47,731 bases of DNA from Escherichia phage JulesPiccard. This document shows, in pieces, positions 1 to 47,731 of this stretch. How positions within the stretch are numbered: the first letter of the stretch is position 1; each line of letters begins with the position of its first letter. Location of the stretch: the sequence record MZ501087. The stretch is one strand, 5' to 3'. The position numbers and the translations under genes were made by a program. The notes under the pieces were generated by a model. The model did not search any database. It worked only from the letters and a program-made list of their open reading frames with translations, and was not told the DNA's origin.

Positions 1-507
1 ATGAGCAAAGCAGCATTAAAGATGGGTGAGGGAAATTTCAAGGCGCTTTACAACAAGAAGTATGGCGATATTGCGATGGTGGCTATTAACCGCAAGTACA
101 CGCCTGAGGAAGTTTTCGATTTCGCTGTTCGATACTTCTCCTGGGCTGAGACTGAGGCAATCAAAGCAATTGAGACGGCGGCATTCCAGGGTGTGGTTAG
201 TGAGAGCCTTGTGCACAAGCCTCGAGTATTCACATTAACCGGGCTGGCGCTCTTTATGGGTGTTAATATCAATAGATTCGCACGCTGGCGTACTGAGGCT
301 GGTTACTCTGATGTGATGGAATTCATTGATAACGTAATCTACGAGCAGAAATACCAGCTTGGCGTTGCTGGTATCATCAACTCCACCATCGTGGGGAAAG
401 AATTGGGAATTGATAAGCCGCAGGAGATTACCATCAGCAACAACTCCACAGCCAACGACGTTGATAGCATGAAGGAAGCGCTGGAATCTGTTATTAGTAA
501 GCTGTGA
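1..507 (+). CDS. putative terminase small subunit (starts at window edge)
   Basis: 168-aa ORF directly upstream of the terminase large subunit; call is positional, no diagnostic motif. Confidence 0.4.
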   Translation: MSKAALKMGEGNFKALYNKKYGDIAMVAINRKYTPEEVFDFAVRYFSWAETEAIKAIETAAFQGVVSESLVHKPRVFTLTGLALFMGVNINRFARWRTEAGYSDVMEFIDNVIYEQKYQLGVAGIINSTIVGKELGIDKPQEITISNNSTANDVDSMKEALESVISKL

Positions 508-608
508 TAAAACGAGGGTATAACAATGAAAGGCTTGATTAAACTATTCATGATGTATTATCTATTAACTAGCGTATCTCTTTGTGTCTTTATGTTGGTG
601 GTTAAATT

Positions 609-2177
609 ATGGCTAATTTAGTATGGGAAGAAATGACCATTCAGGAAAAGATGGCCGTCAAGGCGATATCAGAACACAGCTTCGAGGGCTTTCTTCGTTG
701 CTGGTTCCAAATCACACAGGGCGAGCGATACATCCCTAACTGGCATCACAAATATCTATGCAGAATCATTGACGAGATTATTGCAGGTGAGCGCAAGGAC
801 ACCATCATCAACATAGCGCCGGGCAGCGGAAAGACAGAAATAGCTTCAATTCACTTTCCTGCCTACTCTATGGTTAAGCTGAAGAAGGTGCGGAACCTTA
901 ATATCTCCTTTGCCGACTCATTGGTTAAGCGTAACTCCAAGCGCGTACGTGACCTTATCAAATCTCAAGAATTTCAATCACTCTGGCCATGCAAGTTTGG
1001 TACGTGCAAAGACGATGAGCTTCAGGTTCTTGACGAGAGTGGCAAGGTTAGATTTGAGTCAATATCAAAGGCGGCTGGAGGTCAGATTACAGGCGCTCGA
1101 GGTGGCTATATAACAGAAACATACAGCGGGGCAGTTCTATTAGATGATTTCGACAAGCCGGCCGACATGCTATCTCAGGTCTACCGAACTAACAATCACG
1201 TAATGCTTAAGAACACGATTCGCTCACGTCGAGCTAGTTCTGTAAAAGGCAAGGCGACACCAATCATTTCGATACAGCAGCGATTGCACGTCAATGACTC
1301 AACCTGGTTCATGATGGAAGGAGGGATGGGTATTGATTTCGATCTGATTAAGATACCAGCATTAGTTACTGAGGATTACATCGATTCACTTCCTGACTGG
1401 ATTAAAGAGCAGTTTGCGGAAGACGTTTTGAGTGGTGAGTACATTGAGCGAGATGGGGTAAAGTACTATAGCTACTTCCCTAAAAAGGAATCCGTGCACG
1501 ACCTAGTTGCGATGTGGGATAGTGACCCGTACACTTTCCTTAGCCAGTATCAACAGGAACCTGTAGCTCTCGGCGGCAATCTGATTAACGTGGATTGGTT
1601 CCAGCGCCTTAGTGACACATTCAGACCTCCAGCTAAGTATGATTATCGATTCATCACGGCTGATACGGCGATGACAACTAAAAGCTATAGTGACTTCTCT
1701 GTGTTGCAACTTTGGGGCTATAAGGATGCCAGGATTTACCTTCTTGACCAACGCAGAGGCAAATGGGAGGCACCAGAGTTACAGGCTGAATTGCTTGAGT
1801 TTGAGAAGTCCGCAAGGGCCACCAGTCAGCAAAATGGAATTCTTCGAAAGATTATCGTCGAGAAGAAAGCATCTGGTATCGGTCTTATTCAATCAGCAAG
1901 TCGAGTTATGCGAACGCCAGTCGAGCCATACGTTCCGGATAACGACAAGCTGACCAGGGTAATGAGTGCGCTACCGCAGATTAAGGCCGGTAACGTCGTT
2001 CTTCCAGGGTCAGCGACATGGCTAAATGGTTTGCTTACGGAGATTGCATCTTTCACAGCAGACGACTCACACAAGCATGACGACCAAATTGACTGCCTAA
2101 CAATGGCAATCAACCTGGTACTTAACATTGCAGATGACCCTAAATCGCGGATGTTACGCCTTGCAGGAATTAAATAG
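609..2177 (+). CDS. terL: terminase large subunit
   Basis: 522 aa; N-terminal P-loop-like APGSGKTE; size and position before portal; C-terminal acidic nuclease-like region. Confidence 0.8.
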   Translation: MANLVWEEMTIQEKMAVKAISEHSFEGFLRCWFQITQGERYIPNWHHKYLCRIIDEIIAGERKDTIINIAPGSGKTEIASIHFPAYSMVKLKKVRNLNISFADSLVKRNSKRVRDLIKSQEFQSLWPCKFGTCKDDELQVLDESGKVRFESISKAAGGQITGARGGYITETYSGAVLLDDFDKPADMLSQVYRTNNHVMLKNTIRSRRASSVKGKATPIISIQQRLHVNDSTWFMMEGGMGIDFDLIKIPALVTEDYIDSLPDWIKEQFAEDVLSGEYIERDGVKYYSYFPKKESVHDLVAMWDSDPYTFLSQYQQEPVALGGNLINVDWFQRLSDTFRPPAKYDYRFITADTAMTTKSYSDFSVLQLWGYKDARIYLLDQRRGKWEAPELQAELLEFEKSARATSQQNGILRKIIVEKKASGIGLIQSASRVMRTPVEPYVPDNDKLTRVMSALPQIKAGNVVLPGSATWLNGLLTEIASFTADDSHKHDDQIDCLTMAINLVLNIADDPKSRMLRLAGIK

Positions 2178-2217
2178 CACGAATTGCCAAACACAAAAGC
2201 CACGGATGGCGTATAGT
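2175..2217 (+). promoter_or_regulatory. conserved promoter/operator element (TAGCA-N5-TGCCA ... TATAGT)
   Basis: family motif; TAG is terL stop. Confidence 0.55.
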
Positions 2218-2247
2218 CACTTCACACAAACGAGAGGAGTTAAACAA

Positions 2248-2625
2248 ATGACAAACACTTCAAAGGCTGTATATATTGGGAACAATGATGACAAGTATTG
2301 TGGATTCACTCCGGGAAATGAATACGACGTTTGCGTTCTTGATGATGGATTTTTGGGGGTTTACGATGATGATGATATTCACCGTTGCATTAAAAACGGA
2401 ACGTTACACGAGTTCAAGCTCGATTGTGAGGATGGTCATTTTGTAACTGAGACTGAGTGCGAAGTCATGCCGCCTATCGACAATAAAAAGCCAGAGCTTA
2501 GATATTACATAAATGGTCATGAGGTTGACATGGTTGAGTTCGGAAATGTGCGCTATACTGTAGAGCAGCTTAATGAGGATGGCGTAAAATGCGACACAAT
2601 CAAGTTCGAAGTAAAATTCGAGTAA
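2248..2625 (+). CDS. hypothetical protein, cargo gene (paralog of 14371..14745)
   Basis: ATG 2248 after RBS GAGAGGAG; preceded by promoter element at 2175 and followed by terminator; C-terminus IKFEVKFE matches IDFEVSFE of 14371..14745. Confidence 0.6.
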   Translation: MTNTSKAVYIGNNDDKYCGFTPGNEYDVCVLDDGFLGVYDDDDIHRCIKNGTLHEFKLDCEDGHFVTETECEVMPPIDNKKPELRYYINGHEVDMVEFGNVRYTVEQLNEDGVKCDTIKFEVKFE

Positions 2626-2646
2626 CCACAAAAGCTGTGATAAACT

Positions 2647-2669
2647 AGCCCCTGTTATGGGGCTTTTTA
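2647..2669 (+). terminator. intrinsic terminator
   Basis: hairpin GCCCC-TGTTAT-GGGGC then TTTTT. Confidence 0.7.
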
Positions 2670-2681
2670 TTGGAGAAAAAC

Positions 2682-3944
2682 ATGGTCAAGACAGACAGCT
2701 ACGCCAATATCTTTCTCGGCGGCAGTGATGGTAGTGAGATTTACGGGAGTTTGCAGAATCAGGCGCCCACAATTCTGGCCTCGCTTTATGCTGACAATGC
2801 TCTGGTGCGTCGAATTATCGACACAATACCGGAGACAGCATTAGCGGCAGGATTCCACATTGATGGTATTGATGATGAATCTGAATTCTGGTCTCACTGG
2901 GACGACCTGGAGCTAACAAAACACATCAATGAAGCCTGGTCATGGGCTAGATTGTTCGGTGGGTCTGCAATTGTTGCTATCGTTAAGGACAATAGGGCGC
3001 TAACAAGTCCGGTCAGAGAAGGTGCCGAGCTTGAAACGGTTCGCGTTTACGACCGCACACAAGTAAAAGTACAAACCCGAGAGGAGAACCCACGCAACTC
3101 GCGCTTTGGTAAGCCGCTAACCTATCGCATCACAACAAACGAAAGCGATATGTTCTATGATGTGCATTACACCCGCATTCACATCATTGACGGAGAGCGA
3201 GTCCCTAACGTAATGCGCCGTCAGAATGATGGATGGGGTAGAAGTGTTCTTTCTAGTGATATTCTTGACTCAATCAAGGATTACACGAACTGTGAACGAC
3301 TTGCCACGCAATTACTGAAGCGTAAGCAGCAGGCGGTCTGGAAGGCGAAAGGGCTTGCTGAGTTGTGTGATGACAGCGAAGGATTTGGCGCGGCTCGATT
3401 ACGACTTGCTCAGGTTGATAACAATAGTGGCGTGGGTCAGGCAATTGGCATTGACGCAGAATCTGAAGAGTACAGTGTTCTAAACTCTGATATCGGCGGG
3501 ATTGATGCGTTTCTGGATAAGAAGTTTGACCGAATCGTTGCTCTGAGCGGCATTCATGAAATCATCCTGAAGAACAAGAACGTTGGCGGTGTATCTTCAA
3601 GCCAGAATACGGCGCTTGAGACATTCCACAAGCTGGTTGACCGCAAGCGTAATGCTGAGCTTCTGCCTATTCTTGAGTTCTTAATCCCGTTCATTGTTAA
3701 TGTAGAAGAATGGTCAGTAGAGTTTAATCCTTTAGCGCAGGAGTCGAGCAAGGATAAAGCAGAGATTCTGGAGAAGAACGTAAACAGCATTGCGGCACTA
3801 ATTGCAGCTGGCGCTATGGATACTAACGAGGCTCGTGATACACTACGAACTATCGCACCAGAGATTAAGATTGGTGATGGAAATATCGAACCTGAAGAAC
3901 CATCTAAGGAAGTAATCGCGACGACAGAGGAATCTAATGAATGA
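2682..3944 (+). CDS. portal protein
   Basis: 420 aa, downstream of terL; ATG 2682 after GGAGAAAAAC; acidic C-terminus; size and position typical. Confidence 0.7.
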   Translation: MVKTDSYANIFLGGSDGSEIYGSLQNQAPTILASLYADNALVRRIIDTIPETALAAGFHIDGIDDESEFWSHWDDLELTKHINEAWSWARLFGGSAIVAIVKDNRALTSPVREGAELETVRVYDRTQVKVQTREENPRNSRFGKPLTYRITTNESDMFYDVHYTRIHIIDGERVPNVMRRQNDGWGRSVLSSDILDSIKDYTNCERLATQLLKRKQQAVWKAKGLAELCDDSEGFGAARLRLAQVDNNSGVGQAIGIDAESEEYSVLNSDIGGIDAFLDKKFDRIVALSGIHEIILKNKNVGGVSSSQNTALETFHKLVDRKRNAELLPILEFLIPFIVNVEEWSVEFNPLAQESSKDKAEILEKNVNSIAALIAAGAMDTNEARDTLRTIAPEIKIGDGNIEPEEPSKEVIATTEESNE

Positions 3945-3977
3945 TGAATTTGATGGATTTTAGTGAGGAGAATTGGG

Positions 3978-5066
3978 ATGTATAAAGTCCGCTATGACAG
4001 CGCAAAGTTTAAGGCAACAATCGACGAGAATGGATTCTTAGTCGATACGCCTGTGGTAGCGCGCCTCGGCGTGCAAGTCTACTACATGGAGGATGGTCGC
4101 ACGGTTCGAGAGTTTCGCCCAGCAGAGGAAGTTTTCAAGGATGAATCCCTCGCAAGCTACCAGGGTAAGCCAATGACCCTGGATCACGTCTTCGTTAACT
4201 CTGAGAACGCTAAAGAGGTGGTAGTAGGTTCAGTTTCTGGCAAAGCTGAACCTCTTGGCAGTTCAGTGGTTGCGCCAATCGTTATTTACGACAACGCAGC
4301 CATTCAGGAAGCTATGGCAGGTAACGCCAAGGAGTTGTCAGTCGGATACTCTGCAATTCTTGACGAAACCCCAGGATGGGGAGACCCTGCTACTGGCGAG
4401 TACATCCTTAAATCTGATGCTGATGAGAAATTCGATGCACCAGAAGGATGGCAGGAGTTCGACGCAATTCAGCGTGACATTAAAGTGAACCATCTCGCAA
4501 TGGTATATCGCGGTCGCGCAGGTATTGCCAAATTGAATATGGACGGTGAGCAGGAAAACCCGTATACTACTGACGTTGATATCAATAAAGAGGATAAACA
4601 GGAAATGATTAAGATTAAACTCGACGGCGCGCAGGAATTTGAGGTCGCACCGGAAGTCGCTTCTCACATCGAAGCGCTGAACGCAAAGGCTGATACCGCA
4701 ATCGCAGAGCGCGACGCACTGAAAGCTAAAGTAGACGCAATGCCTGCCGAAATCGAGGCTGCCGTAGCTAAAGCTAAAGCAGACGCTGAAGCACTAGCTG
4801 CCCTGGTTGCTGTTGCCGCTGAAGCTGGTGTGAAAGCTGACGGTCTGGATGCTAAAGGCATTAAAGTTGCTTACGTTAAAGAAGTCTCCGGCCTTGATGT
4901 TGCTGAGAAATCCGACGCGTACATCGACGCAGCGTTCGACATTGCCAAAGATTCTGATAAAATGGCTGAAGTACGTAAAGCAACTAACGCTTCCAACAAA
5001 TCTGACAGCGCCGATGAGCCTAAGAAATTAGACCCGCGTGCTCGTTTAGCTAAAATTAAGAAATAA
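3978..5066 (+). CDS. putative prohead protease / scaffolding protein
   Basis: RBS GAGGAG 7 nt before ATG 3978; C-terminal Ala/Glu/Lys-rich predicted coiled coil typical of scaffolds; between portal and capsid. Confidence 0.55.
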   Translation: MYKVRYDSAKFKATIDENGFLVDTPVVARLGVQVYYMEDGRTVREFRPAEEVFKDESLASYQGKPMTLDHVFVNSENAKEVVVGSVSGKAEPLGSSVVAPIVIYDNAAIQEAMAGNAKELSVGYSAILDETPGWGDPATGEYILKSDADEKFDAPEGWQEFDAIQRDIKVNHLAMVYRGRAGIAKLNMDGEQENPYTTDVDINKEDKQEMIKIKLDGAQEFEVAPEVASHIEALNAKADTAIAERDALKAKVDAMPAEIEAAVAKAKADAEALAALVAVAAEAGVKADGLDAKGIKVAYVKEVSGLDVAEKSDAYIDAAFDIAKDSDKMAEVRKATNASNKSDSADEPKKLDPRARLAKIKK

Positions 5067-5078
5067 GGAGTTATAAAC

Positions 5079-5600
5079 ATGGCAATTCGTTCCGTAGCAC
5101 TGGCTGGTATGGTTTCTGATACCTCTCTGTATAACATCGACGGCGCTTGCGTAGTTGGTGGTAGTGATGCAATTCCGGTTGGTACTGTTGTTGGAGTTAC
5201 ATCCGCTCAGCCTGTGGATGGTCACAAGGTTGTTGGCCTCCCTGCTGTGACTGGCACACCAGTTAAACCTTATGGTGTTGTTGTTAAATCTCATTACGAG
5301 ACACCGGATGGCACCGCTCGCGTAAATGAAGCAGTTAACGTAATGACTCATGGTCGAATCTGGGTTCGAACCACTTTAGAAGCTGCGCCAGATTTTGGTA
5401 GTAAGGTTTTCGTAAACGCAAGTGGCGTTGTTGCTACCGAAGCAGCAGGCACTACTTGGGAGACTGGCTTTACATTTGCTGGCGGTTATGTGTCTGCCTA
5501 TGCTGGCGGCGCCAACCCAATTCAGCAAGGAGAAAGCGTTGATGGTGCACTAGTTGAGGTTCAGCTTATTCAATCCGCAGACTCAACTGTTGCAGCTTAA
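5079..5600 (+). CDS. putative head decoration/structural protein
   Basis: RBS TAAGGAG; Gly/Val/Thr-rich 173 aa in head module; followed by intrinsic terminator. Confidence 0.4.
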   Translation: MAIRSVALAGMVSDTSLYNIDGACVVGGSDAIPVGTVVGVTSAQPVDGHKVVGLPAVTGTPVKPYGVVVKSHYETPDGTARVNEAVNVMTHGRIWVRTTLEAAPDFGSKVFVNASGVVATEAAGTTWETGFTFAGGYVSAYAGGANPIQQGESVDGALVEVQLIQSADSTVAA

Positions 5601-5606
5601 TTAGAT

Positions 5607-5626
5607 GGCCCTTCGGGGCCTTTTTT
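5607..5626 (+). terminator. intrinsic terminator
   Basis: GGCCC-TTCG-GGGCC then TTTTTT. Confidence 0.75.
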
Positions 5627-5642
5627 ACTATATGGGGATTTT

Positions 5643-5867
5643 ATGATAAAAATATTTTCTGGTGACTTCGAGTTCGCACATGAGGCTGATGCATTCCTTA
5701 ATGATGCAATTTCCTCAGGATTCAAATATCTAGTCAGGTCGCTGAGCAAATCACCAATGATTCAGGCCTATAGTCGCAGCGATACAACTCCAGGAAAAGG
5801 GGTTATAAGAAAGGATGGAGTGAGAGTTTTGGGAGTGGCCCTATCTGACGACCCTAGATGTGGATAA
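5643..5867 (+). CDS. hypothetical protein
   Basis: 74-aa ORF between terminators in head module. Confidence 0.35.
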   Translation: MIKIFSGDFEFAHEADAFLNDAISSGFKYLVRSLSKSPMIQAYSRSDTTPGKGVIRKDGVRVLGVALSDDPRCG

Positions 5868-5963
5868 CTGGTTGATGAATTTTCTGTTTTTAAGTCAGCG
5901 GAGTATGAGGAGTATACTCATGAGATTGATGGTGTATGGGTTAACTATATCCACAATGACTTC

Positions 5964-6185
5964 GTGAGTAAATTAAATGATGGTTGGAGAACGGTTACAG
6001 ACAGCGCATCCCCGCTAACCCACCACCCTCAGGTGTTGACGTGGTCATGGGAGTACAACTACTATTACACAAGATCATCATCAACTTATGGTATTTGCTT
6101 TTTAGCTAGGTTTGCAAATCATGATTCAACTAAAAAATCTGGCTGGGCCTTAGTTAAGTACGAAGAGGTAGAAGCGCCACAGTAA
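5964..6185 (+). CDS. hypothetical protein
   Basis: 73-aa ORF followed by terminator hairpin at 6190. Confidence 0.35.
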   Translation: MSKLNDGWRTVTDSASPLTHHPQVLTWSWEYNYYYTRSSSTYGICFLARFANHDSTKKSGWALVKYEEVEAPQ

Positions 6186-6189
6186 ATAA

Positions 6190-6209
6190 AGCCTCCTTCG
6201 GGAGGTTTT
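6190..6209 (+). terminator. intrinsic terminator
   Basis: CCTCC-TTCG-GGAGG then TTTT. Confidence 0.65.
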
Positions 6210-6285
6210 ACCGCCACCATTGCGTGGGCTAAAAACTCGTGTATAATGAACCCGTAGACACCTAACTGAAAAGGAACAATAAAGA

Positions 6286-7230
6286 ATGGCCATTAAATTT
6301 GATGCAGAACAAGCAAAAATCACCGCCCACCTCGAGCAAATGGGCGTAGATAAAGCAGATGCCGCTGGTATCTGGACCGTTAATCAGCTTACCGCTGCAC
6401 TGAATCGTGCTTACGAGAAAGAGTATGCAGAGAACTCTGTCGTTAATATCTTCCCTGTAACAAATGAAATCCCTGGTCACGCGAAGTATTTCGAATATCC
6501 AGAATTCGACGGTGTTGGTATCGCTCAGATTATCGCTGATTACTCTGACGACCTGCCTCTGGTTGACGCTTTCATGACTGAGAAGCAAGGTAAAGTATTC
6601 CGTTTCGGTAACGCATTCCTGATTTCTACTGATGAAATTAAAGCTGGCGCTGCAACTGGTCAGTCTCTGTCAACTCGCAAACAAGCGCTGGCATTCGAAG
6701 CGCACGACAACCTGTTGGACAAACTGGTTTGGTCTGGTTCCGCTCCGCACGGTATCGTAAGCGTATTCGATCAGCCGAACATCAACAACGTTGTTGCAAC
6801 TCCAAACTGGAGCGTCCCGCAGAACGCAATTGATGACGTAACCGCGATGATTGATGCAGTTGAATCTTCAACTCAGGGCTTACATCATGTGACTGACATT
6901 CTGCTTCCAGCCTCTGCTCGCCGAGTAATGCAGCAACTGGTTCCGCAGACAAACCTGAGTTACGGCGAATTGTTCACTCGTAACAACTCGGGCCTGACTA
7001 TTCGCTTCTTGCAGTTCCTGGATAACTACGATGGAGCGGGTGGTAAAGCTGCTCTGGCGTTTGAAAAGAGTCCACTCAATATGTCTATCGAGATTCCAGA
7101 AGCTACTAACGTTCTTCCTGGTCAACCGAAAGATTTGCACTTTAAGTACCCTGTAACATCTAAAGCGACAGGTTTGATTGTTTATCGCCCTCTGACGATG
7201 GCAGTAATCAAAGGCATTACCTTCGCGTAA
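6286..7230 (+). CDS. major capsid protein
   Basis: 314 aa, RBS AAAGGAAC, flanked by strong terminators (high-expression unit), position in head module. Confidence 0.65.
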   Translation: MAIKFDAEQAKITAHLEQMGVDKADAAGIWTVNQLTAALNRAYEKEYAENSVVNIFPVTNEIPGHAKYFEYPEFDGVGIAQIIADYSDDLPLVDAFMTEKQGKVFRFGNAFLISTDEIKAGAATGQSLSTRKQALAFEAHDNLLDKLVWSGSAPHGIVSVFDQPNINNVVATPNWSVPQNAIDDVTAMIDAVESSTQGLHHVTDILLPASARRVMQQLVPQTNLSYGELFTRNNSGLTIRFLQFLDNYDGAGGKAALAFEKSPLNMSIEIPEATNVLPGQPKDLHFKYPVTSKATGLIVYRPLTMAVIKGITFA

Positions 7231-7236
7231 TAAATC

Positions 7237-7258
7237 GCCCTCTTCGGAGGGCTTTTTT
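7237..7258 (+). terminator. intrinsic terminator after capsid gene
   Basis: GCCCTC-TTCG-GAGGGC then TTTTTT. Confidence 0.75.
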
Positions 7259-7323
7259 ACGTCTGTACCAAATGGAATTGTTGGGTTATAATCACTCAAT
7301 CAGATAAACAAAGGAGAAAAAAA

Positions 7324-7569
7324 ATGATTCGCTTAGAACACACTGGCGCTTGCCTTATCGTCTACAAGGGTGAGAAATATTTGCCTGGTGATACTTTCGA
7401 GGTTGATGCAATTTGCGACGGACTCAAGCGCCTAATCGCAGAGGGTAAGCTCACCATTGAGGGTGACGCTAAGGCAACCAAGCAGATCGCGCAGGAAATT
7501 GTTAGCAAGAAGAAGCGCAAAGAACCGAAAACCATCTCCGAAGCTGAGACTGGTAACGAGTACAAATAA
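7324..7569 (+). CDS. hypothetical protein (Lys-rich C-terminus)
   Basis: RBS AAAGGAGAAAAAAA before ATG; own terminator. Confidence 0.45.
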   Translation: MIRLEHTGACLIVYKGEKYLPGDTFEVDAICDGLKRLIAEGKLTIEGDAKATKQIAQEIVSKKKRKEPKTISEAETGNEYK

Positions 7570-7574
7570 CAAAA

Positions 7575-7596
7575 GGGCGCTTCGGCGTCCTTTATT
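7575..7596 (+). terminator. intrinsic terminator
   Basis: GGGCGC-TTCG-GCGTCC then TTTATT. Confidence 0.6.
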
Positions 7597-7609
7597 GTAT
7601 GGAGCTAAT

Positions 7610-8011
7610 ATGAATGATGCAATTTTGGCGTTTATGCGATCGCTTGTTCCTGCGCTTAAAGCGGTGGATGACGAATCAATTAATGTATGGATCGATTTGG
7701 CACGTCTCTACGTATGTGAGAGCAAGTTTGGCAATGATGCTGATCGCGCTGTGGGCCTTTATGCCTTGCACCTGATGCTTTCTGATGGCGCATTTAAGGG
7801 TGAGAATGAAGGCTTGGAAACATACAGTCGTAGAATGGCAAGTTATGCACTGAGCGGTGAGTTCTCTATCACTTATGATAATCAATCAGCAATCCAGGGT
7901 GACTTATCATCTTCCTCATGGGGTCGTATGTACAAGGCACTTCTCCGCAAGAAAGGTGGTGGCTTTGGTTTGATTACTTCCGCTCGTAGCGGTGGGTGCG
8001 GTTGCCGATGA
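7610..8011 (+). CDS. putative head-tail connector protein
   Basis: ATG 7610 after GGAG; position between capsid and tail genes. Confidence 0.45.
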   Translation: MNDAILAFMRSLVPALKAVDDESINVWIDLARLYVCESKFGNDADRAVGLYALHLMLSDGAFKGENEGLETYSRRMASYALSGEFSITYDNQSAIQGDLSSSSWGRMYKALLRKKGGGFGLITSARSGGCGCR

Positions 8012-8379
8012 ACTACAACGAAATAGAATCAATCACTCGTGCTGGCATTAACTTCTTTAGTGATGCCAGCGGCGTTTATGAAATGAGTACGGGAGCTGGA
8101 TATGTTGAAATCGTTAACGGCGTTGAGGTTGAGGTTCCTTCGCAAACATTTCAGCTAAAGGGCTTGGTGCGAGAAATCAAGACGCGAGATATCGATGGCG
8201 AGTTTATCCAGTTTGGCGATAAGCGCGGAATCTTCACGGCCCAGGTGGAAATCAAGCAGGGTTATCAGATTAAGGTTGATGGTGAGACTTTTGTTGTTGT
8301 TGACCCGCGCCCTGTTAAACCAACTGGCACGGTTGTTGGCTACCGTCCAATTCTTCGTAGGGTGGCTACTTATGGCTAG
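8008..8379 (+). CDS. putative head-tail joining protein
   Basis: ATGA overlap with upstream gene (translational coupling). Confidence 0.45.
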   Translation: MNYNEIESITRAGINFFSDASGVYEMSTGAGYVEIVNGVEVEVPSQTFQLKGLVREIKTRDIDGEFIQFGDKRGIFTAQVEIKQGYQIKVDGETFVVVDPRPVKPTGTVVGYRPILRRVATYG

Positions 8380-8809
8380 GAATATTGGAAGCGTGGTTAC
8401 GTTTGAAAAATCTATTGCTGACTGGATTGACAGAGCGGAGGATGGTTTTGGGATTGTGGTAGCCAATACGGTTATCAAGACAGCCAGCGCAATTGTTGAC
8501 CTTTCTCCTGTCGACACTGGTAGGTTTAAGGCTAACTGGCAAATCACCGCAAACTCGCCAGCCCAGCAGTCACTAAACGAGTACGACCAGACTGGCGGTC
8601 AGACAAAAACATACCTCGCCAGACAGGCGAGAGCGGTTGCCAACTCAAAAGCTACAAGTGTTATTTATATTACCAACCGACTTGACTACGCGGCTGATCT
8701 TGAGTACGGCGCATCAAACCAGGCTCCATCCGGTGTTTTAGGTGTGGTGCAAGCAAGGTTGGGTAGGTATTTTCAAGAGGCAGTGGAGGAGGCGCGTCGT
8801 GCAATATGA
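8372..8809 (+). CDS. putative neck/tail completion protein
   Basis: 145 aa, overlaps upstream stop; position in connector module. Confidence 0.45.
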   Translation: MARNIGSVVTFEKSIADWIDRAEDGFGIVVANTVIKTASAIVDLSPVDTGRFKANWQITANSPAQQSLNEYDQTGGQTKTYLARQARAVANSKATSVIYITNRLDYAADLEYGASNQAPSGVLGVVQARLGRYFQEAVEEARRAI

Positions 8810-9200
8810 ATTATCATTAGCAGCAAGGAAGTTCGTCAACGATTTGCTGGTAAGTGAATTTCCAGTCAGGTATCCAGTTGCTTGGGAGAATGCTGCATTT
8901 ACCCCTCCTGCAGACGGATCAATCTGGCTTAAGTACGACTACACAGAGGCAGACACCGTAACCTATGGGCTTAGCCGAAAGTGCAAATACTACGTAGGCA
9001 TGGTGCAGATTTCTGTTTTCTTCAGTCCTGGCACTGGAATTGATAAGCCGAGACAAATCGCTAATCAATTGGCAGAATCTATCGTTGATGGTACAATACT
9101 TGACAGCGGGACCATTTATGAGTCTGGAGTTGTTAACCCGGTTATCAAATCCAAGTCTGGGTGGTTTATCCCGGTTCGTTTTTATGTTCGTCTAGACTAA
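8799..9200 (+). CDS. putative tail terminator/minor tail protein (GTG start uncertain)
   Basis: RBS AGGAGG 6 nt before GTG 8799; alternative ATG 8742 lies inside upstream gene. Confidence 0.4.
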   Translation: MQYELSLAARKFVNDLLVSEFPVRYPVAWENAAFTPPADGSIWLKYDYTEADTVTYGLSRKCKYYVGMVQISVFFSPGTGIDKPRQIANQLAESIVDGTILDSGTIYESGVVNPVIKSKSGWFIPVRFYVRLD

Positions 9201-9214
9201 CAAAAGGAAAATAC

Positions 9215-9871
9215 ATGGCCCATTTATCAAACGGCACCCAAGTCTTCGTAGAAGGCTCTCGTGGTGATGCTATTTCTGTCACTGCAATCTCTAACGCCTC
9301 CAGACCAGTTCTAACCGTTGACGATGCTTCTGGCGTTGTTGTTGGTGATTACCTGTTGTTTACAGCATCTGCTTCTACACTACTTGCTGATAAGCAAGTT
9401 CGAGTTACCGCTGTAACTGGTAACTCAATCACTGTTGAAGGTATCGATACCTCTAACACCACAAAATTCCCAACTGGCTTAACTGGTGAGGTAGTTAAGA
9501 TTCTTTCCTGGTTCGAAGTTCCGTGTGTTCAGGACGTATCCACTGACGGTGGAGAGCAGCAGTTTGTTAACTTCCAGTGCCTTTCTGATGATCGTGAACA
9601 GCAGATTCCGACCTATAAATCTGCCGTAACAAACACCTTTACCTTCGCTCATGAGTACACTAACCCGGTTTATCCGGTTCTGCGTGAATATGATGAGTCT
9701 GGTCAGGTTGTCGCGATTCGACTGTATGTTCCACGCGCCCAGGAAATGCGCTTGCAGTCCGGCACTATCGCTTTCAACGACACCCCCACCATTGGTGTTA
9801 ACGAAATCGAAACGGTATCCATCGCAGTATCCATTCGTGGTCGCTTGTCCTCTGTGGCAGCTGAAGTTTAA
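9215..9871 (+). CDS. major tail protein
   Basis: 218 aa, RBS AAGGA, directly upstream of G/GT chaperones and tape measure, followed by strong terminator. Confidence 0.6.
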   Translation: MAHLSNGTQVFVEGSRGDAISVTAISNASRPVLTVDDASGVVVGDYLLFTASASTLLADKQVRVTAVTGNSITVEGIDTSNTTKFPTGLTGEVVKILSWFEVPCVQDVSTDGGEQQFVNFQCLSDDREQQIPTYKSAVTNTFTFAHEYTNPVYPVLREYDESGQVVAIRLYVPRAQEMRLQSGTIAFNDTPTIGVNEIETVSIAVSIRGRLSSVAAEV

Positions 9872-9878
9872 AACACAA

Positions 9879-9900
9879 ACCCTCTTCGGAGGGTTTTTTA
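9879..9900 (+). terminator. intrinsic terminator after major tail gene
   Basis: ACCCTC-TTCG-GAGGGT then TTTTTT. Confidence 0.75.
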
Positions 9901-9905
9901 TTGCA

Positions 9906-9948
9906 TAGCATTTTTTGATAAAGCATTAATTTAATCTTCCTGTATAGT
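9906..9948 (+). promoter_or_regulatory. conserved promoter/operator element
   Basis: TAGCATTTTTTGATAAA ... TATAGT ... CATCGAAACGAAATGAG leader. Confidence 0.55.
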
Positions 9949-9981
9949 TACCTCATCGAAACGAAATGAGAGATTAAAGAA

Positions 9982-10230
9982 ATGAATAACGTTAAAAACA
10001 TCATCAAGCTCGCTGCGGTTCTGGTTGCTTTTTATGCAGTGATTCAGATTGTTAATCCAACCGGCGAGGCTGATGCAAATAGCAAGGCAAACAAATATGC
10101 CGTTGAATTTGCTAAAGCTGAGCGAGCATGTCAGTCGCTTGTAGGTGGTAAAGTTGACCAAATCATGAAATATGGCAAAGAGGTTTGCAAGGACTCAGCC
10201 GCTAAGATTGCAAAAGAAAACACTAAGTAA
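9982..10230 (+). CDS. small membrane protein
   Basis: hydrophobic N-terminal segment LAAVLVAFYAVIQIV; own promoter element at 9906. Confidence 0.45.
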   Translation: MNNVKNIIKLAAVLVAFYAVIQIVNPTGEADANSKANKYAVEFAKAERACQSLVGGKVDQIMKYGKEVCKDSAAKIAKENTK

Positions 10231-10269
10231 TAGAATACATACTCACAAACAATAAGAGGATTAACTAAG

Positions 10270-10584
10270 ATGGCAAAGTTCAAACTTTCACTGGCGGCAC
10301 TTCCTGACTTTAAGCTGCCTGTAAAATTCAAGCTAGCTAACGACCAGGATGTAGAGGTTATTTTTACAGTCAAGCACAAGAAGACATCGGAACTTCAGGA
10401 GTTGCTACAGAAAGAAGACTTGAGTACCAAAGAATTGATTATGGCAATCGCCTCTGATTGGGATCTGGAAGAAGAATTTAATGAAGAAAACGTCATCGAG
10501 TTTGCTGATTTATTCCCATCCTCCACAGTTGCGCTTACTACCGCTTATATGCAAGCGCTCGCTGGTCAACGAGTAAAAAACTAA
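10270..10584 (+). CDS. tail assembly chaperone (gpG-like)
   Basis: ~100-aa acidic protein just upstream of tape measure; slippery heptamer at its 3' end. Confidence 0.65.
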   Translation: MAKFKLSLAALPDFKLPVKFKLANDQDVEVIFTVKHKKTSELQELLQKEDLSTKELIMAIASDWDLEEEFNEENVIEFADLFPSSTVALTTAYMQALAGQRVKN

Positions 10585-10904
10585 AACGAGCGGTGTATCT
10601 CCAGTACCAGTCAGACCCAACCGATGCCGAGCTGGAAGCTATTGGGATGCGCCGCTCTGATTATGAAGATGAAGAGCCTGAGGTTTTACACTTCGACGAC
10701 AACATGATGAAGGCGTGGGACATTTACTGTTCAATGGCCACGCAATGGAGGGTTGGAGCTAACGGAGCTACAGGGCTAGATTACAACGTGCTAAACTTCC
10801 TCTTTAGAGTGTATAATGTCTCAGAAGAAGAATTGGTGCTCAGCGATTTACGCATCCTTGAAGCTAAGGCTCTTGAGATGATGGATAACCTGAGAAAAAA
10901 ATAA
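10270..10904 (+). CDS. tail assembly chaperone fusion (gpGT-like) via programmed -1 frameshift
   Basis: heptamer A_AAA_AAC at 10575..10581 immediately before G stop; -1 frame stays open to 10904. Confidence 0.55.
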
Positions 10905-10925
10905 CCCGCTTCGGCGGGTTTTCTA
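10904..10925 (+). terminator. terminator/attenuator between GT chaperone and tape measure
   Basis: ACCCGC-TTCG-GCGGGT then TTTCT. Confidence 0.55.
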
Positions 10926-10939
10926 TTATGGAGGCTTAG

Positions 10940-13915
10940 ATGGCAACAAATGAATTAGCCGGAATCACACTAGCCGTAGATGTCTCGCAAGTGGACAGGG
11001 GCACTCAATCCCTGCAAAAGTTCAGACAGGCTAACCAACAAGCGGCCTCTGGGATTAGTGAGTTCGTTGATGCCGAGAAGGTTGCAAGAATCCAGGCGAG
11101 AGACACCGCTAGATCGCTAGCGGAACAGCAAGCGTCACTAGCTAAGTTGCAAACAGCGATTGATCCAACAGCTGCAAAGTTCCGAAAACTTCAGGAAGCT
11201 GCCGCCGCTTTGGACAAGGCTTTCGCCGCTGGAGTGGTTCCTGATGAGGAGTTTTTCCGCTTAGGCGAGGCACTTGAAACGCAGAATGCAAAGCTCGCTC
11301 GCTCTCGCGCAGCTCTCACTGAAGAGGGTAGGGCAGCGGCTCAAGCAGCAAAGGAGAAAGCGAAAGCACAGGCGGCGGCGGATAGATTTATTGCATCACT
11401 TGAACGCCAGGCTCAGGCTGCAACATTGACGCGCGAGGAGTATTTAAAGTTACAGGCAGCACAGCTTGGCGTTAGTTCTCAGGCCGCGCCTATTATTGAC
11501 AGAATCGCCGAAGCTTCAGAGAGGGCTAATGTTCAATTAGCGAACCAAAGCAAGGCCTTTCAGAAGTCAGGGCTAAGCGCCGGTCAATACAAGAATGCCA
11601 TTAGCCAGTTGCCAGCACAGATTACAGATATTGGAACATCACTTGCTGGCGGCATTCCGATTTGGCTTATTGCAATTCAACAGGGTGGGCAGATCAAGGA
11701 TGCATTTGGCGGTATTGGTAACACCTTTAGGTTTGCCCTTGCTGCGCTAAATCCTTTTAATGTTGCCGTTGGTGTTCTTGGTGGTGCCCTTGTAGCTCTC
11801 GGTGTTGGTGCGGCTCAGGCTGAAAGTGAATTTAGAGCATTAAACTCTGCGATTGCATTCTCAAACAACTCGACAATTACGTCAATCTCGCAAGTTAGGC
11901 AGTTAGTTAGCTCTGTTTCTGATGCCACTGGCGCCACCAGGGGCCTTGTGACTAGCATCGCAACAAGCCTTATTGAGCAAGGAAACCTTACGCTAACGCA
12001 GATTGATAAGATTACTAAATCAACCGCGAGATGGGCGCAGTTGACAGGTAGGGATGCGAAGGAGATTGCTGGTTACTATAACCAGATTGCAAGCGACCCA
12101 ATCCAGGGTTTAGTTGATTTGGATAAGCGATTTAACTTCCTCACGCAGGGGCAGTTGACGACAATCGAGAACCTGAGAAAGACAAGGGGAGAAGTTGAGG
12201 CTGTTACCGCTGCTATTGATATTTTCAGTAAGTCGCAGGAAGCCAACCTTAACGACATTGCAGCACAGTTAACTCCGCTTGAGTTAGCCTGGAATGATTT
12301 CAAAAAGTACATCTCTGATATCTGGGATGCAATTAGCCGTAGAACGGTTGGGGCGCTAAACCTGTTTGTTGACGTAATAGCTGGAACCATTGAGCAAATT
12401 AGGGTCTTCATTAACCAGGGCGATGTGCTGATTGGTGAATTCGTAATTAGTGCAACGCAGGCATTGCAGAACATTCCTGGTCTTGATGGTGTTGGTGATG
12501 ATGTTATCAAGAGTCAGCAGAAGATTATCGATGCCGCTAAGAAGCAAAACCTTGAGCTAGAAAAGTCTATCAGGGAGCGAGATGCCAGAATAAGAGAAGG
12601 GGAGCTTGGTTACGTTACTCGCAGAGAAAATCAGAACACCAATGAGCAATCAGGTACTGATGAGGAATTTGCAAAAAGGAAGAAGGCACTTCAGGATGAG
12701 CTTGACGCGATCAAGAAAAACAGGAAAGAAGAAAATGGTAGGGTTAAAGAGCAAAGAGACCTAACAATAGGTTATGAATCTGGCGTTCTGGCGCTTCAGG
12801 CTCAGCTAAAAGTTCTTCAGGAAAACAGGGATATCGGCGCAGTAATAAGTAACGAGCGCAAGCAGTACCTTCAGGAAGAGGCTAAATTCAGGATTCTTGA
12901 GCAGAGACAACTTGATGGCTCAATAACCAAAGAGCAGGCAAGGCTTCTCATTGAAAAGGATAAGGTTCTTGAATTGGCAAGGCAGAAGGCTGAGCTAGGT
13001 GATCAGATTGTTTTGCAGGAGCGAGCCAATAAGTTAGCTGAAGATAACAGGAAGAAGATTCTTCAGATTAACAATGAAGCAAACAACATTGATTTAGGCG
13101 CTGCATTGTCATCTCGCGAGCAGCAAAGACTTAAAGAGATTCAGGCTCTTGAGTCCAATCAGGTTAACGCTGGTGGTTCTCTTGAAGACGTAGATTTTCA
13201 GCAACTCCTCGAAGCAAGACGTAATTTTTATGCTCAGGAAGATGCGCTACGTGAAAACTGGCTTGCTGGCGTGAATCAATCCTTTGCTGACTGGGCTGAG
13301 AGCGCTACAGATGCCTTCTCAATTGCTGGAAGTTTAACCACCACCGTATTTGAGGGTATTACCGACCAGATTACCAACCTGGTAACAACTGGTGAGACTA
13401 ACTTCAGGGAATTTACCGTTAGCATTCTTAAGCAGATTGCTAAGATTGCAACCCAGCTTCTTATTGTCAAGGCTATTGAGTCCAGCTTAAGTAGCTTCGG
13501 TGGTACTGGTGGCGCTATTGGTTCAATTGCTTCTGGTTTAGGGTTCGCTAGCGGCGGCTACACTGGAGATGGTGGAAAATATCAGCCAGCAGGCACGGTT
13601 CATCGTGGAGAGTTTGTATTCACAAAAGAAGCGACAAGCCGAATTGGTGTTAAGAACCTTTATGCATTAATGAAAGGTTACGCAAACGGTGGTATTGTTG
13701 GTGGTACTTCTGGTTATGCTGGTGGCGGATTGGTTTCTGGTGGCCCTAATGTTGATGTTAGCGGTATAACTGTTAACGTGAACTCGGGGGTAGGTAGCGA
13801 CCCAGAGCAAGCTAAGGCATTGCAAAGTGGCGTCAAGGCAATCGTAGCGGAAGAGATTGCTCAGTCCTTCCAGCAGGGTGGGCGAGCTTATCAGTACCTT
13901 CGTGGATTCAACTAA
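10940..13915 (+). CDS. tail tape measure protein
   Basis: 991 aa, Ala/Gln-rich coiled coils, hydrophobic segments, Gly-rich C-terminus; RBS GGAGG. Confidence 0.85.
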   Translation: MATNELAGITLAVDVSQVDRGTQSLQKFRQANQQAASGISEFVDAEKVARIQARDTARSLAEQQASLAKLQTAIDPTAAKFRKLQEAAAALDKAFAAGVVPDEEFFRLGEALETQNAKLARSRAALTEEGRAAAQAAKEKAKAQAAADRFIASLERQAQAATLTREEYLKLQAAQLGVSSQAAPIIDRIAEASERANVQLANQSKAFQKSGLSAGQYKNAISQLPAQITDIGTSLAGGIPIWLIAIQQGGQIKDAFGGIGNTFRFALAALNPFNVAVGVLGGALVALGVGAAQAESEFRALNSAIAFSNNSTITSISQVRQLVSSVSDATGATRGLVTSIATSLIEQGNLTLTQIDKITKSTARWAQLTGRDAKEIAGYYNQIASDPIQGLVDLDKRFNFLTQGQLTTIENLRKTRGEVEAVTAAIDIFSKSQEANLNDIAAQLTPLELAWNDFKKYISDIWDAISRRTVGALNLFVDVIAGTIEQIRVFINQGDVLIGEFVISATQALQNIPGLDGVGDDVIKSQQKIIDAAKKQNLELEKSIRERDARIREGELGYVTRRENQNTNEQSGTDEEFAKRKKALQDELDAIKKNRKEENGRVKEQRDLTIGYESGVLALQAQLKVLQENRDIGAVISNERKQYLQEEAKFRILEQRQLDGSITKEQARLLIEKDKVLELARQKAELGDQIVLQERANKLAEDNRKKILQINNEANNIDLGAALSSREQQRLKEIQALESNQVNAGGSLEDVDFQQLLEARRNFYAQEDALRENWLAGVNQSFADWAESATDAFSIAGSLTTTVFEGITDQITNLVTTGETNFREFTVSILKQIAKIATQLLIVKAIESSLSSFGGTGGAIGSIASGLGFASGGYTGDGGKYQPAGTVHRGEFVFTKEATSRIGVKNLYALMKGYANGGIVGGTSGYAGGGLVSGGPNVDVSGITVNVNSGVGSDPEQAKALQSGVKAIVAEEIAQSFQQGGRAYQYLRGFN

Positions 13916-13920
13916 TTAAT

Positions 13921-13945
13921 GGGGCTTCGGCCCCTAAGGATTTTT
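13921..13945 (+). terminator. hairpin (possible attenuator) after tape measure
   Basis: GGGGC-TTCG-GCCCC followed by TAAGGATTTTT. Confidence 0.4.
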
Positions 13946-14296
13946 ATGGCAATTGATACATTTACCTGGTGTACTCAGATTCAAGGTGGCTCAGCCTCCT
14001 TTAGTAACACGAATAACGTTCGCATAGTTAGCTTTGGCAATGGTTATGAACAGCGTGGGACTGGCGGCTACCGAAGCAACAAGCGAAGTTACCAGATGAC
14101 CTACACTAACAAGGACTGGCGTAATGTGATGGATTTCTGTTTCAACCACATCATCACTCCATTCTTCTGGACTACGCCGCAAGGTGATACGTCAATGTTT
14201 GTGATCCAGCAGGATAGCATTAGCGTTACACCACTCAGTAATGAAGTTCAGACTGTAAGCATGCAATTCGTGGAAGTCTTTAGCTCAATGCGTTAA
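13946..14296 (+). CDS. minor tail protein (lambda gpM-like)
   Basis: 116 aa immediately after tape measure; conserved lambda-like order H-M-L-K-I-J. Confidence 0.6.
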   Translation: MAIDTFTWCTQIQGGSASFSNTNNVRIVSFGNGYEQRGTGGYRSNKRSYQMTYTNKDWRNVMDFCFNHIITPFFWTTPQGDTSMFVIQQDSISVTPLSNEVQTVSMQFVEVFSSMR

Positions 14297-14297
14297 A

Positions 14298-14340
14298 TAG
14301 CACTTTTTGCTAAACAGTATTGACATGGATGTCGTATATT
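14298..14340 (+). promoter_or_regulatory. conserved promoter/operator element
   Basis: TAGCACTTTTTGCTAAA, 22 bp, TATATT; leader ACAAAACGAGAGGAGG. Confidence 0.55.
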
Positions 14341-14370
14341 TAATTCAACAAAACGAGAGGAGGATATGAT

Positions 14371-14745
14371 ATGAAGGCTATTTTTAAAGGATCTGCTGGT
14401 AGTGAATTCCTGGTTAAGCGCAACTTTACAGTTGGCAAGGAGTATGATCTGGAAGATGCCAAATTCGGTTTTTACATAACTCAGGATAATCAAGGCAAAA
14501 GCTTGATTTTTCAGAATGGAGTTGATTACACATTTGATTTAGTTGTTGCTGATAGCTTTATCAAGAGCACTGTATGCGAAGATTCAGGCAATGAGGTGGT
14601 AAAGCGCAATGAGAACAAGATGGTCTACCGAATGAATGGTGTAGATGTGACTTGTGACTACTTTAGCGAAAAGCTGTTAGAGGTTGAGTTACTTAAAGCT
14701 AAAGGCGTTTCGGTATTTATCGACTTCGAAGTTAGTTTTGAATAG
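14371..14745 (+). CDS. hypothetical protein, cargo gene (paralog of 2248..2625)
   Basis: RBS GAGAGGAGG; own promoter element at 14298 and terminator at 14765; C-terminal IDFEVSFE. Confidence 0.6.
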   Translation: MKAIFKGSAGSEFLVKRNFTVGKEYDLEDAKFGFYITQDNQGKSLIFQNGVDYTFDLVVADSFIKSTVCEDSGNEVVKRNENKMVYRMNGVDVTCDYFSEKLLEVELLKAKGVSVFIDFEVSFE

Positions 14746-14763
14746 TTAAGGATGATGTTAAAC

Positions 14764-14793
14764 TAGGTCAATCGAGAGATTGGCCTTTTTTTA
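14764..14793 (+). terminator. intrinsic terminator after cargo gene
   Basis: imperfect hairpin plus TTTTTTT. Confidence 0.5.
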
Positions 14794-14805
14794 TTGGAGA
14801 AAATC

Positions 14806-15561
14806 ATGTTAAGTCCAAAGTTTGAAAATCAGTTGCAAAGCCTTTTCCCTGGCGAGATTGTAACTCTAATCCAGGTTGACGGCACGTCCTTCGGAAGTCT
14901 CGTTTACAATTTCCACAATGAGAACATTTCATACACACCTGAAGAAATCATGCTAGCCCAAATGAATGGTGAGCCACTACCAGAGAAAACCATCACCTTT
15001 CGTGGTGAAGAGTACGGCCCAAGACCTTTTGGAATCTCGGGCATAAATATGACCTCTGACGGCAAGGCAAACAAGGTTACGCTAACAGTATCAAACGTAG
15101 ACCAGCGCATTAGCGCATTGATTCGCACATACAACGGACTTGTTAAAGCTAAGGTTACCATCTGGATTACTACGCGAGATAACATCAATGAAGACGGAAG
15201 CATTGCTGATGGGGATTATCGCAGATTCGTTTACTTCATTGAGCGACCAAAGCAGGTTGACTACAAGACGGCATCATTTGAGCTAAGCAGCCCGATGGAT
15301 ATGGATGGTATTTACATTCCTGCTCGACTTGTTCAGTCTGTTTGCTATTTCGCCTCTAGGGGTTGGTATCGTAGCGGTAATGGTTGCGCTTATGCTGGAA
15401 ACAGATACTTCAACAAGGATGACGAGCCAGTATCAGACCCTTCATTAGACTTCTGCGCAGGAACTGTTAACAGTTGCAAGCTTAGATTTGGTGAGAATAA
15501 TCAGTTAGATTTCGGCGGTTGCGCTGCAGCAAGCCTTCAGGCTAAAGCTAATCAATCATAG
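14806..15561 (+). CDS. minor tail protein (lambda gpL-like)
   Basis: 251 aa with C-terminal Cys cluster (CYFA..CAYAG..CAG..C..CAAA) as in Fe-S binding gpL; position. Confidence 0.7.
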   Translation: MLSPKFENQLQSLFPGEIVTLIQVDGTSFGSLVYNFHNENISYTPEEIMLAQMNGEPLPEKTITFRGEEYGPRPFGISGINMTSDGKANKVTLTVSNVDQRISALIRTYNGLVKAKVTIWITTRDNINEDGSIADGDYRRFVYFIERPKQVDYKTASFELSSPMDMDGIYIPARLVQSVCYFASRGWYRSGNGCAYAGNRYFNKDDEPVSDPSLDFCAGTVNSCKLRFGENNQLDFGGCAAASLQAKANQS

Positions 15562-15606
15562 CACTTTTTGTTAAGAGGATGGTCCAGACTTGGGCTATCC
15601 TATAAT
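15559..15606 (+). promoter_or_regulatory. conserved promoter/operator element (upstream of HNH gene)
   Basis: TAGCACTTTTTGTTAAG ... TATAAT. Confidence 0.5.
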
Positions 15607-15628
15607 CTCTTATATTGGTGGTTAAAAT

Positions 15629-16111
15629 ATGAATTGGAATGATTACTTTAGATATGAAAGCGGCAACCTATACTGGTTGACAAAGAGAAAGGGAGTTAGA
15701 GCAAGTGGACTTGCCGGCTATTCAAGGAAGGACGGTTATGTTCAGGTTAGAGTTTCAGGAAAAGCCTTCCTTGCGCACAGAATTATATGGGAAATGCATA
15801 ATGGATTGATACCAGAAGGCATGGAGATAGATCACATAAACCACAACCCAGGAGACAATTCAATCGAAAATCTTAGGGTCGTCACATGCAAAGACAATCA
15901 AATGAATAGACCAATCAGGCTGTTGAGTAAAAGCGGCTTTAACGGTGTCACTTGGCACAAAAAATCAAAAAAATGGCAGGCAACGGCAAGAGTTAATGGA
16001 AAAACAAGATACTTCGGTCTGTTTGATGATCCAATCGATGCCTCAAAGGCAATGCGTTCATTTTTTATGGAAAATAATTTCCATCCAAATCATGGGGAAA
16101 AACGATGTTAA
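15629..16111 (+). CDS. HNH homing endonuclease (HNH plus AP2-like DNA-binding region)
   Basis: LAHRIIWEMHNGLIPEGMEIDHINHNPGDNSIENLRVVTCKDNQ (HNH motif); GVTWHKKSKKWQA..NGK..YFGLFD (AP2-like); own promoter element. Confidence 0.8.
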   Translation: MNWNDYFRYESGNLYWLTKRKGVRASGLAGYSRKDGYVQVRVSGKAFLAHRIIWEMHNGLIPEGMEIDHINHNPGDNSIENLRVVTCKDNQMNRPIRLLSKSGFNGVTWHKKSKKWQATARVNGKTRYFGLFDDPIDASKAMRSFFMENNFHPNHGEKRC

Positions 16112-16863
16112 CACCAAAAGTTAAACTAGAAATCTTCCAGCACGCAAAGGAAGTTTACCCGCACGAATGCTGTGGGGTTGTCACACAGAAGGGTCGAGCC
16201 CAGAAATATCACAGAATCACCAATGCCAGCAAAGACCCTGAAAATGAGTTTATCCTTGATTCAAATGAGTATGCAGATGTTCTCTTTGAGTTAGCTCACA
16301 ATGAATCTATTGTTTATGTAGTTCACTCTCACACTGGTGACGGTGCCACAACAAGACCCAGTCCTGCGGATATCTGTAGCTGTAATGAATGCGAGATTCC
16401 TTACGTTATTGTAAGCATTCCTGAGGGAGACATGCGGATTCTTGAGCCATCAAAAATGCCACTGATTGGTCGGCCGTGGGGTTTGGGTAGCTTTGATTGC
16501 TGGGAGTTGGTTATGGCATTTCACAAGAAATACGGCGTCAAACTGAATGACTATCGCGTTAATTACCCGTGGTGGGAGAAGAAGTACGGAGAAAATATCT
16601 ATGATGACAACTGGATTAAGGAAGGTTTTGATCTGGTAAAAACTTCGGATATTCCTGTTGGCTCAATGATTATGATGCAGGTGCAAAGCGAGGTTACAAA
16701 CCACGCCGGAATCTACATTGGCAATAACAGGTTCATCCACCATCTCTATGGTAAAATGAGCTCTGTTGATATCTACTCCGATTACTGGCGAGAGCGCACC
16801 GTGAGAATCGTTCGTCACAAGGATTTACCAGAGGATGTAATTTATGACCCAGAAACTGATTGA
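16105..16863 (+). CDS. tail assembly protein (lambda gpK-like; JAB/MPN plus NlpC/P60-like)
   Basis: HSHTGDG..SPAD (JAMM-like) and downstream Cys/His region; position after L. Confidence 0.7.
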   Translation: MLTPKVKLEIFQHAKEVYPHECCGVVTQKGRAQKYHRITNASKDPENEFILDSNEYADVLFELAHNESIVYVVHSHTGDGATTRPSPADICSCNECEIPYVIVSIPEGDMRILEPSKMPLIGRPWGLGSFDCWELVMAFHKKYGVKLNDYRVNYPWWEKKYGENIYDDNWIKEGFDLVKTSDIPVGSMIMMQVQSEVTNHAGIYIGNNRFIHHLYGKMSSVDIYSDYWRERTVRIVRHKDLPEDVIYDPETD

Positions 16864-17416
16864 TATTAAGTTAGGCCTGTCTCTAGGCCGTAAGTTTGGC
16901 AAGATTCACCAAATGGCGGTGAGTAGCGTGCCAGAGGCTATGCGAGCGCTTTGTTCTCAGATTCCAGCATTCAAAGAATTTATGAACAGTCATGTTGGTC
17001 AAAATACTAGATATGCAATTTTCGTTGATGGCAAAAATGTGAATGAACATAGAATTTCTGATTTCAGTGCCGTTCAGGAGATACGCATCTTACCAATACC
17101 TCAAGGTCGAAAGTCTGGCGGTTTGTTTCAGACAATACTAGGCGCCGCGCTTATCACGGTTGGCATCTTCACTGGCCAGATTTATCTTGTCGGTGCTGGT
17201 GTATCTTTGGCTGCTGGTGGTATTGCGCAATTACTTTCACCACAGGCAACTGGTTTGAAGACCCAGGACAACCAAACAAGCAACCGCGCATCATACGCAT
17301 TTGGCTCTGCTGTTAACACGGTAGCTGCTGGTTATCCGGTTTGCTTACCTTATGGATATCGAACGGTTGGCGGATCCGTGTTTAGTGCCGGATCGTATAG
17401 TGAAGACATTGCTTAA
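16844..17416 (+). CDS. tail assembly protein (lambda gpI-like)
   Basis: 190 aa with C-terminal Gly/Ala-rich hydrophobic region; overlaps K; precedes J. Confidence 0.6.
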   Translation: MTQKLIDIKLGLSLGRKFGKIHQMAVSSVPEAMRALCSQIPAFKEFMNSHVGQNTRYAIFVDGKNVNEHRISDFSAVQEIRILPIPQGRKSGGLFQTILGAALITVGIFTGQIYLVGAGVSLAAGGIAQLLSPQATGLKTQDNQTSNRASYAFGSAVNTVAAGYPVCLPYGYRTVGGSVFSAGSYSEDIA

Positions 17417-17424
17417 ATACCATA

Positions 17425-17446
17425 CCCGCCTAGTGCGGGTTTTTTA
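17425..17446 (+). terminator. intrinsic terminator
   Basis: CCCGC-CTAGT-GCGGG then TTTTTT. Confidence 0.7.
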
Positions 17447-17457
17447 TTTAGTGTAGA

Positions 17458-20400
17458 ATGGCGCAAATGATCAAAACAAACATGAGGCTTTGTGATATGG
17501 CTGAAGAGATTAAGATTTATGGTGCTAAAGGCGGTAGCCAGAAGCAACACCAACCAGTGGAGCAGGAAGATAACCTTATTTCACTTAACAAGGTTAAGGT
17601 GTTACTTGCGGTTGCTGACGGAGAGGTGGACCCTAACTTCTCATTGAAGGATTTATACCTTGCTGACGTTCCGGTACAAAACCAGAATGGCACATACAAC
17701 TATGAAGGAGTTCGAGCCGAGTTTAGGGCTGGTACGCAGTATCAGGATTACATCGCTGGGCTTGATGGTGCAAACTCGGAGATTCAGGCTTCAAGGGAAA
17801 TCACAAACGATACCCCGTACATCATTGCGGTTAACAATACTCAGCTATCAGCAATTCGAGTTAAACTCTTTTGGCCCAGACTAGTTAAGCAAGAAAGTAA
17901 CGGAGACCTTGTTGGAACTACTTGCGAGTACGCAATTGACCTGTCTGTTAATGGTGGCGCTTACCAGGAATACACTCGGGGAGTTGCTAACGGCAAGACA
18001 ACTACAGGTTACGATCGCAGCATTCGTGTAAACCTTCCTGCTGAATTTGATAGCGCACTGGTTCGCATCCGCAAGATTACAGCGGACTCAACGAGTAGCA
18101 CACTGGTAAACGGAATGCAAATTACAACCTATCAGGAAGTAATCGACGCTAAATTTCGCTACCCTCTTACGGCTCTGGTTTATGTTGAGTTTGGTTCTGA
18201 CCTTTTTCCTAACGGGATCCCGACAATCTCAATCAAGAAGCGCTGGAAGCTAATTCAGGTTCCGACAAACTACAACCCAGAGACCAGGACTTACAGCGGC
18301 ACATGGAATGGCCTGTTCAAAATGGCATGGTCAAACAACCCAGCCTGGGTTCTTTATGATCTAGTGACAAATCGCCGCTATGGCCTTGACCAGCGAGAGT
18401 TGGGTGTAGAGATTGATAAGTGGGGGCTGTATGAAGCGGCGCAATTCTGTGACCAGATGGTTCCAGATGGCAAGGGTGGCTTAGAGCCGAGATACCTTTG
18501 CGATATGGTTGTTCAAAACAAGGTTGAGGCATACACACTAATTCGTGATATCTGTTCAATCTTCCGTGGACTAACTTTCTATGATGGCGAAAAGATTGGC
18601 ATCGTTGTTGATAAGCCTCGCAATCCATCATACATCTTCACGAATGATAACGTTGTAAACGGATTATTCAGCCGCACATTTGCCAGCGATAAGAGTCTTT
18701 ACACTACCGCGAACGTACAGTTTGACGATGTGGAGAACAACTATCAGCAAGATGTTGAGCCGGTATTTGAACTGGAAGCAACTCGCCGATTCGGGTTTAA
18801 TCCAGTCGATCTTACGGCAATCGGATGTACTCGCAGAAGTGAAGCAAACAGACGCGGCAGGTGGCTCCTGAAAACAAACCTGAGAAGCGAAACTATCAGC
18901 TTCACTACCGGATTGGAAGGCATGATTCCGATGATTGGTGAGGTTATCGCGGTCAACGATGCAGCATGGTCGAGCAACTATCAGTTAAACCTTTCCGGTC
19001 GTATTGAATCAGTGCAGGGATTGCAGGTTTTTACACCGTTTAAAGTTGACGCGGCGCCGGGTGACAGAATTCTTCTGAACAAGCCAGACGGGAGCCCGGA
19101 GGCGAGAACTATTGCAAGCGTTTCGGAAGATGGTAGGACGATTAACCTGAACACGGCGTTCAGCTTTGTAGCTCAACCTGATACTGTGTTCGCAATCGAT
19201 AAGGACAATCTGGCGCTTCAGCAGTATGTTGTGACCGGGATTCAAAAAGCAGATTCTGACGGTTCGGATTCATTCCAGTACACAATTACCGCTGTAGAGT
19301 ATGACCCAAACAAGTACGACGAGATTGATTATGGCGTAAACATTGTTGACCGCCCAACTTCAATTGTAGAGCCTGACAGATTGTCGCCACCTGAGAATTT
19401 AACAGTATCAAGCTACAGCAAGATTGTTCAGGGCTTATCAGTTGAGACGATGGTGATTGGCTGGGACAAGGCGCCATACGCTAAAACCTACAATGTTCAG
19501 TGGAGGAAAGAAAATGGCAACTGGATTAACGTACCAAGAACAGCTAGCACAGAGGTTGATATCGAAGGTATTTACGCAGGAATCTATGACGTTAGGGTTC
19601 GAAGCGTATCAGATACTGAAAACGTGTCTGCCTGGTCTGACATTGTAACGGTATCGCTAACTGGCAAGATTGGTCGCCCGTCGGCACCTACAGTTATCAC
19701 GGCATCAACTGATGAAGTGTTTGGCATCCGTGTTAAGTGGGGATTCCCTGAGGGCTCTGGTGACACTGCTTACACTGAACTTCAGCAGGTTCCTGATAAT
19801 GGTGATGGTACTTATAATCCTGATAATGCAAGTTTACTTACGTTACTTCCGTATCCGGCCTATGAATACTGGCACACGCCAATTCAGCCTGGCAAGGTTA
19901 TCTGGTATCGCGCAAGATTGATTGACAGAATCGGGAACACCTCTGATTGGTCTGATTTCGCGAGAGGCATGAGTACTGATGATGCCAACATAATCAACGA
20001 TTACATCAAGGTTGATATTGAGGGTTCGGAAGGATTCAAATATCTCGAGCAGAATGCGATTCAAAAGAACCAGGATGTTCAGAACCAAGCCGAGGCAATT
20101 ATCGAGAACGCATTGGCAAACGATACTGATGTTCGCCGCATGACAAAGGAGAATGGCGCCAGAAAGGCTGAGTTTGTTCAAGCAGTGAATCTCATAGCTG
20201 ATGAAACTCAGGCGCGTGTAGAGGCTCTTACGCAGCTTAAGTCACAGATTGATGACGAGATTGTTGGTCAGATTACAATGATTGAAACGGCGCTGGCTAC
20301 AGAGACTGAAGCTAGAGCAACGGCTGACACTCAGCTATCAGCAAGGATTGGTGATAACGAGGCCGCTCTAAACCAGAAGCTGGACGCATTCTCTAACGCA

Positions 20401-20853
20401 ACATCAACCGGTGTGCAGTACGGAATTAGTCTTGGCCTGAAATACAATGGACAGACTTATTCATCCGGTATGAGCATGGAGCTTGTTGGAACTGGTGATA
20501 ATGTTCGCAGTCAATTCATTTTTGACGCAAACAGATTCGCAATCAGTAACGGCATTGGTTCTGGTTCCGGTCAGTGGCAACTCCCCTTCGTTGTCGAGAA
20601 CGGAAACGTAATCATCCAGAGCGCGGTAATCGGCGATGGCTCAATCAGTAACGCGAAGATTGGAAACTTTATTCAGTCCAATAACTATGTAGCTAACACT
20701 ACTGGATGGAGACTTGATAAAGGCGGCACATTCGAGAATAACGGGTTCACACCTGGTGAAGGTAGAATGAAGCAGACTAACCAGACAATTTCGGTTGCTG
20801 ATGCTAACGGAAGGCTTCGTGTTCAGATTGGTCGTTTAACTGGAGTGTACTAA
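17458..20853 (+). CDS. central tail fiber / host specificity protein (lambda gpJ-like)
   Basis: 1131 aa, largest tail tip protein after I; internal repeat-like segments; start may be ATG 17498. Confidence 0.8.
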   Translation: MAQMIKTNMRLCDMAEEIKIYGAKGGSQKQHQPVEQEDNLISLNKVKVLLAVADGEVDPNFSLKDLYLADVPVQNQNGTYNYEGVRAEFRAGTQYQDYIAGLDGANSEIQASREITNDTPYIIAVNNTQLSAIRVKLFWPRLVKQESNGDLVGTTCEYAIDLSVNGGAYQEYTRGVANGKTTTGYDRSIRVNLPAEFDSALVRIRKITADSTSSTLVNGMQITTYQEVIDAKFRYPLTALVYVEFGSDLFPNGIPTISIKKRWKLIQVPTNYNPETRTYSGTWNGLFKMAWSNNPAWVLYDLVTNRRYGLDQRELGVEIDKWGLYEAAQFCDQMVPDGKGGLEPRYLCDMVVQNKVEAYTLIRDICSIFRGLTFYDGEKIGIVVDKPRNPSYIFTNDNVVNGLFSRTFASDKSLYTTANVQFDDVENNYQQDVEPVFELEATRRFGFNPVDLTAIGCTRRSEANRRGRWLLKTNLRSETISFTTGLEGMIPMIGEVIAVNDAAWSSNYQLNLSGRIESVQGLQVFTPFKVDAAPGDRILLNKPDGSPEARTIASVSEDGRTINLNTAFSFVAQPDTVFAIDKDNLALQQYVVTGIQKADSDGSDSFQYTITAVEYDPNKYDEIDYGVNIVDRPTSIVEPDRLSPPENLTVSSYSKIVQGLSVETMVIGWDKAPYAKTYNVQWRKENGNWINVPRTASTEVDIEGIYAGIYDVRVRSVSDTENVSAWSDIVTVSLTGKIGRPSAPTVITASTDEVFGIRVKWGFPEGSGDTAYTELQQVPDNGDGTYNPDNASLLTLLPYPAYEYWHTPIQPGKVIWYRARLIDRIGNTSDWSDFARGMSTDDANIINDYIKVDIEGSEGFKYLEQNAIQKNQDVQNQAEAIIENALANDTDVRRMTKENGARKAEFVQAVNLIADETQARVEALTQLKSQIDDEIVGQITMIETALATETEARATADTQLSARIGDNEAALNQKLDAFSNATSTGVQYGISLGLKYNGQTYSSGMSMELVGTGDNVRSQFIFDANRFAISNGIGSGSGQWQLPFVVENGNVIIQSAVIGDGSISNAKIGNFIQSNNYVANTTGWRLDKGGTFENNGFTPGEGRMKQTNQTISVADANGRLRVQIGRLTGVY

Positions 20854-20900
20854 GTGATAGAATTGGCAAATGGATTTGCCTCTTTCAATTGGAGATAATT

Positions 20901-21209
20901 ATGGCTGAGTATGGAATTGCAACATATGATGCAAATGGTAATTACAATAACTATGGGATTAAGCCAGTGACGGTTGTTGGTGTTGTTAAACTCAATGAGG
21001 GTCAAACGTCCGGATCTTATACTTACAGCATCCCTTCTGGATACAAAGTTGGTTACTTTATAACCCTTGATTCCGCAAACACGCCAAACAATGGCAGGAA
21101 CATAAGTGCGTCCGGCAACTCAATAACAATAACACCAAGCAATTCAACAGGACCAAACTACTACGCGGCAAGCGAGTGTGAAATGGTCGTTTATTTGGAG
21201 AAAGCATAA
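20901..21209 (+). CDS. hypothetical tail-associated protein
   Basis: RBS GGAG before ATG 20901; N-terminus MAEYG resembles next gene (MADYG). Confidence 0.45.
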   Translation: MAEYGIATYDANGNYNNYGIKPVTVVGVVKLNEGQTSGSYTYSIPSGYKVGYFITLDSANTPNNGRNISASGNSITITPSNSTGPNYYAASECEMVVYLEKA

Positions 21210-21880
21210 TGGCAGATTACGGAGCTATAATTGATGTGAATGGAAACCCATTTATCACACCTGCATCAACTCCATTTTGTCTATATGGAAAATATACCTA
21301 CCAATCATCTGGCAACAGTGCTGCTCACAGCGTTACTCAATACATACCGATTGATTCAAGCTATCCGGTTTGCGCATTCTTGAAAACCAGCAATACTGAG
21401 CAAGGTACGGCGGTGATAGCATATGCAATACGTAGCGGCGCGAATGCTGGAACTCTGTACGTGAATGGAACGAACTATTCAGGCCAATCATTCACTCTAA
21501 CCGTTTATGTTTTCGCTATATTCCCGCAAACCCTTCCGGCTTGGGGTATGGCGATATGGGATGCTAACGGGAAATTGGTTCTTACGAACGAAAGCAGGGT
21601 TCTTAGCGACCTGGAGACAGTACCAGGCTCAGGTTACACACTTGATTATACATATAATGGTAGTTACGCCGTTTCCCCGAGGGCGCTTGGTGCGGTTAAC
21701 GTTTATCAGGTGCAGAACGGACAGCAGATTATAAGGAGCGCAACGGCTGGTGTTTCTTGCAGATTTGATGGTTCACGAACAAGAATAAATGCGGTCCCTC
21801 TTATTAATGGAAGCGCCGCGAGTGGGGGTACTTCAAACGGTGGGCTTGTAACGGCGATCAATACAGCGGCATACGATTAA
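21209..21880 (+). CDS. hypothetical tail-associated protein
   Basis: 223 aa, Gly/Asn/Ser/Thr-rich; followed by bidirectional terminator. Confidence 0.45.
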   Translation: MADYGAIIDVNGNPFITPASTPFCLYGKYTYQSSGNSAAHSVTQYIPIDSSYPVCAFLKTSNTEQGTAVIAYAIRSGANAGTLYVNGTNYSGQSFTLTVYVFAIFPQTLPAWGMAIWDANGKLVLTNESRVLSDLETVPGSGYTLDYTYNGSYAVSPRALGAVNVYQVQNGQQIIRSATAGVSCRFDGSRTRINAVPLINGSAASGGTSNGGLVTAINTAAYD

Positions 21881-21903
21881 GCCCCTTTCGGGGCTTTTCT
21901 TTT
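21880..21903. terminator. bidirectional terminator between convergent genes
   Basis: GCCCC-TTTC-GGGGC flanked by T-run. Confidence 0.65.
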
Positions 21904-22132
21904 ACATTGAGCAATCGTGAGACTTAAAGTTATTCTCTGATACGTAGTGGAACGAGAATGGGTATCCAGCACGCAATATCATCTCCTCACCGCGCATCTG
22001 AGAGCCAAAAACATAAACCGAGTACTCTGCTCCACCTGATTCATAAATCGCAGTACATGTGCGCTCTGGCATCGTAGAGCAACCACTCAGGAGTAATGCC
22101 GCAATAGTAATGATCTTCTTCATATTTCTCAC
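21902..22132 (-). CDS. small lipoprotein (candidate superinfection-exclusion, Cor/Llp-like)
   Basis: signal peptide plus lipobox LLSGCS; 76 aa; RBS AAGGTGAG; just after tail fiber genes. Confidence 0.6.
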   Translation of the reverse strand: MRNMKKIITIAALLLSGCSTMPERTCTAIYESGGAEYSVYVFGSQMRGEEMILRAGYPFSFHYVSENNFKSHDCSM

Positions 22133-22133
22133 C

Positions 22134-22238
22134 TTAGAAACCGTTAAAATTAGAAGCCAGCATCAGAACCCAAACCAAGAAACCAGTTACAGCAGTGCCG
22201 GCGACCAGGGAGATTGAGTTGTTGATTAAGTTAGTCAT
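22134..22238 (-). CDS. small hydrophobic peptide (34 aa), co-operonic with lipoprotein
   Basis: MTNLINNSISLVAGTAVTGFLVWVLMLASNFNGF; below ORF-track threshold; promoter element upstream on minus strand. Confidence 0.35.
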   Translation of the reverse strand: MTNLINNSISLVAGTAVTGFLVWVLMLASNFNGF

Positions 22239-22277
22239 TTTGTACCCCTCATTAAGTTGTTTCGTTTCGATGGAGTA

Positions 22278-22320
22278 ATAGTATCGCATCCTTGCGAGCA
22301 GTGTTTAGCAATTCGTGCTA
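22278..22320 (-). promoter_or_regulatory. conserved promoter/operator element (drives lipoprotein operon)
   Basis: minus strand TAGCACGAATTGCTAAAC-N-TACTAT-TACTCCATCGAAACGAAAC. Confidence 0.55.
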
Positions 22321-22339
22321 TTGCATACACGTAACCGTT

Positions 22340-22640
22340 GTAACTCGATGTATACAATCTCATCCGCGAAAAATGATATACGCCCTGTTACGCCAATTTA
22401 CGCATTAGTTACATTAAAATATCTATATATATCAACCTTTTACTCTTATTATTATTATTATATATATTACTGTGTATATCATGTAACTACTTCTATAGAG
22501 CGTTCCGGTTATAATTTTAATATCATGTGGATTTATACAGTATTGCGCGGTAGCTATAACAATGCACCATCAGCGATAAACGGTATACACGATATACACA
22601 CTAGTTACATTGAGCTATAGCTGGGCTGAGGTGCTAAAAG
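22340..22640. repeat. AT-rich control-region repeat, copy 1 (contains (TTA)5 at 22446..22460)
   Basis: shares ATATCTATATATATCAACCTTTTA-(TTA)n-TATA core and TACATTGAGCTATAGCTGGGG tail with 39745..40060. Confidence 0.6.
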
Positions 22641-22978
22641 CCGTAACCAATGGCAATGCCTACACGCAATTACAAAGATTCACGCGTAAGTTTGAATCAA
22701 CGATTGGCAAAACCAATTGGACTGGCTACGGTGCCGAATATATAGTTAAATCATCGAAAGCAATCAACCAGAGAGATACAGAAATGACCTACTACATTAT
22801 CAAAGAGAAAAACAACGCACTTTTCGGCGATTGCTATTTTGGTGGCCCTGCTGGATACACCACAAATAAGAGCGAAGCTGACCGATTCGAGACCAAAGAA
22901 GAAGCCCGAGATGTGCTGACCGGGTACTTCACTGAAGAAGATTTGAAGTCTGTTAAAGTGGTTAAGATCAAGGGGTGA
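22610..22978 (+). CDS. hypothetical protein (start uncertain, TTG/GTG)
   Basis: 122-aa ORF heading the recombination operon; no in-frame ATG near 5' end. Confidence 0.4.
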   Translation: MSYSWAEVLKAVTNGNAYTQLQRFTRKFESTIGKTNWTGYGAEYIVKSSKAINQRDTEMTYYIIKEKNNALFGDCYFGGPAGYTTNKSEADRFETKEEARDVLTGYFTEEDLKSVKVVKIKG

Positions 22979-22981
22979 GTT

Positions 22982-23947
22982 ATGAGCTTTAAGGTTTTTA
23001 CGCGAGAGGAGCTAAGTAACGAGGCCTATCACGCTGAGACTGAACACATCTCCGGTAGCTCGCTTGTTGAGATTATCCAGGGCTCACCAGCTAAGTGGAA
23101 GTTCAAGCAACGAAATAATGATAGCAAGGCGCTTAAGTTTGGAACCTTAAGCCACACTATGATTTTGGAACAAGATGTATTCGATAAAGAATACCTTCGC
23201 GCAACAGACCTTGATGCAATCGAGGGATTAATTACAAGCCAGGCTGGATTGTCGGCAGCGCTTAAAAAAGTTGGTGTAGCTGGAGCGTCTGGGAAAGGAT
23301 ATGTCGAACTCATAGAGATGATGTATCGATCTGGTGAGGATTGGCCTGTTAAGTGGCTAATTGAGCAGCAGGAGAGCGCACAGGCGCTTGTGGAGGGTAA
23401 GGAGCTTGTTAGCGCAGCGGACTACGATAAAGTTATGGCAATGCGTGAAGTTCTTTGCAATATTCCTGCTTACGATAAGATTGTTAACAGTGAAACGGCG
23501 CAGAAAGAGTTATCAATATTTGGTGAGATTCTCGGGGTTGGCGTGAAGATTCGAATTGACCATGTTGACGTTGTTGATGGCGTAGTTCGCATCACAGATT
23601 ACAAAACGACAGCAGACGCAAGCCCTGAAGGATTTGGTAAGTCGGCATTCTCACACGGATACCTTGCAAAAATGACCCTTCAGAGAGATCTGTTTGTGAA
23701 GGCGTTTAACGAGAAGCGCAAGGTTGTCGTGGGATTGCTAGCGCAGGAGAAGGTAGAGCCATATCTCCCAATGCTTTACACCTTAACGGATGAGCAACTT
23801 CGAATCGGCCGCTTGCAGTACCTTGAGGCGCTAGCCACTTATAAGAAGTGCAAGGAGCTTGATATTTGGCCTGGCTACTCGAATGGCATTACAGAGCAAG
23901 AGCTATTGGTTCCTGAGTGGGCTCTAAAACAATACAAAGAAATCTAA
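22982..23947 (+). CDS. PD-(D/E)xK family exonuclease (recombination exonuclease)
   Basis: RIDHVDVVDGVVRITDYKTTA motif; adjacent to annealing protein and SSB. Confidence 0.65.
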   Translation: MSFKVFTREELSNEAYHAETEHISGSSLVEIIQGSPAKWKFKQRNNDSKALKFGTLSHTMILEQDVFDKEYLRATDLDAIEGLITSQAGLSAALKKVGVAGASGKGYVELIEMMYRSGEDWPVKWLIEQQESAQALVEGKELVSAADYDKVMAMREVLCNIPAYDKIVNSETAQKELSIFGEILGVGVKIRIDHVDVVDGVVRITDYKTTADASPEGFGKSAFSHGYLAKMTLQRDLFVKAFNEKRKVVVGLLAQEKVEPYLPMLYTLTDEQLRIGRLQYLEALATYKKCKELDIWPGYSNGITEQELLVPEWALKQYKEI

Positions 23948-23948
23948 A

Positions 23949-23991
23949 CAGCACAAATTGCTAAAGACAAAATTAAAAGGTGGGGTATGAT
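23949..23991 (+). promoter_or_regulatory. conserved promoter/operator element
   Basis: CAGCACAAATTGCTAAA ... TATGAT-TACCCCATCAAAAACGAACGAGG. Confidence 0.5.
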
Positions 23992-24020
23992 TACCCCATC
24001 AAAAACGAACGAGGTTAAAG

Positions 24021-24671
24021 ATGCAAATTTCAGAATCATGCAAGTCAATTCTAAACGCACTGCACACTGCTAAATCGCTATTTGCGAAGGCTGAAAAGTC
24101 TAAGCAGAACTCGCACCTAAAAAACAAGTACGCAACCCTTGAAGACGTACTAGCGGCTGTTGAGCCTGGTTTAGATGAGTGCGGTCTTGTTATGTTCCAG
24201 AGCGTTCTTGATGATGAGCAAACGAATCGCATGAAGGTTGAGACAAAGCTGTTCCATGCTGAGTCAGGGGAGTGGGTTAGCTTCTTAATGATAGTCCCAA
24301 TTAGCAAGAATGATGCTCAGGGTTATGGCTCCGCATTAACATACGCTCGACGTTACGGAATCACAGCGGCATTGGGACTTAGTCAAGCAGATGATGATGG
24401 CAATCTCGCAGCGAAAGGTGTTAAGGATTTCAAACGGGAACTTGAGAAGTGCAACACATTAGATGAGCTTCGTAATGTCTGGAAGGATGCCAAGCAGTCA
24501 CTTGACGCGGCAGGATGGAAGGTCTTTGAGCCTCATATTATTGAGCGCAAGGCAGAGATTGAAGCAAATGCAGCAACTGGCTTCAATCCAGCAACACCAA
24601 AGAAAGTTGCAGAAAAAAGTAGTATTGATGAAAAGCCTGAAGCAGAATCACAACAAATCGACACATTCTAA
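24021..24671 (+). CDS. ssDNA annealing protein (ERF-like)
   Basis: KNKYATLEDVL and GSALTYARRYG segments; context between exonuclease and SSB. Confidence 0.5.
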   Translation: MQISESCKSILNALHTAKSLFAKAEKSKQNSHLKNKYATLEDVLAAVEPGLDECGLVMFQSVLDDEQTNRMKVETKLFHAESGEWVSFLMIVPISKNDAQGYGSALTYARRYGITAALGLSQADDDGNLAAKGVKDFKRELEKCNTLDELRNVWKDAKQSLDAAGWKVFEPHIIERKAEIEANAATGFNPATPKKVAEKSSIDEKPEAESQQIDTF

Positions 24672-24713
24672 ATTTAACGGGGCTGCGGCCCCAACAAGCA
24701 GAGAGATAAAAAC

Positions 24714-25133
24714 ATGCACGTAATTACTGGTCAGATTCGCCGCGCTCCATTCACCAAAGAAGGACAGAACGCCAATGGTAGCTGGAAAATGTTTGCGGTT
24801 GATTTGAGTGAGCGATACAAGGATAAGGATGGTAATAATCATTACACCAACTATCGCGCAGTTTTCTTCGCTAAAGAGTCAATGTTAGATTGGTATAATG
24901 AAGCATTTCAAGAGGGTAAAATTGTTAGCGTTAGCGCTGAAAGCCTGGCTGTTGATGTTCGGGATAAAGATGGCAAGACTTACGTAACGGTCAATATGAA
25001 CAACCCTAGACTTGAGTTTAGCCAACGTGGTGATTCAGCACCACAACAGAAGGCGCAAAAGCAACCACAGCAACAGCAGAATCAACAGCAACCGCAACAG
25101 CAACAACAGTTTAATGAAGACATTCCATTCTAA
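24714..25133 (+). CDS. ssb: single-stranded DNA-binding protein
   Basis: OB-fold-sized N-domain, Gln-rich linker, C-terminal acidic tip ending DIPF as in bacterial SSB. Confidence 0.7.
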   Translation: MHVITGQIRRAPFTKEGQNANGSWKMFAVDLSERYKDKDGNNHYTNYRAVFFAKESMLDWYNEAFQEGKIVSVSAESLAVDVRDKDGKTYVTVNMNNPRLEFSQRGDSAPQQKAQKQPQQQQNQQQPQQQQQFNEDIPF

Positions 25134-25135
25134 AT

Positions 25136-25164
25136 ATAAAGCCCCTTTCGGGGCTTTTTTTATT
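25136..25164. terminator. bidirectional terminator (SSB / tailspike convergent)
   Basis: AAA-GCCCC-TTTC-GGGGC-TTTTTTT. Confidence 0.75.
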
Positions 25165-27274
25165 TTGCAATCCAGGTGCCTGGCGTTCCTGATGATGTGC
25201 AAATCCACTTTTCAATAAATGATGTTCCGCTTGGGTTTATGTTGTAAACAATATCACCAGCAACCCAGGTTAATGTTGTCGGAGCCGCTCCACCATAAGC
25301 TGTCGCCCTTGATTTGTTGTCAGTTCTGGTTAAAGATCCAAGTATGCTTGGGTTTGTTGCTGTATCGAATCTATTTCCATAGAAAGTTAAATATGGAAGC
25401 CCATCACCATACATCCTAACTGATGTGTCCGTAGTATTGGCTGATTCATTTCCAATTATAACCATACCTTGTGAATTCCATGTTATATTTCTATAAAAAC
25501 CATCAAAATAACAATTAATTATTGAGTTTTTTGATGTGTTTGCATCTATAGCAACATCCGTAGTTGATTCCCCTCCATGAGTGAATCTACAGCCTTTGTA
25601 TCTTACATTTACACCTCCAAAACCAACTTTTGAACACTCAGCTACAATGTCTGATATCTCAACTCCACCACCTCCAGAGAAAGAGAAAAGCTGCCCAACA
25701 TTTGTCGCAGATGAAGAGCTAAATGAGCAGTTGGTCGCGTTATAAAAAGAAACGCATGGAGTTGCGAGCCTATTTCCAATCTGCTTAAGAACAAAGTTAG
25801 AGCAAACTATGTTAGACCCCTGTATTGAAACCATTGCGCTATTGGGTTGCGAGTTCCTGTAAATTGATGTGTTTGATAAGTTAATGCTATTTAATCCACC
25901 CTCCTCGTTGTAAACATAAACGTCTATTTTTTGGTTGTTTGAAGACTGAACTCCAGATATCAATATTGATGATGAACTGGATACATCATCATTCTGCGAG
26001 TAAACCCTTAATCCATACTCTGTATTGTTGTTTGTCGTGACATTGGAAACAATTGACCCAACACATCGCCACAACAAAATACCCCTACCAAGATTGTTAG
26101 CTGGAGCAACACCAGTGTTACCATTGTAGTTAAACTTTCCTGATAGTATTGAGTTATTGAAACCATCACGATCTTGAATTCCGCAAACTAGATTATTAAA
26201 AGACCTTGCTTTATCAATGATCATGTTGCGACATGATACCATCCTTAATCCATCTTGTGATCCCTTAGTTATGATGCAACCATCAACAAGTCCATACTCG
26301 CAGTTTTCCAATAGAATCATGTGTCCGTTGCCTGACGTGTTATCAAGACCTGTCCCAACAAATCTACCTCCAATTATAGAGAAGTTGTTTGCGTAGCTAG
26401 CTCTCCATGCCGCAGTAACCAATTCACTTGTTAGCTGAATAGTTGAAGTGCCAAGCACTATATAATGCCCTGATCTGATCGTAACCTGCTTGCTTTGAAT
26501 GTAGGTTCCAGCCGGAAAATAAACATTTAGAGAGGAGTTAAGCGCTGAGATAATGGCGTCAGAATCATCAGTAACACCATCACCCTTTGCGCCAAAGTCC
26601 TTAACACTAACGAATCCCCTTGATGATATTTCACCCTTTGAGTAAACATCAAGGTTCTGCCTTGCTAGTGGCTTGTCTGTTAAGTCTGAGAGCGCCAAAT
26701 CTTTTCTTAGTAGGTTCTGCGTGTCAAGTGACGCCGCATAATCTGCCGCCTCCTGCGCTGAAGTTGCTGCCGCGTCTTTGGCTGATAGTGCGCTGGTTGC
26801 ACTTGCTGCCGCTGCATTCTTATCGGTGGTCACTTGGGCGGCATCATTTGCAACCTGTGCCCCAATAGAAACAACATCACCATGCTGCGCGTCTACCTGA
26901 GCTACCTTTGATTCAAAATCCGCAGAGTCAAAGTTATTGAAAGCATCAACAGCATCTGCAATCTCAGTTTCACGTGACTGATAGTAACGCAATGTTTCGG
27001 CAACATCCTGAGCTAAACCCTGAACGGTAATCCCATCATGAGCAAGGATCGCGTAACCAGTCCCAGCAGGAACAGTTTCAGAATTAGGATTATAAACATT
27101 AATCTGCGTATCGCTGATAATTTCTGAGATGGTGTAAATTTGTACTGGTTCAGTTTTAAATACAATTGTGGCGCCTGCCCTGATAAGAGTAAGAGGCGCC
27201 TTCCATGTCGTTCCTACGCCAGTCACCTCGCCATTTTCTACTAGTGACGCTGTTCCTAAGTCATAAATTGCCAT
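25160..27274 (-). CDS. tailspike / depolymerase (right-handed beta-helix, pectate-lyase-like)
   Basis: 704 aa; KDFGAKGDGVTDDSDAI motif; repetitive Asn/Ser/Gly/Ile-rich beta-helix-like segments; Ala-rich N-terminal adapter. Confidence 0.75.
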   Translation of the reverse strand: MAIYDLGTASLVENGEVTGVGTTWKAPLTLIRAGATIVFKTEPVQIYTISEIISDTQINVYNPNSETVPAGTGYAILAHDGITVQGLAQDVAETLRYYQSRETEIADAVDAFNNFDSADFESKVAQVDAQHGDVVSIGAQVANDAAQVTTDKNAAAASATSALSAKDAAATSAQEAADYAASLDTQNLLRKDLALSDLTDKPLARQNLDVYSKGEISSRGFVSVKDFGAKGDGVTDDSDAIISALNSSLNVYFPAGTYIQSKQVTIRSGHYIVLGTSTIQLTSELVTAAWRASYANNFSIIGGRFVGTGLDNTSGNGHMILLENCEYGLVDGCIITKGSQDGLRMVSCRNMIIDKARSFNNLVCGIQDRDGFNNSILSGKFNYNGNTGVAPANNLGRGILLWRCVGSIVSNVTTNNNTEYGLRVYSQNDDVSSSSSILISGVQSSNNQKIDVYVYNEEGGLNSINLSNTSIYRNSQPNSAMVSIQGSNIVCSNFVLKQIGNRLATPCVSFYNATNCSFSSSSATNVGQLFSFSGGGGVEISDIVAECSKVGFGGVNVRYKGCRFTHGGESTTDVAIDANTSKNSIINCYFDGFYRNITWNSQGMVIIGNESANTTDTSVRMYGDGLPYLTFYGNRFDTATNPSILGSLTRTDNKSRATAYGGAAPTTLTWVAGDIVYNINPSGTSFIEKWICTSSGTPGTWIAK

Positions 27275-27296
27275 TGTAAAGTCTCCATTTGTAAAA

Positions 27297-27311
27297 TAGC
27301 ACAGATTGCTA
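27297..27311. promoter_or_regulatory. isolated operator palindrome TAGCA-CAGAT-TGCTA at tailspike 5' end
   Basis: perfect 5-bp inverted repeat with 5-bp spacer, 22 bp upstream of tailspike ATG on minus strand. Confidence 0.45.
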
Positions 27312-27337
27312 AGTTGGATTGTAGCAGCTTTCAGACA

Positions 27338-27360
27338 TAAAAAAACCTCCCGTGGGAGGT
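27338..27360 (-). terminator. minus-strand intrinsic terminator after primase gene
   Basis: plus strand AAAAAA-CCTCCC-GTG-GGAGG. Confidence 0.65.
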
Positions 27361-28283
27361 TAGTCTAATAACTCGCTTGCTTTGTATATTCGCTTTCTTA
27401 TGCCTGACTTGAAAAAATTATCATCATTTGGTAATACCACATCAAGATTGCGATCGTCAGCAACAGCAAGTAATTCAAAATTATGGCGAGTACAAGCGAT
27501 GCGTAACTTGTGGTTTCTAAGCGCGTAAGCAACCATTTCCATATTATAACTGGAGTGACAAACAAGTACGCAGCGGTTGCCAGTACCAAGATGAACGTGA
27601 ACACCATCAATCCAATTGTCGACAAGATAAGCGTACTCATCATCTTTAAGAGAGCCAATAACAGCAACTGACTGGCGAGTGTAATCTTTTGCAGCATAAC
27701 TAACATCTCCCTCTTCATTGATAAACATTACATTGCACATTTCCTCTGATATACCGTCACTATAAGCCATAAAGCACGGTATTGCGTGTATTAGTTCGCC
27801 TGATTTTGCTCTACCAACATCAAATCCAAACTCGCTATAGATTCCCTCGTATGTACTGAGTGGGGTTGATTCTACTCTTTTGGTCCTTCCCATTATCTCC
27901 AGGCATCTTTCGTGGTCAATCTGAGCGCCCATCTTGTATGGTGATGTTCTTGATGCTTGCTTGTTTGCTTTGTTAACCACCTCGACGGGGATTAGGTTTA
28001 ACCACTCACCTAGAGCATCGATACATTCGCTGAACGACTCCCCTCGCAGTTTCTGGACCCAAAGAATTCCATCACCTGAGCCGCATTGGTTGCAAATAAT
28101 ACCACCATCACCAGGCTCGCTAACTTTGTCGGTCCATCTTGCGCGATCGTTTCCGCCGCAATAAATGCATGGTTGATGCTTCTTGGTCTGGAAGAACTTT
28201 GGGTCAGCGCCGCAGATATTAATAAGTGCCTTATCCCACAGGCCGCGCATTCTTGGTAGAACCTCTTTCTTATCGTAGTGCAT
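27360..28283 (-). CDS. putative DNA primase (zinc-ribbon type)
   Basis: CIYCGG..(x25)..CNQCGSGDG zinc-binding pattern near N-terminus; replication-module context. Confidence 0.45.
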   Translation of the reverse strand: MHYDKKEVLPRMRGLWDKALINICGADPKFFQTKKHQPCIYCGGNDRARWTDKVSEPGDGGIICNQCGSGDGILWVQKLRGESFSECIDALGEWLNLIPVEVVNKANKQASRTSPYKMGAQIDHERCLEIMGRTKRVESTPLSTYEGIYSEFGFDVGRAKSGELIHAIPCFMAYSDGISEEMCNVMFINEEGDVSYAAKDYTRQSVAVIGSLKDDEYAYLVDNWIDGVHVHLGTGNRCVLVCHSSYNMEMVAYALRNHKLRIACTRHNFELLAVADDRNLDVVLPNDDNFFKSGIRKRIYKASELLD

Positions 28284-28302
28284 ATCAATCTATCTCTTAA
28301 CA

Positions 28303-28337
28303 AATAAAAAAAGGATGTACCGATTATGGCACATCCC
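28303..28337 (-). terminator. minus-strand hairpin plus T-run upstream of primase gene (possible attenuator)
   Basis: plus strand AAAAAAA-GGATGT-N-ACATCC. Confidence 0.4.
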
Positions 28338-28366
28338 ATTACTTACTCTTTAACTTTTCGTGCTAC

Positions 28367-28555
28367 TTAAATTACAAAGTGATGAGTCATTCTTAGAGAC
28401 AAAAAAGACTCAAGATACCCCTCAATTACTTCCTTTTTACCAGTTTTTTTGTTGTAGGCGTATGGAATTCCTCTGCTGTTATCAACTTTACCAACAAATT
28501 TGTCGCCATCAACGTTAAAGATTGCTACGAATTTACATTTAGGGAATTTGTTCAT
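28367..28555 (-). CDS. hypothetical protein
   Basis: 62-aa ORF between HTH gene and primase. Confidence 0.35.
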   Translation of the reverse strand: MNKFPKCKFVAIFNVDGDKFVGKVDNSRGIPYAYNKKTGKKEVIEGYLESFLSLRMTHHFVI

Positions 28556-28604
28556 TTTGTATATCCTTGTTTAGTTTATCTGCTTTCGATGTGTTAACTA
28601 TACC

Positions 28605-29090
28605 TCATCCATGAGATATGTCTTTAGCTTTTCGTGCTGCTTCGTTAGCAGCCTTAATTTTACGCCATGATCGACATTCTGGTTTGGTTGCTAACTCGGA
28701 TTCAGTAACCACACGCAGCATGTGACGCTTTTTGCAACGCAGCGTAAGAGGCTTTCCATTGCCGTCGAATTGCAGATCTGGTCGGCAGAATGTAGCGCGA
28801 AAACCTTCTCCGGTTCGTTTGTAGTAGTTGTGAGATAGCTGAGCGCCACGTGCAGAGATCATGCCACGCTTAAACCACTCTTCTACAGCCTGCGGCGTCA
28901 CCTTTAACTGCTTTGCGATATTCGCCTTTGTGCCGAAGAAATCAAGGAGCATCTCAAGCCGCGCGCGTAGCCCAGCCCTTACCTCATCTTTCAAAACGTA
29001 GTAACCTGAAGGTCGTTTCCGCTGCTTTTTATCTTCAGTGCGGATGGTTCCGTTATTGCCGTTAGTGGTTCGCTTATCAACTGCATTCAT
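28605..29090 (-). CDS. putative DNA-binding protein (HTH)
   Basis: basic 161-aa protein with HTH-like IAKQLKVTPQAVEEWFKRG; first gene of a divergent operon; palindromic operator in its upstream region. Confidence 0.45.
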   Translation of the reverse strand: MNAVDKRTTNGNNGTIRTEDKKQRKRPSGYYVLKDEVRAGLRARLEMLLDFFGTKANIAKQLKVTPQAVEEWFKRGMISARGAQLSHNYYKRTGEGFRATFCRPDLQFDGNGKPLTLRCKKRHMLRVVTESELATKPECRSWRKIKAANEAARKAKDISHG

Positions 29091-29103
29091 TTTATTACCT
29101 CAA

Positions 29104-29145
29104 TAGCATTTTTTGTTAAAAGTCATTCTGATTTGATGGTAGTAT
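29104..29145 (+). promoter_or_regulatory. conserved promoter/operator element in divergent region (HTH gene / helicase)
   Basis: TAGCATTTTTTGTTAAA ... TAGTAT. Confidence 0.5.
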
Positions 29146-29191
29146 TGTACTCAATTAAACGCTACAAGACAATTTTTATAGGAATTTAGAT

Positions 29192-31186
29192 ATGTTGCCT
29201 ATCGAGAAGCTGGTTGCCAACTTTGATAAAGAGAGAATTAAACAGATTCAGAAAGATTACCAGTTTGGCGAGATAACACCTTACGAGTTCCAGTGCGTTA
29301 CATTTGATGCAATTGGGAAAGCCATTGGCAAGTATGAGGCTCCATTTATCGCAGACCTTTCCGTGTCTGCGGGCAAGACAATAATTCTGGCTATGATTGG
29401 TAAGCGCATGGAGCAATTGGGGTTGCCTTATATGGTGCTCTCTCGCCAGTCAGAGATAATCAGCCAGAACTCAGAAGAGCTTCGCAACTTCGGCATCCGT
29501 AACAGCGTCTATTGCGCTGGTCTTAACGTTAAATCAGTTTACTACCCAACCATAGTTGCTAGTGAGGGTACGGCAGCCAACGGCTTGTTTAAGGGGCTTG
29601 GTGATTATGTTCCGGCAGTTATCGCTATCGATGAATGCCACATGGTCGATCACATGGATATCGTGGAAGCTGAAGAGAACGAAGAAACATTTGAGCAAAT
29701 GAGCACAAAGAAAGGTGAGATGGTATTCAAGGATGGCGTTAACACTGGTTTGATTGGTACAGGTCGCGCACAATACACGCTAATAATTACCGAAATGAAA
29801 CGTCGTTGCCGTGAGAAATACGGGCGGGAGCTTCGCATCTTTGGCCTTACTGGCAGCCCATATCGTAACAACGATCATATCGTCGTTAGTAATCCAAACA
29901 TCCGTGGTTTCTGGCGCAAGACGGTAATACAAGTACCAACCAATTACCTTGTTGATTTGGGGTTCGTTGTGCCAACTGTTTACGGTGAGGTTGGCGATTT
30001 GGGTTACGATCTTAGTGAGTTTGCGCCAGATGGAAGTGACGGAATTAAGGATTTTAGCAAAAAAGAAATGGATGCGATGGAGGAGAAAATCCACCAAAAC
30101 CAATCAATGACTCAAAAGATTATGCAATTTGCCGCAAAGTTCATGGAGACTCGCAACGCAGCGCTTGTGACATGCTCTGGTAAGCGTCACTGTGAAGAAG
30201 CGGCAGCGGCGCTTCCTGAGGGTGTGACCTGGGCTATAGTAACCGACTCTACAGGTGAGAAAAAGCGCCGTGAGATTCTGGCTGACGCTTCAGAAGGTAA
30301 GTATAAGTTCATCTTTCAGATTGGTTGCCTCACAACCGGAGTGAACGTCCCACCGTGGGATACATCAATCATTCTGCGCAAGGTTGGTAGCATCACGTTA
30401 CTTATTCAGCTTTTGGGTCGAGGCATGCGAATTCTTAAGAAGAAGCATAAAGAAATGGGCATGGTTAAGGACGACCACGTGGTTCTAGACTTCGCTGGAA
30501 CACTTGACGACATGGCAGAGTTGTACTTTGACCCAATCATAGAGGAGGTGCAGGACCAGAAGTTTAAATCATCACGCAAGGGAAACGATGAGCCGAGGGT
30601 TTGCCCGGCCTGCAGCTATGAGAACTCACCATTCGCTCGTCGATGCAATAACGTAATTGACGGGAGGCGTTGTGAACATTTTTTTAAATTTCGCTTATGT
30701 GAAGATATAGAGGACCACCAGACAAAAGTTACTGTTAAGAAAGGTTGTGGTGAGAAGAATGATATTGCCGCTAAAAACTGCCGCTGCTGCGGAGAAATGC
30801 TTATTGACCCTAACGCAAAGTTGTCTGGAAAGATGTATCGAAAAGGTGACTGGTTGAGAGTTTACGGATTCAGTATTGGGTTAACTAAAAACCAAGCCGG
30901 AATCGTTGCTCGCTATGAAATAATGGCTCACAGCGGGGATAGGTTTGTTGCTTACGAAACTTTCTTCCCAGAGAGTGACCATCGCGTTTGTTCCGTTAAG
31001 TGGAAGGCATTTTGCCAGGCGCACATCCAGAACAAAACAGAAGCATTTCGCATCGGAAGACTTCGAAACGCCAAAATGATTATGACTAACGCAATTCAAT
31101 TTCGTGAGCCAATGCGAGTGACTCATAGAAAGAACCAGAAGGGGCAGGACATTATTGCAAACAAATCTTTTACTATGGATGATTGA
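29192..31186 (+). CDS. superfamily-2 DNA helicase
   Basis: Walker A SVSAGKT, DECH box (IAIDECHMV), C-terminal Cys-rich zinc-ribbon-like region. Confidence 0.75.
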   Translation: MLPIEKLVANFDKERIKQIQKDYQFGEITPYEFQCVTFDAIGKAIGKYEAPFIADLSVSAGKTIILAMIGKRMEQLGLPYMVLSRQSEIISQNSEELRNFGIRNSVYCAGLNVKSVYYPTIVASEGTAANGLFKGLGDYVPAVIAIDECHMVDHMDIVEAEENEETFEQMSTKKGEMVFKDGVNTGLIGTGRAQYTLIITEMKRRCREKYGRELRIFGLTGSPYRNNDHIVVSNPNIRGFWRKTVIQVPTNYLVDLGFVVPTVYGEVGDLGYDLSEFAPDGSDGIKDFSKKEMDAMEEKIHQNQSMTQKIMQFAAKFMETRNAALVTCSGKRHCEEAAAALPEGVTWAIVTDSTGEKKRREILADASEGKYKFIFQIGCLTTGVNVPPWDTSIILRKVGSITLLIQLLGRGMRILKKKHKEMGMVKDDHVVLDFAGTLDDMAELYFDPIIEEVQDQKFKSSRKGNDEPRVCPACSYENSPFARRCNNVIDGRRCEHFFKFRLCEDIEDHQTKVTVKKGCGEKNDIAAKNCRCCGEMLIDPNAKLSGKMYRKGDWLRVYGFSIGLTKNQAGIVARYEIMAHSGDRFVAYETFFPESDHRVCSVKWKAFCQAHIQNKTEAFRIGRLRNAKMIMTNAIQFREPMRVTHRKNQKGQDIIANKSFTMDD

Positions 31187-31187
31187 T

Positions 31188-31607
31188 ATGAATATTACAG
31201 ACAAAGTTGATTACATTGAGTTTTACCCGGGCCCGGTTAAGTCATGCCCCAAAGAGGACGACGAACAGATCTTTTGCTCTGATTGGGTTAAGTACCATTA
31301 TCCTCAGATTATCTATTGGCATACCGTTAATGAGGGGAAGAAATCAATGTGCGCAGCCAGAAAGGATGCAGCAAAAGGCCTCCTTAAAGGCGTATCAGAC
31401 TGCCTATTTCTAATACCTGAACCATTGCGAGGAAGGTATCCATTTGGCGCAATAGAGCTAAAGAGGGCAGGGAAAACGCAGGCTAGTCCAGTCAGCGAAG
31501 ATCAGAAGGCATTCCTGAAGAGCGTAAGAGAATCAGGCGGCTTCTCGGCTGTGGCCTACGGTCGTGAAGGTTTTCTTGCGGCGTTCAGAGAAATGATTTC
31601 AAAATAG
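31188..31607 (+). CDS. VRR-NUC domain nuclease
   Basis: GVSDCLFLIP..GAIELKR (D..ELK nuclease motif); 1-nt gap after helicase stop. Confidence 0.6.
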   Translation: MNITDKVDYIEFYPGPVKSCPKEDDEQIFCSDWVKYHYPQIIYWHTVNEGKKSMCAARKDAAKGLLKGVSDCLFLIPEPLRGRYPFGAIELKRAGKTQASPVSEDQKAFLKSVRESGGFSAVAYGREGFLAAFREMISK

Positions 31608-31647
31608 CACTAATTGCTAAAGAGATTTCGCAGGGATGCGATATAGT
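31605..31647 (+). promoter_or_regulatory. conserved promoter/operator element
   Basis: TAGCACTAATTGCTAAAG-N-TATAGT-TACTCCATCGAAACGAAAC. Confidence 0.55.
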
Positions 31648-31683
31648 TACTCCATCGAAACGAAACACAGAGAGAGAAACAAA

Positions 31684-31878
31684 ATGGCTACTATCTTTAC
31701 TGGTAAAATCTACGAATCACGCAAGACTGGTTATGAATATGAATTAGTAATCACCGCTGAGGGTTATGTTCTTGACGATGGTGAGGGTTATGCTTTCGAA
31801 GTAAGCCCAACTTACAAGGATGATTTGGAGACTGTTAAAAACGCATTTGGCGAAAAATTTGATGAGGTATCAGAATGA
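31684..31878 (+). CDS. hypothetical protein
   Basis: ATG after conserved leader and RBS GAGAGAGAAAC; promoter element at 31605. Confidence 0.45.
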   Translation: MATIFTGKIYESRKTGYEYELVITAEGYVLDDGEGYAFEVSPTYKDDLETVKNAFGEKFDEVSE

Positions 31879-32033
31879 GAGAGGCAATCGTAAACTGGAA
31901 AAACGGAGAAGATTCAAAGTTCTTCTTCAATACACTCTCACAATACATTGATAAGATTGTTTTCGTAATTGATGGCGGGTGTGAGGTTATTGTGCCTATA
32001 AAGCTAATAGATGGATTGGGAGTATCTGAATAA
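31875..32033 (+). CDS. hypothetical protein (52 aa)
   Basis: ATGA overlap with upstream gene; below ORF-track threshold. Confidence 0.3.
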   Translation: MREAIVNWKNGEDSKFFFNTLSQYIDKIVFVIDGGCEVIVPIKLIDGLGVSE

Positions 32034-32251
32034 TGAAATTAACATTTGATAAGCAATGGGAACTCTTTCAGGCAATGGTGGCTCAGGAGTTGAGCAAAGC
32101 TGGATATAAACATGATGTTTGGGATTTGGCTTGGTGTCTTGATTATAGTTTCGAGGAAGACTACCTGAACACCGATATCGAAACATGGCGCGACCGTATG
32201 GTTTCTGATATCCAAGAAATGAAAAAAGATTGCCCTGAGGATTTCTTATGA
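32033..32251 (+). CDS. hypothetical protein
   Basis: 72-aa ORF, TAATG overlap coupling. Confidence 0.4.
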   Translation: MKLTFDKQWELFQAMVAQELSKAGYKHDVWDLAWCLDYSFEEDYLNTDIETWRDRMVSDIQEMKKDCPEDFL

Positions 32252-32448
32252 TTGGCATCTGCGTAAAAACAAATGGAAGTTTTACTTTATTCGATGAGTA
32301 CGAGATTAATTTTGGCGATGATTTTTATTCAGACAAGATTGTAGTAATGAGCGATGATGGATGGAATTACATTATTGATTATCAAGGTGATGGCTACTAC
32401 GGGTGCGTAGACGCGAAAGGAAAAGAAGTTAGTTTCTTGGTTGAATAG
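32248..32448 (+). CDS. hypothetical protein
   Basis: 66-aa ORF, ATGA overlap; stop TAG forms part of promoter element at 32446. Confidence 0.4.
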   Translation: MIGICVKTNGSFTLFDEYEINFGDDFYSDKIVVMSDDGWNYIIDYQGDGYYGCVDAKGKEVSFLVE

Positions 32449-32488
32449 CATTTTTTGTTAAAACTAAAATCCAGGGATGGATTATATT
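32446..32488 (+). promoter_or_regulatory. conserved promoter/operator element
   Basis: TAGCATTTTTTGTTAAA ... TATATT. Confidence 0.5.
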
Positions 32489-32518
32489 AAACACATCAAC
32501 AACGGAGAGGATTAAGAG

Positions 32519-32644
32519 ATGAAAATTGTAGACAAAGAGATGCTTGACCTTGCTCAAATTTACTCAAAGGCAGCAGTAAATCAGGGTTGTGACTACCTCT
32601 GGATGTGTGCTAAAGAATACCTGAAAATGGCATACGGATTATGA
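32519..32644 (+). CDS. hypothetical protein (41 aa)
   Basis: ATG after RBS GGAGAGG and conserved leader; overlaps next gene by ATGA. Confidence 0.3.
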   Translation: MKIVDKEMLDLAQIYSKAAVNQGCDYLWMCAKEYLKMAYGL

Positions 32645-32889
32645 TAGTTGAAACCGGACGCGCCGCAGTATGGTCGCATTGTGGAGAGGCTGGACTTCAA
32701 GATGATATTAAGCAGATATCCCGCTTCTTTGATATAAAAGATATCAGCGTTGTCTTTAATGGTAAATTATCTTACATGGATGAGCGACCAAGAAAATACG
32801 TAAGAGTTAAGCCGGGCGTCAGGATTGATGTTAACGAGTTCCTCAAGGCTGAGGGATACAAGTTTAAGATAACGAAGCCTAAGGATTAA
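32641..32889 (+). CDS. hypothetical protein
   Basis: 82-aa ORF, translationally coupled. Confidence 0.4.
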   Translation: MIVETGRAAVWSHCGEAGLQDDIKQISRFFDIKDISVVFNGKLSYMDERPRKYVRVKPGVRIDVNEFLKAEGYKFKITKPKD

Positions 32890-32891
32890 GT

Positions 32892-33143
32892 ATGTTGGGT
32901 TTAGATTTTCAGCCAGAGCATTACGATTTGGTTCATGGGCAAAGCGGTGCGAAGTTTAGGGCGATACCTATTGCTGACTGGTTCCCTCCTGACTATGTGG
33001 ATGTGAACGCAAAAACTAAAGACGGAAAGTGGGTGCAGATTTACTACTCTCCAGCGTGCGGAAACCTTTGCATGACCGACCTTGAGCGAAAGTTAGCAAT
33101 TAGTGCGGAAGTGATAGGCTACTGGTTGAAAGAGGTTGAATGA
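32892..33143 (+). CDS. hypothetical protein
   Basis: 83-aa ORF. Confidence 0.4.
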   Translation: MLGLDFQPEHYDLVHGQSGAKFRAIPIADWFPPDYVDVNAKTKDGKWVQIYYSPACGNLCMTDLERKLAISAEVIGYWLKEVE

Positions 33144-33226
33144 CGAGCCTAATACTAGTAGCATCGTTACCACTGTTTAGCTTTACTATCTTATACTTTA
33201 TCGCAATGAATTAAGGAACTTATATA

Positions 33227-34357
33227 ATGGCAACTGCAAAAATTACCAACGAAGAACTGCGCGAAGAACTGGCTAATGGCATGACCAACAAAGCTATCGC
33301 AGAGAAGTACGGAATGAATATTCGCAATGTCGAATTGCGTCGTAGTAAATTAGCTAAGAGTGGAGAGTTGCACGGAAACCCAGGTATCAAGAAGTTAGTT
33401 CCTGACGGTTATTTGGTCAAAGGTACGTCAACCATGATTGATGCGGATGGCAACGAGAAGATTCGCTGGGTTAAGACCTCAATTGATAATGAGCGACTTG
33501 AGGTTTTAATGGAGCAAGCTCGAGAAGCATTCTGCTCTGATTTGCCAAAAGCAGATGCGGTAATCCACTCAGGTAATGAGGTCAACTCTGAGTTAATGAC
33601 TCTTTACCCTATTTTCGATATCCATATTGGCATGATGGCGCATCGCCATGAGTCCGGCGAAAATTATGACACGAACACCGCTGAGAAATTAATGGGATCA
33701 TATTTTGACCATGCAATTTCCGTATCACCAGCCTCAGAGAAAGCCGTGATTTTAGTTGGTGGTGATTTCCTTCACTCCGATGGGTTGGAATCGGTAACTC
33801 CAGCAAGCGGACACTGCCTTGATCAAGATAGTCGATATGCCAAGTTAGTTTATGTTGCTATTCGCTCGATTCGTTGCGCCGTAGAGAAGATGCTTAAGAA
33901 GCATAAGAATGTCGAGATTCAGATTATAGAGGGCAATCACGACCAGAGTGGTATGATTTGGCTCCGTGCGGCAATGGCTGCATTTTATGAAAACGAGAAT
34001 CGCGTGTTTGTTGATACCAGTCCGGCAATCATGCACAAGACGCGATTTGGCTCAACATTACTTGGTTACACTCACGGTCACACCATGAAGAAAGCCGAGG
34101 GTAGACTTGCAGCAATGGCTACCGACTACCGCAAAGACTTTGGTGAATGTGAGTTTGTTTACTGCCACTCCGGCCATTTCCATCACGCAACTGTTACAGA
34201 GTGCACTCTTGGGATTGACGAGGTTCACCCAGCGCTGGCTAGTAAGGATGCGTATGCAGCTCGAGGAGGGTGGCGCTCATATCGCCAAGCTGCCGCAATC
34301 ATCTATCACAAGGAGTTCGGTGAGGTTGGTAGGCATATTTATCGCCCAGGCATGTAA
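33227..34357 (+). CDS. calcineurin-like metallophosphoesterase with N-terminal HTH-like region
   Basis: motifs DIHIG, GGDFLHSDG, EGNHD, GYTHGH, HSGHFHH; N-terminal MTNKAIAEKYGMNIRNVELRRSK. Confidence 0.6.
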   Translation: MATAKITNEELREELANGMTNKAIAEKYGMNIRNVELRRSKLAKSGELHGNPGIKKLVPDGYLVKGTSTMIDADGNEKIRWVKTSIDNERLEVLMEQAREAFCSDLPKADAVIHSGNEVNSELMTLYPIFDIHIGMMAHRHESGENYDTNTAEKLMGSYFDHAISVSPASEKAVILVGGDFLHSDGLESVTPASGHCLDQDSRYAKLVYVAIRSIRCAVEKMLKKHKNVEIQIIEGNHDQSGMIWLRAAMAAFYENENRVFVDTSPAIMHKTRFGSTLLGYTHGHTMKKAEGRLAAMATDYRKDFGECEFVYCHSGHFHHATVTECTLGIDEVHPALASKDAYAARGGWRSYRQAAAIIYHKEFGEVGRHIYRPGM

Positions 34358-34358
34358 G

Positions 34359-34401
34359 TAGCACTTTTTGCCTAAAGGATGCCGTAGAAATACGGCATAA
34401 T
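34359..34401 (+). promoter_or_regulatory. conserved promoter/operator element
   Basis: TAGCACTTTTTGCCTAAA ... CATAAT ... AAATCGAAACGAGATG. Confidence 0.5.
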
Positions 34402-34442
34402 CACCAAATCGAAACGAGATGAACTAAACCAGGAAACACAAA

Positions 34443-34619
34443 ATGACTAAGATGATTTATTGCACCAAGAACAACTCCAAGACTCTGCCGTTTACTGTCA
34501 ACCAGCCGTACAATGCGGAGTACCAGGGTGATGGATATTTCAAGATTTACGGCGATGACATGACGTGGATTTTAGCGCCGATTGATGGTTCGCTGGTTGA
34601 ATTTATTATCGCTGACTAG
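34443..34619 (+). CDS. hypothetical protein (58 aa)
   Basis: ATG after conserved leader; promoter element 34359; terminator follows. Confidence 0.35.
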   Translation: MTKMIYCTKNNSKTLPFTVNQPYNAEYQGDGYFKIYGDDMTWILAPIDGSLVEFIIAD

Positions 34620-34644
34620 CGCAGCAAAAACATAGCGTTAAACA

Positions 34645-34670
34645 CGGGGGGGCTTTTGGCTCCCTTTTTT
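34645..34670 (+). terminator. intrinsic terminator before lysis cassette
   Basis: G-rich hairpin then TTTTTTT. Confidence 0.5.
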
Positions 34671-34749
34671 TATGCTTCTTTTCCGAGCAGGTCTAATGTA
34701 TCATTCTTTTACTAACTTAAGCATTGACAAATAAATAAAGGTGGATCAC

Positions 34750-34965
34750 ATGAGGGAAGTCATTAACGCCGCTACAGCATCAACTGGCGGCGCTGCTTTT
34801 ACTGGTGCGGCAACTGGTCAAATGACTATAGCAATAATCAGCCTTATCGCTCTGATTATTTTTGGTGCCTGGGGAGCGTACTGGAAGTTCAAGGATAGCC
34901 AGGCTATTCGCCGAGCGCTTGAATCAGGGGATCTAAAAACAGCACTAAAGATAAGGAGCAAGTAA
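34750..34965 (+). CDS. holin (probable pinholin)
   Basis: 71 aa, Gly/Ala-rich then hydrophobic TMD, charged C-terminus; directly upstream of SAR endolysin. Confidence 0.6.
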   Translation: MREVINAATASTGGAAFTGAATGQMTIAIISLIALIIFGAWGAYWKFKDSQAIRRALESGDLKTALKIRSK

Positions 34966-35451
34966 ATGAAGCAGAAGATAGCCATTACCGCGGCTACGGC
35001 TGCGGCTATATACATCGCGGCGCCGCTTATTGAACTTGTGGAGGGTGTAGAGAATAAGCCATACATGGACATTGCCGGAATTCCTACGGTCTGCGCAGGT
35101 ATCACTGGGCCTGACGTGACATGGGGTAAAACTTACAGTAACAGAGAGTGTCGCAACCTTCTTGAGAAGCACATCCAGATTCATGGAAAGCATGTTCAGA
35201 ATGCCGTTACCTATCCAATCGCACCTCAGACAAGGGCGGCTTTAATCAGCTTCAGTTATAATGTTGGTGGCTCAGCAATGAGGAATTCTACCGCTGTGAG
35301 ACTAATTAACCAGGGTAAGATTGAGCAGGGTTGTAAGGCTCTCGGGATGTGGAATAAAGCTACCGTTAATGGCAGGAAGGTTGTGGTTAAGGGATTGGTA
35401 AACCGCCGGAATCAGGAGATTAAATTATGTTTAAGTGGATTGCAGCGTTAG
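34966..35451 (+). CDS. SAR endolysin (lysozyme, T4/P1-Lyz-like)
   Basis: N-terminal Ala-rich weak TMD (IAITAATAAAIYIAAPLI) then catalytic E-x8-D-x5-T (VENKPYMDIAGIPT). Confidence 0.75.
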   Translation: MKQKIAITAATAAAIYIAAPLIELVEGVENKPYMDIAGIPTVCAGITGPDVTWGKTYSNRECRNLLEKHIQIHGKHVQNAVTYPIAPQTRAALISFSYNVGGSAMRNSTAVRLINQGKIEQGCKALGMWNKATVNGRKVVVKGLVNRRNQEIKLCLSGLQR

Positions 35452-35816
35452 TAATGTGCGTAGCTTTGTCTGGATGTTCAGCAACTGATGCACTGACCGG
35501 ATTGATTGGCAGCAAGCCGGAGGTTACAGCTCAGGCCGGGGCAGAGAATAACAAGGTTGGAGTTGGGTTAACGAATAAGGTCGACTCTAGTAACTCCAGT
35601 GATGCCACTGTTAAGGATTCCAGCGTAGGCTCTCTGGATAGCTCGAGTGGGAAAAAGACTGCTGACAATTCGATTAAGGCCTCAACAATTACCGCCGAAA
35701 AGATTGAAATTACCAATAACGAATCATCCGCGCTTCCGTGGGTTGGAACAGGAGCAATGGGTTTGTTGGTTTTAATTCTCATGGCATTAATCTTAAGACG
35801 TAAAAAAGCCTCCTAA
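35427..35816 (+). CDS. unimolecular spanin (u-spanin)
   Basis: N-terminal lipoprotein signal with lipobox LSGCS plus C-terminal TMD followed by RRKK; start embedded in end of endolysin gene. Confidence 0.65.
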   Translation: MFKWIAALVMCVALSGCSATDALTGLIGSKPEVTAQAGAENNKVGVGLTNKVDSSNSSDATVKDSSVGSLDSSSGKKTADNSIKASTITAEKIEITNNESSALPWVGTGAMGLLVLILMALILRRKKAS

Positions 35817-35834
35817 TGGAGGCTATATTTTTAT
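35801..35834. terminator. bidirectional terminator (lysis cassette / minus operon)
   Basis: AAAAA-GCCTCC-TAAT-GGAGGC-TATATTTTTA. Confidence 0.7.
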
Positions 35835-36166
35835 CCAAATAACTCGTCGTCCGTCATTGTTCCTATATTCATCATCTCTTTTATGTACTTGCTTTGATAC
35901 CCGTTAAGCGCCTCGAAGTTAAACTCAAATGGTCTTTTCAAGCTACCCTTGCTAACAAACTCACCACACTTACCATCAATGTATCCAGCAGTTAGCATTT
36001 TTGCACAAAATTCCTTTGATGCGGCACTGCAAAACTCTCTGTGCGACAAACCAGCCGCTTTGCTGAATCTCTCAGAGTCCTTGTGTTTGTAGATGAATCG
36101 CGCCAAATGCTGGCGCGTAAAGTAGGAATAAGATTCACAGAATCGGTACACGTCAAGGATGAACAT
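35831..36166 (-). CDS. hypothetical protein
   Basis: 111-aa ORF, RBS AGGAG; last gene of minus-strand operon. Confidence 0.45.
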   Translation of the reverse strand: MFILDVYRFCESYSYFTRQHLARFIYKHKDSERFSKAAGLSHREFCSAASKEFCAKMLTAGYIDGKCGEFVSKGSLKRPFEFNFEALNGYQSKYIKEMMNIGTMTDDELFG

Positions 36167-36168
36167 AA

Positions 36169-36255
36169 TTAACTCCTGAGTACTGCCAAAACAAATAGAA
36201 GCATCGAAATTGTTACAACAACACCAAGTATTATCAATAGTATCGATTCAATCAT
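36169..36255 (-). CDS. possible 28-aa hydrophobic micro-protein
   Basis: MIESILLIILGVVVTISMLLFVLAVLRS between two minus-strand genes; not in ORF track. Confidence 0.25.
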   Translation of the reverse strand: MIESILLIILGVVVTISMLLFVLAVLRS

Positions 36256-36258
36256 AAG

Positions 36259-37842
36259 TCACCCCAGCAATCGTGGATTAATGTAAACTTTATCACCAAT
36301 CAGGCACGTGTAGTTTTTCTCATCAAGCATTGGCAGCAGGTGATCTTTAATCTTAGTCATCACTCCAGCCTGAGCTTCGAATGGTTTGACCTTACGAGCA
36401 GCTTCATATAGAGAACGAACGCCTACTACGCCTTTCCCGTTCCTGCCTTGTTTAATCAGAATATCAATCAGCTTATTCATCTCGGCATTGTCTCCAGCGT
36501 GACCAGCGGCGTTGGCAGATGACAGATAAGTCTTGCTAAGTTCCTGGAACATAATTACAGCCTCCTGCATTGTGTCCAACTCAATCTCCCTGGACTTCTG
36601 TGGACTCCCGCCGTTAGGGTTGAACCAGTTGCGAATAGTGTGAAGAACCGCAGCGATTCTGATAGCCTGCTTATCGAACTTGCCTAACGCACCGCGCAAC
36701 ATTGTGTGTGAATACTTCCCGCCGTCCGCGAGGTGAGGCTCCATTTCCTGACGCGCTCGGTTGAGATATTTCATTGCTGAGTTGCTCACTGTCAACTTAA
36801 CATCTTGCTCATTCATGATTTCGTGAACCAGTCGGAAGTAATCAGCCTTTAGTCCACCATCAATTGGCTCGTATGTTGATTCACCATTTTCATCAACGAA
36901 TACACGCTCGCCCAGGAATGACTTTTCACGTACAAGCAGGAAACGTTCCGACACACCAATACCACGCGCACCAGCATTCATGATCGCGTTTATTGTTTCA
37001 TCCTGCGCAATTACTGAGATGCAACCCATAGCAAAGAAACTCATGTTGTTCTCTGCATTCGCGCGAGCGATAGATACGTGCCCACCATCCCATGCTTTAA
37101 GAACAAGTTCGCTGTTCGTTTTCTTAGAGCCATCACCATAGGTCATGCCAAGCAGTGAGTTAACACTCGTTGCCTCATCCGAGATAACCGCGAAGTTACC
37201 CTGGCGGTTGTTTATTCGTGCCAGGCCTTCAGGTGTGGTGTCTGATACCGGGAATACGATATCGCACAACTTCTCCAGTTTTTCCTCTAGCTCCTCCTTT
37301 TCCTCAAATAGGGAGGCCATCTCTGAAGGAGATTTTTCCTGCTTCATCTCTTTGGATAATGCGGATAGTTTTGCCATAATCTTTTTGCGCTCACGCTTGC
37401 GAACTTCATTCAGTCGCTCGGTCTCAGCAATCATTGGAGCAATCGAAAGTGAGTTGATGGCTGATTTACCAGTTGATGGCGGCTGACTGGTCACGACGTA
37501 AAGCGAAGTCGGTTGCTGAGTTCCATGATACTCGACAGTAAAGCGGCCCAGCATCGCAGCAGAAATACACCCCAGGAAGTGCATATAGGCTGAAGACTCT
37601 GGGAACTGAACGGAGCGGGCAATGTTGGCAGAAAGTTTACCAACAACATCAATATCATTACCGAGTGAGATTACGGGGTACTTGTCATTAGCGGAATCAA
37701 TCTCTACGGGCGCCTTCCAGAACGATTGAGACTGTCGATAGCCATTGGCATTAATAGCGACTCGCAGGGGTGGGAGGTTGTCTGCGGCAGCAATTGCCAT
37801 AACCTGTTCAACAGATAGCTTATCTTCGTTGAAATCAAACAT
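36259..37842 (-). CDS. large hypothetical protein (Walker-A-like STGKS motif)
   Basis: 527 aa; QPPSTGKSA; own promoter element on minus strand at 37873..37915; N- and C-termini duplicated in 40684..41223. Confidence 0.55.
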   Translation of the reverse strand: MFDFNEDKLSVEQVMAIAAADNLPPLRVAINANGYRQSQSFWKAPVEIDSANDKYPVISLGNDIDVVGKLSANIARSVQFPESSAYMHFLGCISAAMLGRFTVEYHGTQQPTSLYVVTSQPPSTGKSAINSLSIAPMIAETERLNEVRKRERKKIMAKLSALSKEMKQEKSPSEMASLFEEKEELEEKLEKLCDIVFPVSDTTPEGLARINNRQGNFAVISDEATSVNSLLGMTYGDGSKKTNSELVLKAWDGGHVSIARANAENNMSFFAMGCISVIAQDETINAIMNAGARGIGVSERFLLVREKSFLGERVFVDENGESTYEPIDGGLKADYFRLVHEIMNEQDVKLTVSNSAMKYLNRARQEMEPHLADGGKYSHTMLRGALGKFDKQAIRIAAVLHTIRNWFNPNGGSPQKSREIELDTMQEAVIMFQELSKTYLSSANAAGHAGDNAEMNKLIDILIKQGRNGKGVVGVRSLYEAARKVKPFEAQAGVMTKIKDHLLPMLDEKNYTCLIGDKVYINPRLLG

Positions 37843-37872
37843 TACTTCTCTCCGTGTTGTTTCTGAGCGGCC

Positions 37873-37915
37873 ATTATATCAACGGCCGCCTATAATTCAT
37901 TATCAATTTGTGCTA
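37873..37915 (-). promoter_or_regulatory. conserved promoter/operator element (drives 527-aa gene)
   Basis: minus strand TAGCACAAATTGATAAT-N-TATAAT; leader CAGAAACAACACGGAGAG. Confidence 0.5.
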
Positions 37916-37916
37916 T

Positions 37917-38270
37917 TTACAGGTATTGCGCTTCAAATCTGTAGTCACCGCACACTGTAACAAAGCCAACCTCTTCGTCACGGTATAGCTGCCAGGCATT
38001 GCCTTCTCTATCGTAAACGTATCCAGCAAACTGCCCAAGACCTGCATGAATGGCAACTTGATACCTCTTCCCTTCGGTAAAGTACTTGCGAATAGATGAG
38101 CGATGGTTAACCTTTGTGCAGTAAATAGTTTTGGTCTTGATATACTTACCGCGCCCTTCAATGTTAATCCATTTGCCATCTTTCTTGATTTGCTCTACAC
38201 CATCTTTAACGCGAGCTTTGTATAATACGTTTTCGTTGCTAATCCAGTTCTTTGTCAGTGTAGTAGTCAT
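37917..38270 (-). CDS. hypothetical protein
   Basis: ORF with ATG MTTTLTKNW; ATGA overlap with upstream gene. Confidence 0.45.
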   Translation of the reverse strand: MTTTLTKNWISNENVLYKARVKDGVEQIKKDGKWINIEGRGKYIKTKTIYCTKVNHRSSIRKYFTEGKRYQVAIHAGLGQFAGYVYDREGNAWQLYRDEEVGFVTVCGDYRFEAQYL

Positions 38271-38431
38271 TTTGTTACTCTCTTCGTTGTCCACATGAAT
38301 TTGTTAGGTACTGATTTGCGCACGATTCGCACAGCAATCTTGTCAAACTTCTGAACTAAACCGTAAATCTTCCCATCAAGTGAGGAGCGGTAAACAGCCT
38401 CTTCCATTGCGTCGTAAAAGTTGTCGAACAT
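38267..38431 (-). CDS. hypothetical protein (54 aa)
   Basis: MFDNFYDAMEEAVY...; fills gap between neighbouring minus genes. Confidence 0.3.
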   Translation of the reverse strand: MFDNFYDAMEEAVYRSSLDGKIYGLVQKFDKIAVRIVRKSVPNKFMWTTKRVTK

Positions 38432-38434
38432 TTT

Positions 38435-38626
38435 CTATCTCTTTGTTGCGTAAGTAATATTGCCCGCTGGAGTTGAGCATGTGATATCAAGTGGTTTGCT
38501 GTTGTGCTTAATTGTCTTGCTCTGCTCTCTAGCTGTCAAAACTGAATCAATAATCCTTTGGATGATAACCTTATCTCGTTTGCTTGACAGCTTCCATCGT
38601 TTCGTTAAAGTTTTTATGTCTTGCAT
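38435..38626 (-). CDS. hypothetical protein
   Basis: 63-aa basic protein, RBS GGGAGATG; promoter element on minus strand upstream. Confidence 0.45.
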   Translation of the reverse strand: MQDIKTLTKRWKLSSKRDKVIIQRIIDSVLTAREQSKTIKHNSKPLDITCSTPAGNITYATKR

Positions 38627-38652
38627 TTCACATCTCCCGTTTCAATGAGATG

Positions 38653-38695
38653 AATATACATGAAAAGCCCCGAAGGGATTTAGCGATTCGTGCTA
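38653..38695 (-). promoter_or_regulatory. conserved promoter/operator element (internal to minus operon)
   Basis: minus strand TAGCACGAATCGCTAAA-(hairpin CCCTTCGGGG)-TATATT-CATCTCATTGAAACGGGAGATG. Confidence 0.5.
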
Positions 38696-38841
38696 TTGCG
38701 TGCTTTTTCTATCGCCCTTAGCATAATCTCATGACTATCAAGCAAGTCTTCTCGGAACCAATCCCCGCATGGCCAGCCCTTTCCGCTGTAGGCGCTGATG
38801 ACCTCCAGATCGAAATAATTTATCTCAGATGGTAATAGCAT
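38680..38841 (-). CDS. hypothetical protein (53 aa)
   Basis: MLLPSEINYFDLEV...; stop codon inside promoter element. Confidence 0.3.
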   Translation of the reverse strand: MLLPSEINYFDLEVISAYSGKGWPCGDWFREDLLDSHEIMLRAIEKARNSTNR

Positions 38842-38844
38842 TAC

Positions 38845-39036
38845 TCAGGCCTCCATAATGTATTCAAACTCTGATGTAAACAGTGGAAGCTCCCTTCCGG
38901 AAGGAGTCTTGATACTAACCCCGCCGGACTCATACTGTCGCATAACCTCGTAAGAACCTCCAATCTCAACTCCGTAGAATTCTCTCTCGTATTTGCCGTG
39001 TTTCGTTTGAAAGCTGATTAATTTAATTTTCATCAT
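38845..39036 (-). CDS. hypothetical protein
   Basis: 63-aa ORF in tightly packed minus operon. Confidence 0.4.
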   Translation of the reverse strand: MMKIKLISFQTKHGKYEREFYGVEIGGSYEVMRQYESGGVSIKTPSGRELPLFTSEFEYIMEA

Positions 39037-39272
39037 TTCACCTCATTAAAGGTTGCAATACCAGGGATAAACATTCCAACCTTCCAGCCCGCAATGGCAA
39101 TCCATCCAGAGTCGTGCTTGTGCGGTCGCTCAGCGCCATTAATCACCCACTCGTTCGGGATTGTCTTGCCGTTAATGATTAGCGGCTCAGCGTCGTATGC
39201 AGAGCCTTTGACGAATGGTGTTAATACCTTCTTGTCTGTACTTGTAATAACGTTAGTGCAGCGAATTTTCAT
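39033..39272 (-). CDS. hypothetical protein
   Basis: start MKIRCT after GAGGA RBS. Confidence 0.4.
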   Translation of the reverse strand: MKIRCTNVITSTDKKVLTPFVKGSAYDAEPLIINGKTIPNEWVINGAERPHKHDSGWIAIAGWKVGMFIPGIATFNEVK

Positions 39273-39282
39273 ATCCAAATCC

Positions 39283-39462
39283 TCAAATAAATGGTAGGCA
39301 TTCGTCACAGCCAAGTCCATCACAGCACAGGAATTCATCTTCTGACTGGAATTGCTTAGCCAAATCTATATCCAACTTTCCTCGCACCACAAGTTCCGTG
39401 TAATCCTCGTTAAGCCCAATCAGTGCGCATTCTTGGCGTAACTCATCTTTATCAATCTTCAT
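39283..39462 (-). CDS. hypothetical protein (Cys-rich C-terminus)
   Basis: MKIDKDEL...; first gene after minus-strand promoter element at 39490..39533. Confidence 0.4.
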   Translation of the reverse strand: MKIDKDELRQECALIGLNEDYTELVVRGKLDIDLAKQFQSEDEFLCCDGLGCDECLPFI

Positions 39463-39489
39463 ATCCACCCCCTCGTTGTTGATGAGTTG

Positions 39490-39533
39490 ACTATACCCTC
39501 GCCAGACCATAACGTCATTAACAAAAAGTGCTA
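39490..39533 (-). promoter_or_regulatory. conserved promoter/operator element (heads minus operon)
   Basis: minus strand TAGCACTTTTTGTTAAT ... TATAGT ... CAACAACGAGGGGG. Confidence 0.5.
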
Positions 39534-39544
39534 TTCGTCAGATT

Positions 39545-39660
39545 TATGGATTGTTGCAGATATTGCAATGATTCACATGATTATTGCACATATAGCAATA
39601 TTGCTTCAGATGCAATGATGTTTTTGATTGTTGCGAAAAGTGAAATGAAGGGGTGAGTGA
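39545..39660. repeat. iteron-like cluster of TTGCA/TGCAA motifs
   Basis: about 7 ATTGCA/TGCAAT units at roughly helical spacing. Confidence 0.45.
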
Positions 39661-39744
39661 GCGAATGATAGATGGATGGACTACCATACAAGTTGATTTT
39701 GATTCTTCTTGAGCAACTTTGCGCATACGCGTTATAAAGGTTAT

Positions 39745-40060
39745 GCCATGTAGATGAAATCTCACTCCGCAGGAATCGTGTACGCCTATCACGCAGGATT
39801 ACGCAATGGTTACGTAATAATATCTATATATATCAACCTTTTAGTGTTATTATTATTATTATTATTATATACGTGTATATAGTGTAGATAGTGGATATTG
39901 GATATTGCGATAGTTTTCTATGATTTTTTCCTACACTTGTAGGAATGTGACTACACTGTAGGAATAAATAGGCATATATGGGCCACCCCTCCATAAAAAC
40001 TTATCTACAATCTGTACACGGCTTTACATTGAGCTATATCTGGGGTTGGTAGCTGAAAAG
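39745..40060. repeat. AT-rich control-region repeat, copy 2 (contains (TTA)6 at 39847..39864)
   Basis: same core and tail as copy 1; lies in 620-bp divergent intergenic region. Confidence 0.6.
39930..39962. promoter_or_regulatory. two adjacent palindromic sites CCTACACTTGTAGG and CTACACTGTAGG
   Basis: direct repeat of an inverted repeat, operator-like. Confidence 0.4.
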
Positions 40061-40094
40061 CGTAAATAAATTGAATTCAACCACAAATAACGCT

Positions 40095-40122
40095 TGATAA
40101 CATGTAACCTCGATGATATTAT
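40095..40122 (+). promoter_or_regulatory. sigma70-like promoter (TTGATA-N16-TATTAT)
   Basis: near-consensus hexamers upstream of 40163 gene. Confidence 0.45.
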
Positions 40123-40162
40123 GCACCCATATTAACGAAGGCAACAATCAGGAGTAATATCT

Positions 40163-40684
40163 ATGTCGAATCGAATTCAGCCAGTAAGCCTTGGTGATGT
40201 TATCCGCTACATGGCCAAGCAGGCACTTAAGACTGACAACCGAACTTTTCATGTCCCAATCCATCTTATAGCTCGCCAGGTGTACGGACTAACGTCTGAT
40301 GATATGGGCCGAATCAGCACTGAAGATCTCGAGACTGGTGGCAAATACAGCTTGGCAAAGTTGAAAGCGTCATATGTCTCTAACACAGTTGCAAGGATGC
40401 CGGAGATTCAGGAGGCGAACGTTCGGGCCAAGCTATCAATCAAGGACGGAGACTTCGGGGATGATGTTGATGTTCGATGCGCATACATCACCTTGGTAGA
40501 TGGGGCAATTCAGAAAGGAAAGAGAGTGAAGGCCAACAACCAGGTTGCAGAGAAGGCGGTGAACGACTTTAAGGATAGAATCCTCAAGCTAATGCCATCC
40601 GTGACTGAGTTTGAAGGAGGCGAGATCACTGGAGCCATTAAGGCAATTAAGATGTACCAGGAAATGATTAAGGAGACAAAATAA
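40163..40684 (+). CDS. hypothetical protein
   Basis: RBS AGGAG; sigma70-like promoter TTGATA-N16-TATTAT upstream. Confidence 0.5.
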   Translation: MSNRIQPVSLGDVIRYMAKQALKTDNRTFHVPIHLIARQVYGLTSDDMGRISTEDLETGGKYSLAKLKASYVSNTVARMPEIQEANVRAKLSIKDGDFGDDVDVRCAYITLVDGAIQKGKRVKANNQVAEKAVNDFKDRILKLMPSVTEFEGGEITGAIKAIKMYQEMIKETK

Positions 40685-41223
40685 TGGGGATGTTTGATTT
40701 TACCGAAGAGAAGCTGACAGATGAGCAGATTATGCAGATTGCTGCGCGGGATGGACTTCCTCCGCTACGAGTTGCAATCAATGCCAATGGATATCGCCAG
40801 TCTCAATCATTCTGGTGTAGTGTTGAGGAGTTGCTCTGCGCAAAGCTCGACAGCAAGTCGGGCGTAGTTGTGCTAAAAATTCACGACCAGAGCAGGAACG
40901 GTAAAGGGGTTGTAGGAATTAGATCAACATATGAAGCGCTGAGAAAGGTCAAGCCATTTGCCGGACTCAACGGAGTCATGCATGACCTGAAAAATAACAT
41001 CCTGCCATCGCTACAGGACGTAGGAATCATCTGCCTCATTGGAGATAAAATTTACGTGCATCCATACATCATTGGCATGCATGCGATAGAAGTTGAAGAG
41101 TGGTGCGACCCATGTCCTGCTGTTGAGCAAGATACTAGACTACCATACCACTTGCGTTATAGTGAGGAAGAGGTGGAGATGGCGATGGACTTGTATCGTA
41201 GATGGAATGCTGTTGGGAAATGA
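40684..41223 (+). CDS. truncated paralog of the 527-aa protein (N- and C-terminal segments only)
   Basis: N-terminus MFDFTEEKLTDEQIMQIAARDGLPPLRVAINANGYRQSQSFW and C-terminus RNGKGVVGIRSTYEALRKVKPF..CLIGDKIYV match ends of 36259..37842. Confidence 0.55.
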   Translation: MGMFDFTEEKLTDEQIMQIAARDGLPPLRVAINANGYRQSQSFWCSVEELLCAKLDSKSGVVVLKIHDQSRNGKGVVGIRSTYEALRKVKPFAGLNGVMHDLKNNILPSLQDVGIICLIGDKIYVHPYIIGMHAIEVEEWCDPCPAVEQDTRLPYHLRYSEEEVEMAMDLYRRWNAVGK

Positions 41224-41243
41224 AGCCAATCCTGAACGGTGAA

Positions 41244-41286
41244 TAGCAATAATTGCTAAACAATTGATCGGGTAGTCAGCTATGAT
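41244..41286 (+). promoter_or_regulatory. conserved promoter/operator element
   Basis: TAGCAATAATTGCTAAAC ... TATGAT-TACCCCATC. Confidence 0.55.
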
Positions 41287-41310
41287 TACCCCATCTACAA
41301 CAAAGAGGAA

Positions 41311-41520
41311 ATGAAGATGGAAAATATTCGTATTGAAGATGTTTACGTTGACCAGGCTGAGGTCAGCATCACAAAAAGAGATCGTGGTGCCGTTGTATCT
41401 CTGGATTTCGACCCTGATGAATACGGAGATTGTCAGACGCTGATGCAATACAGTCCAGACCAGGCGCGCAAGCTGGCGGCGGCATTAATTCTGGCGGCTG
41501 ATGAGGCAGAGAAGCAATGA
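41311..41520 (+). CDS. hypothetical small protein (paralog pair member)
   Basis: C-terminus ARKLAAALILAADEAEKQ resembles next gene. Confidence 0.45.
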   Translation: MKMENIRIEDVYVDQAEVSITKRDRGAVVSLDFDPDEYGDCQTLMQYSPDQARKLAAALILAADEAEKQ

Positions 41521-41631
41521 GTAGTCATCACAATGAGCACGTAATGCAGCTCTACCGACATAATCTCAAGTCACTTGGTCGGTTGGGTAGGTAAAATAAC
41601 GGGCCTTTACAGGCCCATTTAGAGGTGTTAT

Positions 41632-41817
41632 ATGAGCAACGGAATCATTATAAAATCTGGCGACAGGATTCTTATTGAGGCGCGCAGAAATGTCGTTGAA
41701 CTTGAAACAGAAAATGACTATGCGTTCATGACTCCAGAGCAGGCGCTTGAACTTGCAGCCGCCCTTGTATCTGCGGCGAATGAAGCCAACAACCAGCTCG
41801 GGAGCGCCCAGGCATGA
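41632..41817 (+). CDS. hypothetical small protein (paralog pair member)
   Basis: C-terminus ALELAAALVSAANEANNQ; RBS AGAGGTG. Confidence 0.45.
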   Translation: MSNGIIIKSGDRILIEARRNVVELETENDYAFMTPEQALELAAALVSAANEANNQLGSAQA

Positions 41818-42038
41818 AGAAGCATCGCATTGTGATGATCAGGACTGAGACGGCGTTCGGCGATCCGTGTCACAGTACTGTCGATGCGTTCGTGAGTGAG
41901 CTTGCGGCTGGTCCAGGGAAAACCGTCCAAGATGACAAATACGGCGTCGCAGATGAATTGACGAAGAAAAGCAAATTCACTTTCGGTAGCAATTTCGGTG
42001 AAGGCAAAGCGCTTACCATGTCAACTGCGAAAATGTAG
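41814..42038 (+). CDS. hypothetical protein, ends at in-frame TAG
   Basis: 74 aa; same frame as downstream Met-less ORF. Confidence 0.4.
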   Translation: MKKHRIVMIRTETAFGDPCHSTVDAFVSELAAGPGKTVQDDKYGVADELTKKSKFTFGSNFGEGKALTMSTAKM

Positions 42039-42077
42039 CCACGAATCGGCGGTTACGGATATGTCAATCGTCACATA

Positions 42078-42377
42078 TTGGCGGTTAGCGAATGCGAATC
42101 GGCACGCGATCGCAAGGTGGCTGTTTGCTATTGCGTTGGTGGCAATGAGTTCATCAATGGTTGCGAATGCGAGTATGAAGTTGATGAGCGCGAGGCGGGG
42201 TGTGAGCCGCGCATTATTCATATCGTACAAGATGCATTCGTCTCTGACTTAAAAGGTGATCACCGCTGGGAATCTGTTAAGTTTGGAAAGCTTAACATTG
42301 ATGGAAAAGATCTTGGCGATGCATACGCAATCATAAATCCTGATGGCGGCGTAGTGGCTCAGTTCTACATCAAATAG
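42078..42377 (+). CDS. Cys-rich hypothetical protein (no ATG; TTG start or readthrough product)
   Basis: open frame from 42039 with no Met; CYC..C.C motifs; stop TAG forms promoter element 42375. Confidence 0.35.
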   Translation: MAVSECESARDRKVAVCYCVGGNEFINGCECEYEVDEREAGCEPRIIHIVQDAFVSDLKGDHRWESVKFGKLNIDGKDLGDAYAIINPDGGVVAQFYIK

Positions 42378-42417
42378 CACGATTTGTTAAAAGGGGATTC
42401 ATCCTGACTGGTATAAT
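42375..42417 (+). promoter_or_regulatory. conserved promoter/operator element
   Basis: TAGCACGATTTGTTAAA-N22-TATAAT. Confidence 0.55.
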
Positions 42418-42450
42418 CCCCACATCAACCACACGAATGGAAGTTAACAA

Positions 42451-42990
42451 ATGAATCAGATGTACACCATGATTAAGCAACACCTGAACACCGAGGCAAT
42501 CAACAAGCCAGTCTACGTGTTTGACTACGACGGCACGCTGTCGGACGGATCGCATCGCTTGCATAAGTTGCCGACAAAGGATTTACACCTCACTGAGTCA
42601 TGGTCTGAATTCAATCGACTGTCAGAATATGATGAACCTATCGAATCAACCATTCAGGTGATGAATAGCCTGTACGACTCTGGCGCATACATCATCATCC
42701 TAACCGGGCGGTCAGACGAGGTGTGTGAAATTTCGACTCAGTGGCTTCATGATGCTAAAGCAAAATATAACGTAATGGTCATGCGCCAGGCTGATGACAA
42801 CAGAAAGGATACAATCATCAAAGAGGAGTTCTTGCGCTACATTGGCTTGCATCGAATTACGGCAGCATTCGATGATAGCCCTAACGTGGTTGCGCACTTC
42901 CGAAGCCTGGGCATCACTACCTATCAGGTTTGCGACTATGGCGATAAGCTACACGCTGGAGTCGGATCGCATGGCGTTCATCATAAGTGA
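42451..42990 (+). CDS. HAD-family 3'-phosphatase (T4 Pnk phosphatase-domain-like)
   Basis: FDYDGTL (DxDGT), IILTGR, RKDTIIKEEF, AFDDSPNVV collinear with the T4 polynucleotide kinase C-terminal domain as recalled. Confidence 0.65.
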   Translation: MNQMYTMIKQHLNTEAINKPVYVFDYDGTLSDGSHRLHKLPTKDLHLTESWSEFNRLSEYDEPIESTIQVMNSLYDSGAYIIILTGRSDEVCEISTQWLHDAKAKYNVMVMRQADDNRKDTIIKEEFLRYIGLHRITAAFDDSPNVVAHFRSLGITTYQVCDYGDKLHAGVGSHGVHHK

Positions 42991-43110
42991 CGATATACGA
43001 ACATAAATTCAGTAGCAGGGGTATTGATATGCTCCTGCACTATGTAGACGAAAAATACGCAAATCTCATGCTTAAGACGCATGGTGGCACAATAACGAGG
43101 ATTAACATCA

Positions 43111-43743
43111 ATGGCTAAAATAATCATTCTTAATGGACCGGCAGGTATTGGAAAGGACACTATCGGAAACGCGCTTGCAGCAGATTACAATTGCAACCTG
43201 GTAAGTTTCAAGCGTCCTATGTTTGATATCGCATCCTCAATACTAGGCGCTTTAGCCTTCAGCAAATTCATCACCGCTTATAATGACCGAGATCAGAAAG
43301 AGCGTCCTCAGGAATTTCTTGGTGGAAAGACATGCCGTGAGTTCATGATCTGGATTAGCGAATCAGTAGTTAAGCCGCTTTTAGGCGATAGGCAGTTCGG
43401 TAAGTTGATGAGCGAACATATCCAGATGCGTGACGAAGGCTTTACGTTTGTTTGCACTGATGGCGGTTTCCCTGATGAGGTTATTCAGCTAGTGGAAGAT
43501 GGACACGATGTTACCCTTGTACGCTTATTTATGGATGGTAAGACATTCGCTGGCGATAGTCGTGATTACATCCGAATCAAGGAATCGCACTTCCCTGATT
43601 ACCATGCCTACCAGGAGCATGATGTTCATCTAGTCAATGGTGATATTTATGGCGGTGTTCTGTCGGTAGCTGATGCTTGCGGTATTGGCTCACCAGTTCC
43701 AGAGGTTGATGTTTACGAGTGGGAAGATGGATTACCCTGGTAA
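43111..43743 (+). CDS. P-loop nucleotide kinase (dNMP-kinase-like)
   Basis: N-terminal IILNGPAGIGKDT P-loop at residue ~7. Confidence 0.5.
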   Translation: MAKIIILNGPAGIGKDTIGNALAADYNCNLVSFKRPMFDIASSILGALAFSKFITAYNDRDQKERPQEFLGGKTCREFMIWISESVVKPLLGDRQFGKLMSEHIQMRDEGFTFVCTDGGFPDEVIQLVEDGHDVTLVRLFMDGKTFAGDSRDYIRIKESHFPDYHAYQEHDVHLVNGDIYGGVLSVADACGIGSPVPEVDVYEWEDGLPW

Positions 43744-43744
43744 A

Positions 43745-43787
43745 TAGCACGAATCGCCAAAGCCGCTCCGGCGGGTTTTGTTATAGT
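43745..43787 (+). promoter_or_regulatory. conserved promoter/operator element with embedded GC hairpin
   Basis: TAGCACGAATCGCCAAAGCCGCTCCGGCGGGTTTTGTTATAGT. Confidence 0.5.
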
Positions 43788-43819
43788 TAGTTCACACCAA
43801 ACGAGAGGAAGTAGAAGAA

Positions 43820-44011
43820 ATGATTACAATTAACCTGTCAGAAGAAATGGCTGCTGACCTTATTGATTCACTAAGCCTGGTTAAAATTCGATACGGGACT
43901 TACAACAGAAGCGAATCAATAAAGGAAGTGGTAAAGCAAGTTAAACAGCAGGTCGAAGCGGCCAAAATCGAATTGCAGAACACCCCATACGATTTTAATA
44001 AAGGTGAGTAA
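43820..44011 (+). CDS. hypothetical small protein (tandem paralog 1)
   Basis: MITINLSEEMAADL. Confidence 0.45.
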   Translation: MITINLSEEMAADLIDSLSLVKIRYGTYNRSESIKEVVKQVKQQVEAAKIELQNTPYDFNKGE

Positions 44012-44012
44012 G

Positions 44013-44231
44013 ATGATTACAATTAACCTGTCAGACAAGCAAGCAGCAGAACTTAAATCCATGTTATCAATCTTTGAGAAGCCAAATGACCGAGCAATTG
44101 CAAAAGAGGTTATCTCTCAGATCAACAACCAGCAATTCGACGTCAGTGACTTCGAGTCATCACGTCAATATGAAGCGATGAGTGTCAACGCTGCATACCT
44201 GGTTAACTGGGATAAGGCGACTAAGCAATGA
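44013..44231 (+). CDS. hypothetical small protein (tandem paralog 2)
   Basis: MITINLSDKQAAEL; RBS AAGGTGAG. Confidence 0.45.
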   Translation: MITINLSDKQAAELKSMLSIFEKPNDRAIAKEVISQINNQQFDVSDFESSRQYEAMSVNAAYLVNWDKATKQ

Positions 44232-44365
44232 TTTACGTTCACACTTACTACACTGCAAAGTTTAATAGCGTGAAGAATGTTAGTGTTCACGAAAGCTACG
44301 AGAGCGCAAAAGCTCAATGGTTGGTTCTCGGCGGTGATATTAATTCATATAGAGTCGATGAATAG
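44228..44365 (+). CDS. hypothetical protein (45 aa)
   Basis: ATGA overlap; stop TAG forms promoter element 44363. Confidence 0.3.
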   Translation: MIYVHTYYTAKFNSVKNVSVHESYESAKAQWLVLGGDINSYRVDE

Positions 44366-44405
44366 CAAGAATTGCTAAAACAGCATTGGGGTAATTTGTT
44401 ATAGT
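44363..44405 (+). promoter_or_regulatory. conserved promoter/operator element
   Basis: TAGCAAGAATTGCTAAAA ... TATAGT-TACCCCATAGAAACGAATGAGG. Confidence 0.55.
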
Positions 44406-44435
44406 TACCCCATAGAAACGAATGAGGAAGAAGAG

Positions 44436-44648
44436 ATGAAAATTGAAATTATCGACGTGGATTACCAGGTGGACCAGGAAATTCCTACTCTGCGCGACTG
44501 TGGTTTCCGGGTTGGAGATATAGTAGAGGTGATTGGTTACTACGATGATGGCGACATTTCAATCCCTGCAATCCGTGAGACTGAGTTCGCCAATATCGGA
44601 GATGAAATCAGTATTTGCGAGCATGAATACAGGGGGGTAGAGAAATGA
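44436..44648 (+). CDS. hypothetical protein
   Basis: RBS GAGGAAG; 70 aa acidic. Confidence 0.45.
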   Translation: MKIEIIDVDYQVDQEIPTLRDCGFRVGDIVEVIGYYDDGDISIPAIRETEFANIGDEISICEHEYRGVEK

Positions 44649-44827
44649 TTAAGTTCGAGCAAAGCGAACCTAAGCTACAGGCTAACCACTTCGATGGCTA
44701 CTCAACATTCATCATTGCCCAGGCGTACGGAATGCGTGAAGACCCACAGGTCCACACAATCCACTTAACCGAAGAGCAGGCTAGAGAGTTGGCTTACGAA
44801 ATTCTAGAGCAATTGAATAAGATTTAA
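44645..44827 (+). CDS. hypothetical protein
   Basis: 60 aa, ATGA overlap. Confidence 0.4.
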   Translation: MIKFEQSEPKLQANHFDGYSTFIIAQAYGMREDPQVHTIHLTEEQARELAYEILEQLNKI

Positions 44828-44876
44828 CGCGCCTAAAACGCACTATGACGAAAGATAATTTAAGTAAGGTGATTCT

Positions 44877-45162
44877 ATGATTAAAGCTGTTTTTGTTGCT
44901 GAGGATGACGATTATCTAGGCCTAAAGACACATGACGTGATCTATGTTGAACCATTAAAAAATGGTGATGGCTATATCTACACTGATAAATTTGGCGTGC
45001 GTCTTTTTATTGAGCGATGGGAAATTGAGGAGATTAGTGGTGAGTAACGAAAGCCCCGTAGAGTGGTGCAAGAGAATGCAGGACGAGGCCAAGACGAGCG
45101 AAGAGGCAATGGCTTACTACGAGCTTGCGAAAATGTGGATGGAGCGGGAGAAGAAGGAATGA
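44877..45162 (+). CDS. hypothetical protein
   Basis: 95-aa ORF (ATG 44877) extending the tracked 44962 ORF. Confidence 0.4.
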
Positions 45163-45302
45163 GCTTCACTGAATATGTTATCGCATGTGAGAGAATTGTG
45201 TTTGACATGAAAACCTTTCACTGGTTCATCATTAAGGATTTAATCAAGCCTTATAAGCAAGGCGTTACGCCAGAACAGTTTGTTAAGTCATTCTATAAAT
45301 AA
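45159..45302 (+). CDS. hypothetical protein (47 aa)
   Basis: ATGA overlap; MSFTEYVIACERIVF... Confidence 0.3.
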   Translation: MSFTEYVIACERIVFDMKTFHWFIIKDLIKPYKQGVTPEQFVKSFYK

Positions 45303-45328
45303 TCTTATCAGAAAGAGAGAGAAACAAA

Positions 45329-45526
45329 ATGTGGATCAACATTAAAGAAGAGATGCCTGGCAGCGAGGATGTTTTGGTTTATTGCTCAGACACAAGAGAG
45401 CAGATGGTTGGGTTCCACAAGGGGAGAGGTCTTTTTCAGTTCTTTTTCATGAATGGGGTGGAGGGAGTTTGCAAACCAACGCATTGGATGCCGCTACCAG
45501 AAGGTCCAGATAGCACGAATTGCTAA
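45329..45526 (+). CDS. hypothetical protein
   Basis: RBS AGAGAGAGAAAC; 65 aa. Confidence 0.45.
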   Translation: MWINIKEEMPGSEDVLVYCSDTREQMVGFHKGRGLFQFFFMNGVEGVCKPTHWMPLPEGPDSTNC

Positions 45527-45553
45527 ACACGCTCGCCACGGATGGCATATAAT
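45511..45553 (+). promoter_or_regulatory. conserved promoter/operator element
   Basis: TAGCACGAATTGCTAAAC-N-TATAAT-TACCCCATCAACACAACGAGAG. Confidence 0.55.
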
Positions 45554-45583
45554 TACCCCATCAACACAACGAGAGATTGAGAG

Positions 45584-45823
45584 ATGTTTGGATTAAATGA
45601 AGCGATGTTTAATGCTGTAAAGCGCCAGGCTAAAAAGCTCAACGATAAGTATGAGACACTAAGCAAACTGGACCGCAAGAATGACAAGCTAGTTGCTGGA
45701 GTTATAACTGAGATTTGGCAGCCCGTTTCTACGGTAATCAGCAGAGATCGCTTTGTGTGGGTAGCTGGTTACTTGCGAGGCCGGGTTGGTCACGACGAGA
45801 ATGGGAATAGCCTTTATGAGTAA
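45584..45823 (+). CDS. hypothetical protein
   Basis: RBS GAGAGATTGAGAG; promoter element 45511. Confidence 0.45.
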   Translation: MFGLNEAMFNAVKRQAKKLNDKYETLSKLDRKNDKLVAGVITEIWQPVSTVISRDRFVWVAGYLRGRVGHDENGNSLYE

Positions 45824-45923
45824 GTTTATTGATTGTGTTATTTACGCGTGGTGCTTGGCGCTGGCTTCAGCCTCGGTTATGTTAATAATTGCTGCGATTA
45901 TGATGATGGGTGGGTATGTATGA
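45816..45923 (+). CDS. possible 35-aa hydrophobic micro-protein
   Basis: MSKFIDCVIYAWCLALASASVMLIIAAIMMMGGYV; overlaps neighbours by start/stop. Confidence 0.25.
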   Translation: MSKFIDCVIYAWCLALASASVMLIIAAIMMMGGYV

Positions 45924-46108
45924 GTAATTGCAACAAGCACCACTATTACTACGCATACGAGTCGAAATTGGAGAAGTCTGACATTGATGGGATTAGATAT
46001 GGATGGGCTGACGCAACGGCGCCATGCATCTTCGTAGGAATGAAAATGGCATTCTACGTTTGCAGTAAGTGCCACAACATACTTATCACCGAGAGGCTGA
46101 GTAAATGA
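45920..46108 (+). CDS. small zinc-ribbon-like protein (paralog 1)
   Basis: CNKHHY...CSKCHN motif pair. Confidence 0.45.
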   Translation: MSNCNKHHYYYAYESKLEKSDIDGIRYGWADATAPCIFVGMKMAFYVCSKCHNILITERLSK

Positions 46109-46169
46109 GTGAACTAACAATCTGGTTTATCGCAGGGCTGGTTACTTGGGCTTACTTTATGGAGGCAGC

Positions 46170-46406
46170 ATGAGAACATTGAGGCAGATTTTAAACGGAT
46201 GCAAGAAGCATCATTACACTTACTTTCGTGACATTAAATGGTTCGAGGATGCTAATCGTTTAGATGGCTACAAGACAAAGTTAATATGCAAGAAGTGCCA
46301 CCATGTTGAGAACAGTAAGGTAGATATGATGATTTGCCGTAGCACACTCGACGAAGTTCATTATGCAAAGGCCAGAAGGCTCAAAAAACTAGTTGCCAGA
46401 CCGTAA
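46170..46406 (+). CDS. small zinc-ribbon-like protein (paralog 2)
   Basis: CKKHHY...CKKCHH motif pair; RBS GGAGG. Confidence 0.45.
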   Translation: MRTLRQILNGCKKHHYTYFRDIKWFEDANRLDGYKTKLICKKCHHVENSKVDMMICRSTLDEVHYAKARRLKKLVARP

Positions 46407-46448
46407 TTGTTAAAAAGAACTTGCACCACTGACCGGAATTATATAATA
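46401..46448 (+). promoter_or_regulatory. variant promoter element upstream of structured RNA/tRNA region
   Basis: TTGTTAAAA ... TATATAAT ... ACGTAGACAAACGAGG; left half-site degenerate. Confidence 0.35.
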
Positions 46449-46454
46449 TTAACC

Positions 46455-46810
46455 ACGTAGACAAACGAGGCCACTAAGTGGCAACGGCGCACGGAGCGCA
46501 CTACGCGGTAAGTCCGCTGCTCATTAAGTAGCGTATGCGGCGCATCTGGTCCATGAGGATAAGGCGTAAACCTCAACCAACTTCCCAGTATGGGCTTTAT
46601 TCCCTTAGGGACTTGAAGACCTAGCGCAAATAGGCCGACATGGTCCAAGTCGAAAAAACTGACCAGACCTGAGCACGTCATTAAAAGAGCTTTCTGTTAA
46701 TCGGTCGTTTCAGGCGACCCCGGAGCCGTAACCGGGATTTATATGGGTGGCATTTATGTCATCTTGTAAATTGGTCGTAAAGGCGACCCCGGAATCATAA
46801 CCGGGACTCA
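46455..46810 (+). ncRNA. candidate structured non-coding RNA region upstream of tRNA
   Basis: non-coding GC-rich stretch with multiple local hairpins and two ~40-nt direct repeats (46693..46735, 46763..46805: GGTCG-loop-CGACC plus CCCGG-loop-CCGGG); variant promoter upstream. Confidence 0.3.
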
Positions 46811-46816
46811 TTCAAA

Positions 46817-46894
46817 GCTCTGCTAGCTCAATTGGATAGCAGCAACGACCTTCTAAGTCGTAGGTTACTGGTTCGAATCCAGTGCGGAGCGCCA
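46817..46894 (+). tRNA. tRNA-Arg (anticodon UCU), CCA encoded
   Basis: 7-bp acceptor stem GCTCTGC/GCGGAGC (one G-U), anticodon stem ACGAC/GTCGT with loop CTTCTAA, T-arm ACTGG-TTCGAAT-CCAGT, D-loop with GG, 3' GCCA; D-stem has only 3 pairs. Confidence 0.75.
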
Positions 46895-46921
46895 AATTAA
46901 ACCAATAATCCTGGGGGATTT

Positions 46922-47104
46922 ATGAAAACTGTAACATTCATCGTAAAAGATTCAGGGACGGGAACCGTTCAGAAGTTTAACGCGAAATTAACCTACAACA
47001 AAGGTGGAAGTAAAGAAGTTAGAGGCTCACTGGGCGGCGTGATGGTTGAGGCTCGACTCCCGATTATCTACCCTGATGACGAGCGCCGCAATGTGGGACG
47101 TTAA
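46922..47104 (+). CDS. hypothetical protein
   Basis: 60-aa ORF after tRNA, RBS GGGGGATTTATG weak. Confidence 0.35.
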   Translation: MKTVTFIVKDSGTGTVQKFNAKLTYNKGGSKEVRGSLGGVMVEARLPIIYPDDERRNVGR

Positions 47105-47120
47105 ACTTTCAATCAGACTA

Positions 47121-47273
47121 ATGGGCCGAAGTTGCAAGAATTGCACTCAAGATTATATCGCGTCAGTTGCCGCAATCAGCGCTGAGGATGCGGTAGCGAA
47201 AGTAAAAGAGTTGTCAGGCGCTGATCCAGACACTCACAAATTCCTGGTAGCTTACGTTCGTGAGCGAAAGTAA
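47121..47273 (+). CDS. hypothetical protein (50 aa)
   Basis: in-frame ATG of tracked ORF 47046..47273 not overlapping upstream gene; terminator follows. Confidence 0.3.
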   Translation: MGRSCKNCTQDYIASVAAISAEDAVAKVKELSGADPDTHKFLVAYVRERK

Positions 47274-47317
47274 AAAGTGTTATACCCTCGTTAAGTTCCG
47301 TTTCTCTCGTTGTTTTT

Positions 47318-47342
47318 AGCCCTCGCTTGAGGGCTTTTTTTC
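47318..47342 (+). terminator. intrinsic terminator
   Basis: AGCCCTC-GCTTG-AGGGCT then TTTTTT. Confidence 0.7.
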
Positions 47343-47351
47343 GCCCGCATG

Positions 47352-47380
47352 TTGACAACAATATATAGGTGCATTAGTAT
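47352..47380 (+). promoter_or_regulatory. sigma70-like promoter (TTGACA-N17-TAGTAT)
   Basis: consensus -35 with 17-bp spacer. Confidence 0.5.
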
Positions 47381-47421
47381 TAACTCATCGGGGCGACCCA
47401 CTAACCAGAAGGAGATTCAAA

Positions 47422-47658
47422 ATGATTACATTAAAAGCAATTCACAAAGACGGTAGCGAGCAGGTTTTTGAAGTTAAGAATTTTGGCTACAGAGCTACGC
47501 AGAACCGTATTGATGCTGTTGATTGCGATTGCCAACCTTTCAGTATTTACCTTAATGATGACTCAGTTGCTATTGTGTACGCAATGAACTCAAGAGGGGC
47601 AACTATTGGTAAATACTCTCTTATTGAGTCGGTAGGACTACGAGATTACATATCTTAA
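47422..47658 (+). CDS. hypothetical protein
   Basis: RBS AAGGAGA; sigma70-like promoter upstream; terminator downstream. Confidence 0.5.
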   Translation: MITLKAIHKDGSEQVFEVKNFGYRATQNRIDAVDCDCQPFSIYLNDDSVAIVYAMNSRGATIGKYSLIESVGLRDYIS

Positions 47659-47664
47659 ATTAGA

Positions 47665-47687
47665 GCCCCTTAATTGGGGCTTTTTTA
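47665..47687 (+). terminator. intrinsic terminator
   Basis: GCCCC-TTAATT-GGGGC then TTTTTT. Confidence 0.75.
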
Positions 47688-47731
47688 CGCCTGTAACATG
47701 GTATAATATAACATCAACAAAGGAGGATTAA

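Follow-up and report, generated by a model that had tools for sequence, protein, structure and literature searches.

In 2024, the re-annotation of phage TLS described a 21-nt direct repeat, aaATAGCACnnnTTGnTAAAA, of T1-like phages, also found in T1, Rtp and Rogue1 (PMC11447400). That work considers the repeat alone and leaves its function between a stoperator, an enhancer site and a UP-like element. The repeat described here has the same sequence and the same abundance, with about 20 copies per genome; it is likewise intergenic and co-oriented with genes, lies about 76 nt ahead of their start codons, and falls into subgroups defined by the middle triplet. The repeat itself is already published for those four phages, with no function assigned. 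New here, and absent from that paper, are its link to a −10 hexamer at a fixed distance of 37 bp, variable-sequence hairpins in the spacer or embracing the −10, which match the PeSL cassettes of T4-like phages, a conserved start and leader, and copies in T4-like myoviruses (Lw1 and others), where intact modules occur without the T1-type regulator.

The PeSL (promoter-early stem-loop) cassettes were described in T4-like phages (Arbiol 2010, PMC2839356; Comeau 2014, PMC4122927); the positions of their stem-loops are known, and both terminator and promoter activity have been demonstrated (PMC2839356). Like the elements analyzed in this work, they are intergenic cassettes of about 70–100 bp, present in tens of copies and ending in a Shine-Dalgarno sequence and a start codon. 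They share a σ70-type promoter with a G-run/C-run stem-loop that either overlaps the −10 or lies between it and an upstream box, as well as an association with small accessory ORFs and cassette exchange. The PeSLs of RB49 and phi1 contain a normal −35 and an A/T-rich upstream region, whereas JulesPiccard carries the TAGCAC…TTGYTAAA repeat instead, 5 bp further upstream; unlike PeSLs, its cassettes also stand before operons of core replication and structural genes.

Promoters without a −35 are known from class II systems (lambda cI at PRM, CRP and FNR at −41.5, Mu Mor/C at −43.5), which likewise combine a good −10 with a dyad at about −42 overlapping the −35 region. Compared with these, the JulesPiccard site is asymmetric, far more invariant than typical operators, and used at about 20 promoters in a 48-kb genome. 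In T4 middle promoters, which depend on a MotA box and AsiA-remodelled σ70, a phage-specific box containing TTGCT similarly stands in for the −35, ahead of a σ70 −10. However, the MotA box has its centre at −30 and lies 11–13 bp from the −10, while the JulesPiccard box ends 20–22 bp from it; no MotA or AsiA homologues were seen in the window.

The window is the whole analyzed stretch of 47,731 nt from Escherichia phage JulesPiccard (MZ501087), a T1-like coliphage (Drexlerviridae, Braunvirinae). The initial annotation had listed an element recurring before operons, and this recurrence is real: the element was found at every listed coordinate, with 18 full modules, and a scan for further members revealed one more, 28365(−), before the primase gene. 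The window carries 19 modules, each co-oriented with the next gene (Table 1). The repeat at 27297, proposed earlier as a repeat alone, indeed lacks a −10 and is conserved family-wide. The supposed variant member at 46401 was rejected as a module; it has no left half and reads as a conventional TTGCAC-15-TATAAT promoter. In T1-like phages, the 45–75-bp element serves as the standard promoter cassette, a reading that we regard as very probable.

Table 1. Cassettes, related elements and the candidate regulator gene in the window.
Feature	Coordinates	Strand	Composition and context
Module	2175..2247	+	repeat 2175-2191; spacer hairpin GCCAcggaTGGC; −10 TATAGT 2212-2217; leader; start codon 2248
Module	9906..9981	+	repeat 9906-9922 (TAGCAT…TTGATA), T-run terminating just 5' of it; −10 TATAGT 9943-9948; no hairpin; start codon 9982
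Module	14298..14370	+	repeat 14298-14314; spacer hairpin GACATggATGTC; −10 TATATT 14335-14340; start codon 14371
Variant module	15559..15628	+	repeat 15559-15575; long hairpin GGATGGTCCAgactTGGGCTATCC; −10 TATAAT 15601-15606, offset 42; downstream 160-aa ORF at 15629 has MNWND start like annotated JeanPiccard homing-endonuclease genes
Module	22239..22320	-	repeat 22320-22304, perfect palindrome; hairpin CGCAaggaTGCG; weak −10 TACTAT, offset 37; start codon 22238
Module	23949..24020	+	repeat 23949-23965 (CAGCAC variant); hairpin GGTGGGGTA/TACCCCATC embracing −10 TATGAT 23986-23991; start codon 24021 of 216-aa ORF matching annotated JeanPiccard recombination protein
Repeat without −10	27297..27313	+	points away from adjoining gene; lies between primase terminator and lateral tail-fibre start (27274, minus), just 3' of minus-strand TACAAT; kept in T1, JeanPiccard and other relatives
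Module, missed earlier	28284..28365	-	repeat TAGCACGAAAAGTTAAA (28365-28349); extended −10 TGcCATAAT, offset 37, inside loop of hairpin GGGATGTGC/GTACATCC, then T7 (terminator-like); CA at 48-49; primase start codon 28283
Candidate reader gene	28605..29090	-	161-aa Cro-like HTH protein, PHROG 2856, 'transcriptional regulator'
Module	29104..29191	+	repeat 29104-29120, immediately upstream of regulator gene's RBS on opposite strand; weak −10 TAGTAT, offset 36; no stable hairpin; overlaps minus-strand promoter-like TTGTCT-17-TACAAT for regulator gene; helicase start codon 29192
Module	31605..31683	+	repeat 31605-31621; hairpin CGCAgggaTGCG; −10 TATAGT 31642-31647; start codon 31684
Module	32446..32518	+	repeat 32446-32462; hairpin TCCAgggaTGGA; −10 TATATT 32483-32488; start codon 32519
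Module	34359..34442	+	repeat 34359-34375 (TTGCCT variant); hairpin GCCGTAgaaaTACGGC; −10 CATAAT 34396-34401; start codon 34443
Module	37843..37915	-	repeat 37915-37899; hairpin GGCGGCC/GGCCGC embracing −10 TATAAT 37878-37873; start codon 37842 (DUF3987 protein)
Module	38627..38695	-	repeat 38695-38679; spacer with terminator-like CCCCttcgGGGG+CTTTTC; −10 TATATT 38658-38653; start codon 38626
Module	39463..39533	-	repeat 39533-39517; −10 TATAGT, offset 38; start codon 39462; first of leftward operon, adjoining 600-bp non-coding region
Module	41244..41316	+	repeat 41244-41260, perfect palindrome; hairpin GGGTAGTCAG/…TACCC embracing −10 TATGAT 41281-41286; start codon 41317
Module	42375..42450	+	repeat 42375-42391; hairpin GGGGATT/AATCCCC embracing −10 TATAAT 42412-42417; polynucleotide-kinase-like gene from 42451
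Module	43745..43819	+	repeat 43745-43761; terminator-like GCCGCtccgGCGGG+TTTTGT, its T-tract continuing into extended −10 TGtTATAGT 43782-43787; start codon 43820
Module	44363..44435	+	repeat 44363-44379, perfect palindrome; hairpin GGGGTAA/TTACCCC embracing TTTGtTATAGT; start codon 44436
Module	45511..45583	+	repeat 45511-45527, perfect palindrome, its TAA being the stop of ORF 45329-45526; hairpin GCCAcggaTGGC; −10 TATAAT 45548-45553; start codon 45584
Non-member	46401..46448	+	right half alone (TAATTGTTAAAAA); hexamer 7 bp out of register

Each module opens with TAGCAC-N3-TTGYTAAA. After 20 bp of variable spacer comes a −10-like hexamer at offset 37, then a C-rich discriminator with CA at its end, and finally a leader with the ribosome-binding site. 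In the window, the first T of the repeat lies 69–88 nt (median 73) from the start codon. Exact TAGCA-N5-TGCTA occurs 7 times in the window (0.09 expected), and TAGCACNNNTTGNTAA with at most two mismatches 29 times (4.96 expected), a count reached by none of 100 shuffles. The proposed palindrome was upheld only in part: the left half, TAGCAC, is nearly invariant, but true palindromes make up only about half of the copies. On the right, the half-site reads TTG(C/T)TA, with TAACA in one third of copies and 195 C, 105 T and only 16 A or G at position 12. The site is asymmetric, C5, A−1 and A15–17 having no dyad partners. Nor is the centre a free N5, as its middle triplet is restricted to TTT, GAA, TAA or AAA in almost all copies. 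Reuse of an upstream TAG stop by the left half applies to 5–6 copies, while several others have a TAA or TGA ending 1 nt before it.

Several signatures support the promoter reading. Among the 18 full modules, the hexamer stands at offset 37 in 14 and at 36, 38 and 42 in one each; in the remaining one, offset 37 holds a weak TACTAT. Pooling the window with T1, JeanPiccard and IMG/VR relatives gives 381 unique repeats, of which 83% have a −10-like hexamer at offset 36–38 (263 exactly at 37), compared with 3–6% at control offsets within 62 nt and 13% at 80–82, near start codons. The hexamer is most conserved at T, A and the final T, the signature of a σ70 −10; TG at −15/−14 (extended −10) is present in 139 of 316 copies (44%), and a CA follows 7 nt past the hexamer, where transcription would be expected to start (C48 conserved in 61%, A49 in 72%). 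Positions 14–19 are AAAAC-like with no −35, and no −35-like hexamer occurs at 16–18 bp. The earlier claim that the 22-bp gap between TTGCTA and the hexamer is non-standard was borne out, as this distance is incompatible with a normal −35/−10 pair. Between 27.7 and 47.7 kb, canonical σ70 sites show no enrichment (28 vs 39.6 expected). Judged by these signatures, the elements are σ70-type promoters without a −35. The conserved leader noted previously needs to be redrawn: its TACCCC forms the discriminator and precedes the predicted start, and the transcribed leader would begin at ATCGAAACGAG. A literature search on T1-like phages for transcript 5' ends or binding data found none.

A σ54-type −24/−12 promoter, or a phage sigma factor reading the repeat, with the start inside the spacer, is hardly credible. 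The σ54 consensus is TGGCAC-N5-TTGCW with an invariant GG, and the repeat, TAGCAC-N3-TTGCT, resembles it in letters alone: the GG is AG (A in 98%), the blocks are 2 bp too close, and the fixed −10 is left unexplained. No σ or polymerase domain was found in the 10 window proteins scanned against Pfam, and the TLS authors saw no gene of this kind (PMC11447400).

Neither the hairpins nor the prior literature featured in the initial annotation. Modules fold with a mean energy of −9.4 kcal/mol vs −4.5 in shuffles, and 71% reach −6 or better compared with 24% of shuffles. Stems of at least 6 bp are concentrated in register 73 (56 copies vs 3), register 57 (21 vs 3) and register 59 (16 vs 2), each stem position showing many pair types; in the module at 37915, the JeanPiccard orthologue shows a compensatory change from C-G to A-T. 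Some hairpins are overt terminators whose T-tract doubles as an extended −10; most −10-embracing hairpins have no U-tract. Modules preceded by a co-directional ORF and those lacking one showed no significant difference in hairpin strength (p = 0.22).

A rival reading is an RNA element, in which a UAGCA/UGYUA hairpin formed by the repeat and a second hairpin with a conserved loop would serve as a processing, antitermination or translation signal of polycistronic transcripts, the −10 resemblance being secondary. The sense strand forms the more stable fold in 210 copies and the antisense strand in 62, the C-to-T change at position 12 preserves pairing as G·U, and repeats are found where the tail-fibre mRNA is predicted to begin and 20 nt ahead of the terS RBS. 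Nevertheless, the stem has just 5 bp, no Rfam family matches, the σ70 −10 pattern, the TG and the CA start signal all keep a fixed register, and the predicted start places repeat and hairpin outside the promoter's own transcript. We consider this explanation very improbable.

The repeat is probably a protein-binding upstream element, and copies in T4-like phages bear on this. In Lw1, the repeat lies 37/38 or 47/48 bp before the hexamer, spacings one helical turn apart, which fits an upstream element working from one face of the helix. Related modules occur in Pantoea phage Phynn, with BLAST matches in Klebsiella, Cronobacter and Serratia myoviruses; in several T4-like modules the repeat is decayed, while terminator, −10 and leader are better kept. 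The candidate readers are the Cro-like helix-turn-helix (HTH) protein encoded at 28605–29090 and a host-supplied one, either the RNA polymerase α subunit or a host factor.

Of the two agents suggested in the initial annotation, a dimeric phage factor and a modified polymerase, the former has a candidate in the 28605–29090 protein, which that annotation had named. It is conserved throughout the family and has a P22_Cro-like HTH domain (no Mor-family domain was found in it) and an AlphaFold2 model with a mean pLDDT of 85, whose best fold matches are the Xfaso1 and N15 Cro proteins. Homologues were found in 829 phage records, those among the matches listed all having about 37–53 kb. The decay of the repeat in 3 of 8 Lw1 modules and in Phynn, T4-like phages without the regulator, counts for this protein, as does the repeat at 29104 in the upstream region of its gene, which overlaps a promoter-like site on the minus strand. 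Against it, its putative recognition helix is variable and its best-conserved parts lie outside the HTH, whereas the repeat is near-invariant, and Lw1, with no detectable homologue (best tblastn E = 1.1), retains five fully intact repeats. Moreover, repeat-type promoters stand at nearly every operon, including early-looking ones, which leaves few conventional promoters to make the activator first. That this Cro-like protein reads the repeat is a tentative assignment, rated at somewhat below even chances.

A reader supplied by the host, either RNA polymerase or an abundant regulator such as Lrp, is possible but less likely. In the polymerase version, the α C-terminal domain would sit on the central T/A-tract (T5 or AATT at −43 to −39), at the proximal UP position, with more contacts at the flanks. 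This option is consistent with the intact modules of Lw1 and related ones in other myoviruses, with the confinement of the regulator homologues found to siphovirus-sized contigs, with the invariance of the repeat in hosts ranging from Escherichia to Vibrio, over which the regulator falls to 50% identity, and with the repeat-type promoters heading almost all operons. In uninfected E. coli, PeSL promoters are, in addition, very strong (PMC2839356). A concrete candidate among host regulators is Lrp, as repeats match its E. coli SELEX consensus, yAGhAwATTwTdCTr, at 11–14 of 15 positions (background probability of at least 13 matches, 1e-4) and account for 8 of the window's 10 best 15-mers. However, that consensus is loose, C5 and the TAACA right half stay unexplained by it, and our literature search found no link between lrp and T1-like phages. 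The invariant TAGCAC and TTG set the repeat apart from UP elements, which are degenerate and rich in A/T, and a host-read element should stay useful in those T4-like modules where the repeat has decayed.

A bound phage repressor could also act without activating, stopping polymerase that comes in from upstream or shutting off the adjacent promoter. Mycobacteriophage L5 stoperators are likewise many short asymmetric sites, in one orientation relative to transcription and in short intergenic gaps; the TLS authors noted the same transcription-oriented placement in short gaps for the repeat (PMC11447400). Some repeats lie 3' of putative starts or directly 5' of an RBS (tail-fibre, regulator and T1 terS genes), and Cro proteins, which are repressors, give the candidate protein its best fold matches. 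In contrast, L5 stoperators serve to silence a prophage by means of its repressor and keep no fixed register with a −10, whereas the strict 37-bp register without a −35 is what an activating element would require, not a roadblock. The best matches of JulesPiccard, those of its structural half included, are lytic T1-like phages, annotated in that half with packaging, head and tail genes only, and insulation is already supplied by the hairpins. Such a roadblock is improbable.

The best overall explanation, which we favour at somewhat better than even chances, is a σ70 promoter–terminator cassette with the repeat as upstream activating site and the Cro-like protein as reader. Each element would then be a compact cassette for host σ70 RNA polymerase, with the repeat aaATAGCAC-N3-TTGYTAAAA (17–21 bp) at −49 to −33, a 20-bp free-sequence spacer, a −10, often TGn-extended, at −12 to −7, a C-rich discriminator, a predicted start at the A of CATC, and an A-rich leader of 20–35 nt with a Shine-Dalgarno sequence. 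The repeat would take the place of the −35, its dyad at about −42 corresponding to the class II activator position, and its two 5-bp half-sites, 10 bp apart around an A/T-tract, would suit a dimeric HTH protein. The first choice is the family-wide Cro-like protein, with TAGCACGAATTGCTAAA as its putative binding duplex; where the repeat is 3' of the start, in its own leader and at the tail-fibre gene, it would repress. The hairpins may act on read-through RNA from the upstream gene as terminators, attenuators or 3'-end stabilisers, and each cassette would thereby insulate neighbouring expression units, as shown for PeSL cassettes. Of this scheme, the architecture, its fixed spacing, the signatures of the −10 and of the start, and the enrichment and covariation of the hairpins are observed directly, and the rest, from the start position and activation to the reader and the role of the hairpins, is inferred. 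If the repeat is instead read by the host, these promoters would fire on DNA entry and work in any enterobacterial phage.

Judged from its sequence, the 47.7-kb window represents all, or nearly all, of a T1-like coliphage genome. Its DNA is 85–88% identical to that of Veterinaerplatzvirus T145P1, of ZL19 and IME253, and of the BASEL phages JeanPiccard and AugustePiccard, and the JeanPiccard record is classified in Drexlerviridae, Braunvirinae. As a T1-like genome, it is of the type that carries a 21-nt repeat family already described in the literature. In the 2024 re-annotation of phage TLS, a direct repeat, aaATAGCACnnnTTGnTAAAA, was reported at 21 places, co-oriented with genes and located about 76 nt before start codons, with A, T, and G subgroups; similar repeats were stated for T1, Rtp, and Rogue1 (PMC11447400). 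The authors of that work found just three σ70-like promoters and considered that the repeat may be a stoperator, an enhancer-binding site, or an UP-like element (PMC11447400). We found 19 copies of the published consensus with 0–2 mismatches in the window and 21 repeat matches in the T1 genome; since the family was already published, the window supplies further members of it. What is added here is the fixed link of the repeat to a −35-less, often extended −10 hexamer, the presence of hairpins resembling those of PeSL cassettes, and the distribution across phage families. Nothing usable on start-site mapping or transcriptomes of Drexlerviridae was found in a literature search.

Seven exact copies of the palindrome TAGCA-N5-TGCTA are present in the window, where 0.09 would be expected. 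When up to 2 mismatches are allowed, TAGCACNNNTTGNTAA is found 29 times, compared with about 5 expected, and 0 of 100 shuffles gave as many. The element was found at every position at which the initial annotation had placed it. The palindromic symmetry claimed for it applies in part: hardly any variation is seen in the left half, TAGCAC, but the right one reads TTG(C/T)TA, and true palindromes make up about half of the copies. The left half reuses the TAG stop codon of the upstream gene in 5–6 copies; several others follow a TAA or TGA stop that ends one base before the repeat. The supposed variant member at 46401 has no left half and a register shifted by 7 bp, and it looks like an ordinary TTGCAC-15-TATAAT promoter, whereas a good member, 28365(−), located 5' of the primase gene, was missing from that list. 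Eighteen of the listed sites are full modules, in which the repeat TAGCAC-N3-TTGYTAAA is followed by a spacer, a −10-like hexamer, a discriminator, and a leader with a Shine-Dalgarno sequence. All 18 are co-oriented with the next gene, and the distance from the first T of the repeat, from which offsets are counted here, to the start codon is 69–88 nt (median 73), in agreement with the published intergenic placement. Fourteen of them have the hexamer at offset 37, and one each has it at 36, 38, and 42; the remaining one has a weak TACTAT at 37.

The same register is kept across relatives. A set of 381 unique copies was assembled from the window, the phages JeanPiccard and T1, and about 13 related genomes represented by IMG/VR contigs. 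In this set, a −10-like hexamer lies at offset 36–38 in 83% (exactly 37 in 263), compared with 3–6% at control offsets within 62 nt and 13% at offsets 80–82, near the start codons. The hexamer has the σ70 pattern, with T, A, and the final T most conserved. A TG at −15/−14, characteristic of an extended −10, is present in 139 of 316 copies family-wide, but the count within the window is about 5 of 19. In the repeat itself, A−1, T0 to C5, T9 to G11, and T13 to A16 are each conserved in at least 91% of the 381 copies, and the middle triplet is limited to TTT, GAA, TAA, or AAA. Downstream, C48 (61%) and A49 (72%) are conserved where a start 7 nt past the hexamer is expected. Taken together, the sequence evidence supports the modules being promoters. 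With the predicted start at A49, TACCCC, previously assigned to the conserved leader, lies upstream of the start and would be the discriminator, so that the transcribed leader would begin with ATCGAAACGAG and continue into the Shine-Dalgarno sequence. The repeat would then span −49 to −33.

These promoters do not follow the canonical σ70 arrangement, in which a TTGACA-like box lies 17±1 bp from the −10. In the modules, no −35-like hexamer is present at a distance of 16–18 bp from the −10; positions 14–19 read AAAAC-like, and TTGYTA is separated from the −10 by 22 bp. The initial annotation had interpreted the elements as promoters whose spacing does not fit a standard σ70 layout, and both statements therefore hold. 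TTGYTA cannot be taken as a true −35 box, given this spacer and one of 32–33 bp in modules of the T4-like phage Lw1, and extrusion of a hairpin cannot restore 17 bp. Canonical σ70 sites are also not enriched in the 27.7–47.7 kb part of the window (28 against 39.6 expected). Promoters of the σ54 (−24/−12) type have the form TGGCAC-N5-TTGCW, with the GG and GC doublets at a distance of 10 bp; the repeat has AG for GG (A at offset 1 in 98%) and N3 for N5, and a phage sigma factor was rejected together with σ54 on spacing and the AG doublet. A σ32 reading of CCCCAT was rejected as well, because this motif occurs in a minority of copies and lies about 28 bp from any CTTGAA-like box. The layout agrees with that of class II activator promoters, in which the activator site is centred near −41.5 and overlaps the −35 region: the dyad centre of the repeat, at offset 7, lies at −42 relative to the predicted start at 49.

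The spacer, which appears variable, is not free sequence but forms hairpins, a feature overlooked in the initial annotation. For the segment that starts where the repeat ends and extends 16 nt beyond the hexamer, the mean folding energy is −9.4 kcal/mol compared with −4.5 for shuffles. Folds at −6 or better are found in 71% of copies; the corresponding fractions are 24% for shuffles and 5% for downstream coding sequence. Two main registers are used, one internal to the spacer (axis 28.5–29.5) and one with arms flanking the −10 (axis 36.5–37.5), such as GGGGTA…TACCCC or, in T1, AAGGCCA…TGGCCTT. Stems of at least 6 bp number 56 in copies against 3 in shuffles for register 73, 21 against 3 for register 57, and 16 against 2 for register 59. 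The stem sequence varies among copies while pairing is kept, with several pair types per position, as in the C-G to A-T double change between 37915 and its JeanPiccard orthologue. The more stable strand of the fold is the sense strand in 210 copies and the antisense strand in 62, a bias indicative of read-through RNA from the upstream gene. Hairpins were not significantly weaker where no co-directional gene lies upstream (p = 0.22). Some hairpins, such as those at 43745 and 38695 and in T1 copies annotated as terminators, are predicted to be plain intrinsic terminators whose T-tract doubles as the extended −10; at 28365, the −10 lies within the terminator loop. A U-tract accompanies the hairpins at 43745, 38695, and 28365 and is absent from most hairpins embracing the −10.

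A similar architecture is known from the PeSL cassettes of T4-like phages, which have a stem-loop between an upstream box and the −10, or over the −10, often with a G-run followed by a C-run; this is also found here. PeSL cassettes differ in having a σ70-like −35 together with the −10, whereas here the −10 stands alone with TTGYTA 22 bp away. One PeSL stem-loop matched rrnB T1 in termination, and the activity of one promoter in cells without infection was about 13,000 Miller units (PMC2839356; PMC4122927). Shuffling of cassettes is another PeSL property. Here, endonuclease-like cassettes that carry their own module differ in place between the window and JeanPiccard, which is consistent with mobile cassettes. 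In JeanPiccard, two homing-endonuclease genes are annotated, one of them between terS and terL (small and large terminase), an interval in which the window has no such gene; a window ORF with the same MNWND beginning is found at a different genome place.

The initial annotation proposed dependence on a dimeric phage-encoded factor or a modified polymerase; the former is plausible. The candidate is the regulator, a 161-aa P22_Cro-like HTH protein of PHROG 2856, for which a Pfam scan gave just P22_Cro and YdaS, both below cut-offs. Its AlphaFold2 model has a mean pLDDT of 85, with low confidence in the N-terminal 30 residues; the central domain resembles Xfaso1 and N15 Cro, although Foldseek matches were weak, and a sequence search of the PDB gave no matches. 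Matches to the protein comprise 829 phage records and 109 protein clusters; among those listed, nearly all are of siphovirus size. Activation of the Mu Mor/C type is not indicated: no Mor-family match was among the Pfam results for the regulator, and the predicted fold is Cro-like. A role of the regulator as the reader would fit half-sites 10 bp apart with an A/T-tract between them, the repeat 29104 directly 5' of its own ribosome-binding site, where it overlaps a minus-strand promoter-like site, and a family-conserved repeat at the predicted start of the tail-fibre gene. It would also agree with decay of the repeat in T4-like phages, which are without the regulator. However, the best-conserved parts of the aligned regulators are the N-terminal basic DKRTxNGNNGTxR…RKRP and the C-terminal FCRPDLxFDxNGKPL…C; the recognition helix differs among them, in contrast to the invariant repeat. 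Covariation of repeat and regulator in the distant Vibrio phage Vc1 was uninformative, because the repeat there is essentially the same. Moreover, nearly all operons rely on a promoter of this type, and phage Lw1 retains five perfect repeats with no detectable homologue (best E = 1.1).

These three points make a host-supplied reader a serious rival. The central T5/AATT tract occupies the proximal UP position. Among host proteins, Lrp is a lead: its E. coli SELEX consensus is yAGhAwATTwTdCTr (as quoted in PMC5554404), and 283 of 316 copies match it at 11–14 of 15 positions, with a background P(≥13) of 1e-4. Eight of the 10 top-scoring 15-mers of the window are repeats, and 13 of 15 positions match at 9906, 14298, 29104, 32446, and others. 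No link between lrp and T1-like phages was found in the literature. L5-type stoperators, which are temperate-phage repressor sites silencing prophage transcription, are a poor model: the repeats keep a register with the −10, and the phages that match the window best are lytic T1-like ones.

The IMG/VR repeat scan also matched 176–178-kb contigs, one of which is Escherichia phage Lw1, a T4-like Pseudotevenvirus. It has at least five intact repeats across four genome regions, with repeat-to-hexamer distances of 37/38 or 47/48 bp, which differ by one helical turn. Three degraded modules keep the terminator, a TTTGnTATATT box, and the CATCGAAACGA leader. Pantoea phage Phynn has a related module whose repeat is degenerate, and myoviruses of Klebsiella, Cronobacter, and Serratia gave BLAST matches to Lw1 modules. 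A DUF5417 cassette gene is common to Lw1 and Klebsiella T1-like phages (Drexlerviridae). We consider it possible, though on balance rather unlikely, that the repeat and extended −10 form a −35-independent promoter grammar read by the host (polymerase α/σ or, e.g., Lrp) and moving as mobile promoter–terminator cassettes between virulent phage families that are not related, the T1-like siphoviruses and the RB43/KP15-type T4-like myoviruses.

Several other features were observed. A non-coding region of 600 bp separates the DUF7174 gene, which points rightward, from a leftward operon (repeat 39533−). It contains three clustered palindromes of a second type, 24–28 nt direct repeats, and several inverted repeats, and could be an origin or early control region. 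In T1, TTGCATTCTAAGCAA, similar to the second-type palindrome, adjoins the end-proximal repeat. Four T1 repeats have unusual contexts, all kept in relatives: one without a −10 directly before the terS ribosome-binding site, two antisense within the late operon, and a fourth, not followed by a −10, at the end of the genome. Two of the few good σ70 matches in the window are candidates for driving repeat-independent transcription. An Rfam search of the window at the gathering score gave tRNA-Arg as the sole match; the repeat modules match no RNA family.

Coordinates of features in the window and in related phages
Feature	Record	Coordinates	Strand	Remark
Regulator, candidate reader of the repeat	window	28605–29090	−	
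Intact modules	Lw1, KC801932.2	10294, 10910, 91966, 92338	−	
Intact module	Lw1, KC801932.2	56167	+	
Modules without left half or entire repeat	Lw1, KC801932.2	9967, 76604, 93988	−	
Repeats in unusual contexts	T1 (L002)	8363, 15070−, 18834−, 48735−		
Homing-endonuclease genes	JeanPiccard (L001)	576-1052, 13303-13779		own repeat module each
ORF beginning MNWND	window	15629-16111		
Short hydrophobic ORF (MKGLIKLFMMYYLLTSVSLCVFMLVVKLWLI…)	window	528-600		between small and large terminase genes
Non-coding region	window	39540-40160		
TTGCA-N5-(T/A)GCAA palindromes	window	39554, 39584, 39601		span 39554–39615
(ATT)n run	window	near 39850		
Conventional σ70 match TTGATA-17-TATTAT with TG	window	40094-40122		before DUF7174 gene
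Conventional σ70 match TTGACA-17-TAGTAT	window	47352-47380		before ORF 47422
tRNA-Arg (anticodon TCT)	window	46817-46894		also in related phages

Few coliphages or laboratory contaminants are as common as T1-like phages, and, to our knowledge, their published annotations include a handful of σ70 promoters per genome at most. Recognising the published direct repeat as the upstream half of −35-less promoters, about 20 in each genome, provides a testable promoter model for the whole family and reduces the question to what binds TAGCAC-N3-TTGYTAAA (for example as a TAGCACGAATTGCTAAA duplex). As the cassettes are compact (about 75 bp, comprising insulator hairpin, promoter, and leader), they are of practical interest for phage engineering, and their presence in T4-like phages suggests that regulatory cassettes are swapped across families. 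If Lrp were indeed the reader, the transcription of an entire phage family would be coupled to the feast/famine state of its host.

Follow-up and report, generated by a model that had tools for sequence, protein, structure and literature searches.

The 47,731-nt genome of coliphage JulesPiccard (Bas03; record MZ501087), which constitutes the window analysed here, carries two small genes lodged among its structural genes. Gene A (bas03_0004) is flanked by the gene of the large terminase TerL (609-2177) on its 5' side and the portal gene (2682-3944) on its 3' side, and gene B (matched to bas03_0023 by identity) by a lambda-M-like tail gene (13919-14296) and an L-like tail gene (14806-15561), hereafter M and L. 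An earlier note on this DNA had placed both as insertions between structural genes, and this stands, the flanking pairs being directly adjacent in most relatives. Gene A has a G+C content of 40.5% and gene B one of 38.4%, versus 44.7-47.3% for the flanking genes; low G+C is common to genes A and B and to an HNH endonuclease gene located downstream of L. The features referred to below are the following.

2174..2247, + strand: promoter/leader module of gene A (putative), one of about 19 phased copies of a box
2248..2625, + strand: gene A (bas03_0004), 125 aa, pI 4.4
2641..2684, + strand: 3' module at the TerL/portal site (terminator scan, fold, pattern search)
14297..14370, + strand: promoter/leader module of gene B (putative), its box starting directly after the M stop codon
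14371..14745, + strand: gene B (bas03_0023), 124 aa, pI 4.7
14759..14808, + strand: 3' module of the gene B cassette (terminator scan, fold, pattern search)
15558..16111, + strand: HNH homing endonuclease unit at the L/K site (phrog_99, E = 2e-60)
34358..34619, + strand: stand-alone DUF7244 gene (34443-34619), 58 aa including the start methionine, with a promoter box at 34358

The products of genes A and B share 31% identity across their full length (BLASTP, E = 8e-9), and both belong to phrog_14592 (E = 1.2e-34 for gene A, residues 4-125 on profile positions 1-116; E = 1e-23 for gene B). The C-terminal signature on which paralogy had been proposed (IKFEVKFE versus IDFEVSFE) lies inside this alignment, so that the similarity reaches beyond the octapeptide over the whole protein; together with the common predicted fold described below, these matches bear the paralogy out. 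The family is small: a search of 5.8 billion proteins yielded about 70 clusters (90% identity), and one of 1.84 billion representatives yielded 47 matches. All matches with a named source come from Rtp-like coliphages or E. coli, and Rtp-like gene order is found at every family locus examined, which suggests a family confined to Rtp-like phages.

Structure prediction with AlphaFold, proposed earlier as a check, returned one two-domain architecture for both proteins (pLDDT 77.9 for gene B), which are predicted to be acidic and cytoplasmic. In gene A, an SH3-like, DUF7244-like N-domain (about residues 4-59) is followed by a disordered acidic linker (62-79) and by a beta-beta-alpha-beta C-domain of type I (ending in GVKCDTIKFEVKFE). 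The C-domain of gene B is of type II (ending in GVSVFIDFEVSFE), and both types are widespread across the family. The five-stranded barrel of the N-domain can be superposed on SH3 domains. The N-domain of gene B matches DUF7244 (PF23896) at 14.6 bits (E = 0.036), below the Pfam gathering threshold of 27 bits, and gene A gave no match to this entry in Pfam. Kinship with DUF7244 is instead carried by two comparisons. First, a family N-domain HMM searched against all JulesPiccard ORFs recovered the 34443-34619 protein at 25.6 bits (E = 6e-7), itself a DUF7244 protein (PF23896, E = 5e-29), making this stand-alone gene the nearest relative of the two N-domains in the genome. Second, the BFVD fold matches of the N-domain are small stand-alone phage proteins. 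Both proteins carry a fast-evolving SH3-like barrel related to DUF7244, joined through a disordered linker to a short and better conserved C-domain. No nuclease motif or any enzymatic signature was found in a search of the two proteins.

The upstream regions of genes A and B align over approximately 74 nt. This length corresponds to a module of about 74 bp made of a box, a spacer of exactly 20 bp, a -10 hexamer, a conserved leader and a ribosome-binding site, with the pattern ATAGCAC-N3-TTGCTAAA-N20-TATAGT. Upstream of gene A, the box ATAGCACGAATTGCCAAA (2174-2191) holds the TerL stop codon TAG (2175-2177) and precedes the -10 hexamer TATAGT (2212-2217), the leader CACACAAACGAGAGGAG and the ribosome-binding site GAGGAG (2234-2239). 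Upstream of gene B, the box ATAGCACTTTTTGCTAAA (14297-14314) is followed by the hexamer TATATT (14335-14340), the leader AAACGAGAGGAG and then the ribosome-binding site. The module recurs in about 19 strictly phased copies across the genome: the box pattern gives 20 matches versus 2 expected, the -10 hexamer stands at exactly offset 38 in 14 of 18 copies, and the distance from box to ATG ranges from 68 to 89 nt. Hence the promoters that had been described as private to the two genes are not so, copies also preceding an Erf-like annealing protein, two helicases, a polynucleotide kinase and many small ORFs. The packaging operon is headed by another, canonical promoter (TTGACA-17-TAGTAT). The 22-bp spacing from TTGCTA to the -10 hexamer is non-standard for sigma-70, and promoter status is accordingly given as putative. 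Some copies of the box carry a hairpin in the spacer, and no single composite motif is formed.

Downstream, each gene is followed by a module of the form TAAACTAG-hairpin-T6-ATT, which abuts the GGAGA ribosome-binding site of the next gene and recurs much less often than the promoter box, with two copies in JulesPiccard and three sites across relatives. At TerL/portal it comprises TAAACTAG, the hairpin AGCCCCTGTTATGGGGCT (2647-2664, -15.3 kcal/mol, z -3.3), a T-tract, ATT, the portal GGAGA and ATG (2682). In the gene B cassette, it comprises TAAACTAG, the hairpin GGTCAATCGAGAGATTGGCC (terminator-like at 14765-14786, -12.7 kcal/mol, z -2.7), a T-tract, ATT, the L GGAGA and ATG (14806). The junction TTTTTATTGGAGAAAANCATG, composed of the T-tract and the downstream ribosome-binding site GGAGA, occurs exactly twice in the genome (2664-2684 and 14788-14808) even with 3 mismatches, against a chance expectation of 0.01. 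A terminator and an identical junction thus do follow both genes, as the earlier note had claimed; that the junction is part of an inserted cassette fails, because phages devoid of the genes keep terminator and junction at TerL/portal and M/L. In vB_EcoS-12210I, where TerL and portal are adjacent, the TerL/portal 3' module is present without gene A, so that the terminator of gene A is not demonstrably part of a mobile unit, and the gene A promoter module is absent. More generally, the promoter module is lost along with the gene at empty TerL/portal and M/L sites, and the L/K terminator is gained or lost together with the cassette.

These data bear directly on the proposal of one cassette inserted twice, taken literally as a recent duplication of a single unit into another locus of this genome. 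Within JulesPiccard, the leader AAACGAGAGGAG and the junction are confined to these two genes, and the two loci align overall. Nevertheless, the proteins are only 31% identical, the terminator hairpins of the two loci differ, each type of C-domain is widespread, and both genes have closer kin in other phages: up to 66% identity for gene A, at TerL/portal, and 90% and 83% for gene B, at M/L, with more distant relatives at L/K. Recent copying is contradicted by this combination of identity, hairpins and closer relatives elsewhere, and we consider it extremely unlikely. For the same three reasons, genes A and B most likely represent two old paralogs or subtypes rather than the product of a recent duplication in JulesPiccard.

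The check for presence or absence across related phages revealed gain and loss of the genes at defined sites. Family members occupy three intergenic sites: TerL/portal, M/L and L/K. M/L is empty in vB_Ec-G8, AugustePiccard, SU57, L014, Rtp, BEK2 and TR2, and no insert was found at this site among 85 GenBank relatives; the metagenomic contigs L005 and L006 carry gene B there behind a near-identical promoter module. L/K is empty (GAGTTAAGGAGAAATAAATG) in L006 and BEK2, and harbours a family member in G8, AugustePiccard, SU57 and L014; in T1, L and K overlap. The boundaries of the L/K indels are clean, falling at the start of the box and after the T-tract. A single regulatory shell accommodates varied cargo, namely a full-length family member, a 69-aa ORF with the N-domain only (TR2) or an HNH gene. 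The promoter module of gene A is 84-88% identical to those of relatives but precedes a hypervariable ORF; identities to relatives amount to 84-88% for the promoter and 82-86% for the terminator, compared to 38-64% for the N-domain and 25-43% for the linker. Domains are also shuffled, as observed in the chimeras P0049 and P0058, the N-N-C protein P0103 and the C-only protein P0107.

The cassette of gene B occupies a changed site. Its hairpin is of the type borne by the L/K cassettes of G8, AugustePiccard, SU57, TR2 and L014, and differs from the AGCCCC..GGGGCT hairpin at empty M/L sites; the GGTCAATCGAnAGnTTGGCC hairpin lies at L/K in relatives and at M/L in JulesPiccard and L005-L008. By these comparisons, gene B is the cassette that normally resides at L/K and in JulesPiccard lies at M/L, with an HNH gene filling L/K. 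The box ATAGCACTTTTTGTTAAG of the HNH unit, at 15558, contains the L stop codon, and the HNH ORF (15629-16111) overlaps the start of K (16105), an arrangement also found in Rtp and L005. Family members and HNH endonucleases replace one another at these sites. In a rival reading, cassettes move mainly as passengers of homing endonucleases, the HNH enzyme cutting endonuclease-free genomes and repair co-converting the neighbour, with the repeats being incidental. HNH genes are indeed present at L/K in JulesPiccard, Rtp, L005 and DTL, and are annotated under or next to the TerL/portal match in RobRod40 and AugustePiccard; JulesPiccard and L005 combine gene B at M/L with HNH at L/K, and HNH gene and cassettes have similarly low G+C. 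Moreover, L ends with AAT CAA TCA TAG when HNH is present and with AAT CAG AGT TAA when it is not, encoding the same amino acids with a different serine codon family, as expected of co-converted or target-immunising flanks. However, L006-L008 have gene B at M/L with no HNH nearby, the L/K cassettes of G8, SU57 and L014 lack HNH in the stretch examined, and the end-points of the indels match the box and terminator modules, not the HNH gene. For another variable gene of Drexlerviridae, a recent survey likewise found only sporadic HNH association (PMC13164509). Movement chiefly as HNH passengers is thus very unlikely.

Genes A and B are dispensable, as many Rtp-like phages lack one or both and the family copy of phiEB49 is frameshifted. 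Gene B is under purifying selection, its dN/dS relative to its closest relatives being 0.14-0.44. Its synonymous divergence is lower than that of its flanks, with a dS of 0.21-0.41 versus 0.55-1.68 for M and L (124-codon gene, three genomes).

The positions of both genes within the head and tail modules could suggest that their products are minor proteins associated with the virion (decoration, assembly or adaptor proteins), whose conserved C-domain docks on a neighbouring structural product while the variable N-domain is displayed. RefSeq and PHROGs label the family "virion structural protein", which speaks against the explanation that we favour below, and the annotators of SU57 chose "putative tail fiber protein". 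Type I C-domains occupy the head-side site in 6/6 loci and type II C-domains tail-side sites in 10/11 loci (7/8 if the near-identical L006-L008 are counted once), i.e., C-domain type follows site in 16/17 loci (13/14 with the same correction). This tracking also fits proteins docking on neighbouring gene products, and the amphipathic C-terminal strand is suited to beta-augmentation. Type I would then dock on the portal or connector and type II on the tail tip. We regard such a virion role as unlikely, and several observations weigh against it. The label looks generic, because the JK06 portal and a portal fragment family carry it as well, and no proteomic paper detecting these proteins was found in searchable literature. 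Many close relatives whose portal, L and K proteins are 91-98% identical do without the genes, the phiEB49 copy is disrupted, and a type I C-domain occurs once at a tail site. In addition, a small free-standing gene in the half of the genome concerned with replication encodes a homologue of the N-domain, and the promoter module is of the replication-gene type, unlike the packaging-operon promoter.

Taken as a whole, genes A and B are probably best explained as old paralogs in moron-like cassettes built from the standard control parts of the phage. We are confident in the cassettes as moron-like expression units with the evolutionary history described here; a role for the protein as a non-structural accessory factor, binding a variable host or defence target through its variable N-domain, is a tentative proposal. 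Mechanistically, since the promoter and 3' modules recur at several intergenic sites, they may act as portable homology arms. Recombination at these repeats would insert, delete, replace and relocate cargo among the TerL/portal, M/L and L/K sites of the late operon, and would also shuffle N- and C-domains between copies. Transcription from the putative promoters may be independent of the structural operon. Searchable literature yielded no data on transcription, proteomics or phenotype for these genes, and the earlier suggestion of host takeover or anti-defence is a plausible guess.

A bolder formulation, which we find rather doubtful, holds that Rtp-like siphoviruses possess mobile cassettes of the PeSL (promoter-early stem-loop) kind inside their late structural operon, with two recombination arms shuffling two-domain counter-defence or host-takeover effectors. 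The promoter box contains the palindrome TAGCA-N5-TGCTA, which under this PeSL-like reading would have its centre at about -41.5, where a class II activator site would lie. The 74-bp promoter module would then be controlled by a phage-encoded regulator and form one arm, the conserved terminator module forming the other, and hypervariable two-domain effector genes would be shuffled between sites and between phages. The fast-evolving SH3-like N-domain could track variable host targets, and the conserved C-domain would provide a common effector or anchoring function.

Four known systems invite comparison with these cassettes. Morons, reportedly described in lambdoid and other siphophages by Juhala, Hendrix and colleagues, are genes with a promoter and terminator of their own set between genes that are adjacent in related phages, and genes A and B, each with a putative promoter and a candidate terminator, are placed likewise. 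They are similarly dispensable and depart from their flanks in base composition (here 38-40% versus 44-47% G+C). Unlike morons, the cassettes belong to a virulent phage, which excludes prophage expression and lysogenic conversion, their promoter is the phage's own repeated module and not a foreign one, and the terminator pre-exists in gene-less genomes at two of the three sites.

In the PeSL mobile regulatory cassettes of T4-type phages (Arbiol et al., 2010, PMC2839356; PMC4122927), small non-essential ORFs lie between promoter and stem-loop terminator motifs that are repeated; the putative promoter module of genes A and B has about 19 copies and their 3' module two. In both systems one regulatory shell carries different cargo, and close relatives differ by insertions, deletions and replacements bounded by the motifs. 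By contrast, JulesPiccard is a 48-kb siphovirus (Drexlerviridae) with cassettes inside the late structural operon instead of hyperplastic early regions, its promoter and terminator form distinct modules, one at each end of the ORF, and not one composite motif, and its putative promoter has a 22-bp gap between TTGCTA and -10.

At the protein level, DUF7244 proteins (PF23896) and Gp54 of phage Bas11, the trigger of CapRel(SJ46) (PDB 9AXB; PMC11578894), are also small SH3-like beta-barrels of coliphage siphoviruses, non-essential and fast-evolving. Genes A and B differ from DUF7244 by their score under the Pfam threshold and by the additional linker and C-domain; Gp54 has no sequence relation to them and its barrel is six-stranded, so the likeness is at the fold level only. 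Free-standing HNH genes of T1-like phages share the intergenic sites, the presence/absence polymorphism and the low G+C, and the L/K HNH unit starts with the same box, yet genes A and B lack the nuclease motif or enzymatic signature of homing endonucleases. The cassettes thus belong with morons or PeSL-like mobile regulatory cassettes, both already known, and these small add-ons provide a tidy example of a familiar kind of phage accessory gene, not a new type of system.

JulesPiccard, phage Bas03 of the BASEL collection, is an Rtp-like member of the Drexlerviridae, and the closest GenBank relatives of its genome are ~87% identical across the structural half. An earlier note had singled out two small genes lodged among the structural genes as paralogous cargo, an observation that is confirmed here. 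The features concerned, and others discussed below, are as follows.

Features of the JulesPiccard genome (MZ501087)
2248-2625, + strand: gene A, between the large terminase and portal genes (TerL-portal site); encodes exactly bas03_0004
9905-10230 (ORF 9982-10230): 82-aa ORF with its own box, phrog_22925, N-terminal hydrophobic segment
14371-14745, + strand: gene B, between the lambda-M-like and L-like tail genes (M-L site); encodes bas03_0023
15558-16111: HNH homing endonuclease gene, 160 aa, at the L-K site and overlapping the start of K; phrog_99, E 2e-60
34358-34619 (ORF 34443-34619): stand-alone DUF7244 gene behind a box copy; DUF7244, E 5e-29
47318-47380: strong terminator, then TTGACA-17-TAGTAT, directly ahead of the last small ORF and the small terminase gene
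2174+, 9905+, 14297+, 22321-, 23948+, 31604+, 37916-, 42374+, 45510+: examples of the ~19 sites of the box family

Both ORFs are present between the structural genes named; their products align by BLASTP over the full length (31% identity, E 8e-9) and match a single PHROG family, phrog_14592 (E 1e-34 for A and 1e-23 for B). The common downstream junction, TTTTTATTGGAGAAAANCATG, occurs in exactly two copies in the window, both where the note had placed them, against an expectation of 0.01. The terminator-like hairpins 3' of the two genes fold better than shuffled controls, and the upstream regions can be aligned over ~74 nt. In the window, the leader AAACGAGAGGAG is matched exactly at genes A and B only, as is the 3' module TAAACTAG-hairpin-TTTTTATT. 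The G+C content of gene A (40.5%), gene B (38.4%) and the HNH gene (39.8%) is lower than that of their flanks (44.7-47.3%).

Contrary to what had been claimed, the promoters are not private to these genes: the block upstream of A and B belongs to one genome-wide family, whose box, ATAGCAC-N3-TTGCTAAA, has 20 matches in the window versus 2 expected. The box is followed by a spacer of exactly 20 bp, TATAGT and the leader TACCCCATCGAAACGA; in 14 of the 18 genuine copies the distance from the box start to a TATAGT-like -10 hexamer is exactly 38 nt, and the first ATG follows the box at 68-89 nt, most commonly 74 nt. The stop codon of the upstream gene often falls inside the box or just 5' of it. 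ORFs behind boxes include those for an Erf-like annealing protein, two helicases and a polynucleotide kinase, along with many small ORFs, while the structural half has only four boxes, before gene A, the 82-aa ORF, gene B and the HNH endonuclease gene. Several boxes (37916-, 38696-, 43744+) have a spacer with a hairpin or a terminator-like stem, and the spacer of the 34358 box forms a perfect hairpin, ATGCCGTA-GAAA-TACGGCAT, that extends into the -10 hexamer.

Within the box lies an inverted repeat, TAGCA-N5-TGCTA, whose centre is placed near -41.5 by the fixed spacing, from which we infer the likely geometry of a class II activator site. Such a palindrome points to regulation by a dimeric protein, possibly encoded by the phage, and not to a plain sigma-70 promoter. 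The 22 bp between TTGCTA and the -10 exceed the reach of a standard -35 element, and a simple scan for canonical sigma-70 promoters returned only weak matches of the TAAACA-18-TATATT type, with promoter-like totals not above those of shuffled sequence. A TTGACA within the gene B spacer was rejected as a -35 element, being wrongly spaced to any -10. Likeness to the T4 MotA box, based on the TGCT motif, was also rejected because the box stands 20 bp from the -10, whereas the MotA box of T4 middle promoters stands 11-13 bp from it. The TTGACA-17-TAGTAT at 47318-47380 is canonical, unlike the box type, and is a candidate promoter of the packaging/structural operon. In the literature searched on promoters, proteomics and these genes in Rtp-like phages, we found only a brief mention of 'phage-specific promoters' (PMC6301781); the strictly phased family is not described there and may be new.

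The claim of an identical junction stands insofar as the same string follows both genes, but its assignment to the inserted units does not, since relatives keep the terminator and junction at the TerL-portal and M-L sites without the gene. This emerged from comparing filled and empty sites among relatives. The TerL-portal site of vB_EcoS-12210I, which lacks gene A, reads ...ATTAAATAAGCGTGATAAACTAGCCCCGTGTATGGGGCTTTTTTATTGGAGAAAAACATG and retains both terminator and junction; the insertion at this site consists of promoter, leader and ORF only. At M-L, seven relatives without the gene carry GCGTTAAACTAAGCCCC...GGGGCTTTTTTATTGGAGAAATATATG or a near variant, and T1 also has a terminator, of unrelated sequence. 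Where L-K is truly empty (BEK2 and the metagenomic locus L006), the sequence is GAGTTAAGGAGAAATAAATG and a terminator is absent; T1 has overlapping L and K genes. Filled L-K sites comprise a box, an ORF, GTTAAACTAG, the hairpin GGTCAATCGAnAGnTTGGCC and T6ATT, the whole set precisely after the stop codon and before the GGAGA ribosome-binding site. By this comparison, the junction is the terminator T-tract plus ATT, followed by the ribosome-binding site of the next gene.

Gene B itself is an L-K-type cassette sited at M-L: its terminator hairpin is that of L-K cassettes and not the AGCCCC..GGGGCT of empty M-L sites. Its closest relatives, at 90% and 83% identity, come from metagenomic contigs arranged M-B-L-HNH-K or M-B-L-K, and more remote ones (37-54%) include the L-K copies of AugustePiccard, SU57, G8, phiEB49, ACG-M12 and locus L014; none of the 85 GenBank relatives matched has an M-L insert. 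The HNH unit that occupies L-K in JulesPiccard begins with a box copy, likewise in Rtp and the metagenomic locus L005. In these three, gene L ends in AAT CAA TCA TAG, versus AAT CAG AGT TAA where HNH is absent; the encoded amino acids are identical but the serine codon family is not, a switch that may be a trace of co-conversion or of target-site immunity. At L-K in TR2 (L018 1729-1938), a 69-aa ORF with a weak match to the N-domain only lies in the same promoter/terminator shell, which is conserved around different cargo. The 82-aa ORF lies immediately 3' of the terminator at 9877-9896, with the major tail gene on one side and the tail chaperone genes on the other. It makes up a further moron-like unit, and its product is possibly a membrane or exclusion protein.

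When aligned, 53 family members divide into three parts: the N-domain and the linker, both variable, and a C-domain of two conserved types, ending ...GVKCDTIKFEVKFE in type I (gene A) and ...GVSVFIDFEVSFE in type II (gene B). In the AlphaFold models of both proteins (pLDDT 73.8 and 77.9), a disordered linker connects a five-stranded barrel to a beta-beta-alpha-beta unit. Matches in BFVD are small stand-alone phage proteins and DUF7244 proteins, and an N-domain HMM retrieved a third relative in the window, the DUF7244 ORF at 34443-34619. Three more small ORFs of 62-70 aa behind boxes, at 28367-28555 (-), 31684-31878 (+) and 44436-44648 (+), recall small beta-barrels (e.g., GFRVGDIVEV...YDDGD at 44436); a Pfam search gave no match for them, and they may be additional, distant N-domain relatives. 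For the A and B proteins, Pfam and NCBIfam returned no significant family, PADLOC no match, a profile search of PDB sequences chance matches only, and Foldseek against the PDB nothing below E 0.2; the C-domain matches no known fold. Gp54 of Bas11 (9AXB) was dropped as a lead, having no sequence relation to the DUF7244 protein of the window, and offers a fold-level analogy only. The family is small, with 47 matches among 1.84 billion representatives, ~35 being small proteins of this architecture and a few long ones looking like low-complexity noise; an IMG/VR scan found five loci only.

Domain shuffling is evident from the sequences compared, and the N- and C-domains behave as independent modules. 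Protein P0049 joins a B-like N-domain to a type I C-domain and P0058 an A-like N-domain to a type II C-domain, while P0103 (216 aa, metagenomic) has two tandem N-domains before one C-domain and P0107 (62 aa) is a lone C-domain. In phiEB49, a frameshift splits the TerL-portal member (L013 3471-3826) into N-domain and C-domain ORFs; the gene could be a pseudogene or undergo a programmed shift, or the split could be a sequencing error. In BFVD, the 68-aa Gp57 is an entry of its own.

Identity between family members is 30-66% in comparisons that give 91-98% for the flanking portal, L and K proteins. At the gene A locus, conservation of the promoter (84-88%) and of the terminator and junction (82-86%) is close to that of the flanking genes; that of the gene A N-domain (38-64%) and linker (25-43%) is not, and the C-domain spans 59-90%. 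The dN/dS values of gene B (0.14-0.44, with one N-domain comparison of 1.35 on few changes) indicate purifying selection. Among JulesPiccard, L005 and L006, dS is 0.21-0.41 for gene B, 0.94-1.68 for M and 0.55-0.94 for L; since its dS is below that of its flanks, the cassette is probably younger than its surroundings, as horizontal exchange would give, although for so short a gene this is indicative only.

The main rival reading of the A and B proteins is that of a virion-associated adaptor. It draws on gene location, on the database label 'virion structural protein' and on a near-perfect match between C-domain type and the side, head or tail, on which the site lies; the label appears generic, and no proteomic support for it was found in the literature searched. 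That the site sets the C-domain type is weakened by a single exception, L016, a short metagenomic contig that could be chimeric. We tentatively favor an accessory, non-structural role in the cytoplasm, for a protein whose binding domain is variable and whose second domain is conserved, because of dispensability, hypervariability, kinship with a small gene of the replication half and a common promoter class. Of all the steps in the interpretation this is the weakest, a possibility rather than a probability.

The BASEL collection, in which bas03_0004 and bas03_0023 are unannotated, is widely used in testing anti-phage defence systems. Both become concrete candidates for trigger or inhibitor screens, as members of a dispensable, hypervariable, putatively independently promoted and mobile family that shares a domain with other small, putatively early proteins, and the label 'virion structural protein' calls for caution. 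The phage and its ORFs were already in public databases, and the family was already a PHROG; the cassette system in Rtp-like phages, its behavior at three sites and the phased promoters may be new. They offer a compact, experimentally tractable case of virulent siphoviruses gaining, losing and relocating accessory genes via their own repeated control sequences.

Both morons and PeSL-type shuffling were already known concepts, and the anatomy of the A and B units fits moron-like accessory cassettes. The comparisons give good evidence of gain and loss at the modules, change of site, change of cargo and domain shuffling, and recombination at the repeated control modules would be what moves the cassettes. 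In the PeSL of T4-type phages, small non-essential ORFs are gained, lost and exchanged through recombination between copies of a promoter/stem-loop motif (PMC2839356). Because their 5' and 3' control modules are likewise repeated, the JulesPiccard cassettes would, by analogy, also fit these mobile regulatory cassettes.

Follow-up and report, generated by a model that had tools for sequence, protein, structure and literature searches.

The junction of tail genes L and K in Escherichia phage JulesPiccard (Bas03) carries a cassette of approximately 532 nt that is probably a free-standing gene for a homing endonuclease with an HNH_3 (I-HmuI-like) domain and an AP2 domain. The window analyzed here is the whole genome of this T1-like coliphage (MZ501087; 47,731 nt). 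The ORF of the cassette (15629 to 16111, plus strand; ATG start; 160 amino acids) is deposited in GenBank as the hypothetical protein bas03_0025. Judged from its sequence, bas03_0025 is a divergent HNH-AP2 endonuclease of a known type, i.e., the usual sort of phage passenger gene. The first-pass annotation had proposed that an HNH-AP2 homing endonuclease was inserted between L and K at 15559 to 16111; this range corresponds to the ORF plus a 67-nt leader, with 15559 falling in the TAG stop of gene L. The proposal is supported by the HNH_3 score, the predicted fold, and the patchy presence of such genes at the L-K junction, as described below.

RESULTS

Genomic context of the cassette

The upstream flank is the tail-tip gene L (14794 to 15561, plus strand; Pfam Phage_tail_L, E = 4.8e-43; PHROG 18), the start of which may instead be the ATG at 14806 because relatives annotate a gene of 756 to 768 nt. 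The TAG stop of L (15559 to 15561) overlaps the first bases of a 17-nt motif that opens the leader. The downstream flank is the tail-tip gene K (16105 to 16863, plus strand; Pfam Prok-JAB plus NlpC/P60; PHROG 30), followed by gene I (16844 to 17416; Pfam Lambda_tail_I). Apart from the cassette, the M-L-K-I-J block had been described as conserved, which proved incorrect: a second accessory ORF (14371 to 14745) interrupts the block between gene M (13919 to 14296; Pfam Phage_min_tail) and gene L.

The G+C content of the HNH ORF was 39.8%, compared with 44.7% for the genome, 44.5% for L, and 43.6% for K. A tblastn search of the window detected no HNH gene other than bas03_0025. In a search of 5.8 billion proteins, the product matched P0001 of phage JulesPiccard at 100% identity, and the next homologue showed only ~50 to 52% identity; no other protein in the databases searched exceeded 52%, and no recent transfer event was visible.

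Nuclease and DNA-binding domains

The ORF product matched the Pfam HNH_3 profile (E = 9.7e-22; 76.8 bits versus a cut-off of 24.8) over residues 48 to 92 (15770 to 15904, plus strand) and profile positions 2 to 46 of 46, and it matched PHROG 99, "HNH endonuclease" (E = 1.7e-60). Missing HNH catalytic residues had been named as an argument against a nuclease; in an alignment of 37 homologues, all invariant residues were present in the product (H50, D68, H69, N81, L82, R83, N90, N93, and others). Four of these, the putative catalytic or metal-binding residues D68-H69 (15830 to 15835), N81 (15869 to 15871), and N90 (15896 to 15898; all plus strand), were also invariant or nearly so in a 52-sequence alignment. 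The catalytic roles that we presume for them follow published work on I-HmuI.

By both sequence and fold, the best match among solved structures was I-HmuI of Bacillus phage SPO1 (PDB 1U3E). A phmmer comparison with 1u3e (E = 0.0024) aligned the DH, NL, and NQ residues. The AlphaFold model of the ORF product had a pLDDT of 91, with no segment below 50, and contained a beta-beta-alpha-metal fold (strands at 65 to 69 and 82 to 86, followed by a helix at 87 to 91; pLDDT, >90). Foldseek ranked I-HmuI (1u3e_M) first for this model (E = 6.8e-4; probability, 1.00; 94 columns; 30% identity). The two proteins share the DH...NL...NQ motif and N-terminal beta-strands that precede the HNH core. I-HmuI is encoded in a group I intron, and its C-terminal DNA-binding domain is a helix-turn-helix. 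Unlike I-HmuI, the JulesPiccard gene is free-standing and intergenic, and it encodes an AP2 domain at the C terminus.

This AP2-type DNA-binding domain (approximately residues 105 to 148; 15941 to 16072, plus strand) was delineated on the basis of the model and Foldseek. The AP2-like region proposed earlier was clear in the model, which contained a three-stranded antiparallel sheet (107 to 110, 115 to 122, and 125 to 132) and a packed helix (135 to 148), although the Pfam AP2 score was below the cut-off (E = 6e-4; 20.5 bits versus 33.3; residues 103 to 131; profile positions 2 to 32 of 54). The C-terminal part matched AtERF1 (1gcc_A; probability, 0.99; root mean square deviation, 2.0 over 53 columns; target TM, 0.62), and further Foldseek matches included the AP2 domains of TEM1, WRI1, and ApiAP2 (7et4, 7wq5, and 3igm). 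Several homologues of the ORF product carry a precomputed PF00847 match.

Insertion into the L-K junction

Comparison of the L-K junction with those of insert-free relatives, which had been suggested as a check, revealed a 10-nt spacer between the L stop and K in CEB_EC3a and AHP24. In the alignment, the empty site of CEB_EC3a reads TAA-GGGGAAATAA-ATGTTAAC, and the filled site of the window reads TAG-[insert]-GGGGAAAAACG-ATGTTAAC. The inserted DNA thus extends from the L stop to the ribosome-binding site of K (approximately 15562 to 16093). At the right junction (16094 to 16111, plus strand), the K ribosome-binding site GGGGAA (16094 to 16099) is kept within the final HNH codons, and the HNH ORF runs 7 nt into gene K (K ATG at 16105; HNH TAA at 16109 to 16111), so that the overlap with the start of K noted previously is real. 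The ORF has its own translation signal, a Shine-Dalgarno-like GGTGG (15617 to 15621) located 7 nt ahead of the ATG. An Rfam search for an RNA family or intron returned no match at an accepted level (sub-threshold chance matches; E of at least 0.13), and intron families in particular were absent at E ≤ 1; the gene is intergenic and is not in an intron or intein.

The presence of the same gene at this position in all relatives would have been difficult to reconcile with an insertion; most relatives lacked the gene and carried the 10-nt spacer. Of 60 listed records, 47 showed the uninterrupted junction, a number that includes many near-identical isolates. Phages with the empty junction include JeanPiccard, T145P1, BEK phages, and RobRod40, among others, as well as CEB_EC3a and AHP24. 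Highly divergent HNH genes occupied exactly the same junction in DTL (ORF47), Rtp (rtp40), AHP42 (gp22), Sf12 (gp43/gp42), and the UViG L046, and the phages with an HNH gene at L-K belong to two subfamilies, the Braunvirinae and the Rogunavirinae. Of the six L-K copies, two were broken: a frameshift in Sf12 splits HNH and AP2 into separate ORFs (gp43 and gp42), and in L046, W16 is replaced by a stop codon. In other phages, including AugustePiccard, the junction holds unrelated, nuclease-free cargo, so occupation of the L-K site does not require this nuclease.

The genes of Rtp, DTL, AHP42, and Sf12 are annotated as HNH endonucleases, in contrast to the JulesPiccard gene, and share with it the insertion point, the domain order, and the run-on into K. 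Their leaders are likewise 67 nt long and 76 to 85% identical to that of the window, and their first 16 codons are of the same type; their proteins, however, are only 46 to 48% identical to that of the window. Because the ORF bodies are only 58 to 59% identical at the nucleotide level, we regard these genes as different alleles and not as orthologues related by simple descent. The six L-K HNH proteins shared 46 to 52% mutual identity and did not group as a clade in a rough neighbor-joining tree, which was star-like; this pattern does not establish one lineage with a single homing target. The closest protein relatives occupy other intergenic sites in related phages. Three of them (P0112, P0004, and P0009; identity, only about 50 to 59%) were considered as donors and rejected, being encoded near lysis genes or between helicase and VRR-NUC genes.

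Close to the junction, the L and K genes of JulesPiccard resembled those of the HNH-less CEB_EC3a and ZL19 (97% identity over the final complete 60-nt window of L) more than those of the HNH-bearing DTL and Rtp (87% and 78%, respectively). No co-conversion tract was detected in the L and K flanks relative to DTL and Rtp, and a donor with the same allele was absent from the databases searched.

A recurrent motif and predicted hairpins in the leader

The 5' end of the cassette is marked by the 17-nt motif ATAGCACTTTTTGTTAA (15558 to 15574, plus strand), which may be a promoter or a regulatory element of the upstream type. Eight matches (≤3 mismatches) were present in the genome, compared with 0.30 expected, and all eight were on the coding strand directly upstream of an ORF. 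The seven copies outside the L-K leader are located at 9905, 14297, 29103, 31604, 32445, 39534 (minus strand), and 42374; the genome of phage Rtp contained 11 copies, compared with 0.28 expected. The empty L-K junctions with the 10-nt spacer contained no copy.

Two overlapping −10-like hexamers follow on the plus strand. TATCCT (15596 to 15601) lies 22 nt after TTGTTA, the spacing also seen at the other motif copies, and shows no variation among the six L-K leaders. TATAAT (15601 to 15606) lies 27 nt after TTGTTA and is changed to TCTAAT in DTL and L046. A sigma-70 scan of 15562 to 15628 detected no canonical −35/−10 promoter, and promoter-like matches in the region did not outnumber those in shuffled sequences. 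A canonical sigma-70 promoter was rejected; the perfect TATAAT at 15601 is not accompanied by a −35 hexamer at 16 to 18 nt. Of the promoter element ascribed earlier to the gene, the recurrent motif and the −10-like hexamers thus stand, while the sigma-70 scan of the leader was blank.

A predicted 10-bp hairpin (15577 to 15600, plus strand; 15577 to 15586 pairs with 15591 to 15600; loop, GACU) stands between the motif and the −10-like hexamers. It was present in both the minimum-free-energy and centroid structures (z = −2.2 for the 79-nt leader), and 90% of cells paired over the six L-K leaders. Covariation across these leaders was not significant; because 126 of 500 shuffles scored as high with six sequences, the leader structure is neither supported nor refuted by this analysis. 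A weaker second hairpin was predicted in the RNAalifold consensus (15604 to 15623, plus strand; 15604 to 15609 pairs with 15618 to 15623), with 89% of cells pairing, no two-sided changes, and one U-U mismatch in the window. If formed, the second hairpin would enclose the Shine-Dalgarno-like GGTGG. A 15-mer search of IMG/VR for further leaders yielded 31 matches, all of which were attributable to chance except those to Rtp and Sf12, and a gapped leader pattern had zero matches in JGI metagenomes.

A kept leader and a swapped body

Across the six L-K copies, identity was 76 to 91% in the leader and 65 to 98% in the first 48 nt of the ORF, compared with 57 to 60% in the remaining ORF body for all pairs except the near-identical DTL/L046. 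Breakpoints were sharp and located right behind the leader and the first 16 codons. For example, AHP42 and Sf12 were near-identical up to codon 16, after which identity dropped abruptly and returned at the start of K. Between the subfamilies, the leader (76 to 84%) was better kept than the flanking L and K genes (68 to 76%).

This pattern bears on an alternative in which cassette exchange is driven by recombination. L-K would be a permissive slot with a resident promoter/hairpin leader, and its cargo, HNH gene bodies among it, would be swapped by ordinary homologous recombination anchored at the left by the leader together with codons 1 to 16 and at the right by the conserved FHxNHG end together with K; the nuclease may act elsewhere or contribute nothing to its own spread. 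This explanation partly overlaps homing and is compatible with it. The identity profile described above favors such exchange, as does the occurrence of the 17-nt motif at the start of other inserts: it opens the M-L insert of the window and, immediately past the L stop, the AugustePiccard L-K cargo, a homologue of which is carried at L-K by phiEB49. Shuffling mediated by PeSLs, which are promoter-terminator cassettes, is also documented in T4-like phages (PMC4122927; PMC2839356). However, the motif is absent from the empty junctions, so that motif-to-motif recombination leaves the first entry unexplained; a single motif copy borders the cassette, in contrast to the flanking pairs used in PeSL shuffling; and the ORF is intact with all residues that are invariant in the family (37 sequences), which is unexpected for functionless cargo. 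On balance, we consider recombination-driven exchange as the main explanation unlikely.

DISCUSSION

[quoted passage not shown] 2004, as cited in PMC10448857). Homing endonuclease genes in phages are clustered next to essential structural genes, and one can take the place of another at the same site (PMC10448857). The "IPA-HNH" genes of phage ICP1 (Barth et al. 2023, PMC10448857) resemble the JulesPiccard gene in their HNH-AP2 order, in their location beside essential structural genes, and in the interchangeability of different nuclease genes at one locus; the frameshift-split ICP1 gp115/gp116 is comparable to Sf12 gp43/gp42. They differ in that the ICP1 HNH domains diverge too far to be matched by the Pfam HNH_3 profile, in contrast to the canonical HNH_3 of JulesPiccard, and a conserved, site-resident leader does not feature in the description of the ICP1 genes (PMC10448857).

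The sporadic and decaying distribution at L-K, as read from the available genomes, fits a free-standing homing endonuclease gene, and the decay of the Sf12 and L046 copies is expected from the life cycle of such genes. The low G+C content relative to the flanks and the presence of the closest homologues at other sites are signs of foreign origin and of a mobile family. Several observations count against homing: the L and K flanks gave no co-conversion signal, the six L-K proteins did not group, other phages fill the junction with nuclease-free cargo, and no recent transfer was visible in the databases searched. We infer nuclease activity, a target site, a timing of expression, biased inheritance, and marker exclusion for a course of events such as the following. 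The gene would be transcribed from its own leader, the motif of which is common to other gene starts, or by read-through from L. The protein would bind DNA via its N-terminal beta-strands and the AP2 domain and would nick or cut the genome of a co-infecting relative in its uninterrupted L-K region. Recombinational repair on the HNH-carrying genome would then copy the cassette, possibly together with nearby L/K markers, into the cut genome. The insertion would split or displace the target and would thereby protect the carrier.

More tentatively, L-K may be a site-resident regulatory "landing pad" of the Drexlerviridae, with a kept leader, exchanged HNH bodies, and a new promoter class. The 67-nt leader would then combine the 17-nt motif, shared throughout the family, with a hairpin and a −10-like element whose 22-nt spacing is unusual; its observed identity across two subfamilies would be maintained by selection or by recurrent recombination, and the leader plus the first 16 codons, together with the FHxNHG end, would serve as recombination anchors. 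The leader can be likened to the PeSLs known from T4-like phages (Arbiol 2010, PMC2839356; Comeau 2014, PMC4122927), in which a short, conserved, repeated motif and a stem-loop precede variable accessory ORFs and mark recombination breakpoints; at L-K, the repeated motif precedes variable ORFs with a predicted stem-loop next to it, and breakpoints fall shortly behind the leader plus 16 codons. This likeness is a resemblance only: the L-K leader belongs to another phage family and, unlike PeSLs, has another sequence, a gap of ~22 nt to the −10-like hexamer, and only one flanking copy. If the landing-pad suggestion is correct, the 17-nt motif would head most accessory cassettes of these phages and would be to the T1 family what PeSLs are to T4-like phages.

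We also considered a domesticated nuclease that serves the phage in DNA packaging, host DNA degradation, or the exclusion of competitors without copying itself. Terminase-associated HNH proteins, such as HK97 gp74, help DNA packaging. In favor of domestication, HNH genes occur beside terminase genes in relatives, as with rtp20, which separates the small terminase gene from the large one. The JulesPiccard genome has no HNH gene apart from this ORF, which is intact, and the 7-nt overlap may provide co-expression or translational coupling with the essential gene K. Against domestication, most close relatives build tails and package DNA with an empty L-K junction, and L-K copies decay in relatives. 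The gene is located away from the terminase genes, and its I-HmuI/AP2 homing architecture is unlike that of short packaging-type HNH proteins; a terminase-associated packaging HNH was rejected on the basis of this position and architecture. Domestication appears highly improbable. Least probable of all is an inactive remnant or an AP2-type regulator without nuclease activity (e.g., one modulating tail-gene transcription): homing endonuclease DNA-binding domains have been co-opted as regulators elsewhere (PMC10448857), the AP2 region is divergent and under the Pfam cut-off, and broken copies already occur at L-K, but the JulesPiccard ORF is full length, retains the four putative catalytic residues, and yields a model that is confident along its whole length.

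The homing endonuclease reading has several consequences. The annotation of bas03_0025 should be corrected from a hypothetical protein to an HNH-AP2 endonuclease. As a recombination hotspot, the L-K region of these widely used BASEL and T1-like phages is best left out of phylogenies. JulesPiccard, with one intact gene, and JeanPiccard, with an empty L-K junction, belong to one collection and are ~85% identical around the junction, and they form a simple siphovirus pair for measuring homing and marker exclusion. To our knowledge, data on these two processes come mostly from T4. If the pattern of kept leaders and swapped bodies and the 17-nt motif hold, they would provide insight into how accessory genes are wired and shuffled among T1-like genomes.

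HNH-AP2 gene inserted between tail genes L and K

The complete genome of JulesPiccard (Bas03 of the BASEL collection; 47,731 bp) encodes a 160-amino-acid protein (15629-16111, plus strand) among homologues of the lambda-type tail genes M, L, K, and I. The first-pass annotation had marked a feature at 15559-16111, and this range was recovered as leader plus ORF because the L stop codon (TAG) lies at 15559-15561, a 67-nt leader separates the ORF from L, and the ORF terminates 7 nt within K (ATG at 16105). The product is 100% identical to the GenBank entry "hypothetical protein bas03_0025"; UniRef lists it simply as "HNH nuclease domain-containing." The G+C content of the ORF is 39.8% versus 44 to 45% for the flanks and the whole genome.

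Relative to the 10-nt junction of relatives, the HNH ORF region is an insertion. The L stop and K start are 10 nt apart in CEB_EC3a (TAA-GGGGAAATAA-ATG), AHP24 has an equally short junction, and so did 47 of 60 among the records listed for a query across the junction, many of these being near-identical isolates. In JulesPiccard, the ribosome-binding site of K (GGGGAA; 16094-16099) is retained and is separated from the L stop by approximately 532 nt (15562-16093); the HNH ORF runs across it into K up to the first stop.

Regarding protein domains, Pfam HNH_3 matched residues 48 to 92 (E = 9.7e-22), and PHROG 99 (HNH endonuclease) matched the whole protein (E = 1.7e-60). The invariant columns in an alignment of the protein with 36 homologues (including H50, D68, H69, N81, L82, R83, N90, and N93) were all retained. 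A sequence search for solved structures returned a single match, the homing endonuclease I-HmuI (1U3E), which shares the aligned DH, NL, and NQ motifs. I-HmuI was also the top PDB match (probability, 1.00) of an AlphaFold model based on 52 sequences (mean pLDDT, 91; every segment at least 50). The C terminus of the model, a three-stranded sheet plus a helix, resembled AP2/ERF domains (e.g., AtERF1, 1gcc; probability, 0.99; rmsd, 2.0 Å), while the Pfam AP2 match at residues 103 to 131 scored 20.5 bits, under the cut-off of 33.3. The HNH domain proposed at first pass was thus confirmed, and the two-domain HNH-AP2 architecture holds, with the AP2 part based on the predicted fold instead of the Pfam score.

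Distribution and other cargo of the tail block

An HNH gene occurs at exactly the same junction in DTL, Rtp (rtp40), AHP42, Sf12, and an IMG/VR contig (IMGVR_UViG_3300000290_000010), which together span the subfamilies Braunvirinae and Rogunavirinae. In two of the five, the gene is broken. A frameshift in Sf12 (L007, 1569-2046) separates an HNH ORF, annotated as "homing endonuclease," from an AP2 ORF, annotated as "putative transcription factor." The IMG/VR copy (424-908), a DTL-type allele with a 98% identical body (i.e., the ORF beyond its first 48 nt), has a stop at codon W16 (TGG to TGA). The gene is not universal at this position, many relatives having the 10-nt spacer or other cargo. Sporadic, recurrent, and decaying occurrence next to essential structural genes has been described for phage homing endonuclease genes, HNH-AP2 included, and the L-K distribution matches this pattern (PMC10448857).

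The other L-K cargo comprises, in ZL19 (L003, 2717-3214), an opposite-strand gene of the Rha family, a gene annotated as "virion structural protein" in vB_Ec-G8, and a small PHROG 14592 gene in AugustePiccard and phiEB49 (gp37). The last has a homologue (40 to 41% identity) in JulesPiccard between M and L, so the tail-gene junction that one cargo type occupies differs between phages. This M-L accessory cassette (14297-14790) consists of the 17-nt motif described below, a 124-aa ORF (14371-14745; G+C, 38.4%) assigned to PHROG 14592, "virion structural protein," and a hairpin that resembles a terminator and has a T-run (14765-14786). ZL19 carries a separate homing endonuclease gene between I and J (4680-5168), and phiEB49 has an HNH gene between the tape-measure gene and M. 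All intergenic junctions of the tail-tip block appear to be insertion hotspots in the phage family. JulesPiccard also has, at 17424-17440 between the end of I (17416) and the start of J (17458), a hairpin (ACCCGCCTAGTGCGGGT) that is rich in G+C, has a T-run, and scored as a terminator on both strands.

Conserved leader and exchanged gene bodies

Pairwise nucleotide identities were computed per segment among the six L-K copies. Identity was 76 to 91% in the leader, 65 to 98% in the first 48 nt of the ORF, and 57 to 60% in the remainder for all pairs but DTL and the IMG/VR contig (98%). Between AHP42 (L006, 1500-2060) and Sf12 (L007, 1500-2050), whose flanks are 87 to 88% identical, the leader and first 48 nt are 91 to 98% identical. 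This near-identity runs through the first 16 codons, as far as an LYW triplet, then drops abruptly to a mean of 58%, and recovers at the final codons and the K start. Abrupt divergence between kept ends rules out simple divergence in place; the breaks are sharp recombination breakpoints, and the whole HNH body has therefore been replaced behind a kept leader.

Between subfamilies, the leader is 76 to 84% identical versus 68 to 76% for the L and K flanks. The nearest proteins to the window allele, among 5.8 billion searched, are at most approximately 52% identical, and its closest relatives occupy other genomic sites; the L-K HNH proteins formed no group in a rough neighbor-joining tree. Near the junction, the window flanks are closer to HNH-less than to HNH-bearing relatives, and hence no co-conversion tract was visible in the L and K flanks.

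A recurrent motif in the leader

The first-pass annotation had also assigned the gene its own promoter element. A standard -35/-10 scan of the leader found no promoter, and no -35 hexamer pairs with the perfect TATAAT at 15601-15606. At its start, however, the leader carries a 17-nt motif, ATAGCACTTTTTGTTAA (15558-15574), and this motif (ATAGCAYTTTTTGTTAA; up to 3 mismatches) has 8 copies in the genome versus 0.30 expected (9905-9921, 14297-14313, 15558-15574, 29103-29119, 31604-31620, 32445-32461, 39518-39534 on the minus strand, and 42374-42390). All eight are on the coding strand, approximately 70 to 90 nt ahead of an ORF start. A TATAnT-like hexamer follows TTGTTA by 21 to 23 nt at the other seven copies, a gap unusual for a sigma-70 promoter; in the HNH leader, the corresponding distances are 22 nt for TATCCT, which is unchanged in all six L-K leaders, and 27 nt for TATAAT, which is TCTAAT in DTL and the IMG/VR contig. 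Rtp has 11 copies (0.28 expected), including those upstream of HNH genes rtp20 and rtp40 and of a helicase gene, and the motif also heads HNH genes elsewhere, e.g., at the tape-measure/M junction of phiEB49. The depositors of AHP42 recorded a promoter here, "similar to TTGACA(N24)TATAAT." The HNH gene thus bears a copy of a motif that recurs across the genome as a putative regulatory element, plausibly a promoter of unusual geometry. No description of the motif was found in the literature searched.

A 10-bp hairpin is predicted between the motif and the -10-like hexamers (15577-15600), in both minimum-free-energy and centroid folds (z = -2.2 for the 79-nt leader), and a second, weaker one would cover the Shine-Dalgarno sequence of the HNH ORF. 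In T4, expression of homing endonucleases (e.g., I-TevI) is known to be restrained by hairpins occluding the ribosome-binding site. Approximately 90% of positions pair across the six leaders, and one pair varies (CG, GC, UA); the covariation score was matched by 126 of 500 shuffles of these six sequences, so the leader structure is not established. Short palindromes, differing in sequence per copy, also lie between motif and hexamer at several further copies, e.g., ATCCA-GGGA-TGGAT (32462-32485) after the copy ending at 32461 and GGGGATT...AATCCCC (42391-42420), which spans a TATAAT at 42413.

Mechanism and significance

The analysis shows the two-domain architecture of the protein with its family-invariant residues, the insertion point, polymorphism at the site, recurrence and decay of the gene, and exchange of gene bodies. 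We consider it probable that the intact gene at L-K is a free-standing homing endonuclease gene of the HNH-AP2 type: in co-infecting relatives, its product would cut or nick an L-K region that is uninterrupted, repair of the cut genome would copy the cassette in, and the inserted cassette would shield the carrier genome. Nuclease activity, target, expression timing, and biased inheritance are the parts of this scheme that we infer. The main rival, or complement, is ordinary homologous recombination on the conserved leader, which would spread the cassette and exchange alleles in a manner resembling the promoter-terminator (PeSL) cassettes of T4-like phages (PMC4122927). We judge it unlikely; as the sole mechanism it is opposed by empty sites lacking the motif and by a cassette flanked by one motif copy only. 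A domesticated nuclease is considerably less credible, and an inactive remnant or regulator slightly less so again; most relatives have no gene at all at this junction, and the residues of the nuclease motif are retained.

The HNH-AP2 class of homing endonuclease gene is already well known, HNH genes at L-K had been annotated in Rtp, DTL, AHP42, and Sf12, and homing endonucleases infest BASEL phages according to the authors of that collection (PMC8594841). The additions made here are modest: a divergent JulesPiccard allele so far annotated as "hypothetical," a leader that is conserved while the body is exchanged behind it, and the genome-wide recurrence of a 17-nt motif that possibly represents a T1-family promoter or regulatory class.

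What the first reader, a model, noticed from the sequence alone, without database searches (positions are those of the whole stretch)
21902..22320. Lipoprotein plus 34-aa membrane peptide cassette after the tail fiber genes: candidate superinfection-exclusion module
A minus-strand two-gene unit with its own promoter element encodes a 34-aa hydrophobic peptide and a 76-aa lipoprotein with lipobox LLSGCS. Small outer-membrane lipoproteins encoded next to receptor-binding proteins in T5 (Llp) and phi80/N15 (Cor) block the phage's own receptor. Position and architecture fit that role.
Basis: partly seen in the sequence, partly recalled or inferred. Interest (0 to 1): 0.6.

Follow-up and report, generated by a model that had tools for sequence, protein, structure and literature searches.

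The report
Cor exclusion lipoprotein plus small peptide
The lipoprotein is Cor, the known protein that T1-like and lambdoid phages make to shut their own FhuA receptor; the small membrane peptide in front of it is a real conserved gene but not a specific partner of Cor.

Summary
On the minus strand there is one copy of a promoter-like element repeated across the phage, then a 34-aa hydrophobic ORF, then 10 nt later a 73-aa lipoprotein precursor (76 aa only from an upstream GTG), then a terminator hairpin.

The window is the whole genome of Escherichia phage JulesPiccard (Bas03). Its terminal receptor was determined experimentally as FhuA.

The lipoprotein is Cor itself, not just Cor-like:
- NCBIfam equivalog "phage exclusion lipoprotein Cor", 52 bits against a cut-off of 31.
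- PHROG 1119, E=1e-28.
- 84% identical to T1 Cor and 36-41% to phi80 and N15 Cor.
- It follows the same two FhuA-linked genes downstream of gpJ.

So the superinfection-exclusion reading is supported, and it is already known.

The 34-aa peptide is a genuine gene. Frame and stop codon are kept in 20 loci, pN/pS is 0.37-0.49, and it has one TM segment. Its link to cor is positional:
- It is absent from T1, Bas09, a Dhillonvirus, N15 and phi80, which all carry cor.
- Elsewhere it precedes a different lipoprotein, the SH3-holin lysis cassette, or the Dam methylase.
- In every case it is the first cistron after the same promoter element.

Its function is unknown. Overall the finding is ordinary, with one small unannotated gene family as a side product.

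The parts
22304..22321 (-). Upstream promoter-like 18-mer ATAGCACGAATTGCTAAA, containing the palindrome TAGCA-N5-TGCTA. It is one copy of an element repeated across the phage.
   Evidence: 13 copies at 3 mismatches or fewer in the window, against 0.04 expected. The aligned copies share 18-mer, N7-9, GGATG, N3, TATAGT-like, then CCATCgAAAC, RBS and ATG. There are 13 copies in T1 as well.
22278..22283 (-). -10-like hexamer TACTAT. It lies 20 nt downstream of the 18-mer and is preceded by the conserved GGATG box.
   Evidence: The generic sigma-70 scan did not score it, because the TTGCTA in the 18-mer lies 22 nt upstream of this hexamer, too far to serve as a canonical -35.
22134..22238 (-). 34-aa single-TM microprotein gene (stop codon included), with Shine-Dalgarno GAGGGG at 22245-22250.
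   Evidence: The 19-residue Kyte-Doolittle mean is 2.15 over residues 9-27 and there are no charged residues. Homologues are found in 58 phage records. Frame and stop are conserved in 20 loci. pN/pS is 0.49 overall and 0.37 in the C-terminal half.
21902..22123 (-). cor: a 73-aa lipoprotein precursor (signal peptide 1-14, lipobox LSGC, lipid-anchored Cys15, conserved Cys23 and Cys71). It is the superinfection-exclusion protein aimed at FhuA.
   Evidence: NCBIfam NF047972, 52.3 bits against a cut-off of 31. PHROG 1119, E=1.3e-28. 84% identical to T1 Cor, 41% to N15 Cor and 36% to phi80 Cor. The AF2 model is a four-stranded beta fold, pLDDT 80, and its best low-rmsd PDB neighbours are T5 Llp entries 7qjf and 8a60_B.
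21879..21896 (.). G+C-rich hairpin between the convergent tail operon (+) and the peptide-cor unit (-). It is a terminator for the + strand and the probable end of the minus-strand transcript.
   Evidence: scores the + strand, where the T-run follows the hairpin. On the minus strand the hairpin starts 5 nt after the cor stop but has only a weak U-tract.
21209..21880 (+). 223-aa protein of the FhuA-linked locus (N15/phi80 gp23 homologue; candidate receptor-binding component).
   Evidence: PHROG 425, E=5.6e-63. 54% identical to phi80 gp23 and to its T1 homologue.
20901..21209 (+). About 102-aa protein of the FhuA-linked locus (N15/phi80 gp22 homologue).
   Evidence: PHROG 557, E=3.3e-27. 56% identical to the T1 homologue.
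17458..20853 (+). GpJ-like central tail fibre, immediately upstream of the locus.
   Evidence: PHROG 31 'central tail fiber J', 1232 bits.

Best explanation
The unit is the cor operon of a FhuA-dependent T1-like phage (JulesPiccard/Bas03).

How it most likely works:
1. After infection, host RNA polymerase transcribes the unit from one copy of the phage's repeated promoter element.
2. The second cistron gives a 73-aa prolipoprotein. [quoted passage not shown]
3. There, mature Cor (59 aa, probably with a Cys23-Cys71 disulfide) binds FhuA from the periplasmic side, as T5 Llp does, and makes it unusable as a phage receptor.
4. This excludes later FhuA-dependent phages and spares progeny from adsorbing to debris.

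The first cistron is a separate, real 34-aa inner-membrane microprotein. It occurs once per genome in a subset of Drexlerviridae, always as the first gene after the same promoter element, in front of cor, another lipoprotein, the SH3-holin lysis genes or dam. It is an accessory envelope protein of unknown function that is parked in the cor operon here. It is not a component that Cor requires.

What is shown and what is inferred:
- Shown here: family membership, gene order, conservation, and the distribution of the peptide.
- Taken from the literature: the FhuA receptor of this phage, Cor inactivating FhuA, and Llp binding FhuA.
- Inferred: that this particular Cor excludes phages, the periplasmic binding mode, the disulfide, promoter activity and the peptide's topology.
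For: Identity of the window: the 51-aa ORF is 100% identical to bas03_0032 of phage JulesPiccard, on a contig of 47731 bp. The BASEL S5 table lists Bas03, 47731 bp, terminal receptor FhuA.

Cor membership:
- NCBIfam equivalog 'phage exclusion lipoprotein Cor', 52.3 bits against a cut-off of 31.
- PHROG 1119, E=1.3e-28, full length.
- 242 phage records carry homologues, many annotated as Cor.
- 84% identical to T1 Cor, 41% to N15 Cor and 36% to phi80 Cor, with invariant Cys15, Cys23 and Cys71.

Locus: the J-like protein is followed by homologues of N15/phi80 gp22 and gp23, then cor. The literature links this three-gene locus to FhuA use (PMC13164509; PMC8594841).

Mechanism, from the literature: Cor functionally inactivates FhuA, and predicted Cor structures share the Llp architecture (bioRxiv 10.64898/2026.03.26.714494). 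An AF3 model places a T1-like Cor on the periplasmic side of FhuA, ipTM 0.84.

My own model: pLDDT 80. Llp entries 7qjf and 8a60_B are the lowest-rmsd small-protein matches, TM 0.54-0.56 normalised by target length.

The peptide is a real gene.

The peptide is not Cor-specific:
- No homologue anywhere in T1 (profile search of all six frames).
- In Bas09, cor follows the promoter directly.
- No such ORF before cor in a Dhillonvirus, N15 or phi80.
- In other phages the peptide precedes an unrelated 61-aa lipoprotein, the SH3-holin cassette, or dam.
Against: No experiment on this phage's Cor exists in what I could read, so exclusion is inferred from homology.

The Foldseek match to Llp is not significant on its own (E=0.14-0.42). 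It sits among Tudor/SH3-like small barrels. The sequence match to Llp is E=0.26 and covers mainly the signal peptide.

The molecular mechanism of Cor has not been solved experimentally.

The tight 10-nt coupling of peptide and cor is kept in 9 loci across three subfamilies. That would also fit a functional link in those lineages.
Confidence: 0.88

Rival explanations
1. Peptide and Cor form an obligate two-component exclusion system. The peptide either helps Cor reach or act on FhuA, or forms a second barrier at the inner membrane against DNA entry.
For: - The two are co-transcribed, with a 10-nt gap and an overlapping stop/Shine-Dalgarno.
- The same arrangement occurs in 9 cor loci of Braunvirinae, Rogunavirinae and one Tempevirinae.
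- The peptide also precedes a different lipoprotein in the same position beside a different receptor-binding allele.
Against: - T1, Bas09, Dhillonvirus, N15 and phi80 have cor without the peptide.
- About 14 of the 242 cor-bearing records show the peptide beside cor, judged by matching coordinates. I checked 9 of them directly.
- Eight loci have the peptide before SH3-holin and two have it before dam.
- Related exclusion lipoproteins work or bind when expressed alone: Rtp45 with LptDE, and cor listed as the only gene involved for phi80 and N15.
Confidence: 0.08
2. The peptide is a lysis-timing factor, a trans-acting mimic of the pinholin's first TM segment (antiholin-like), and its place in the cor operon is incidental.
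For: - In 8 of 20 loci it is the first gene of the SH3-holin-endolysin-spanin operon.
- Its N-terminal 19 residues align in register with the N-terminus of the cognate pinholin (hhalign P=0.0012). In SRT8 both proteins start MKDFI.
- From my own knowledge: in pinholins, TMD1 inhibits TMD2.
Against: - The hhalign probability is only 19%, over 19 columns of low-complexity Gly/Ala/Thr-rich sequence.
- The best-conserved part, W-V-L-x-L-A-S-N-F-N-G-F, has no counterpart in the holin.
- The cor, lipoprotein and dam contexts do not suggest lysis.
Confidence: 0.15
3. The 34-codon ORF has no protein function. It is a leader ORF that only serves translational coupling or mRNA stability for the next gene, or it is an annotation artefact.
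For: - It is always promoter-proximal and always within -11 to +11 nt of the next start codon.
- It has no family in Pfam, PHROGs or NCBIfam.
- Only 2 cluster representatives were found among 1.84 billion proteins.
Against: - The amino-acid sequence is conserved where synonymous sites are saturated: dS 1.5-2.3 with dN 0.4-0.6.
- The C-terminal motif is nearly invariant at the protein level, with pN/pS 0.37 over the C-terminal 17 codons.
- Many operons with the same promoter, including cor in Bas09, do without such a leader.
Confidence: 0.07
4. The lipoprotein is not an exclusion factor but a lysis lipoprotein (o-spanin-like) or some other envelope lipoprotein.
For: It is a small lipoprotein. 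The analogous 61-aa lipoprotein of Rao1 also weakly hits an Rz-like spanin PHROG (E=1e-4).
Against: - The window's protein hits Cor models only.
- The phage has a complete holin-endolysin-spanin cassette at 34750-35816.
- The position next to the receptor-binding genes is conserved.
Confidence: 0.02

Closest known systems
Cor of phage T1 (Tunavirus) and other Drexlerviridae
   Same: 84% amino-acid identity, with the same lipobox and the same three cysteines. The position is the same, convergent to the gpJ / gp22-like / gp23-like genes. The phage receptor is the same, FhuA.
   Different: T1 cor has a different upstream region: no 18-mer element and no 34-aa ORF.
Cor of temperate phages phi80, N15, HK022 and mEp167 (NCBIfam NF047972 'phage exclusion lipoprotein Cor')
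   Same: Same family, scoring above the curated cut-off, with 36-41% identity. The same two upstream genes are present (54% identity to phi80 gp23). All are FhuA-directed.
   Different: In the temperate phages cor is on the same strand as J and is expressed from the prophage as a lysogenic-conversion gene. Here it is on the opposite strand of a virulent phage, under a phage promoter element, and follows a microprotein gene.
Llp of phage T5 (PDB 8A60, 7QJF)
   Same: A small outer-membrane lipoprotein encoded beside the receptor-binding gene that inactivates FhuA from the periplasmic side. The predicted fold is similar (rmsd 2.7-3.2 A over 50-53 columns, TM 0.54-0.56). Others have reported the same for T1, phi80, mEp167 and HK022 Cor.
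   Different: No significant sequence similarity (E=0.26; 17-20% identity in the structural alignment). The Foldseek E-value is not significant. The receptor-binding protein partner is different (pb5).
Rtp45 of phage Rtp (exclusion lipoprotein for LptD)
   Same: The same design principle in the same phage family: a small lipoprotein encoded with the receptor-binding allele that blocks that allele's receptor.
   Different: Different receptor and a different protein family. In the related phage CEB_EC3a, the lipoprotein and receptor-binding gene lie on the same strand and have no 34-aa ORF.
For the peptide only: pinholin TMD1, or small phage membrane proteins such as T4 Imm
   Same: It is a short single-pass membrane protein of a lytic phage. 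It has weak in-register N-terminal similarity to the cognate pinholin.
   Different: No significant homology to any described family. The comparison with T4 Imm is only an analogy from my own knowledge.

Membership tests
Cor (phage exclusion lipoprotein; NCBIfam NF047972 / PHROG 1119) | Full-length sequence match above the curated family threshold | tested here: met
   NF047972 equivalog: 52.3 bits against a cut-off of 31, residues 1-72 on profile positions 1-77 of 78. PHROG 1119: E=1.3e-28.
Cor (phage exclusion lipoprotein; NCBIfam NF047972 / PHROG 1119) | Lipoprotein signal peptide with a lipobox cysteine, and no inner-membrane retention residue at +2 | tested here: met
   MKKIITIAALLLSG-C15-S16. 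The lipobox Cys is invariant across T1, N15, phi80, Motto and Sd1 Cor. This was read by eye against the L-[AS]-[GA]-C rule; SignalP and LipoP were not available.
Cor (phage exclusion lipoprotein; NCBIfam NF047972 / PHROG 1119) | Encoded directly after the gpJ-like gene and the gp22/gp23-like pair | tested here: met
   The same order occurs in T1, N15 and phi80.
Cor (phage exclusion lipoprotein; NCBIfam NF047972 / PHROG 1119) | The carrier phage uses FhuA | tested here: met
   The window is JulesPiccard/Bas03. Its receptor is FhuA in the BASEL S5 table.
Cor (phage exclusion lipoprotein; NCBIfam NF047972 / PHROG 1119) | Expression excludes FhuA-dependent phages and impairs FhuA transport | not testable with these tools
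   This needs plating, adsorption and ferrichrome or albomycin assays. It has been reported for phi80, N15 and lambdoid Cor.
Llp (T5 lytic conversion lipoprotein) | Detectable sequence homology to Llp | tested here: inconclusive
   phmmer against PDB sequences: 8a60_B at E=0.26, residues 2-46, mostly signal peptide.
Llp (T5 lytic conversion lipoprotein) | Llp-like fold of the mature domain | tested here: inconclusive
   AF2 model, pLDDT 80. Foldseek: 7qjf E=0.14, TMt 0.56, rmsd 2.7; 8a60_B E=0.42, TMt 0.54. No hit reached E=0.001 or better, and Tudor-like barrels rank alongside. Published models agree with a shared fold.
Llp (T5 lytic conversion lipoprotein) | Binds the periplasmic face of FhuA | not testable with these tools
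   No complex prediction was available here. A published AF3 model for a T1-like Cor gives ipTM 0.84.
Obligate two-gene (peptide + Cor) exclusion cassette | The peptide co-occurs with cor wherever cor occurs | tested here: not met
   Absent from T1, Bas09, Dhillonvirus GeorgBuechner, N15 and phi80. Peptide hits were found in 58 records and Cor hits in 242.
Obligate two-gene (peptide + Cor) exclusion cassette | The peptide is found only in front of cor | tested here: not met
   Of 20 full-length loci: 9 precede cor, 2 a different lipoprotein, 8 SH3-holin (7 full-length plus 1 truncated copy), and 2 dam.
Pinholin TMD1-like or antiholin peptide | Homology to the pinholin N-terminal TM segment | tested here: inconclusive
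   hhalign, peptide profile against pinholin profile: probability 19%, P=0.0012, columns 1-19 against 1-19.

The most novel reading that the evidence does not exclude
The 34-aa ORF founds an undescribed family of Drexlerviridae membrane microproteins. It has one TM segment and the invariant motif W-x3-L-A-x2-F-x-G-F-stop, and occurs once per genome. It hops between three promoter-proximal slots (cor or another exclusion lipoprotein, the SH3-pinholin lysis cassette, dam), probably by recombination between copies of the phage's repeated promoter element. It would have its own envelope function, for example trans-regulation of the pinholin or an inner-membrane block to DNA entry that complements Cor.
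Probability: 0.25. Interest if true: 0.45.

Novelty: already known. Interest (0 to 1): 0.18.

Why it matters
This changes little about what is known of exclusion.

Cor-type lipoproteins beside the receptor-binding genes of FhuA-dependent siphophages are an established design. This phage's receptor is already published, and a 2026 paper has already surveyed the BASEL phages for the cor cassette.

The practical points are about annotation:
- The gene can safely be named cor, 73 aa.
- The 51-aa database ORF upstream should be shortened to 34 aa.

The only new element is the microprotein family and its promoter-linked mobility. That could make a small, tractable case of how phages shuffle first cistrons between operons. 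It also gives a candidate for an unknown envelope function in an experimentally accessible BASEL phage.

Tried and rejected
- **Pfam:** nothing significant for either protein.
- **PDB by sequence:** designed repeat proteins (spurious, no single stretch significant) and Llp at E=0.26.
- **Foldseek against PDB:** no hit at E=0.001 or better. Llp is present but not separable from Tudor/SH3-like barrels.
- **The search for homologous proteins with the peptide:** The 51-aa extended ORF found only itself (which identified the phage) and one other cluster.
- **Full HMMER scan of 1.84 billion representatives:** only 2 hits and no fusion proteins that could hint at function.
- **IMG/VR scan with the peptide profile:** 10 loci, mostly the same isolate genomes.
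- **PHROG hit of the 51-aa version to 'TreN-like membrane protein':** E=0.021. I rejected it because the 34-aa sequence alone gives no hit, and the extension is untranslated promoter sequence.
- **Peptide against pinholin, profile-profile:** inconclusive.
- **Rfam:** nothing on 21800-22450. The whole window holds one tRNA.
- **The 61-aa lipoprotein of Rao1/IME253:** I expected an Rtp45 homologue. It matched nothing in the PDB sequences and occurs in only 5 phages, 6 records, so its receptor is unknown.
- **Generic sigma-70 scan:** it did not call the cassette's promoter. The promoter reading rests on the repeat alignment instead.
- **The phage's own GenBank record (MZ501087):** not in the annotated collection.
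- **Literature search for a description of the repeated promoter motif:** nothing found.

Full report
**What is in the sequence**

Reading the minus strand from 22321 down to 21879:
- an 18-mer, ATAGCACGAATTGCTAAA (22304-22321);
- a GGATG box and a -10-like TACTAT (22278-22283);
- a 39-nt leader with the Shine-Dalgarno GAGGGG;
- a 34-codon ORF (ATG 22238, stop 22134-22136): MTNLINNSISLVAGTAVTGFLVWVLMLASNFNGF;
- a 10-nt spacer, GGTGAGAAAT;
- a 73-codon ORF (ATG 22123, stop 21902-21904): MKKIITIAALLLSGCSTMPERTC...HDCSM;
- a G+C-rich hairpin (21879-21896) shared with the convergent tail operon.

Homologues and family profiles begin at the MKK methionine, so 73 aa is the better call. The lipobox (L-S-G-C15) and Ser at +2 are as described. 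The peptide has no charged residue, and its 19-residue Kyte-Doolittle mean is 2.15 over residues 9-27.

**Where the window comes from**

The extended 51-aa version of the small ORF is 100% identical to 'hypothetical protein bas03_0032 [Escherichia phage JulesPiccard]', on a contig of 47731 bp, which is the window's length. The BASEL collection's S5 table lists JulesPiccard (Bas03, MZ501087, 47731 bp, Drexlerviridae, Braunvirinae) with FhuA as its terminal receptor (PMC8594841 supplement). The nearest record in the annotated phage collection is RobRod40, which annotates the homologous gene as 'Cor superinfection exclusion protein'.

**The lipoprotein is Cor**

- It matches the NCBIfam equivalog NF047972, 'phage exclusion lipoprotein Cor', at 52.3 bits against a curated cut-off of 31.
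- It matches PHROG 1119, 'Cor superinfection exclusion protein', at E=1.3e-28 over its full length.
- tblastn finds homologues in 242 phage records: T1-like phages at 50-92% identity and lambdoid HK/mEp phages at 34-40%.
- In a direct alignment it is 84% identical to T1 Cor, 41% to N15 Cor and 36% to phi80 Cor. The lipid-anchor Cys15 and two further cysteines (Cys23, Cys71) are invariant, which suggests a periplasmic disulfide.

The surroundings agree. A GpJ-like protein is followed by a protein of about 102 aa and one of 223 aa. These are 54-56% identical to the corresponding T1 proteins, and the 223-aa protein is 54% identical to phi80 gp23. That is the gene order of T1, N15 and phi80.

The literature ties this three-gene locus to FhuA use (citing Wietzorrek 2006). 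It describes Cor as a lipoprotein that functionally inactivates FhuA. A spanin role is excluded in practice, because a complete holin-endolysin-spanin cassette lies at 34750-35816.

**Relation to T5 Llp**

Sequence comparison with solved structures gives Llp (8a60_B) only at E=0.26, mostly over the signal peptide.

An AlphaFold2 model built from 15 homologues has mean pLDDT 80 (above 90 for the mature domain) and four beta strands. Foldseek against the PDB gives no hit at E=0.001 or better. The two Llp entries are among the top hits and have the lowest rmsd: 7qjf at 2.7 A over 53 columns (TM 0.56 by target length), and 8a60_B at 3.2 A over 50 columns (TM 0.54). They sit in a crowd of Tudor/SH3-like barrels.

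On my data alone the shared fold is plausible but not proven. Two recent papers reach the same conclusion with other Cor proteins, and one reports an AF3 Cor-FhuA model on the periplasmic side with ipTM 0.84. So the protein is a member of the Cor family, and it probably works like Llp.

**The 34-aa ORF is a real gene**

tblastn finds it in 58 phage records, all T1-like phages of Escherichia, Shigella, Klebsiella, Enterobacter, Citrobacter and Pantoea, or records with mislabelled hosts. It occurs once per genome, apart from one record with a duplicated assembly segment.

In 17 sequences taken from fetched loci, the frame, the length (30-38 aa) and the stop directly after '...GF' are all kept. 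Residues W23, L27, A28, F31, G33 and F34 are invariant.

Nei-Gojobori counts give a pooled pN/pS of 0.49, and 0.37 for the C-terminal 17 codons. For the distant pairs dS is 1.5-2.3 against dN of 0.4-0.6. Selection therefore acts on the protein.

The 51-aa database annotation starts inside the promoter element, upstream of the -10 box. Homologues elsewhere are annotated at 34-35 aa. The 34-aa start, with its Shine-Dalgarno, is the right one.

**The peptide is not a Cor partner**

- A profile of nine peptides finds nothing in any frame of the whole T1 genome.
- In Bas09 (PaulSarasin) the same promoter element is followed directly by cor.
- A Dhillonvirus cor has an ordinary sigma-70-like promoter and no small ORF.
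- N15 and phi80 have cor on the J strand with no such ORF.
- The LptD-type relative CEB_EC3a lacks it.

Conversely, in 20 full-length loci the gene that starts within -11 to +11 nt of the peptide's stop is one of the following:
- cor, in 9 loci;
- an unrelated 61-aa lipoprotein next to a different receptor-binding allele, in the Rao1/IME253 group (one member of which was grown on a fhuA deletion host);
- the SH3/DUF7244 gene that heads the pinholin-endolysin-spanin cassette, in 8 loci including one truncated copy;
- the Dam methyltransferase, in 2 loci.

In all 20, the phage's 18-mer element lies 74-95 nt upstream of the peptide's ATG. The peptide is therefore a mobile 'first cistron'.

The leaders of the cor-operon copy and of the promoter copy at 31604 are nearly identical. 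That suggests recombination between promoter copies moves the peptide. This last step is inference.

**What the peptide might do**

I have no solid lead. It has no family in Pfam, PHROGs or NCBIfam. Only two cluster representatives and no fusions turned up among 1.84 billion proteins.

Its first 19 residues align in register with the N-terminus of the cognate pinholin (hhalign P=0.0012 but probability 19%). In SRT8 both proteins begin MKDFI. This is a weak hint of a holin-related role, and I rank it as a rival rather than a finding.

Most of its neighbours are envelope functions: exclusion lipoproteins and lysis genes. That fits an envelope role, but the dam context does not.

**The promoter element**

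The 18-mer occurs 13 times in the window at 3 mismatches or fewer, against 0.04 expected, and 15 times at 4 or fewer. In 12 of the 13 copies a TATAGT-like box follows about 20 nt downstream of the 18-mer, and in most of these a CCATCgAAAC leader, a Shine-Dalgarno and a start codon follow. T1 also has 13 copies. A degenerate copy precedes the SH3-like ORF at 34443.

The TTGCTA inside the 18-mer lies about 22 nt upstream of the -10 box. That is too far for a canonical -35, which is why the generic scan missed it. The 18-mer also contains the palindrome TAGCA-N5-TGCTA.

Its activity, and whether it needs a phage activator, remain untested. I found no description of it in the searchable literature.

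**Verdict**

The lipoprotein is the known Cor exclusion protein of a published, FhuA-dependent BASEL phage.

The peptide is a genuine but uncharacterised microprotein whose association with cor is positional. Interest is low (0.18).

The most novel reading left open is an independent envelope function for the mobile microprotein family (probability about 0.25, interest about 0.45 if true).

Noticed in passing
window 2174+, 14297+, 22321-, 23948+, 27296+, 28366-, 28640-, 31604+, 37916-, 38696-, 41243+, 42374+, 43744+, 44362+, 45510+; degenerate copy at 34358+: A promoter-like element of about 55 nt: ATAGCACGAATTGCTAAA, N7-9, GGATG, N3, TATAGT-like, CCATCgAAAC, RBS, ATG. There are 13 copies at 3 mismatches or fewer (0.04 expected) and 15 at 4 or fewer. 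The same 18-mer occurs 13 times in T1. The TTGCTA lies about 22 nt from the -10 box and the 18-mer holds the palindrome TAGCA-N5-TGCTA, so the promoter may depend on an activator.
   Followed up: partly
window 22137-22289 (-): The public annotation of this ORF (bas03_0032, 51 aa) starts inside the promoter element, upstream of the -10 box. The conserved start, which has a Shine-Dalgarno, gives 34 aa, as annotated in Rao1 and BrunoManser.
   Followed up: yes
window 34443-34619 (+), upstream of the holin at 34750-34965: A 58-aa ORF (PHROG 4788) homologous to the standalone SH3/DUF7244 gene recently described as part of the Drexlerviridae lysis module. In other genera the 34-aa peptide gene sits directly in front of it; here it does not.
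   Followed up: partly
L003:2607-2792 (Rao1); the same gene occurs in IME253, phiA2-1, TR3 and ZL19: A 61-aa lipoprotein (MKKLIVITAMILAGC...) occupies the cor position after the peptide gene, beside a different receptor-binding allele. It is found in only 5 phages, one of them grown on a fhuA deletion host. It matches the Cor PHROG weakly (E=7e-5). It is probably an exclusion lipoprotein for an unidentified receptor.
   Followed up: partly
window 22238-22182 (-) compared with 34750-34806 (+); L005:2489-2596 compared with L005:2906-3121: The N-terminus of the peptide resembles the N-terminus of the same phage's pinholin (MKDFI... in both SRT8 proteins). Profile-profile P=0.0012, probability 19%.
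   Followed up: partly
window 22315-22620 (+): A 101-aa ORF runs antisense through the cassette's promoter and the AT-rich divergent region. It has no PHROG match. RobRod40 annotates a similar ORF. It is probably not a gene.
   Followed up: partly
window 46817-46891 (+): A single tRNA gene (Rfam RF00005, 57 bits). This agrees with the single tRNA I read for Bas03 in the BASEL table.
   Followed up: no
window 27296-27313 (+) and downstream: One copy of the 18-mer (3 mismatches) lies between two minus-strand genes. It is followed by a terminator-like hairpin rather than a -10 box and a gene, so it may be a decayed or reverse-oriented copy.
   Followed up: no

Follow-up and report, generated by a model that had tools for sequence, protein, structure and literature searches.

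Escherichia phage JulesPiccard (sequence record MZ501087), a T1/Rtp-like coliphage, carries one non-coding module in two copies, and these modules look most like replication origins, which have so far remained unmapped in the classic T1-like phage family; papers on these phages report their replication origin as not found. The window that we analysed is the whole stretch of 47,731 nucleotides. Pairwise similarity and conservation place copy 1 at 22325..22625 (+) and copy 2 at 39725..40045 (+). The repeat is real and is probably an old, family-wide module of the T1-like phages (Drexlerviridae). The order of its elements is origin-like because, as in classic origins, phased repeats stand together with an IHF consensus, the longest A/T runs of the genome and an inverted repeat of 18-19 bp. 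We tentatively read the copies as paired origin-type unwinding elements, or as an origin with a cis enhancer, comparable to SPP1 oriL/oriR or P4 ori/crr, and we put the chances of this reading at somewhat short of even.

A module shared by two divergent intergenic regions

An earlier note, made from the letters alone, had described two regions that share a core and a tail. The letters read as described, and the copies are each other's best match genome-wide: in a tile scan of the genome, the top partner of every piece of either copy was the other copy. An identical 24-mer, ATATCTATATATATCAACCTTTTA, is common to both (22420-22443 and 39821-39844). Nor is the similarity limited to low-complexity AT sequence. 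Without the AT core, Smith-Waterman comparison against dinucleotide shuffles gave z=8.6 for the left flank and z=15.3 for the tail (0/200 shuffles as high in each case), and the whole module reached z=19.4 (0/60). The limits needed adjustment, since the similarity begins further left than had been noted, at ~22325 and ~39725. The tails, delimited by sequence and repeat search, are TTACATTGAGCTATAGCTGGG in copy 1 (22605..22625, +) and TTACATTGAGCTATATCTGGGG in copy 2 (40024..40045, +); both take the form TTACATTGAGCTATA[G/T]CTGGG (22605-22625 and 40024-40044), but the final base that had been counted as shared differs (CTGGGC versus CTGGGG). The (TTA)n tracts do differ in length, the longest having 5 and 7 units rather than 5 and 6. 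The note had suggested slippage; among relatives, copy 2 has 4-7 units, whereas copy 1 hardly varies, and the A/T run as a whole keeps a length of 24-28 nt.

As the note had it, both copies lie between divergent operons, in non-coding intergenic regions of ~545 bp (22239-22783) and ~652 bp (39511-40162). Open reading frames across both regions are broken in relatives, so neither is coding. The conserved block around copy 1 has as its left edge a predicted leftward promoter of the family-wide "DR" type (22278..22324, -), with the DR motif AATAGCACGAATTGCTAAA at 22322-22304, a spacer palindrome CGCAAGGATGCG and a -10 TACTAT at 22283-22278; the DR motif has been described for TLS (PMC11447400). 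To the right, ~280 bp downstream of the IHF site, a predicted sigma-70 promoter (22718..22746, +; TGGACT-17-TATAGT) serves a small gene (ATG 22784) and the recE-erf-ssb operon. Around copy 2, the early-left operon has a predicted leftward DR-type promoter (39490..39536, -; DR motif from 39535 downward, -10 TATAGT at 39495-39490), and the early-right operon, whose first gene has its ATG at 40163, a predicted canonical sigma-70 promoter (40094..40122, +; TTGATA-17-TATTAT with TG) that is kept as TTGAC.. in relatives and has a ACATGTAAC site within its spacer.

Anatomy of the module

Each module reads, from left to right: three or four (G/T)TTAC/TAC repeats with a phasing of 10-11 bp, a perfect match to the IHF consensus, an A/T run, an inverted repeat and a (G/T)TTACAT tail. 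The direct repeats of copy 1 (22379..22414, +; ATACGCC, GTTACGCC, TTTACGC, GTTACAT) have TAC cores at 22379, 22389, 22399 and 22410, spaced by 10, 10 and 11 bp. Those of copy 2 (39781..39818, +; GTACGCC, TCACGCA, TTACGCA, GTTACGT) have cores at 39781, 39790, 39800 and 39811, spaced by 9, 10 and 11 bp. Further GTAAC/GTTAC sites of copy 1 stand at 22331<, 22340<, 22483<, 22604> and 22643<, and the 9-mer TAGTTACAT/ATGTAACTA occurs there at 22406>, 22481< and 22602>. Strong enrichment of GTTAC sites is found only in copy 1 (7 observed versus 0.77 expected, P=1.7e-5); copy 2 has 2 versus 0.97 expected, which is not significant.

Next comes a predicted IHF-type site, at 22418..22442 (+) in copy 1 and 39819..39843 (+) in copy 2. 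In copy 1, TATCAACCTTTTA at 22430-22442 fits the consensus WATCAANNNNTTR and is preceded by the AT-rich element AATATCTATATA; in copy 2, TATCAACCTTTTA at 39831-39843 also has an AT-rich 5' element. The genome holds 8 consensus matches, two of them the identical 13-mers of the copies. Rtp and RobRod40 have a degenerate form of it (TAACAACCATTTA) in their copy 2. The pure A/T tracts that follow measure 24 nt in copy 1 (22446..22469; (TTA)5 then TATATATTA), a candidate unwinding element, and 25 nt in copy 2 (39847..39871; (TTA)7 then TATA). In length they rank second and first among the pure A/T runs in this genome of 47.7 kb, and the next has 16 nt.

A long-range inverted repeat comes next in each module. 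In copy 1 (22468..22603; arms 22468-22485 and 22586-22603), 16/18 positions pair and 100 nt are enclosed; in copy 2 (39872..40020; arms 39872-39890 and 40002-40020), the 19 positions give 16 Watson-Crick pairs and one G-T, with 111 nt enclosed. Across relatives, 81% of the cells of the copy 2 repeat are paired versus 23-60% with partners slid, and in 8 pairs both partners have changed, where shuffles give 4.0+/-1.2; this indicates that the repeat is kept by compensatory changes. The palindromes that had been noticed beside copy 2 are also there: TTCCTACA/TGTAGGAA at 39928-39945, an inner palindrome for which other phages have TTCTGACA..TGTCAGAA, and two occurrences of TGTAGGAAT (39938 and 39957). 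The full copy 2 tail is found only in this phage, Msk and Rtp, other relatives retaining TTTACAACCAG.

Conservation and recurrence in relatives

Across six relatives, positions 22345-22545 of copy 1 share 96.2% identity, which stands at the 99th percentile of genome windows; the aligned genomes of the same six average 85.5%. The copy 1 module is found at a query coverage of at least 80% in 134/134 matching phage records. In copy 2 the core is ~80% conserved in relatives and the portion to its right has diverged. Strong purifying selection acts on the module.

In T1 (Tunavirinae) and in TLS (Tempevirinae), the corresponding pair of syntenic intergenic regions holds a two-copy module of that phage's own, again with the longest A/T runs of the genome. 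Within a genome the two copies share a short flanking motif, which differs between subfamilies: Rtp-like phages and T1 have GTTAC/TGTAAC (T1 IG1 has 7 sites where 0.22 are expected, P=4e-9), and TLS has GTTCAC to the left and inverted GTGAAC to the right. Such a pattern is expected for sites read by a phage-encoded protein.

A separate, probable packaging site

The earlier note had taken a TTGCA cluster (39545-39660) for origin iterons. The cluster exists, but it is part of a conserved block into which a published packaging start and genome ends map. This ultra-conserved block, delimited by conservation and mapped genome ends at 39540..39705 (+), is most likely the pac site, separate from the origin-like module; better iteron candidates are the (G/T)TTAC repeats within the shared core. 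A stretch of 150 bp that includes the cluster is 93% identical across six relatives. The block contains GATTGTTGC (39549 and 39626), ATTGCA/ATGCAAT units and a P22-pac-like AGATTTAT (39540-39547). The published PhageTerm packaging start of MSK (PMC8421802) maps to 39683|39684, the record end of SU57 (PMC7718038) to 39701 and that of Rtp to 39593. The annotated left end of T1 (start of repeat_region 1..2800) maps to the T1 counterpart of the block, T1 position 1 falling within its own GATT|GTTGCA unit. It is because the T1, MSK and SU57 ends map into the block or its T1 counterpart that we regard it as the likely pac site. TerS matches Pfam GP3_package, and a P22-gp3-like small terminase would begin rightward headful packaging here.

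How the modules may work, and what else they could be

We envision that a sequence-specific protein would bind the helically phased (G/T)TTAC repeats, that IHF would bend the DNA at the adjacent consensus site and that the neighbouring 24-25 bp pure A/T tract would melt, helped by negative supercoiling from the flanking divergent promoters. The inverted repeat that adjoins the tract on its right side could be extruded, or fold into a hairpin when single-stranded, and an MCM-like DUF3987 helicase and a zinc-ribbon primase would load at the module. The phage encodes its own replication-start machinery, yet its genes include no annotated initiator and no origin has been annotated. The best matches to the model of the helicase (pLDDT 89.9) are MCM2-7 and Orc1/Cdc6 folds; the model has a winged-helix topology at its end, and the primase has a P4-alpha-type zinc ribbon. 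Thus, of the origin signature that the note had proposed, the anatomy, the purifying selection and the two-copy recurrence in T1 and TLS stand and the TTGCA iterons do not, while protein binding, unwinding and initiation are steps that we infer from sequence. Several observations count against an origin. The phased repeats of all copies have little in common beyond the TAC core, the modules of T1 and TLS have no IHF consensus, and DnaA-box matches reach at most 7/9 positions (by eye). Cumulative GC skew merely tracks transcription direction. The helicase, primase and regulator genes are not adjacent to the modules (~5 kb and ~2 kb off). No phage protein was found whose divergence tracks the motif difference; the C-terminal domain of the helicase is closer to TLS (63%) than to T1 (52%), though the motif matches T1.

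The concerted change of sites in two control regions would be equally typical of repressor operators, for example lambda OL/OR, and this brings in the main rival, possible if in our judgement doubtful: a duplicated early-promoter control region, a lytic-phage analogue of lambda OL/OR, in which the (G/T)TTAC sites and palindromes would be operators for a phage regulator such as the Cro-like HTH protein encoded at 28605-29090(-). Together with IHF bending, the regulator would switch the sigma-70 promoters of the recE and early-right operons, the leftward promoters, or both. Just two of the rightward promoters here have no DR motif and are plain sigma-70-like, and the copies do lie ~250-280 bp upstream of these; other annotators have put predicted promoters inside the module. 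However, promoter-like hits there are not in excess of shuffles (5 versus 3.1+/-1.9 and 4 versus 4.2+/-2.0) and are not conserved between copies. The early-right spacer site has a parallel in T1, which has GTGTAACAC/GTGTTACATG beside its early promoter, yet no (G/T)TTAC site overlaps the recE promoter, and the module core is 250 bp from the promoters that it supposedly controls. The inner palindrome of copy 2 differs symmetrically between phage groups, as an operator might, and the concerted motif change in both copies suits a repressor as well as an initiator; operators nevertheless leave unexplained the longest pure A/T tracts and the phased repeats, which are direct rather than palindromic. 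In TLS, moreover, the copy on the recE side is flanked by two rightward genes rather than by divergent promoters.

A structured RNA that begins at or close to the A/T tract and folds as a long hairpin with the inverted repeat as its closing stem, an sRNA or 5'-UTR element, is improbable. The stem does appear in the minimum-free-energy fold of both copies; it shows compensatory changes, and on the + strand several of its T-G positions could pair as wobbles. Copy 2 beats shuffles as RNA on the + strand (z=-2.33), but equally on the - strand (z=-2.89) and as DNA (z=-3.78), which points to symmetry at the DNA level, and copy 1 does not exceed shuffles (z=+0.35 as RNA, +0.25 as DNA). The hairpin interiors of the two copies are unrelated, no Rfam family matches, and there is neither a terminator past the tail nor a convincing promoter common to the copies. 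Quite improbable is a recombination linker or hot spot, in which the modules would be homology patches at mosaic boundaries and the intervening 17-kb block would move as a unit. In its favour, sequences left of copy 1 are unrelated among relatives, with the break exactly at the conserved block; those right of copy 2 form distinct groups, and recE-erf-ssb adjoins copy 1. The note had likewise proposed that the copies bracket a block exchanged as a unit, but in the phages aligned the left and right flank types assort independently, so the block is not exchanged in this way. Recombination between copies in direct orientation would remove 17 kb of essential genes, and a passive homology patch explains neither the internal architecture nor the independent, sequence-different two-copy modules of T1 and TLS. 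Very improbable, finally, is a packaging accessory whose IHF site and A/T tract aid terminase at pac. IHF assists packaging at P1 pac and lambda cos, and copy 2 begins ~40 bp right of the mapped packaging start, its IHF site lying ~150 bp from that start. Older work reportedly tied ATATA repeats to T1 pac, and the MSK paper mentions a proposal in which T1 pac includes five such repeats (PMC8421802). Against this, copy 1 is the same module without the pac block, 17 kb from any reported terminus, and T1 and TLS too have a second copy at recE.

Comparison with known systems

The TTGCA block resembles P22-like pac sites in that TerS of this phage belongs to the P22 gp3 family and the AGATTTAT core resembles P22 pac AAGATTTATCTG (quoted in PMC11447400). 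It differs in that the P22 site lies inside gene 3, whereas the proposed site of this phage stands between genes, 6-8 kb upstream of terS, and the GATTGTTGC/ATGCAAT units have no P22 counterpart. The ends are also spread: those of Rtp (39593) and T1 fall in TTGCA units, those of MSK and SU57 ~90-110 bp further right.

The module itself shares with IHF-using oriC-type origins a predicted IHF site beside the unwinding element, but lacks good DnaA boxes. Archaeal origins have inverted ORB elements around a DUE, with Orc1/Cdc6 and MCM acting there. Similarly, inverted short sites flank the A/T tract in TLS and partly in this phage, and the helicase model matches Orc1/Cdc6 and MCM folds at low similarity (TM 0.3-0.37); no Orc-like site-specific binder is recognised in this phage. 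Lambda has a single ori inside its initiator gene O, with iterons of 18-19 bp. The modules have the linear order of lambda ori, with short phased repeats followed by an A/T-rich unwinding tract and an inverted repeat, and in both cases transcription from nearby promoters could help to open the DNA. Here, however, there are two intergenic copies with repeat cores of only 5-7 bp, an IHF consensus is inserted between repeats and A/T tract, and no O-like initiator is recognised.

The satellite phage P4 likewise has two separated regions, annotated in its record as ori and crr, that share one short iteron (TGTTCACC); as in the modules, the iterons flank an AT-rich stretch in both orientations and are phased by ~10 bp. 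The primase zinc ribbon resembles that of P4 alpha (49% over 53 aa, E=1e-12), with no detected homology to the alpha helicase or its C-terminal origin-binding domain. The motif of this phage is GTTAC, not GTTCAC; the GTTCAC/GTGAAC of TLS resembles the P4 iteron core, perhaps by chance. The Bacillus phage SPP1, a pac-type siphovirus, has two origin regions, oriL and oriR, tens of kb apart, with repeated initiator boxes beside an AT-rich segment; oriL lies inside the initiator gene, and the initiator G38P and its boxes are known from experiment, whereas the repeats of the modules described here are candidate sites. The likeness to SPP1 lies in paired distant origin-type regions with short repeats next to an AT-rich segment. 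By analogy with P4 ori/crr and SPP1 oriL/oriR, a two-site origin in this phage would have precedents.

Results

The genome is complete and circularly permuted and belongs to an Rtp-like siphovirus of the T1 family (Drexlerviridae, Braunvirinae). It is ~85-88% identical to Rtp, RobRod40, SU57 and MSK and has the gene order of Rtp and T1. Terminase and structural genes run rightward up to ~21.9 kb and are followed by a short leftward Cor/lipoprotein cassette, by recE-erf-ssb (rightward), by tail fibre, primase and HTH regulator (leftward), by a block that reaches from a RadD/SNF2-like helicase to the lysis genes (rightward), by a DUF3987 helicase with small genes (leftward) and by small early genes that run rightward back to terS. 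Two large intergenic regions between divergent genes, 22239-22783 and 39511-40162, hold the two copies of the repeat, copy 1 (22325-22625) and copy 2 (39725-40045), and are non-coding, in line with the placement given in an earlier sequence-only note. ORFs at 22315-22620 (+) and 39544-39792 (-) were rejected as coding because most relatives have stops or frameshifts in them. Rightward from copy 1, the first gene is most likely 22784-22978 (+), with its ATG at 22784, Shine-Dalgarno GAGAGA and 64 aa; with a start at the TTG further upstream (22610) or at the one chosen in Rtp rtp46, the ORF would extend into the conserved non-coding tail of copy 1. On the other side, a small hydrophobic ORF of ~35 codons at 22133-22238 (-), below the 60-aa threshold of the ORF listing, has a good Shine-Dalgarno (GAGGGG), is also found in RobRod40 and is the true first gene of the leftward cassette. 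A scan of the whole window with Rfam returned only a tRNA gene at 46817-46891 (+) (57 bits), where tRNA-Arg is annotated in relatives, and two weak, unrelated matches.

The repeat module

The shared core and tail described in the earlier note are both real: the 24-mer ATATCTATATATATCAACCTTTTA and the tail TTACATTGAGCTATA(G/T)CTGGG occur in copy 1 and in copy 2. The copies are 78% identical without gaps across 102 nt, and their similarity reaches left to ~22325 and ~39725. The note had allowed that this likeness might be limited to low-complexity AT sequence. This is not the case, because flanks and tails still align without the AT core (Smith-Waterman against dinucleotide shuffles, z=8.6 and 0/200 for the left flanks, z=15.3 for the tails) and, genome-wide, the best partner of each piece is the other copy. 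Chance is excluded as an explanation. A third, weak tail-like match at 31211-31252 (TTACATTGAGTTTTACCCGGG, 62% over 42 nt) lies inside a VRR-NUC-like ORF and was set aside as probably fortuitous.

Both copies are built alike from left to right. A short conserved stretch, GCATAC(A/G)CGT, precedes 3-4 repeats of the form (G/T)TTACGC or GTTACAT, with TAC cores at 22379, 22389, 22399 and 22410 in copy 1 and at 39781, 39790, 39800 and 39811 in copy 2. Across all repeats of both copies the TAC core alone is invariant; with a spacing of 9-11 bp the cores therefore lie on one helix face, which fits the at least three helically phased short direct repeats of an iteron-type origin. There follows a perfect match to the IHF consensus, TATCAACCTTTTA, with an A/T-rich element 5' of it, so that both copies (AATATCTATATA then TATCAACCTTTTA) carry a putative IHF site as defined by a WATCAANNNNTTR core and a 5' A/T-rich element. 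The whole genome holds 8 consensus matches; the modules of T1 and TLS lack the consensus, and Rtp and RobRod40 have a degenerate form of it in copy 2. Matches to the DnaA box, scored by eye, reach at most 7/9 positions. Next comes a pure A/T run, 24 nt from 22446 in copy 1 and 25 nt from 39847 in copy 2. These are the two longest runs in the genome, the next being 16 nt. At the edge of each run begins an inverted repeat, whose arms lie at 22468-22485 and 22586-22603 in copy 1 (16/18 complementary, 100 nt apart) and at 39872-39890 and 40002-40020 in copy 2 (16 Watson-Crick pairs and one G-T of 19, 111 nt apart), and the tail then opens with another (G/T)TTACAT. What the note had called core and tail are therefore the two ends of one unit, linked by the inverted repeat.

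Copy 1 has three occurrences of the 9-mer TAGTTACAT/ATGTAACTA, and GTTAC/GTAAC is found in it at 7 sites versus 0.77 expected (P=1.7e-5); copy 2 has 2 such sites only, which is not a significant enrichment. A LexA box at 22468 was also considered and rejected: by eye, TACTGT fits one half-site only.

Conservation and variation

Both copies are present in 7/7 Rtp-like genomes examined. Over six relatives, copy 1 (22345-22545) is 96.2% identical, the 99th percentile of 150-bp windows, in aligned genomes that average 85.5% and in which the genes left of copy 1 are unrelated. The copy 1 module is matched at >=80% query coverage in all 134 of 134 matching phage records, Rogunavirinae (~80% identity) among them, and is nearly always left unannotated there. 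Outside phages, a search of 5,426 complete E. coli genomes and of the plasmid collection found no match to copy 1, and an exact-core search of IMG/VR gave 13 stretches, mostly isolates already among the known matches.

Copy 2 is under weaker constraint: its core is ~80% conserved and its interior splits into sequence groups. The alignment of relatives indicates that its inverted repeat is kept via compensatory changes, with 81% of cells being paired, against 23-60% once partners are slid, and with changes on both sides in 8 pairs, against 4.0+/-1.2 in shuffles (1/500), figures from a lenient test in that the structure was drawn by eye from the very sequences tested. The TTA tract had been counted as 5 units against 6 and taken to be slippage-prone. 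Copy 1 does have 5 units; copy 2 has 7. Among close relatives the number in copy 2 varies (4 in Rtp, 6 in Msk, 7 in the window and group-B phages), as slippage would have it, whereas copy 1 always has 5, apart from A110b, where 4 nt are deleted. Despite the unequal TTA number, the A/T run is of nearly equal length in both copies, and it measures 24-28 nt in relatives.

Within 39928-39965, copy 2 also contains a palindrome, TTCCTACA-CT-TGTAGGAA, which reads TTCTGACA-CT-TGTCAGAA in SU57, A110b, T145P1 and 12397V, a symmetric double change; a second TGTAGGAAT comes after it. The element is wholly missing from Rtp and IME542, and looks like an operator-like site particular to a sub-group.

The TTGCA block

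The TTGCA cluster left of copy 2, proposed in the earlier note as origin iterons, is part of a conserved block (39540-39705; 93% identical over six relatives, 97th percentile of genome windows) into which the genome ends of other phages map. Position 1 of the T1 record, the start of its annotated 2.8-kb terminal repeat (repeat_region 1..2800), falls inside a GATT|GTTGCA unit that aligns with GATTGTTGCAG at 39549. By homology mapping, the forward packaging start called by PhageTerm at MSK position 36,862 (PMC8421802) corresponds to 39683|39684, and the PhageTerm-guided end of SU57 to 39701. The SU57 authors themselves located pac in this untranslated region (PMC7718038). TerS matches GP3_package, the P22 gp3 family (E=5e-13), and AGATTTAT at 39540-39547 has 8/12 bases of the P22 pac core quoted in PMC11447400, a likeness that is weak alone, with ~1.5 such 8-mers expected by chance. 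Because the T1, MSK and SU57 ends map into the block and TerS is of the P22 gp3 family, with the weak pac-like core in addition, the block is probably pac and not a set of origin iterons. The MSK paper cites an earlier proposal that ties ATATA repeats to the T1 pac (PMC8421802).

Equivalent segments in T1 and TLS

T1 (Tunavirinae) and TLS (Tempevirinae) can be aligned with the window in these regions over short patches only. Each has its own pair of similar segments at the same two syntenic intergenic sites, upstream of recE and between pac and the early-right genes (68/91 identities in T1; 67% over 121 nt, E=5e-9, in TLS), and each pair holds that genome's longest A/T runs. In TLS, the recE-side copy has co-oriented genes on either side. 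Within one genome, both copies carry the same motif beside the A/T tract, and the motif differs by subfamily. TTACGCC-AA(A/T)-TTACGC is common to T1 and the window; T1 has TGTAAC/GTTACA, with 7 sites versus 0.22 expected in its recE-side region (P=4e-9); TLS has GTTCAC left of the tract and, inverted, GTGAAC right of it. GTTAC was not found in the TLS modules, nor GTTCAC in those of the window. Such concerted change at two loci would be expected of sites read by a phage-encoded protein. When the divergence of replication proteins among window, T1 and TLS was set against the GTTAC/GTTCAC difference, no protein tracked the motif. The TLS repeats, TGTTCAC/GTGAACA, form inverted sets around the A/T tract (TLS 28740-29030; 49902+100..+460).

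Promoters and replication proteins

The leftward promoters beside both copies bear a known 21-nt motif, the family-wide DR repeat, described in the TLS paper with no function assigned (PMC11447400). The window has 18 such repeats (AATAGCAC-N3-TTGnTAAA), at 2175+, 9906+, 14298+, 15559+, 22320-, 27297+, 29104+, 31605+, 32446+, 34359+, 37915-, 38695-, 39533-, 41244+, 42375+, 43745+, 44363+ and 45511+. Each lies ~22 nt upstream of a TATAGT/TATAAT-like -10 with a conserved leader (CATCGAAACGAGAGG), and contains a palindrome, TAGCA-N5-TGCTA, whose centre falls near -42, a geometry matching that of class II activator sites. Six of these promoters have a 12-nt palindrome, NNCA-NGGA-TGNN, in the spacer directly upstream of the -10 (2197-2208, 14320-14331, 22287-22298(-), 31627-31638, 32470-32481, 45533-45544), whose outer bases covary (GCCACGGATGGC, GACATGGATGTC, CGCAAGGATGCG, CGCAGGGATGCG, TCCAGGGATGGA); several others have inverted repeats around the -10 instead.

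The two rightward promoters downstream of the modules are without DR and of plain sigma-70 appearance: an early-right promoter, TTGATA-17-TATTAT (40094-40122, +), conserved in relatives, and a recE-side promoter, TGGACT-17-TATAGT (22718-22746, +). The former was the sole convincing hit of a sigma-70 scan (10/12 with TG), and hits inside the module were neither above shuffle expectation nor alike between copies; some promoters inside the module have been marked by other annotators. Since promoters fire outward around the modules, the A/T tract should, under the twin-domain model, be negatively supercoiled.

The nearest replication genes, primase and HTH gene (27360-29090) and helicase (36259-37842), are ~5 kb and ~2 kb from the modules, neither of which lies within or beside an initiator gene, as an iteron-type origin would. 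The primase is of the zinc-ribbon type and resembles P4 alpha in that ribbon only; the helicase and origin-binding domain of P4 alpha had no homologous match in the phage proteins. A Cro-like HTH protein is encoded inside the replication cluster. The AlphaFold2 model of the DUF3987 helicase (36259-37842, -; pLDDT 89.9) finds its best PDB fold matches in MCM2-7 subunits and Orc1/Cdc6, at Foldseek probability 1.0 and TM of only 0.3-0.37, and ends in a winged-helix-like domain (helix-strand-helix-helix-strand-strand). Neither the helicase nor the HTH protein yielded a useful match in PDB sequence searches, the helicase having no sequence-level match. Downstream of copy 2, the second early gene (40684-41223, +; 179 aa, phrog_7327) encodes a "mini" paralog of this helicase. 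It matches both ends of the helicase, with 70% identity between its residues 3-53 and helicase 1-51 and 57% identity between its residues 69-131 and helicase 465-527 (the winged-helix-like end), and lacks the entire ATPase core.

Discussion

What could the modules be for? Phased repeats, putative IHF site, longest A/T tract and inverted repeat are, by analogy, the textbook layout of a theta-type origin. Phased short repeats stand next to a candidate A/T unwinding tract, the longest in T1 and TLS as well, in an arrangement that is duplicated, strongly conserved, non-coding and co-varying between the two copies. The origin signature claimed in the earlier note holds in outline for the layout of the shared module and is not supported for the TTGCA iterons, here read as probable pac. 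We tentatively propose that the modules are origin-type elements, a reading that the sequence makes quite possible. GC skew tracks gene orientation only. The strongest rival is a duplicated early-promoter control region of the lambda OL/OR type. It can draw on the same argument from concerted evolution, and one ACATGTAAC site does lie within the early-right promoter spacer. However, the recE promoter has no such site, most of the module sits 250 bp ahead of the promoters instead of overlapping them, and no regulator gene is adjacent; a control region would also leave unexplained that distance, the A/T tracts and the TLS copy between co-oriented genes, and we consider it somewhat less likely than origin-type elements.

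A structured RNA is highly improbable: neither region has a covariance-model match (Rfam 15, E<=1), and folding gives no evidence for a specific RNA because copy 1 folds no better than shuffles and copy 2 shows structure on either strand and also as DNA. A role as recombination linker is barely credible, and one as packaging accessory the least credible of all. Returning to the modules as origins, one could envision a joint scheme, on the whole improbable, of two cognate origins in the archaeal/eukaryotic style. Short oriented recognition sites and an IHF bend would surround the melting tract, an MCM-like AAA+ helicase whose C-terminus forms a winged helix would be loaded at both origins, its mini-helicase paralog would act as loader or negative regulator of origin firing, and the (TTA)n tract would tune how long the unwinding element is.

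T1 belongs to the original set of T phages. T1-like phages have a bad name as contaminants in laboratories and fermenters, and they are also candidates for therapy. The TLS paper reports finding neither iterons nor an origin (PMC11447400), and the SU57 paper no origin (PMC7718038). Within the literature searched, only the TLS paper mentions iterons together with T1-like phages, and the Rtp and T1 genome papers may mention these repeats. The modules provide two precise, conserved candidate origin sites per genome, set apart from the probable pac that adjoins one of them, and IHF, the Cro-like HTH protein, the MCM-like helicase and its truncated paralog are the candidate trans-acting factors. 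If true, this would open a way to engineer T1-like phages (minimal replicons, replication-defective strains) and would be a bacterial-virus case of an MCM-like helicase loaded at an origin.

The layout has known counterparts. Iterons, an AT-rich region and a palindrome make up lambda ori in the same way, IHF assists the origins oriC, pSC101 and R6K, and SPP1 has two origins. The TLS module repeats resemble the type 1 iteron TGTTCACC of P4 ori/crr (P4 9310-9413), a likeness that may be coincidence or reflect a shared, undetected DNA-binding fold; the primases of the T1 family have nothing beyond the zinc ribbon in common with P4 alpha. In the annotated P4 record, these iterons stand on both sides of an AT stretch at ori, and crr is the second cis site.
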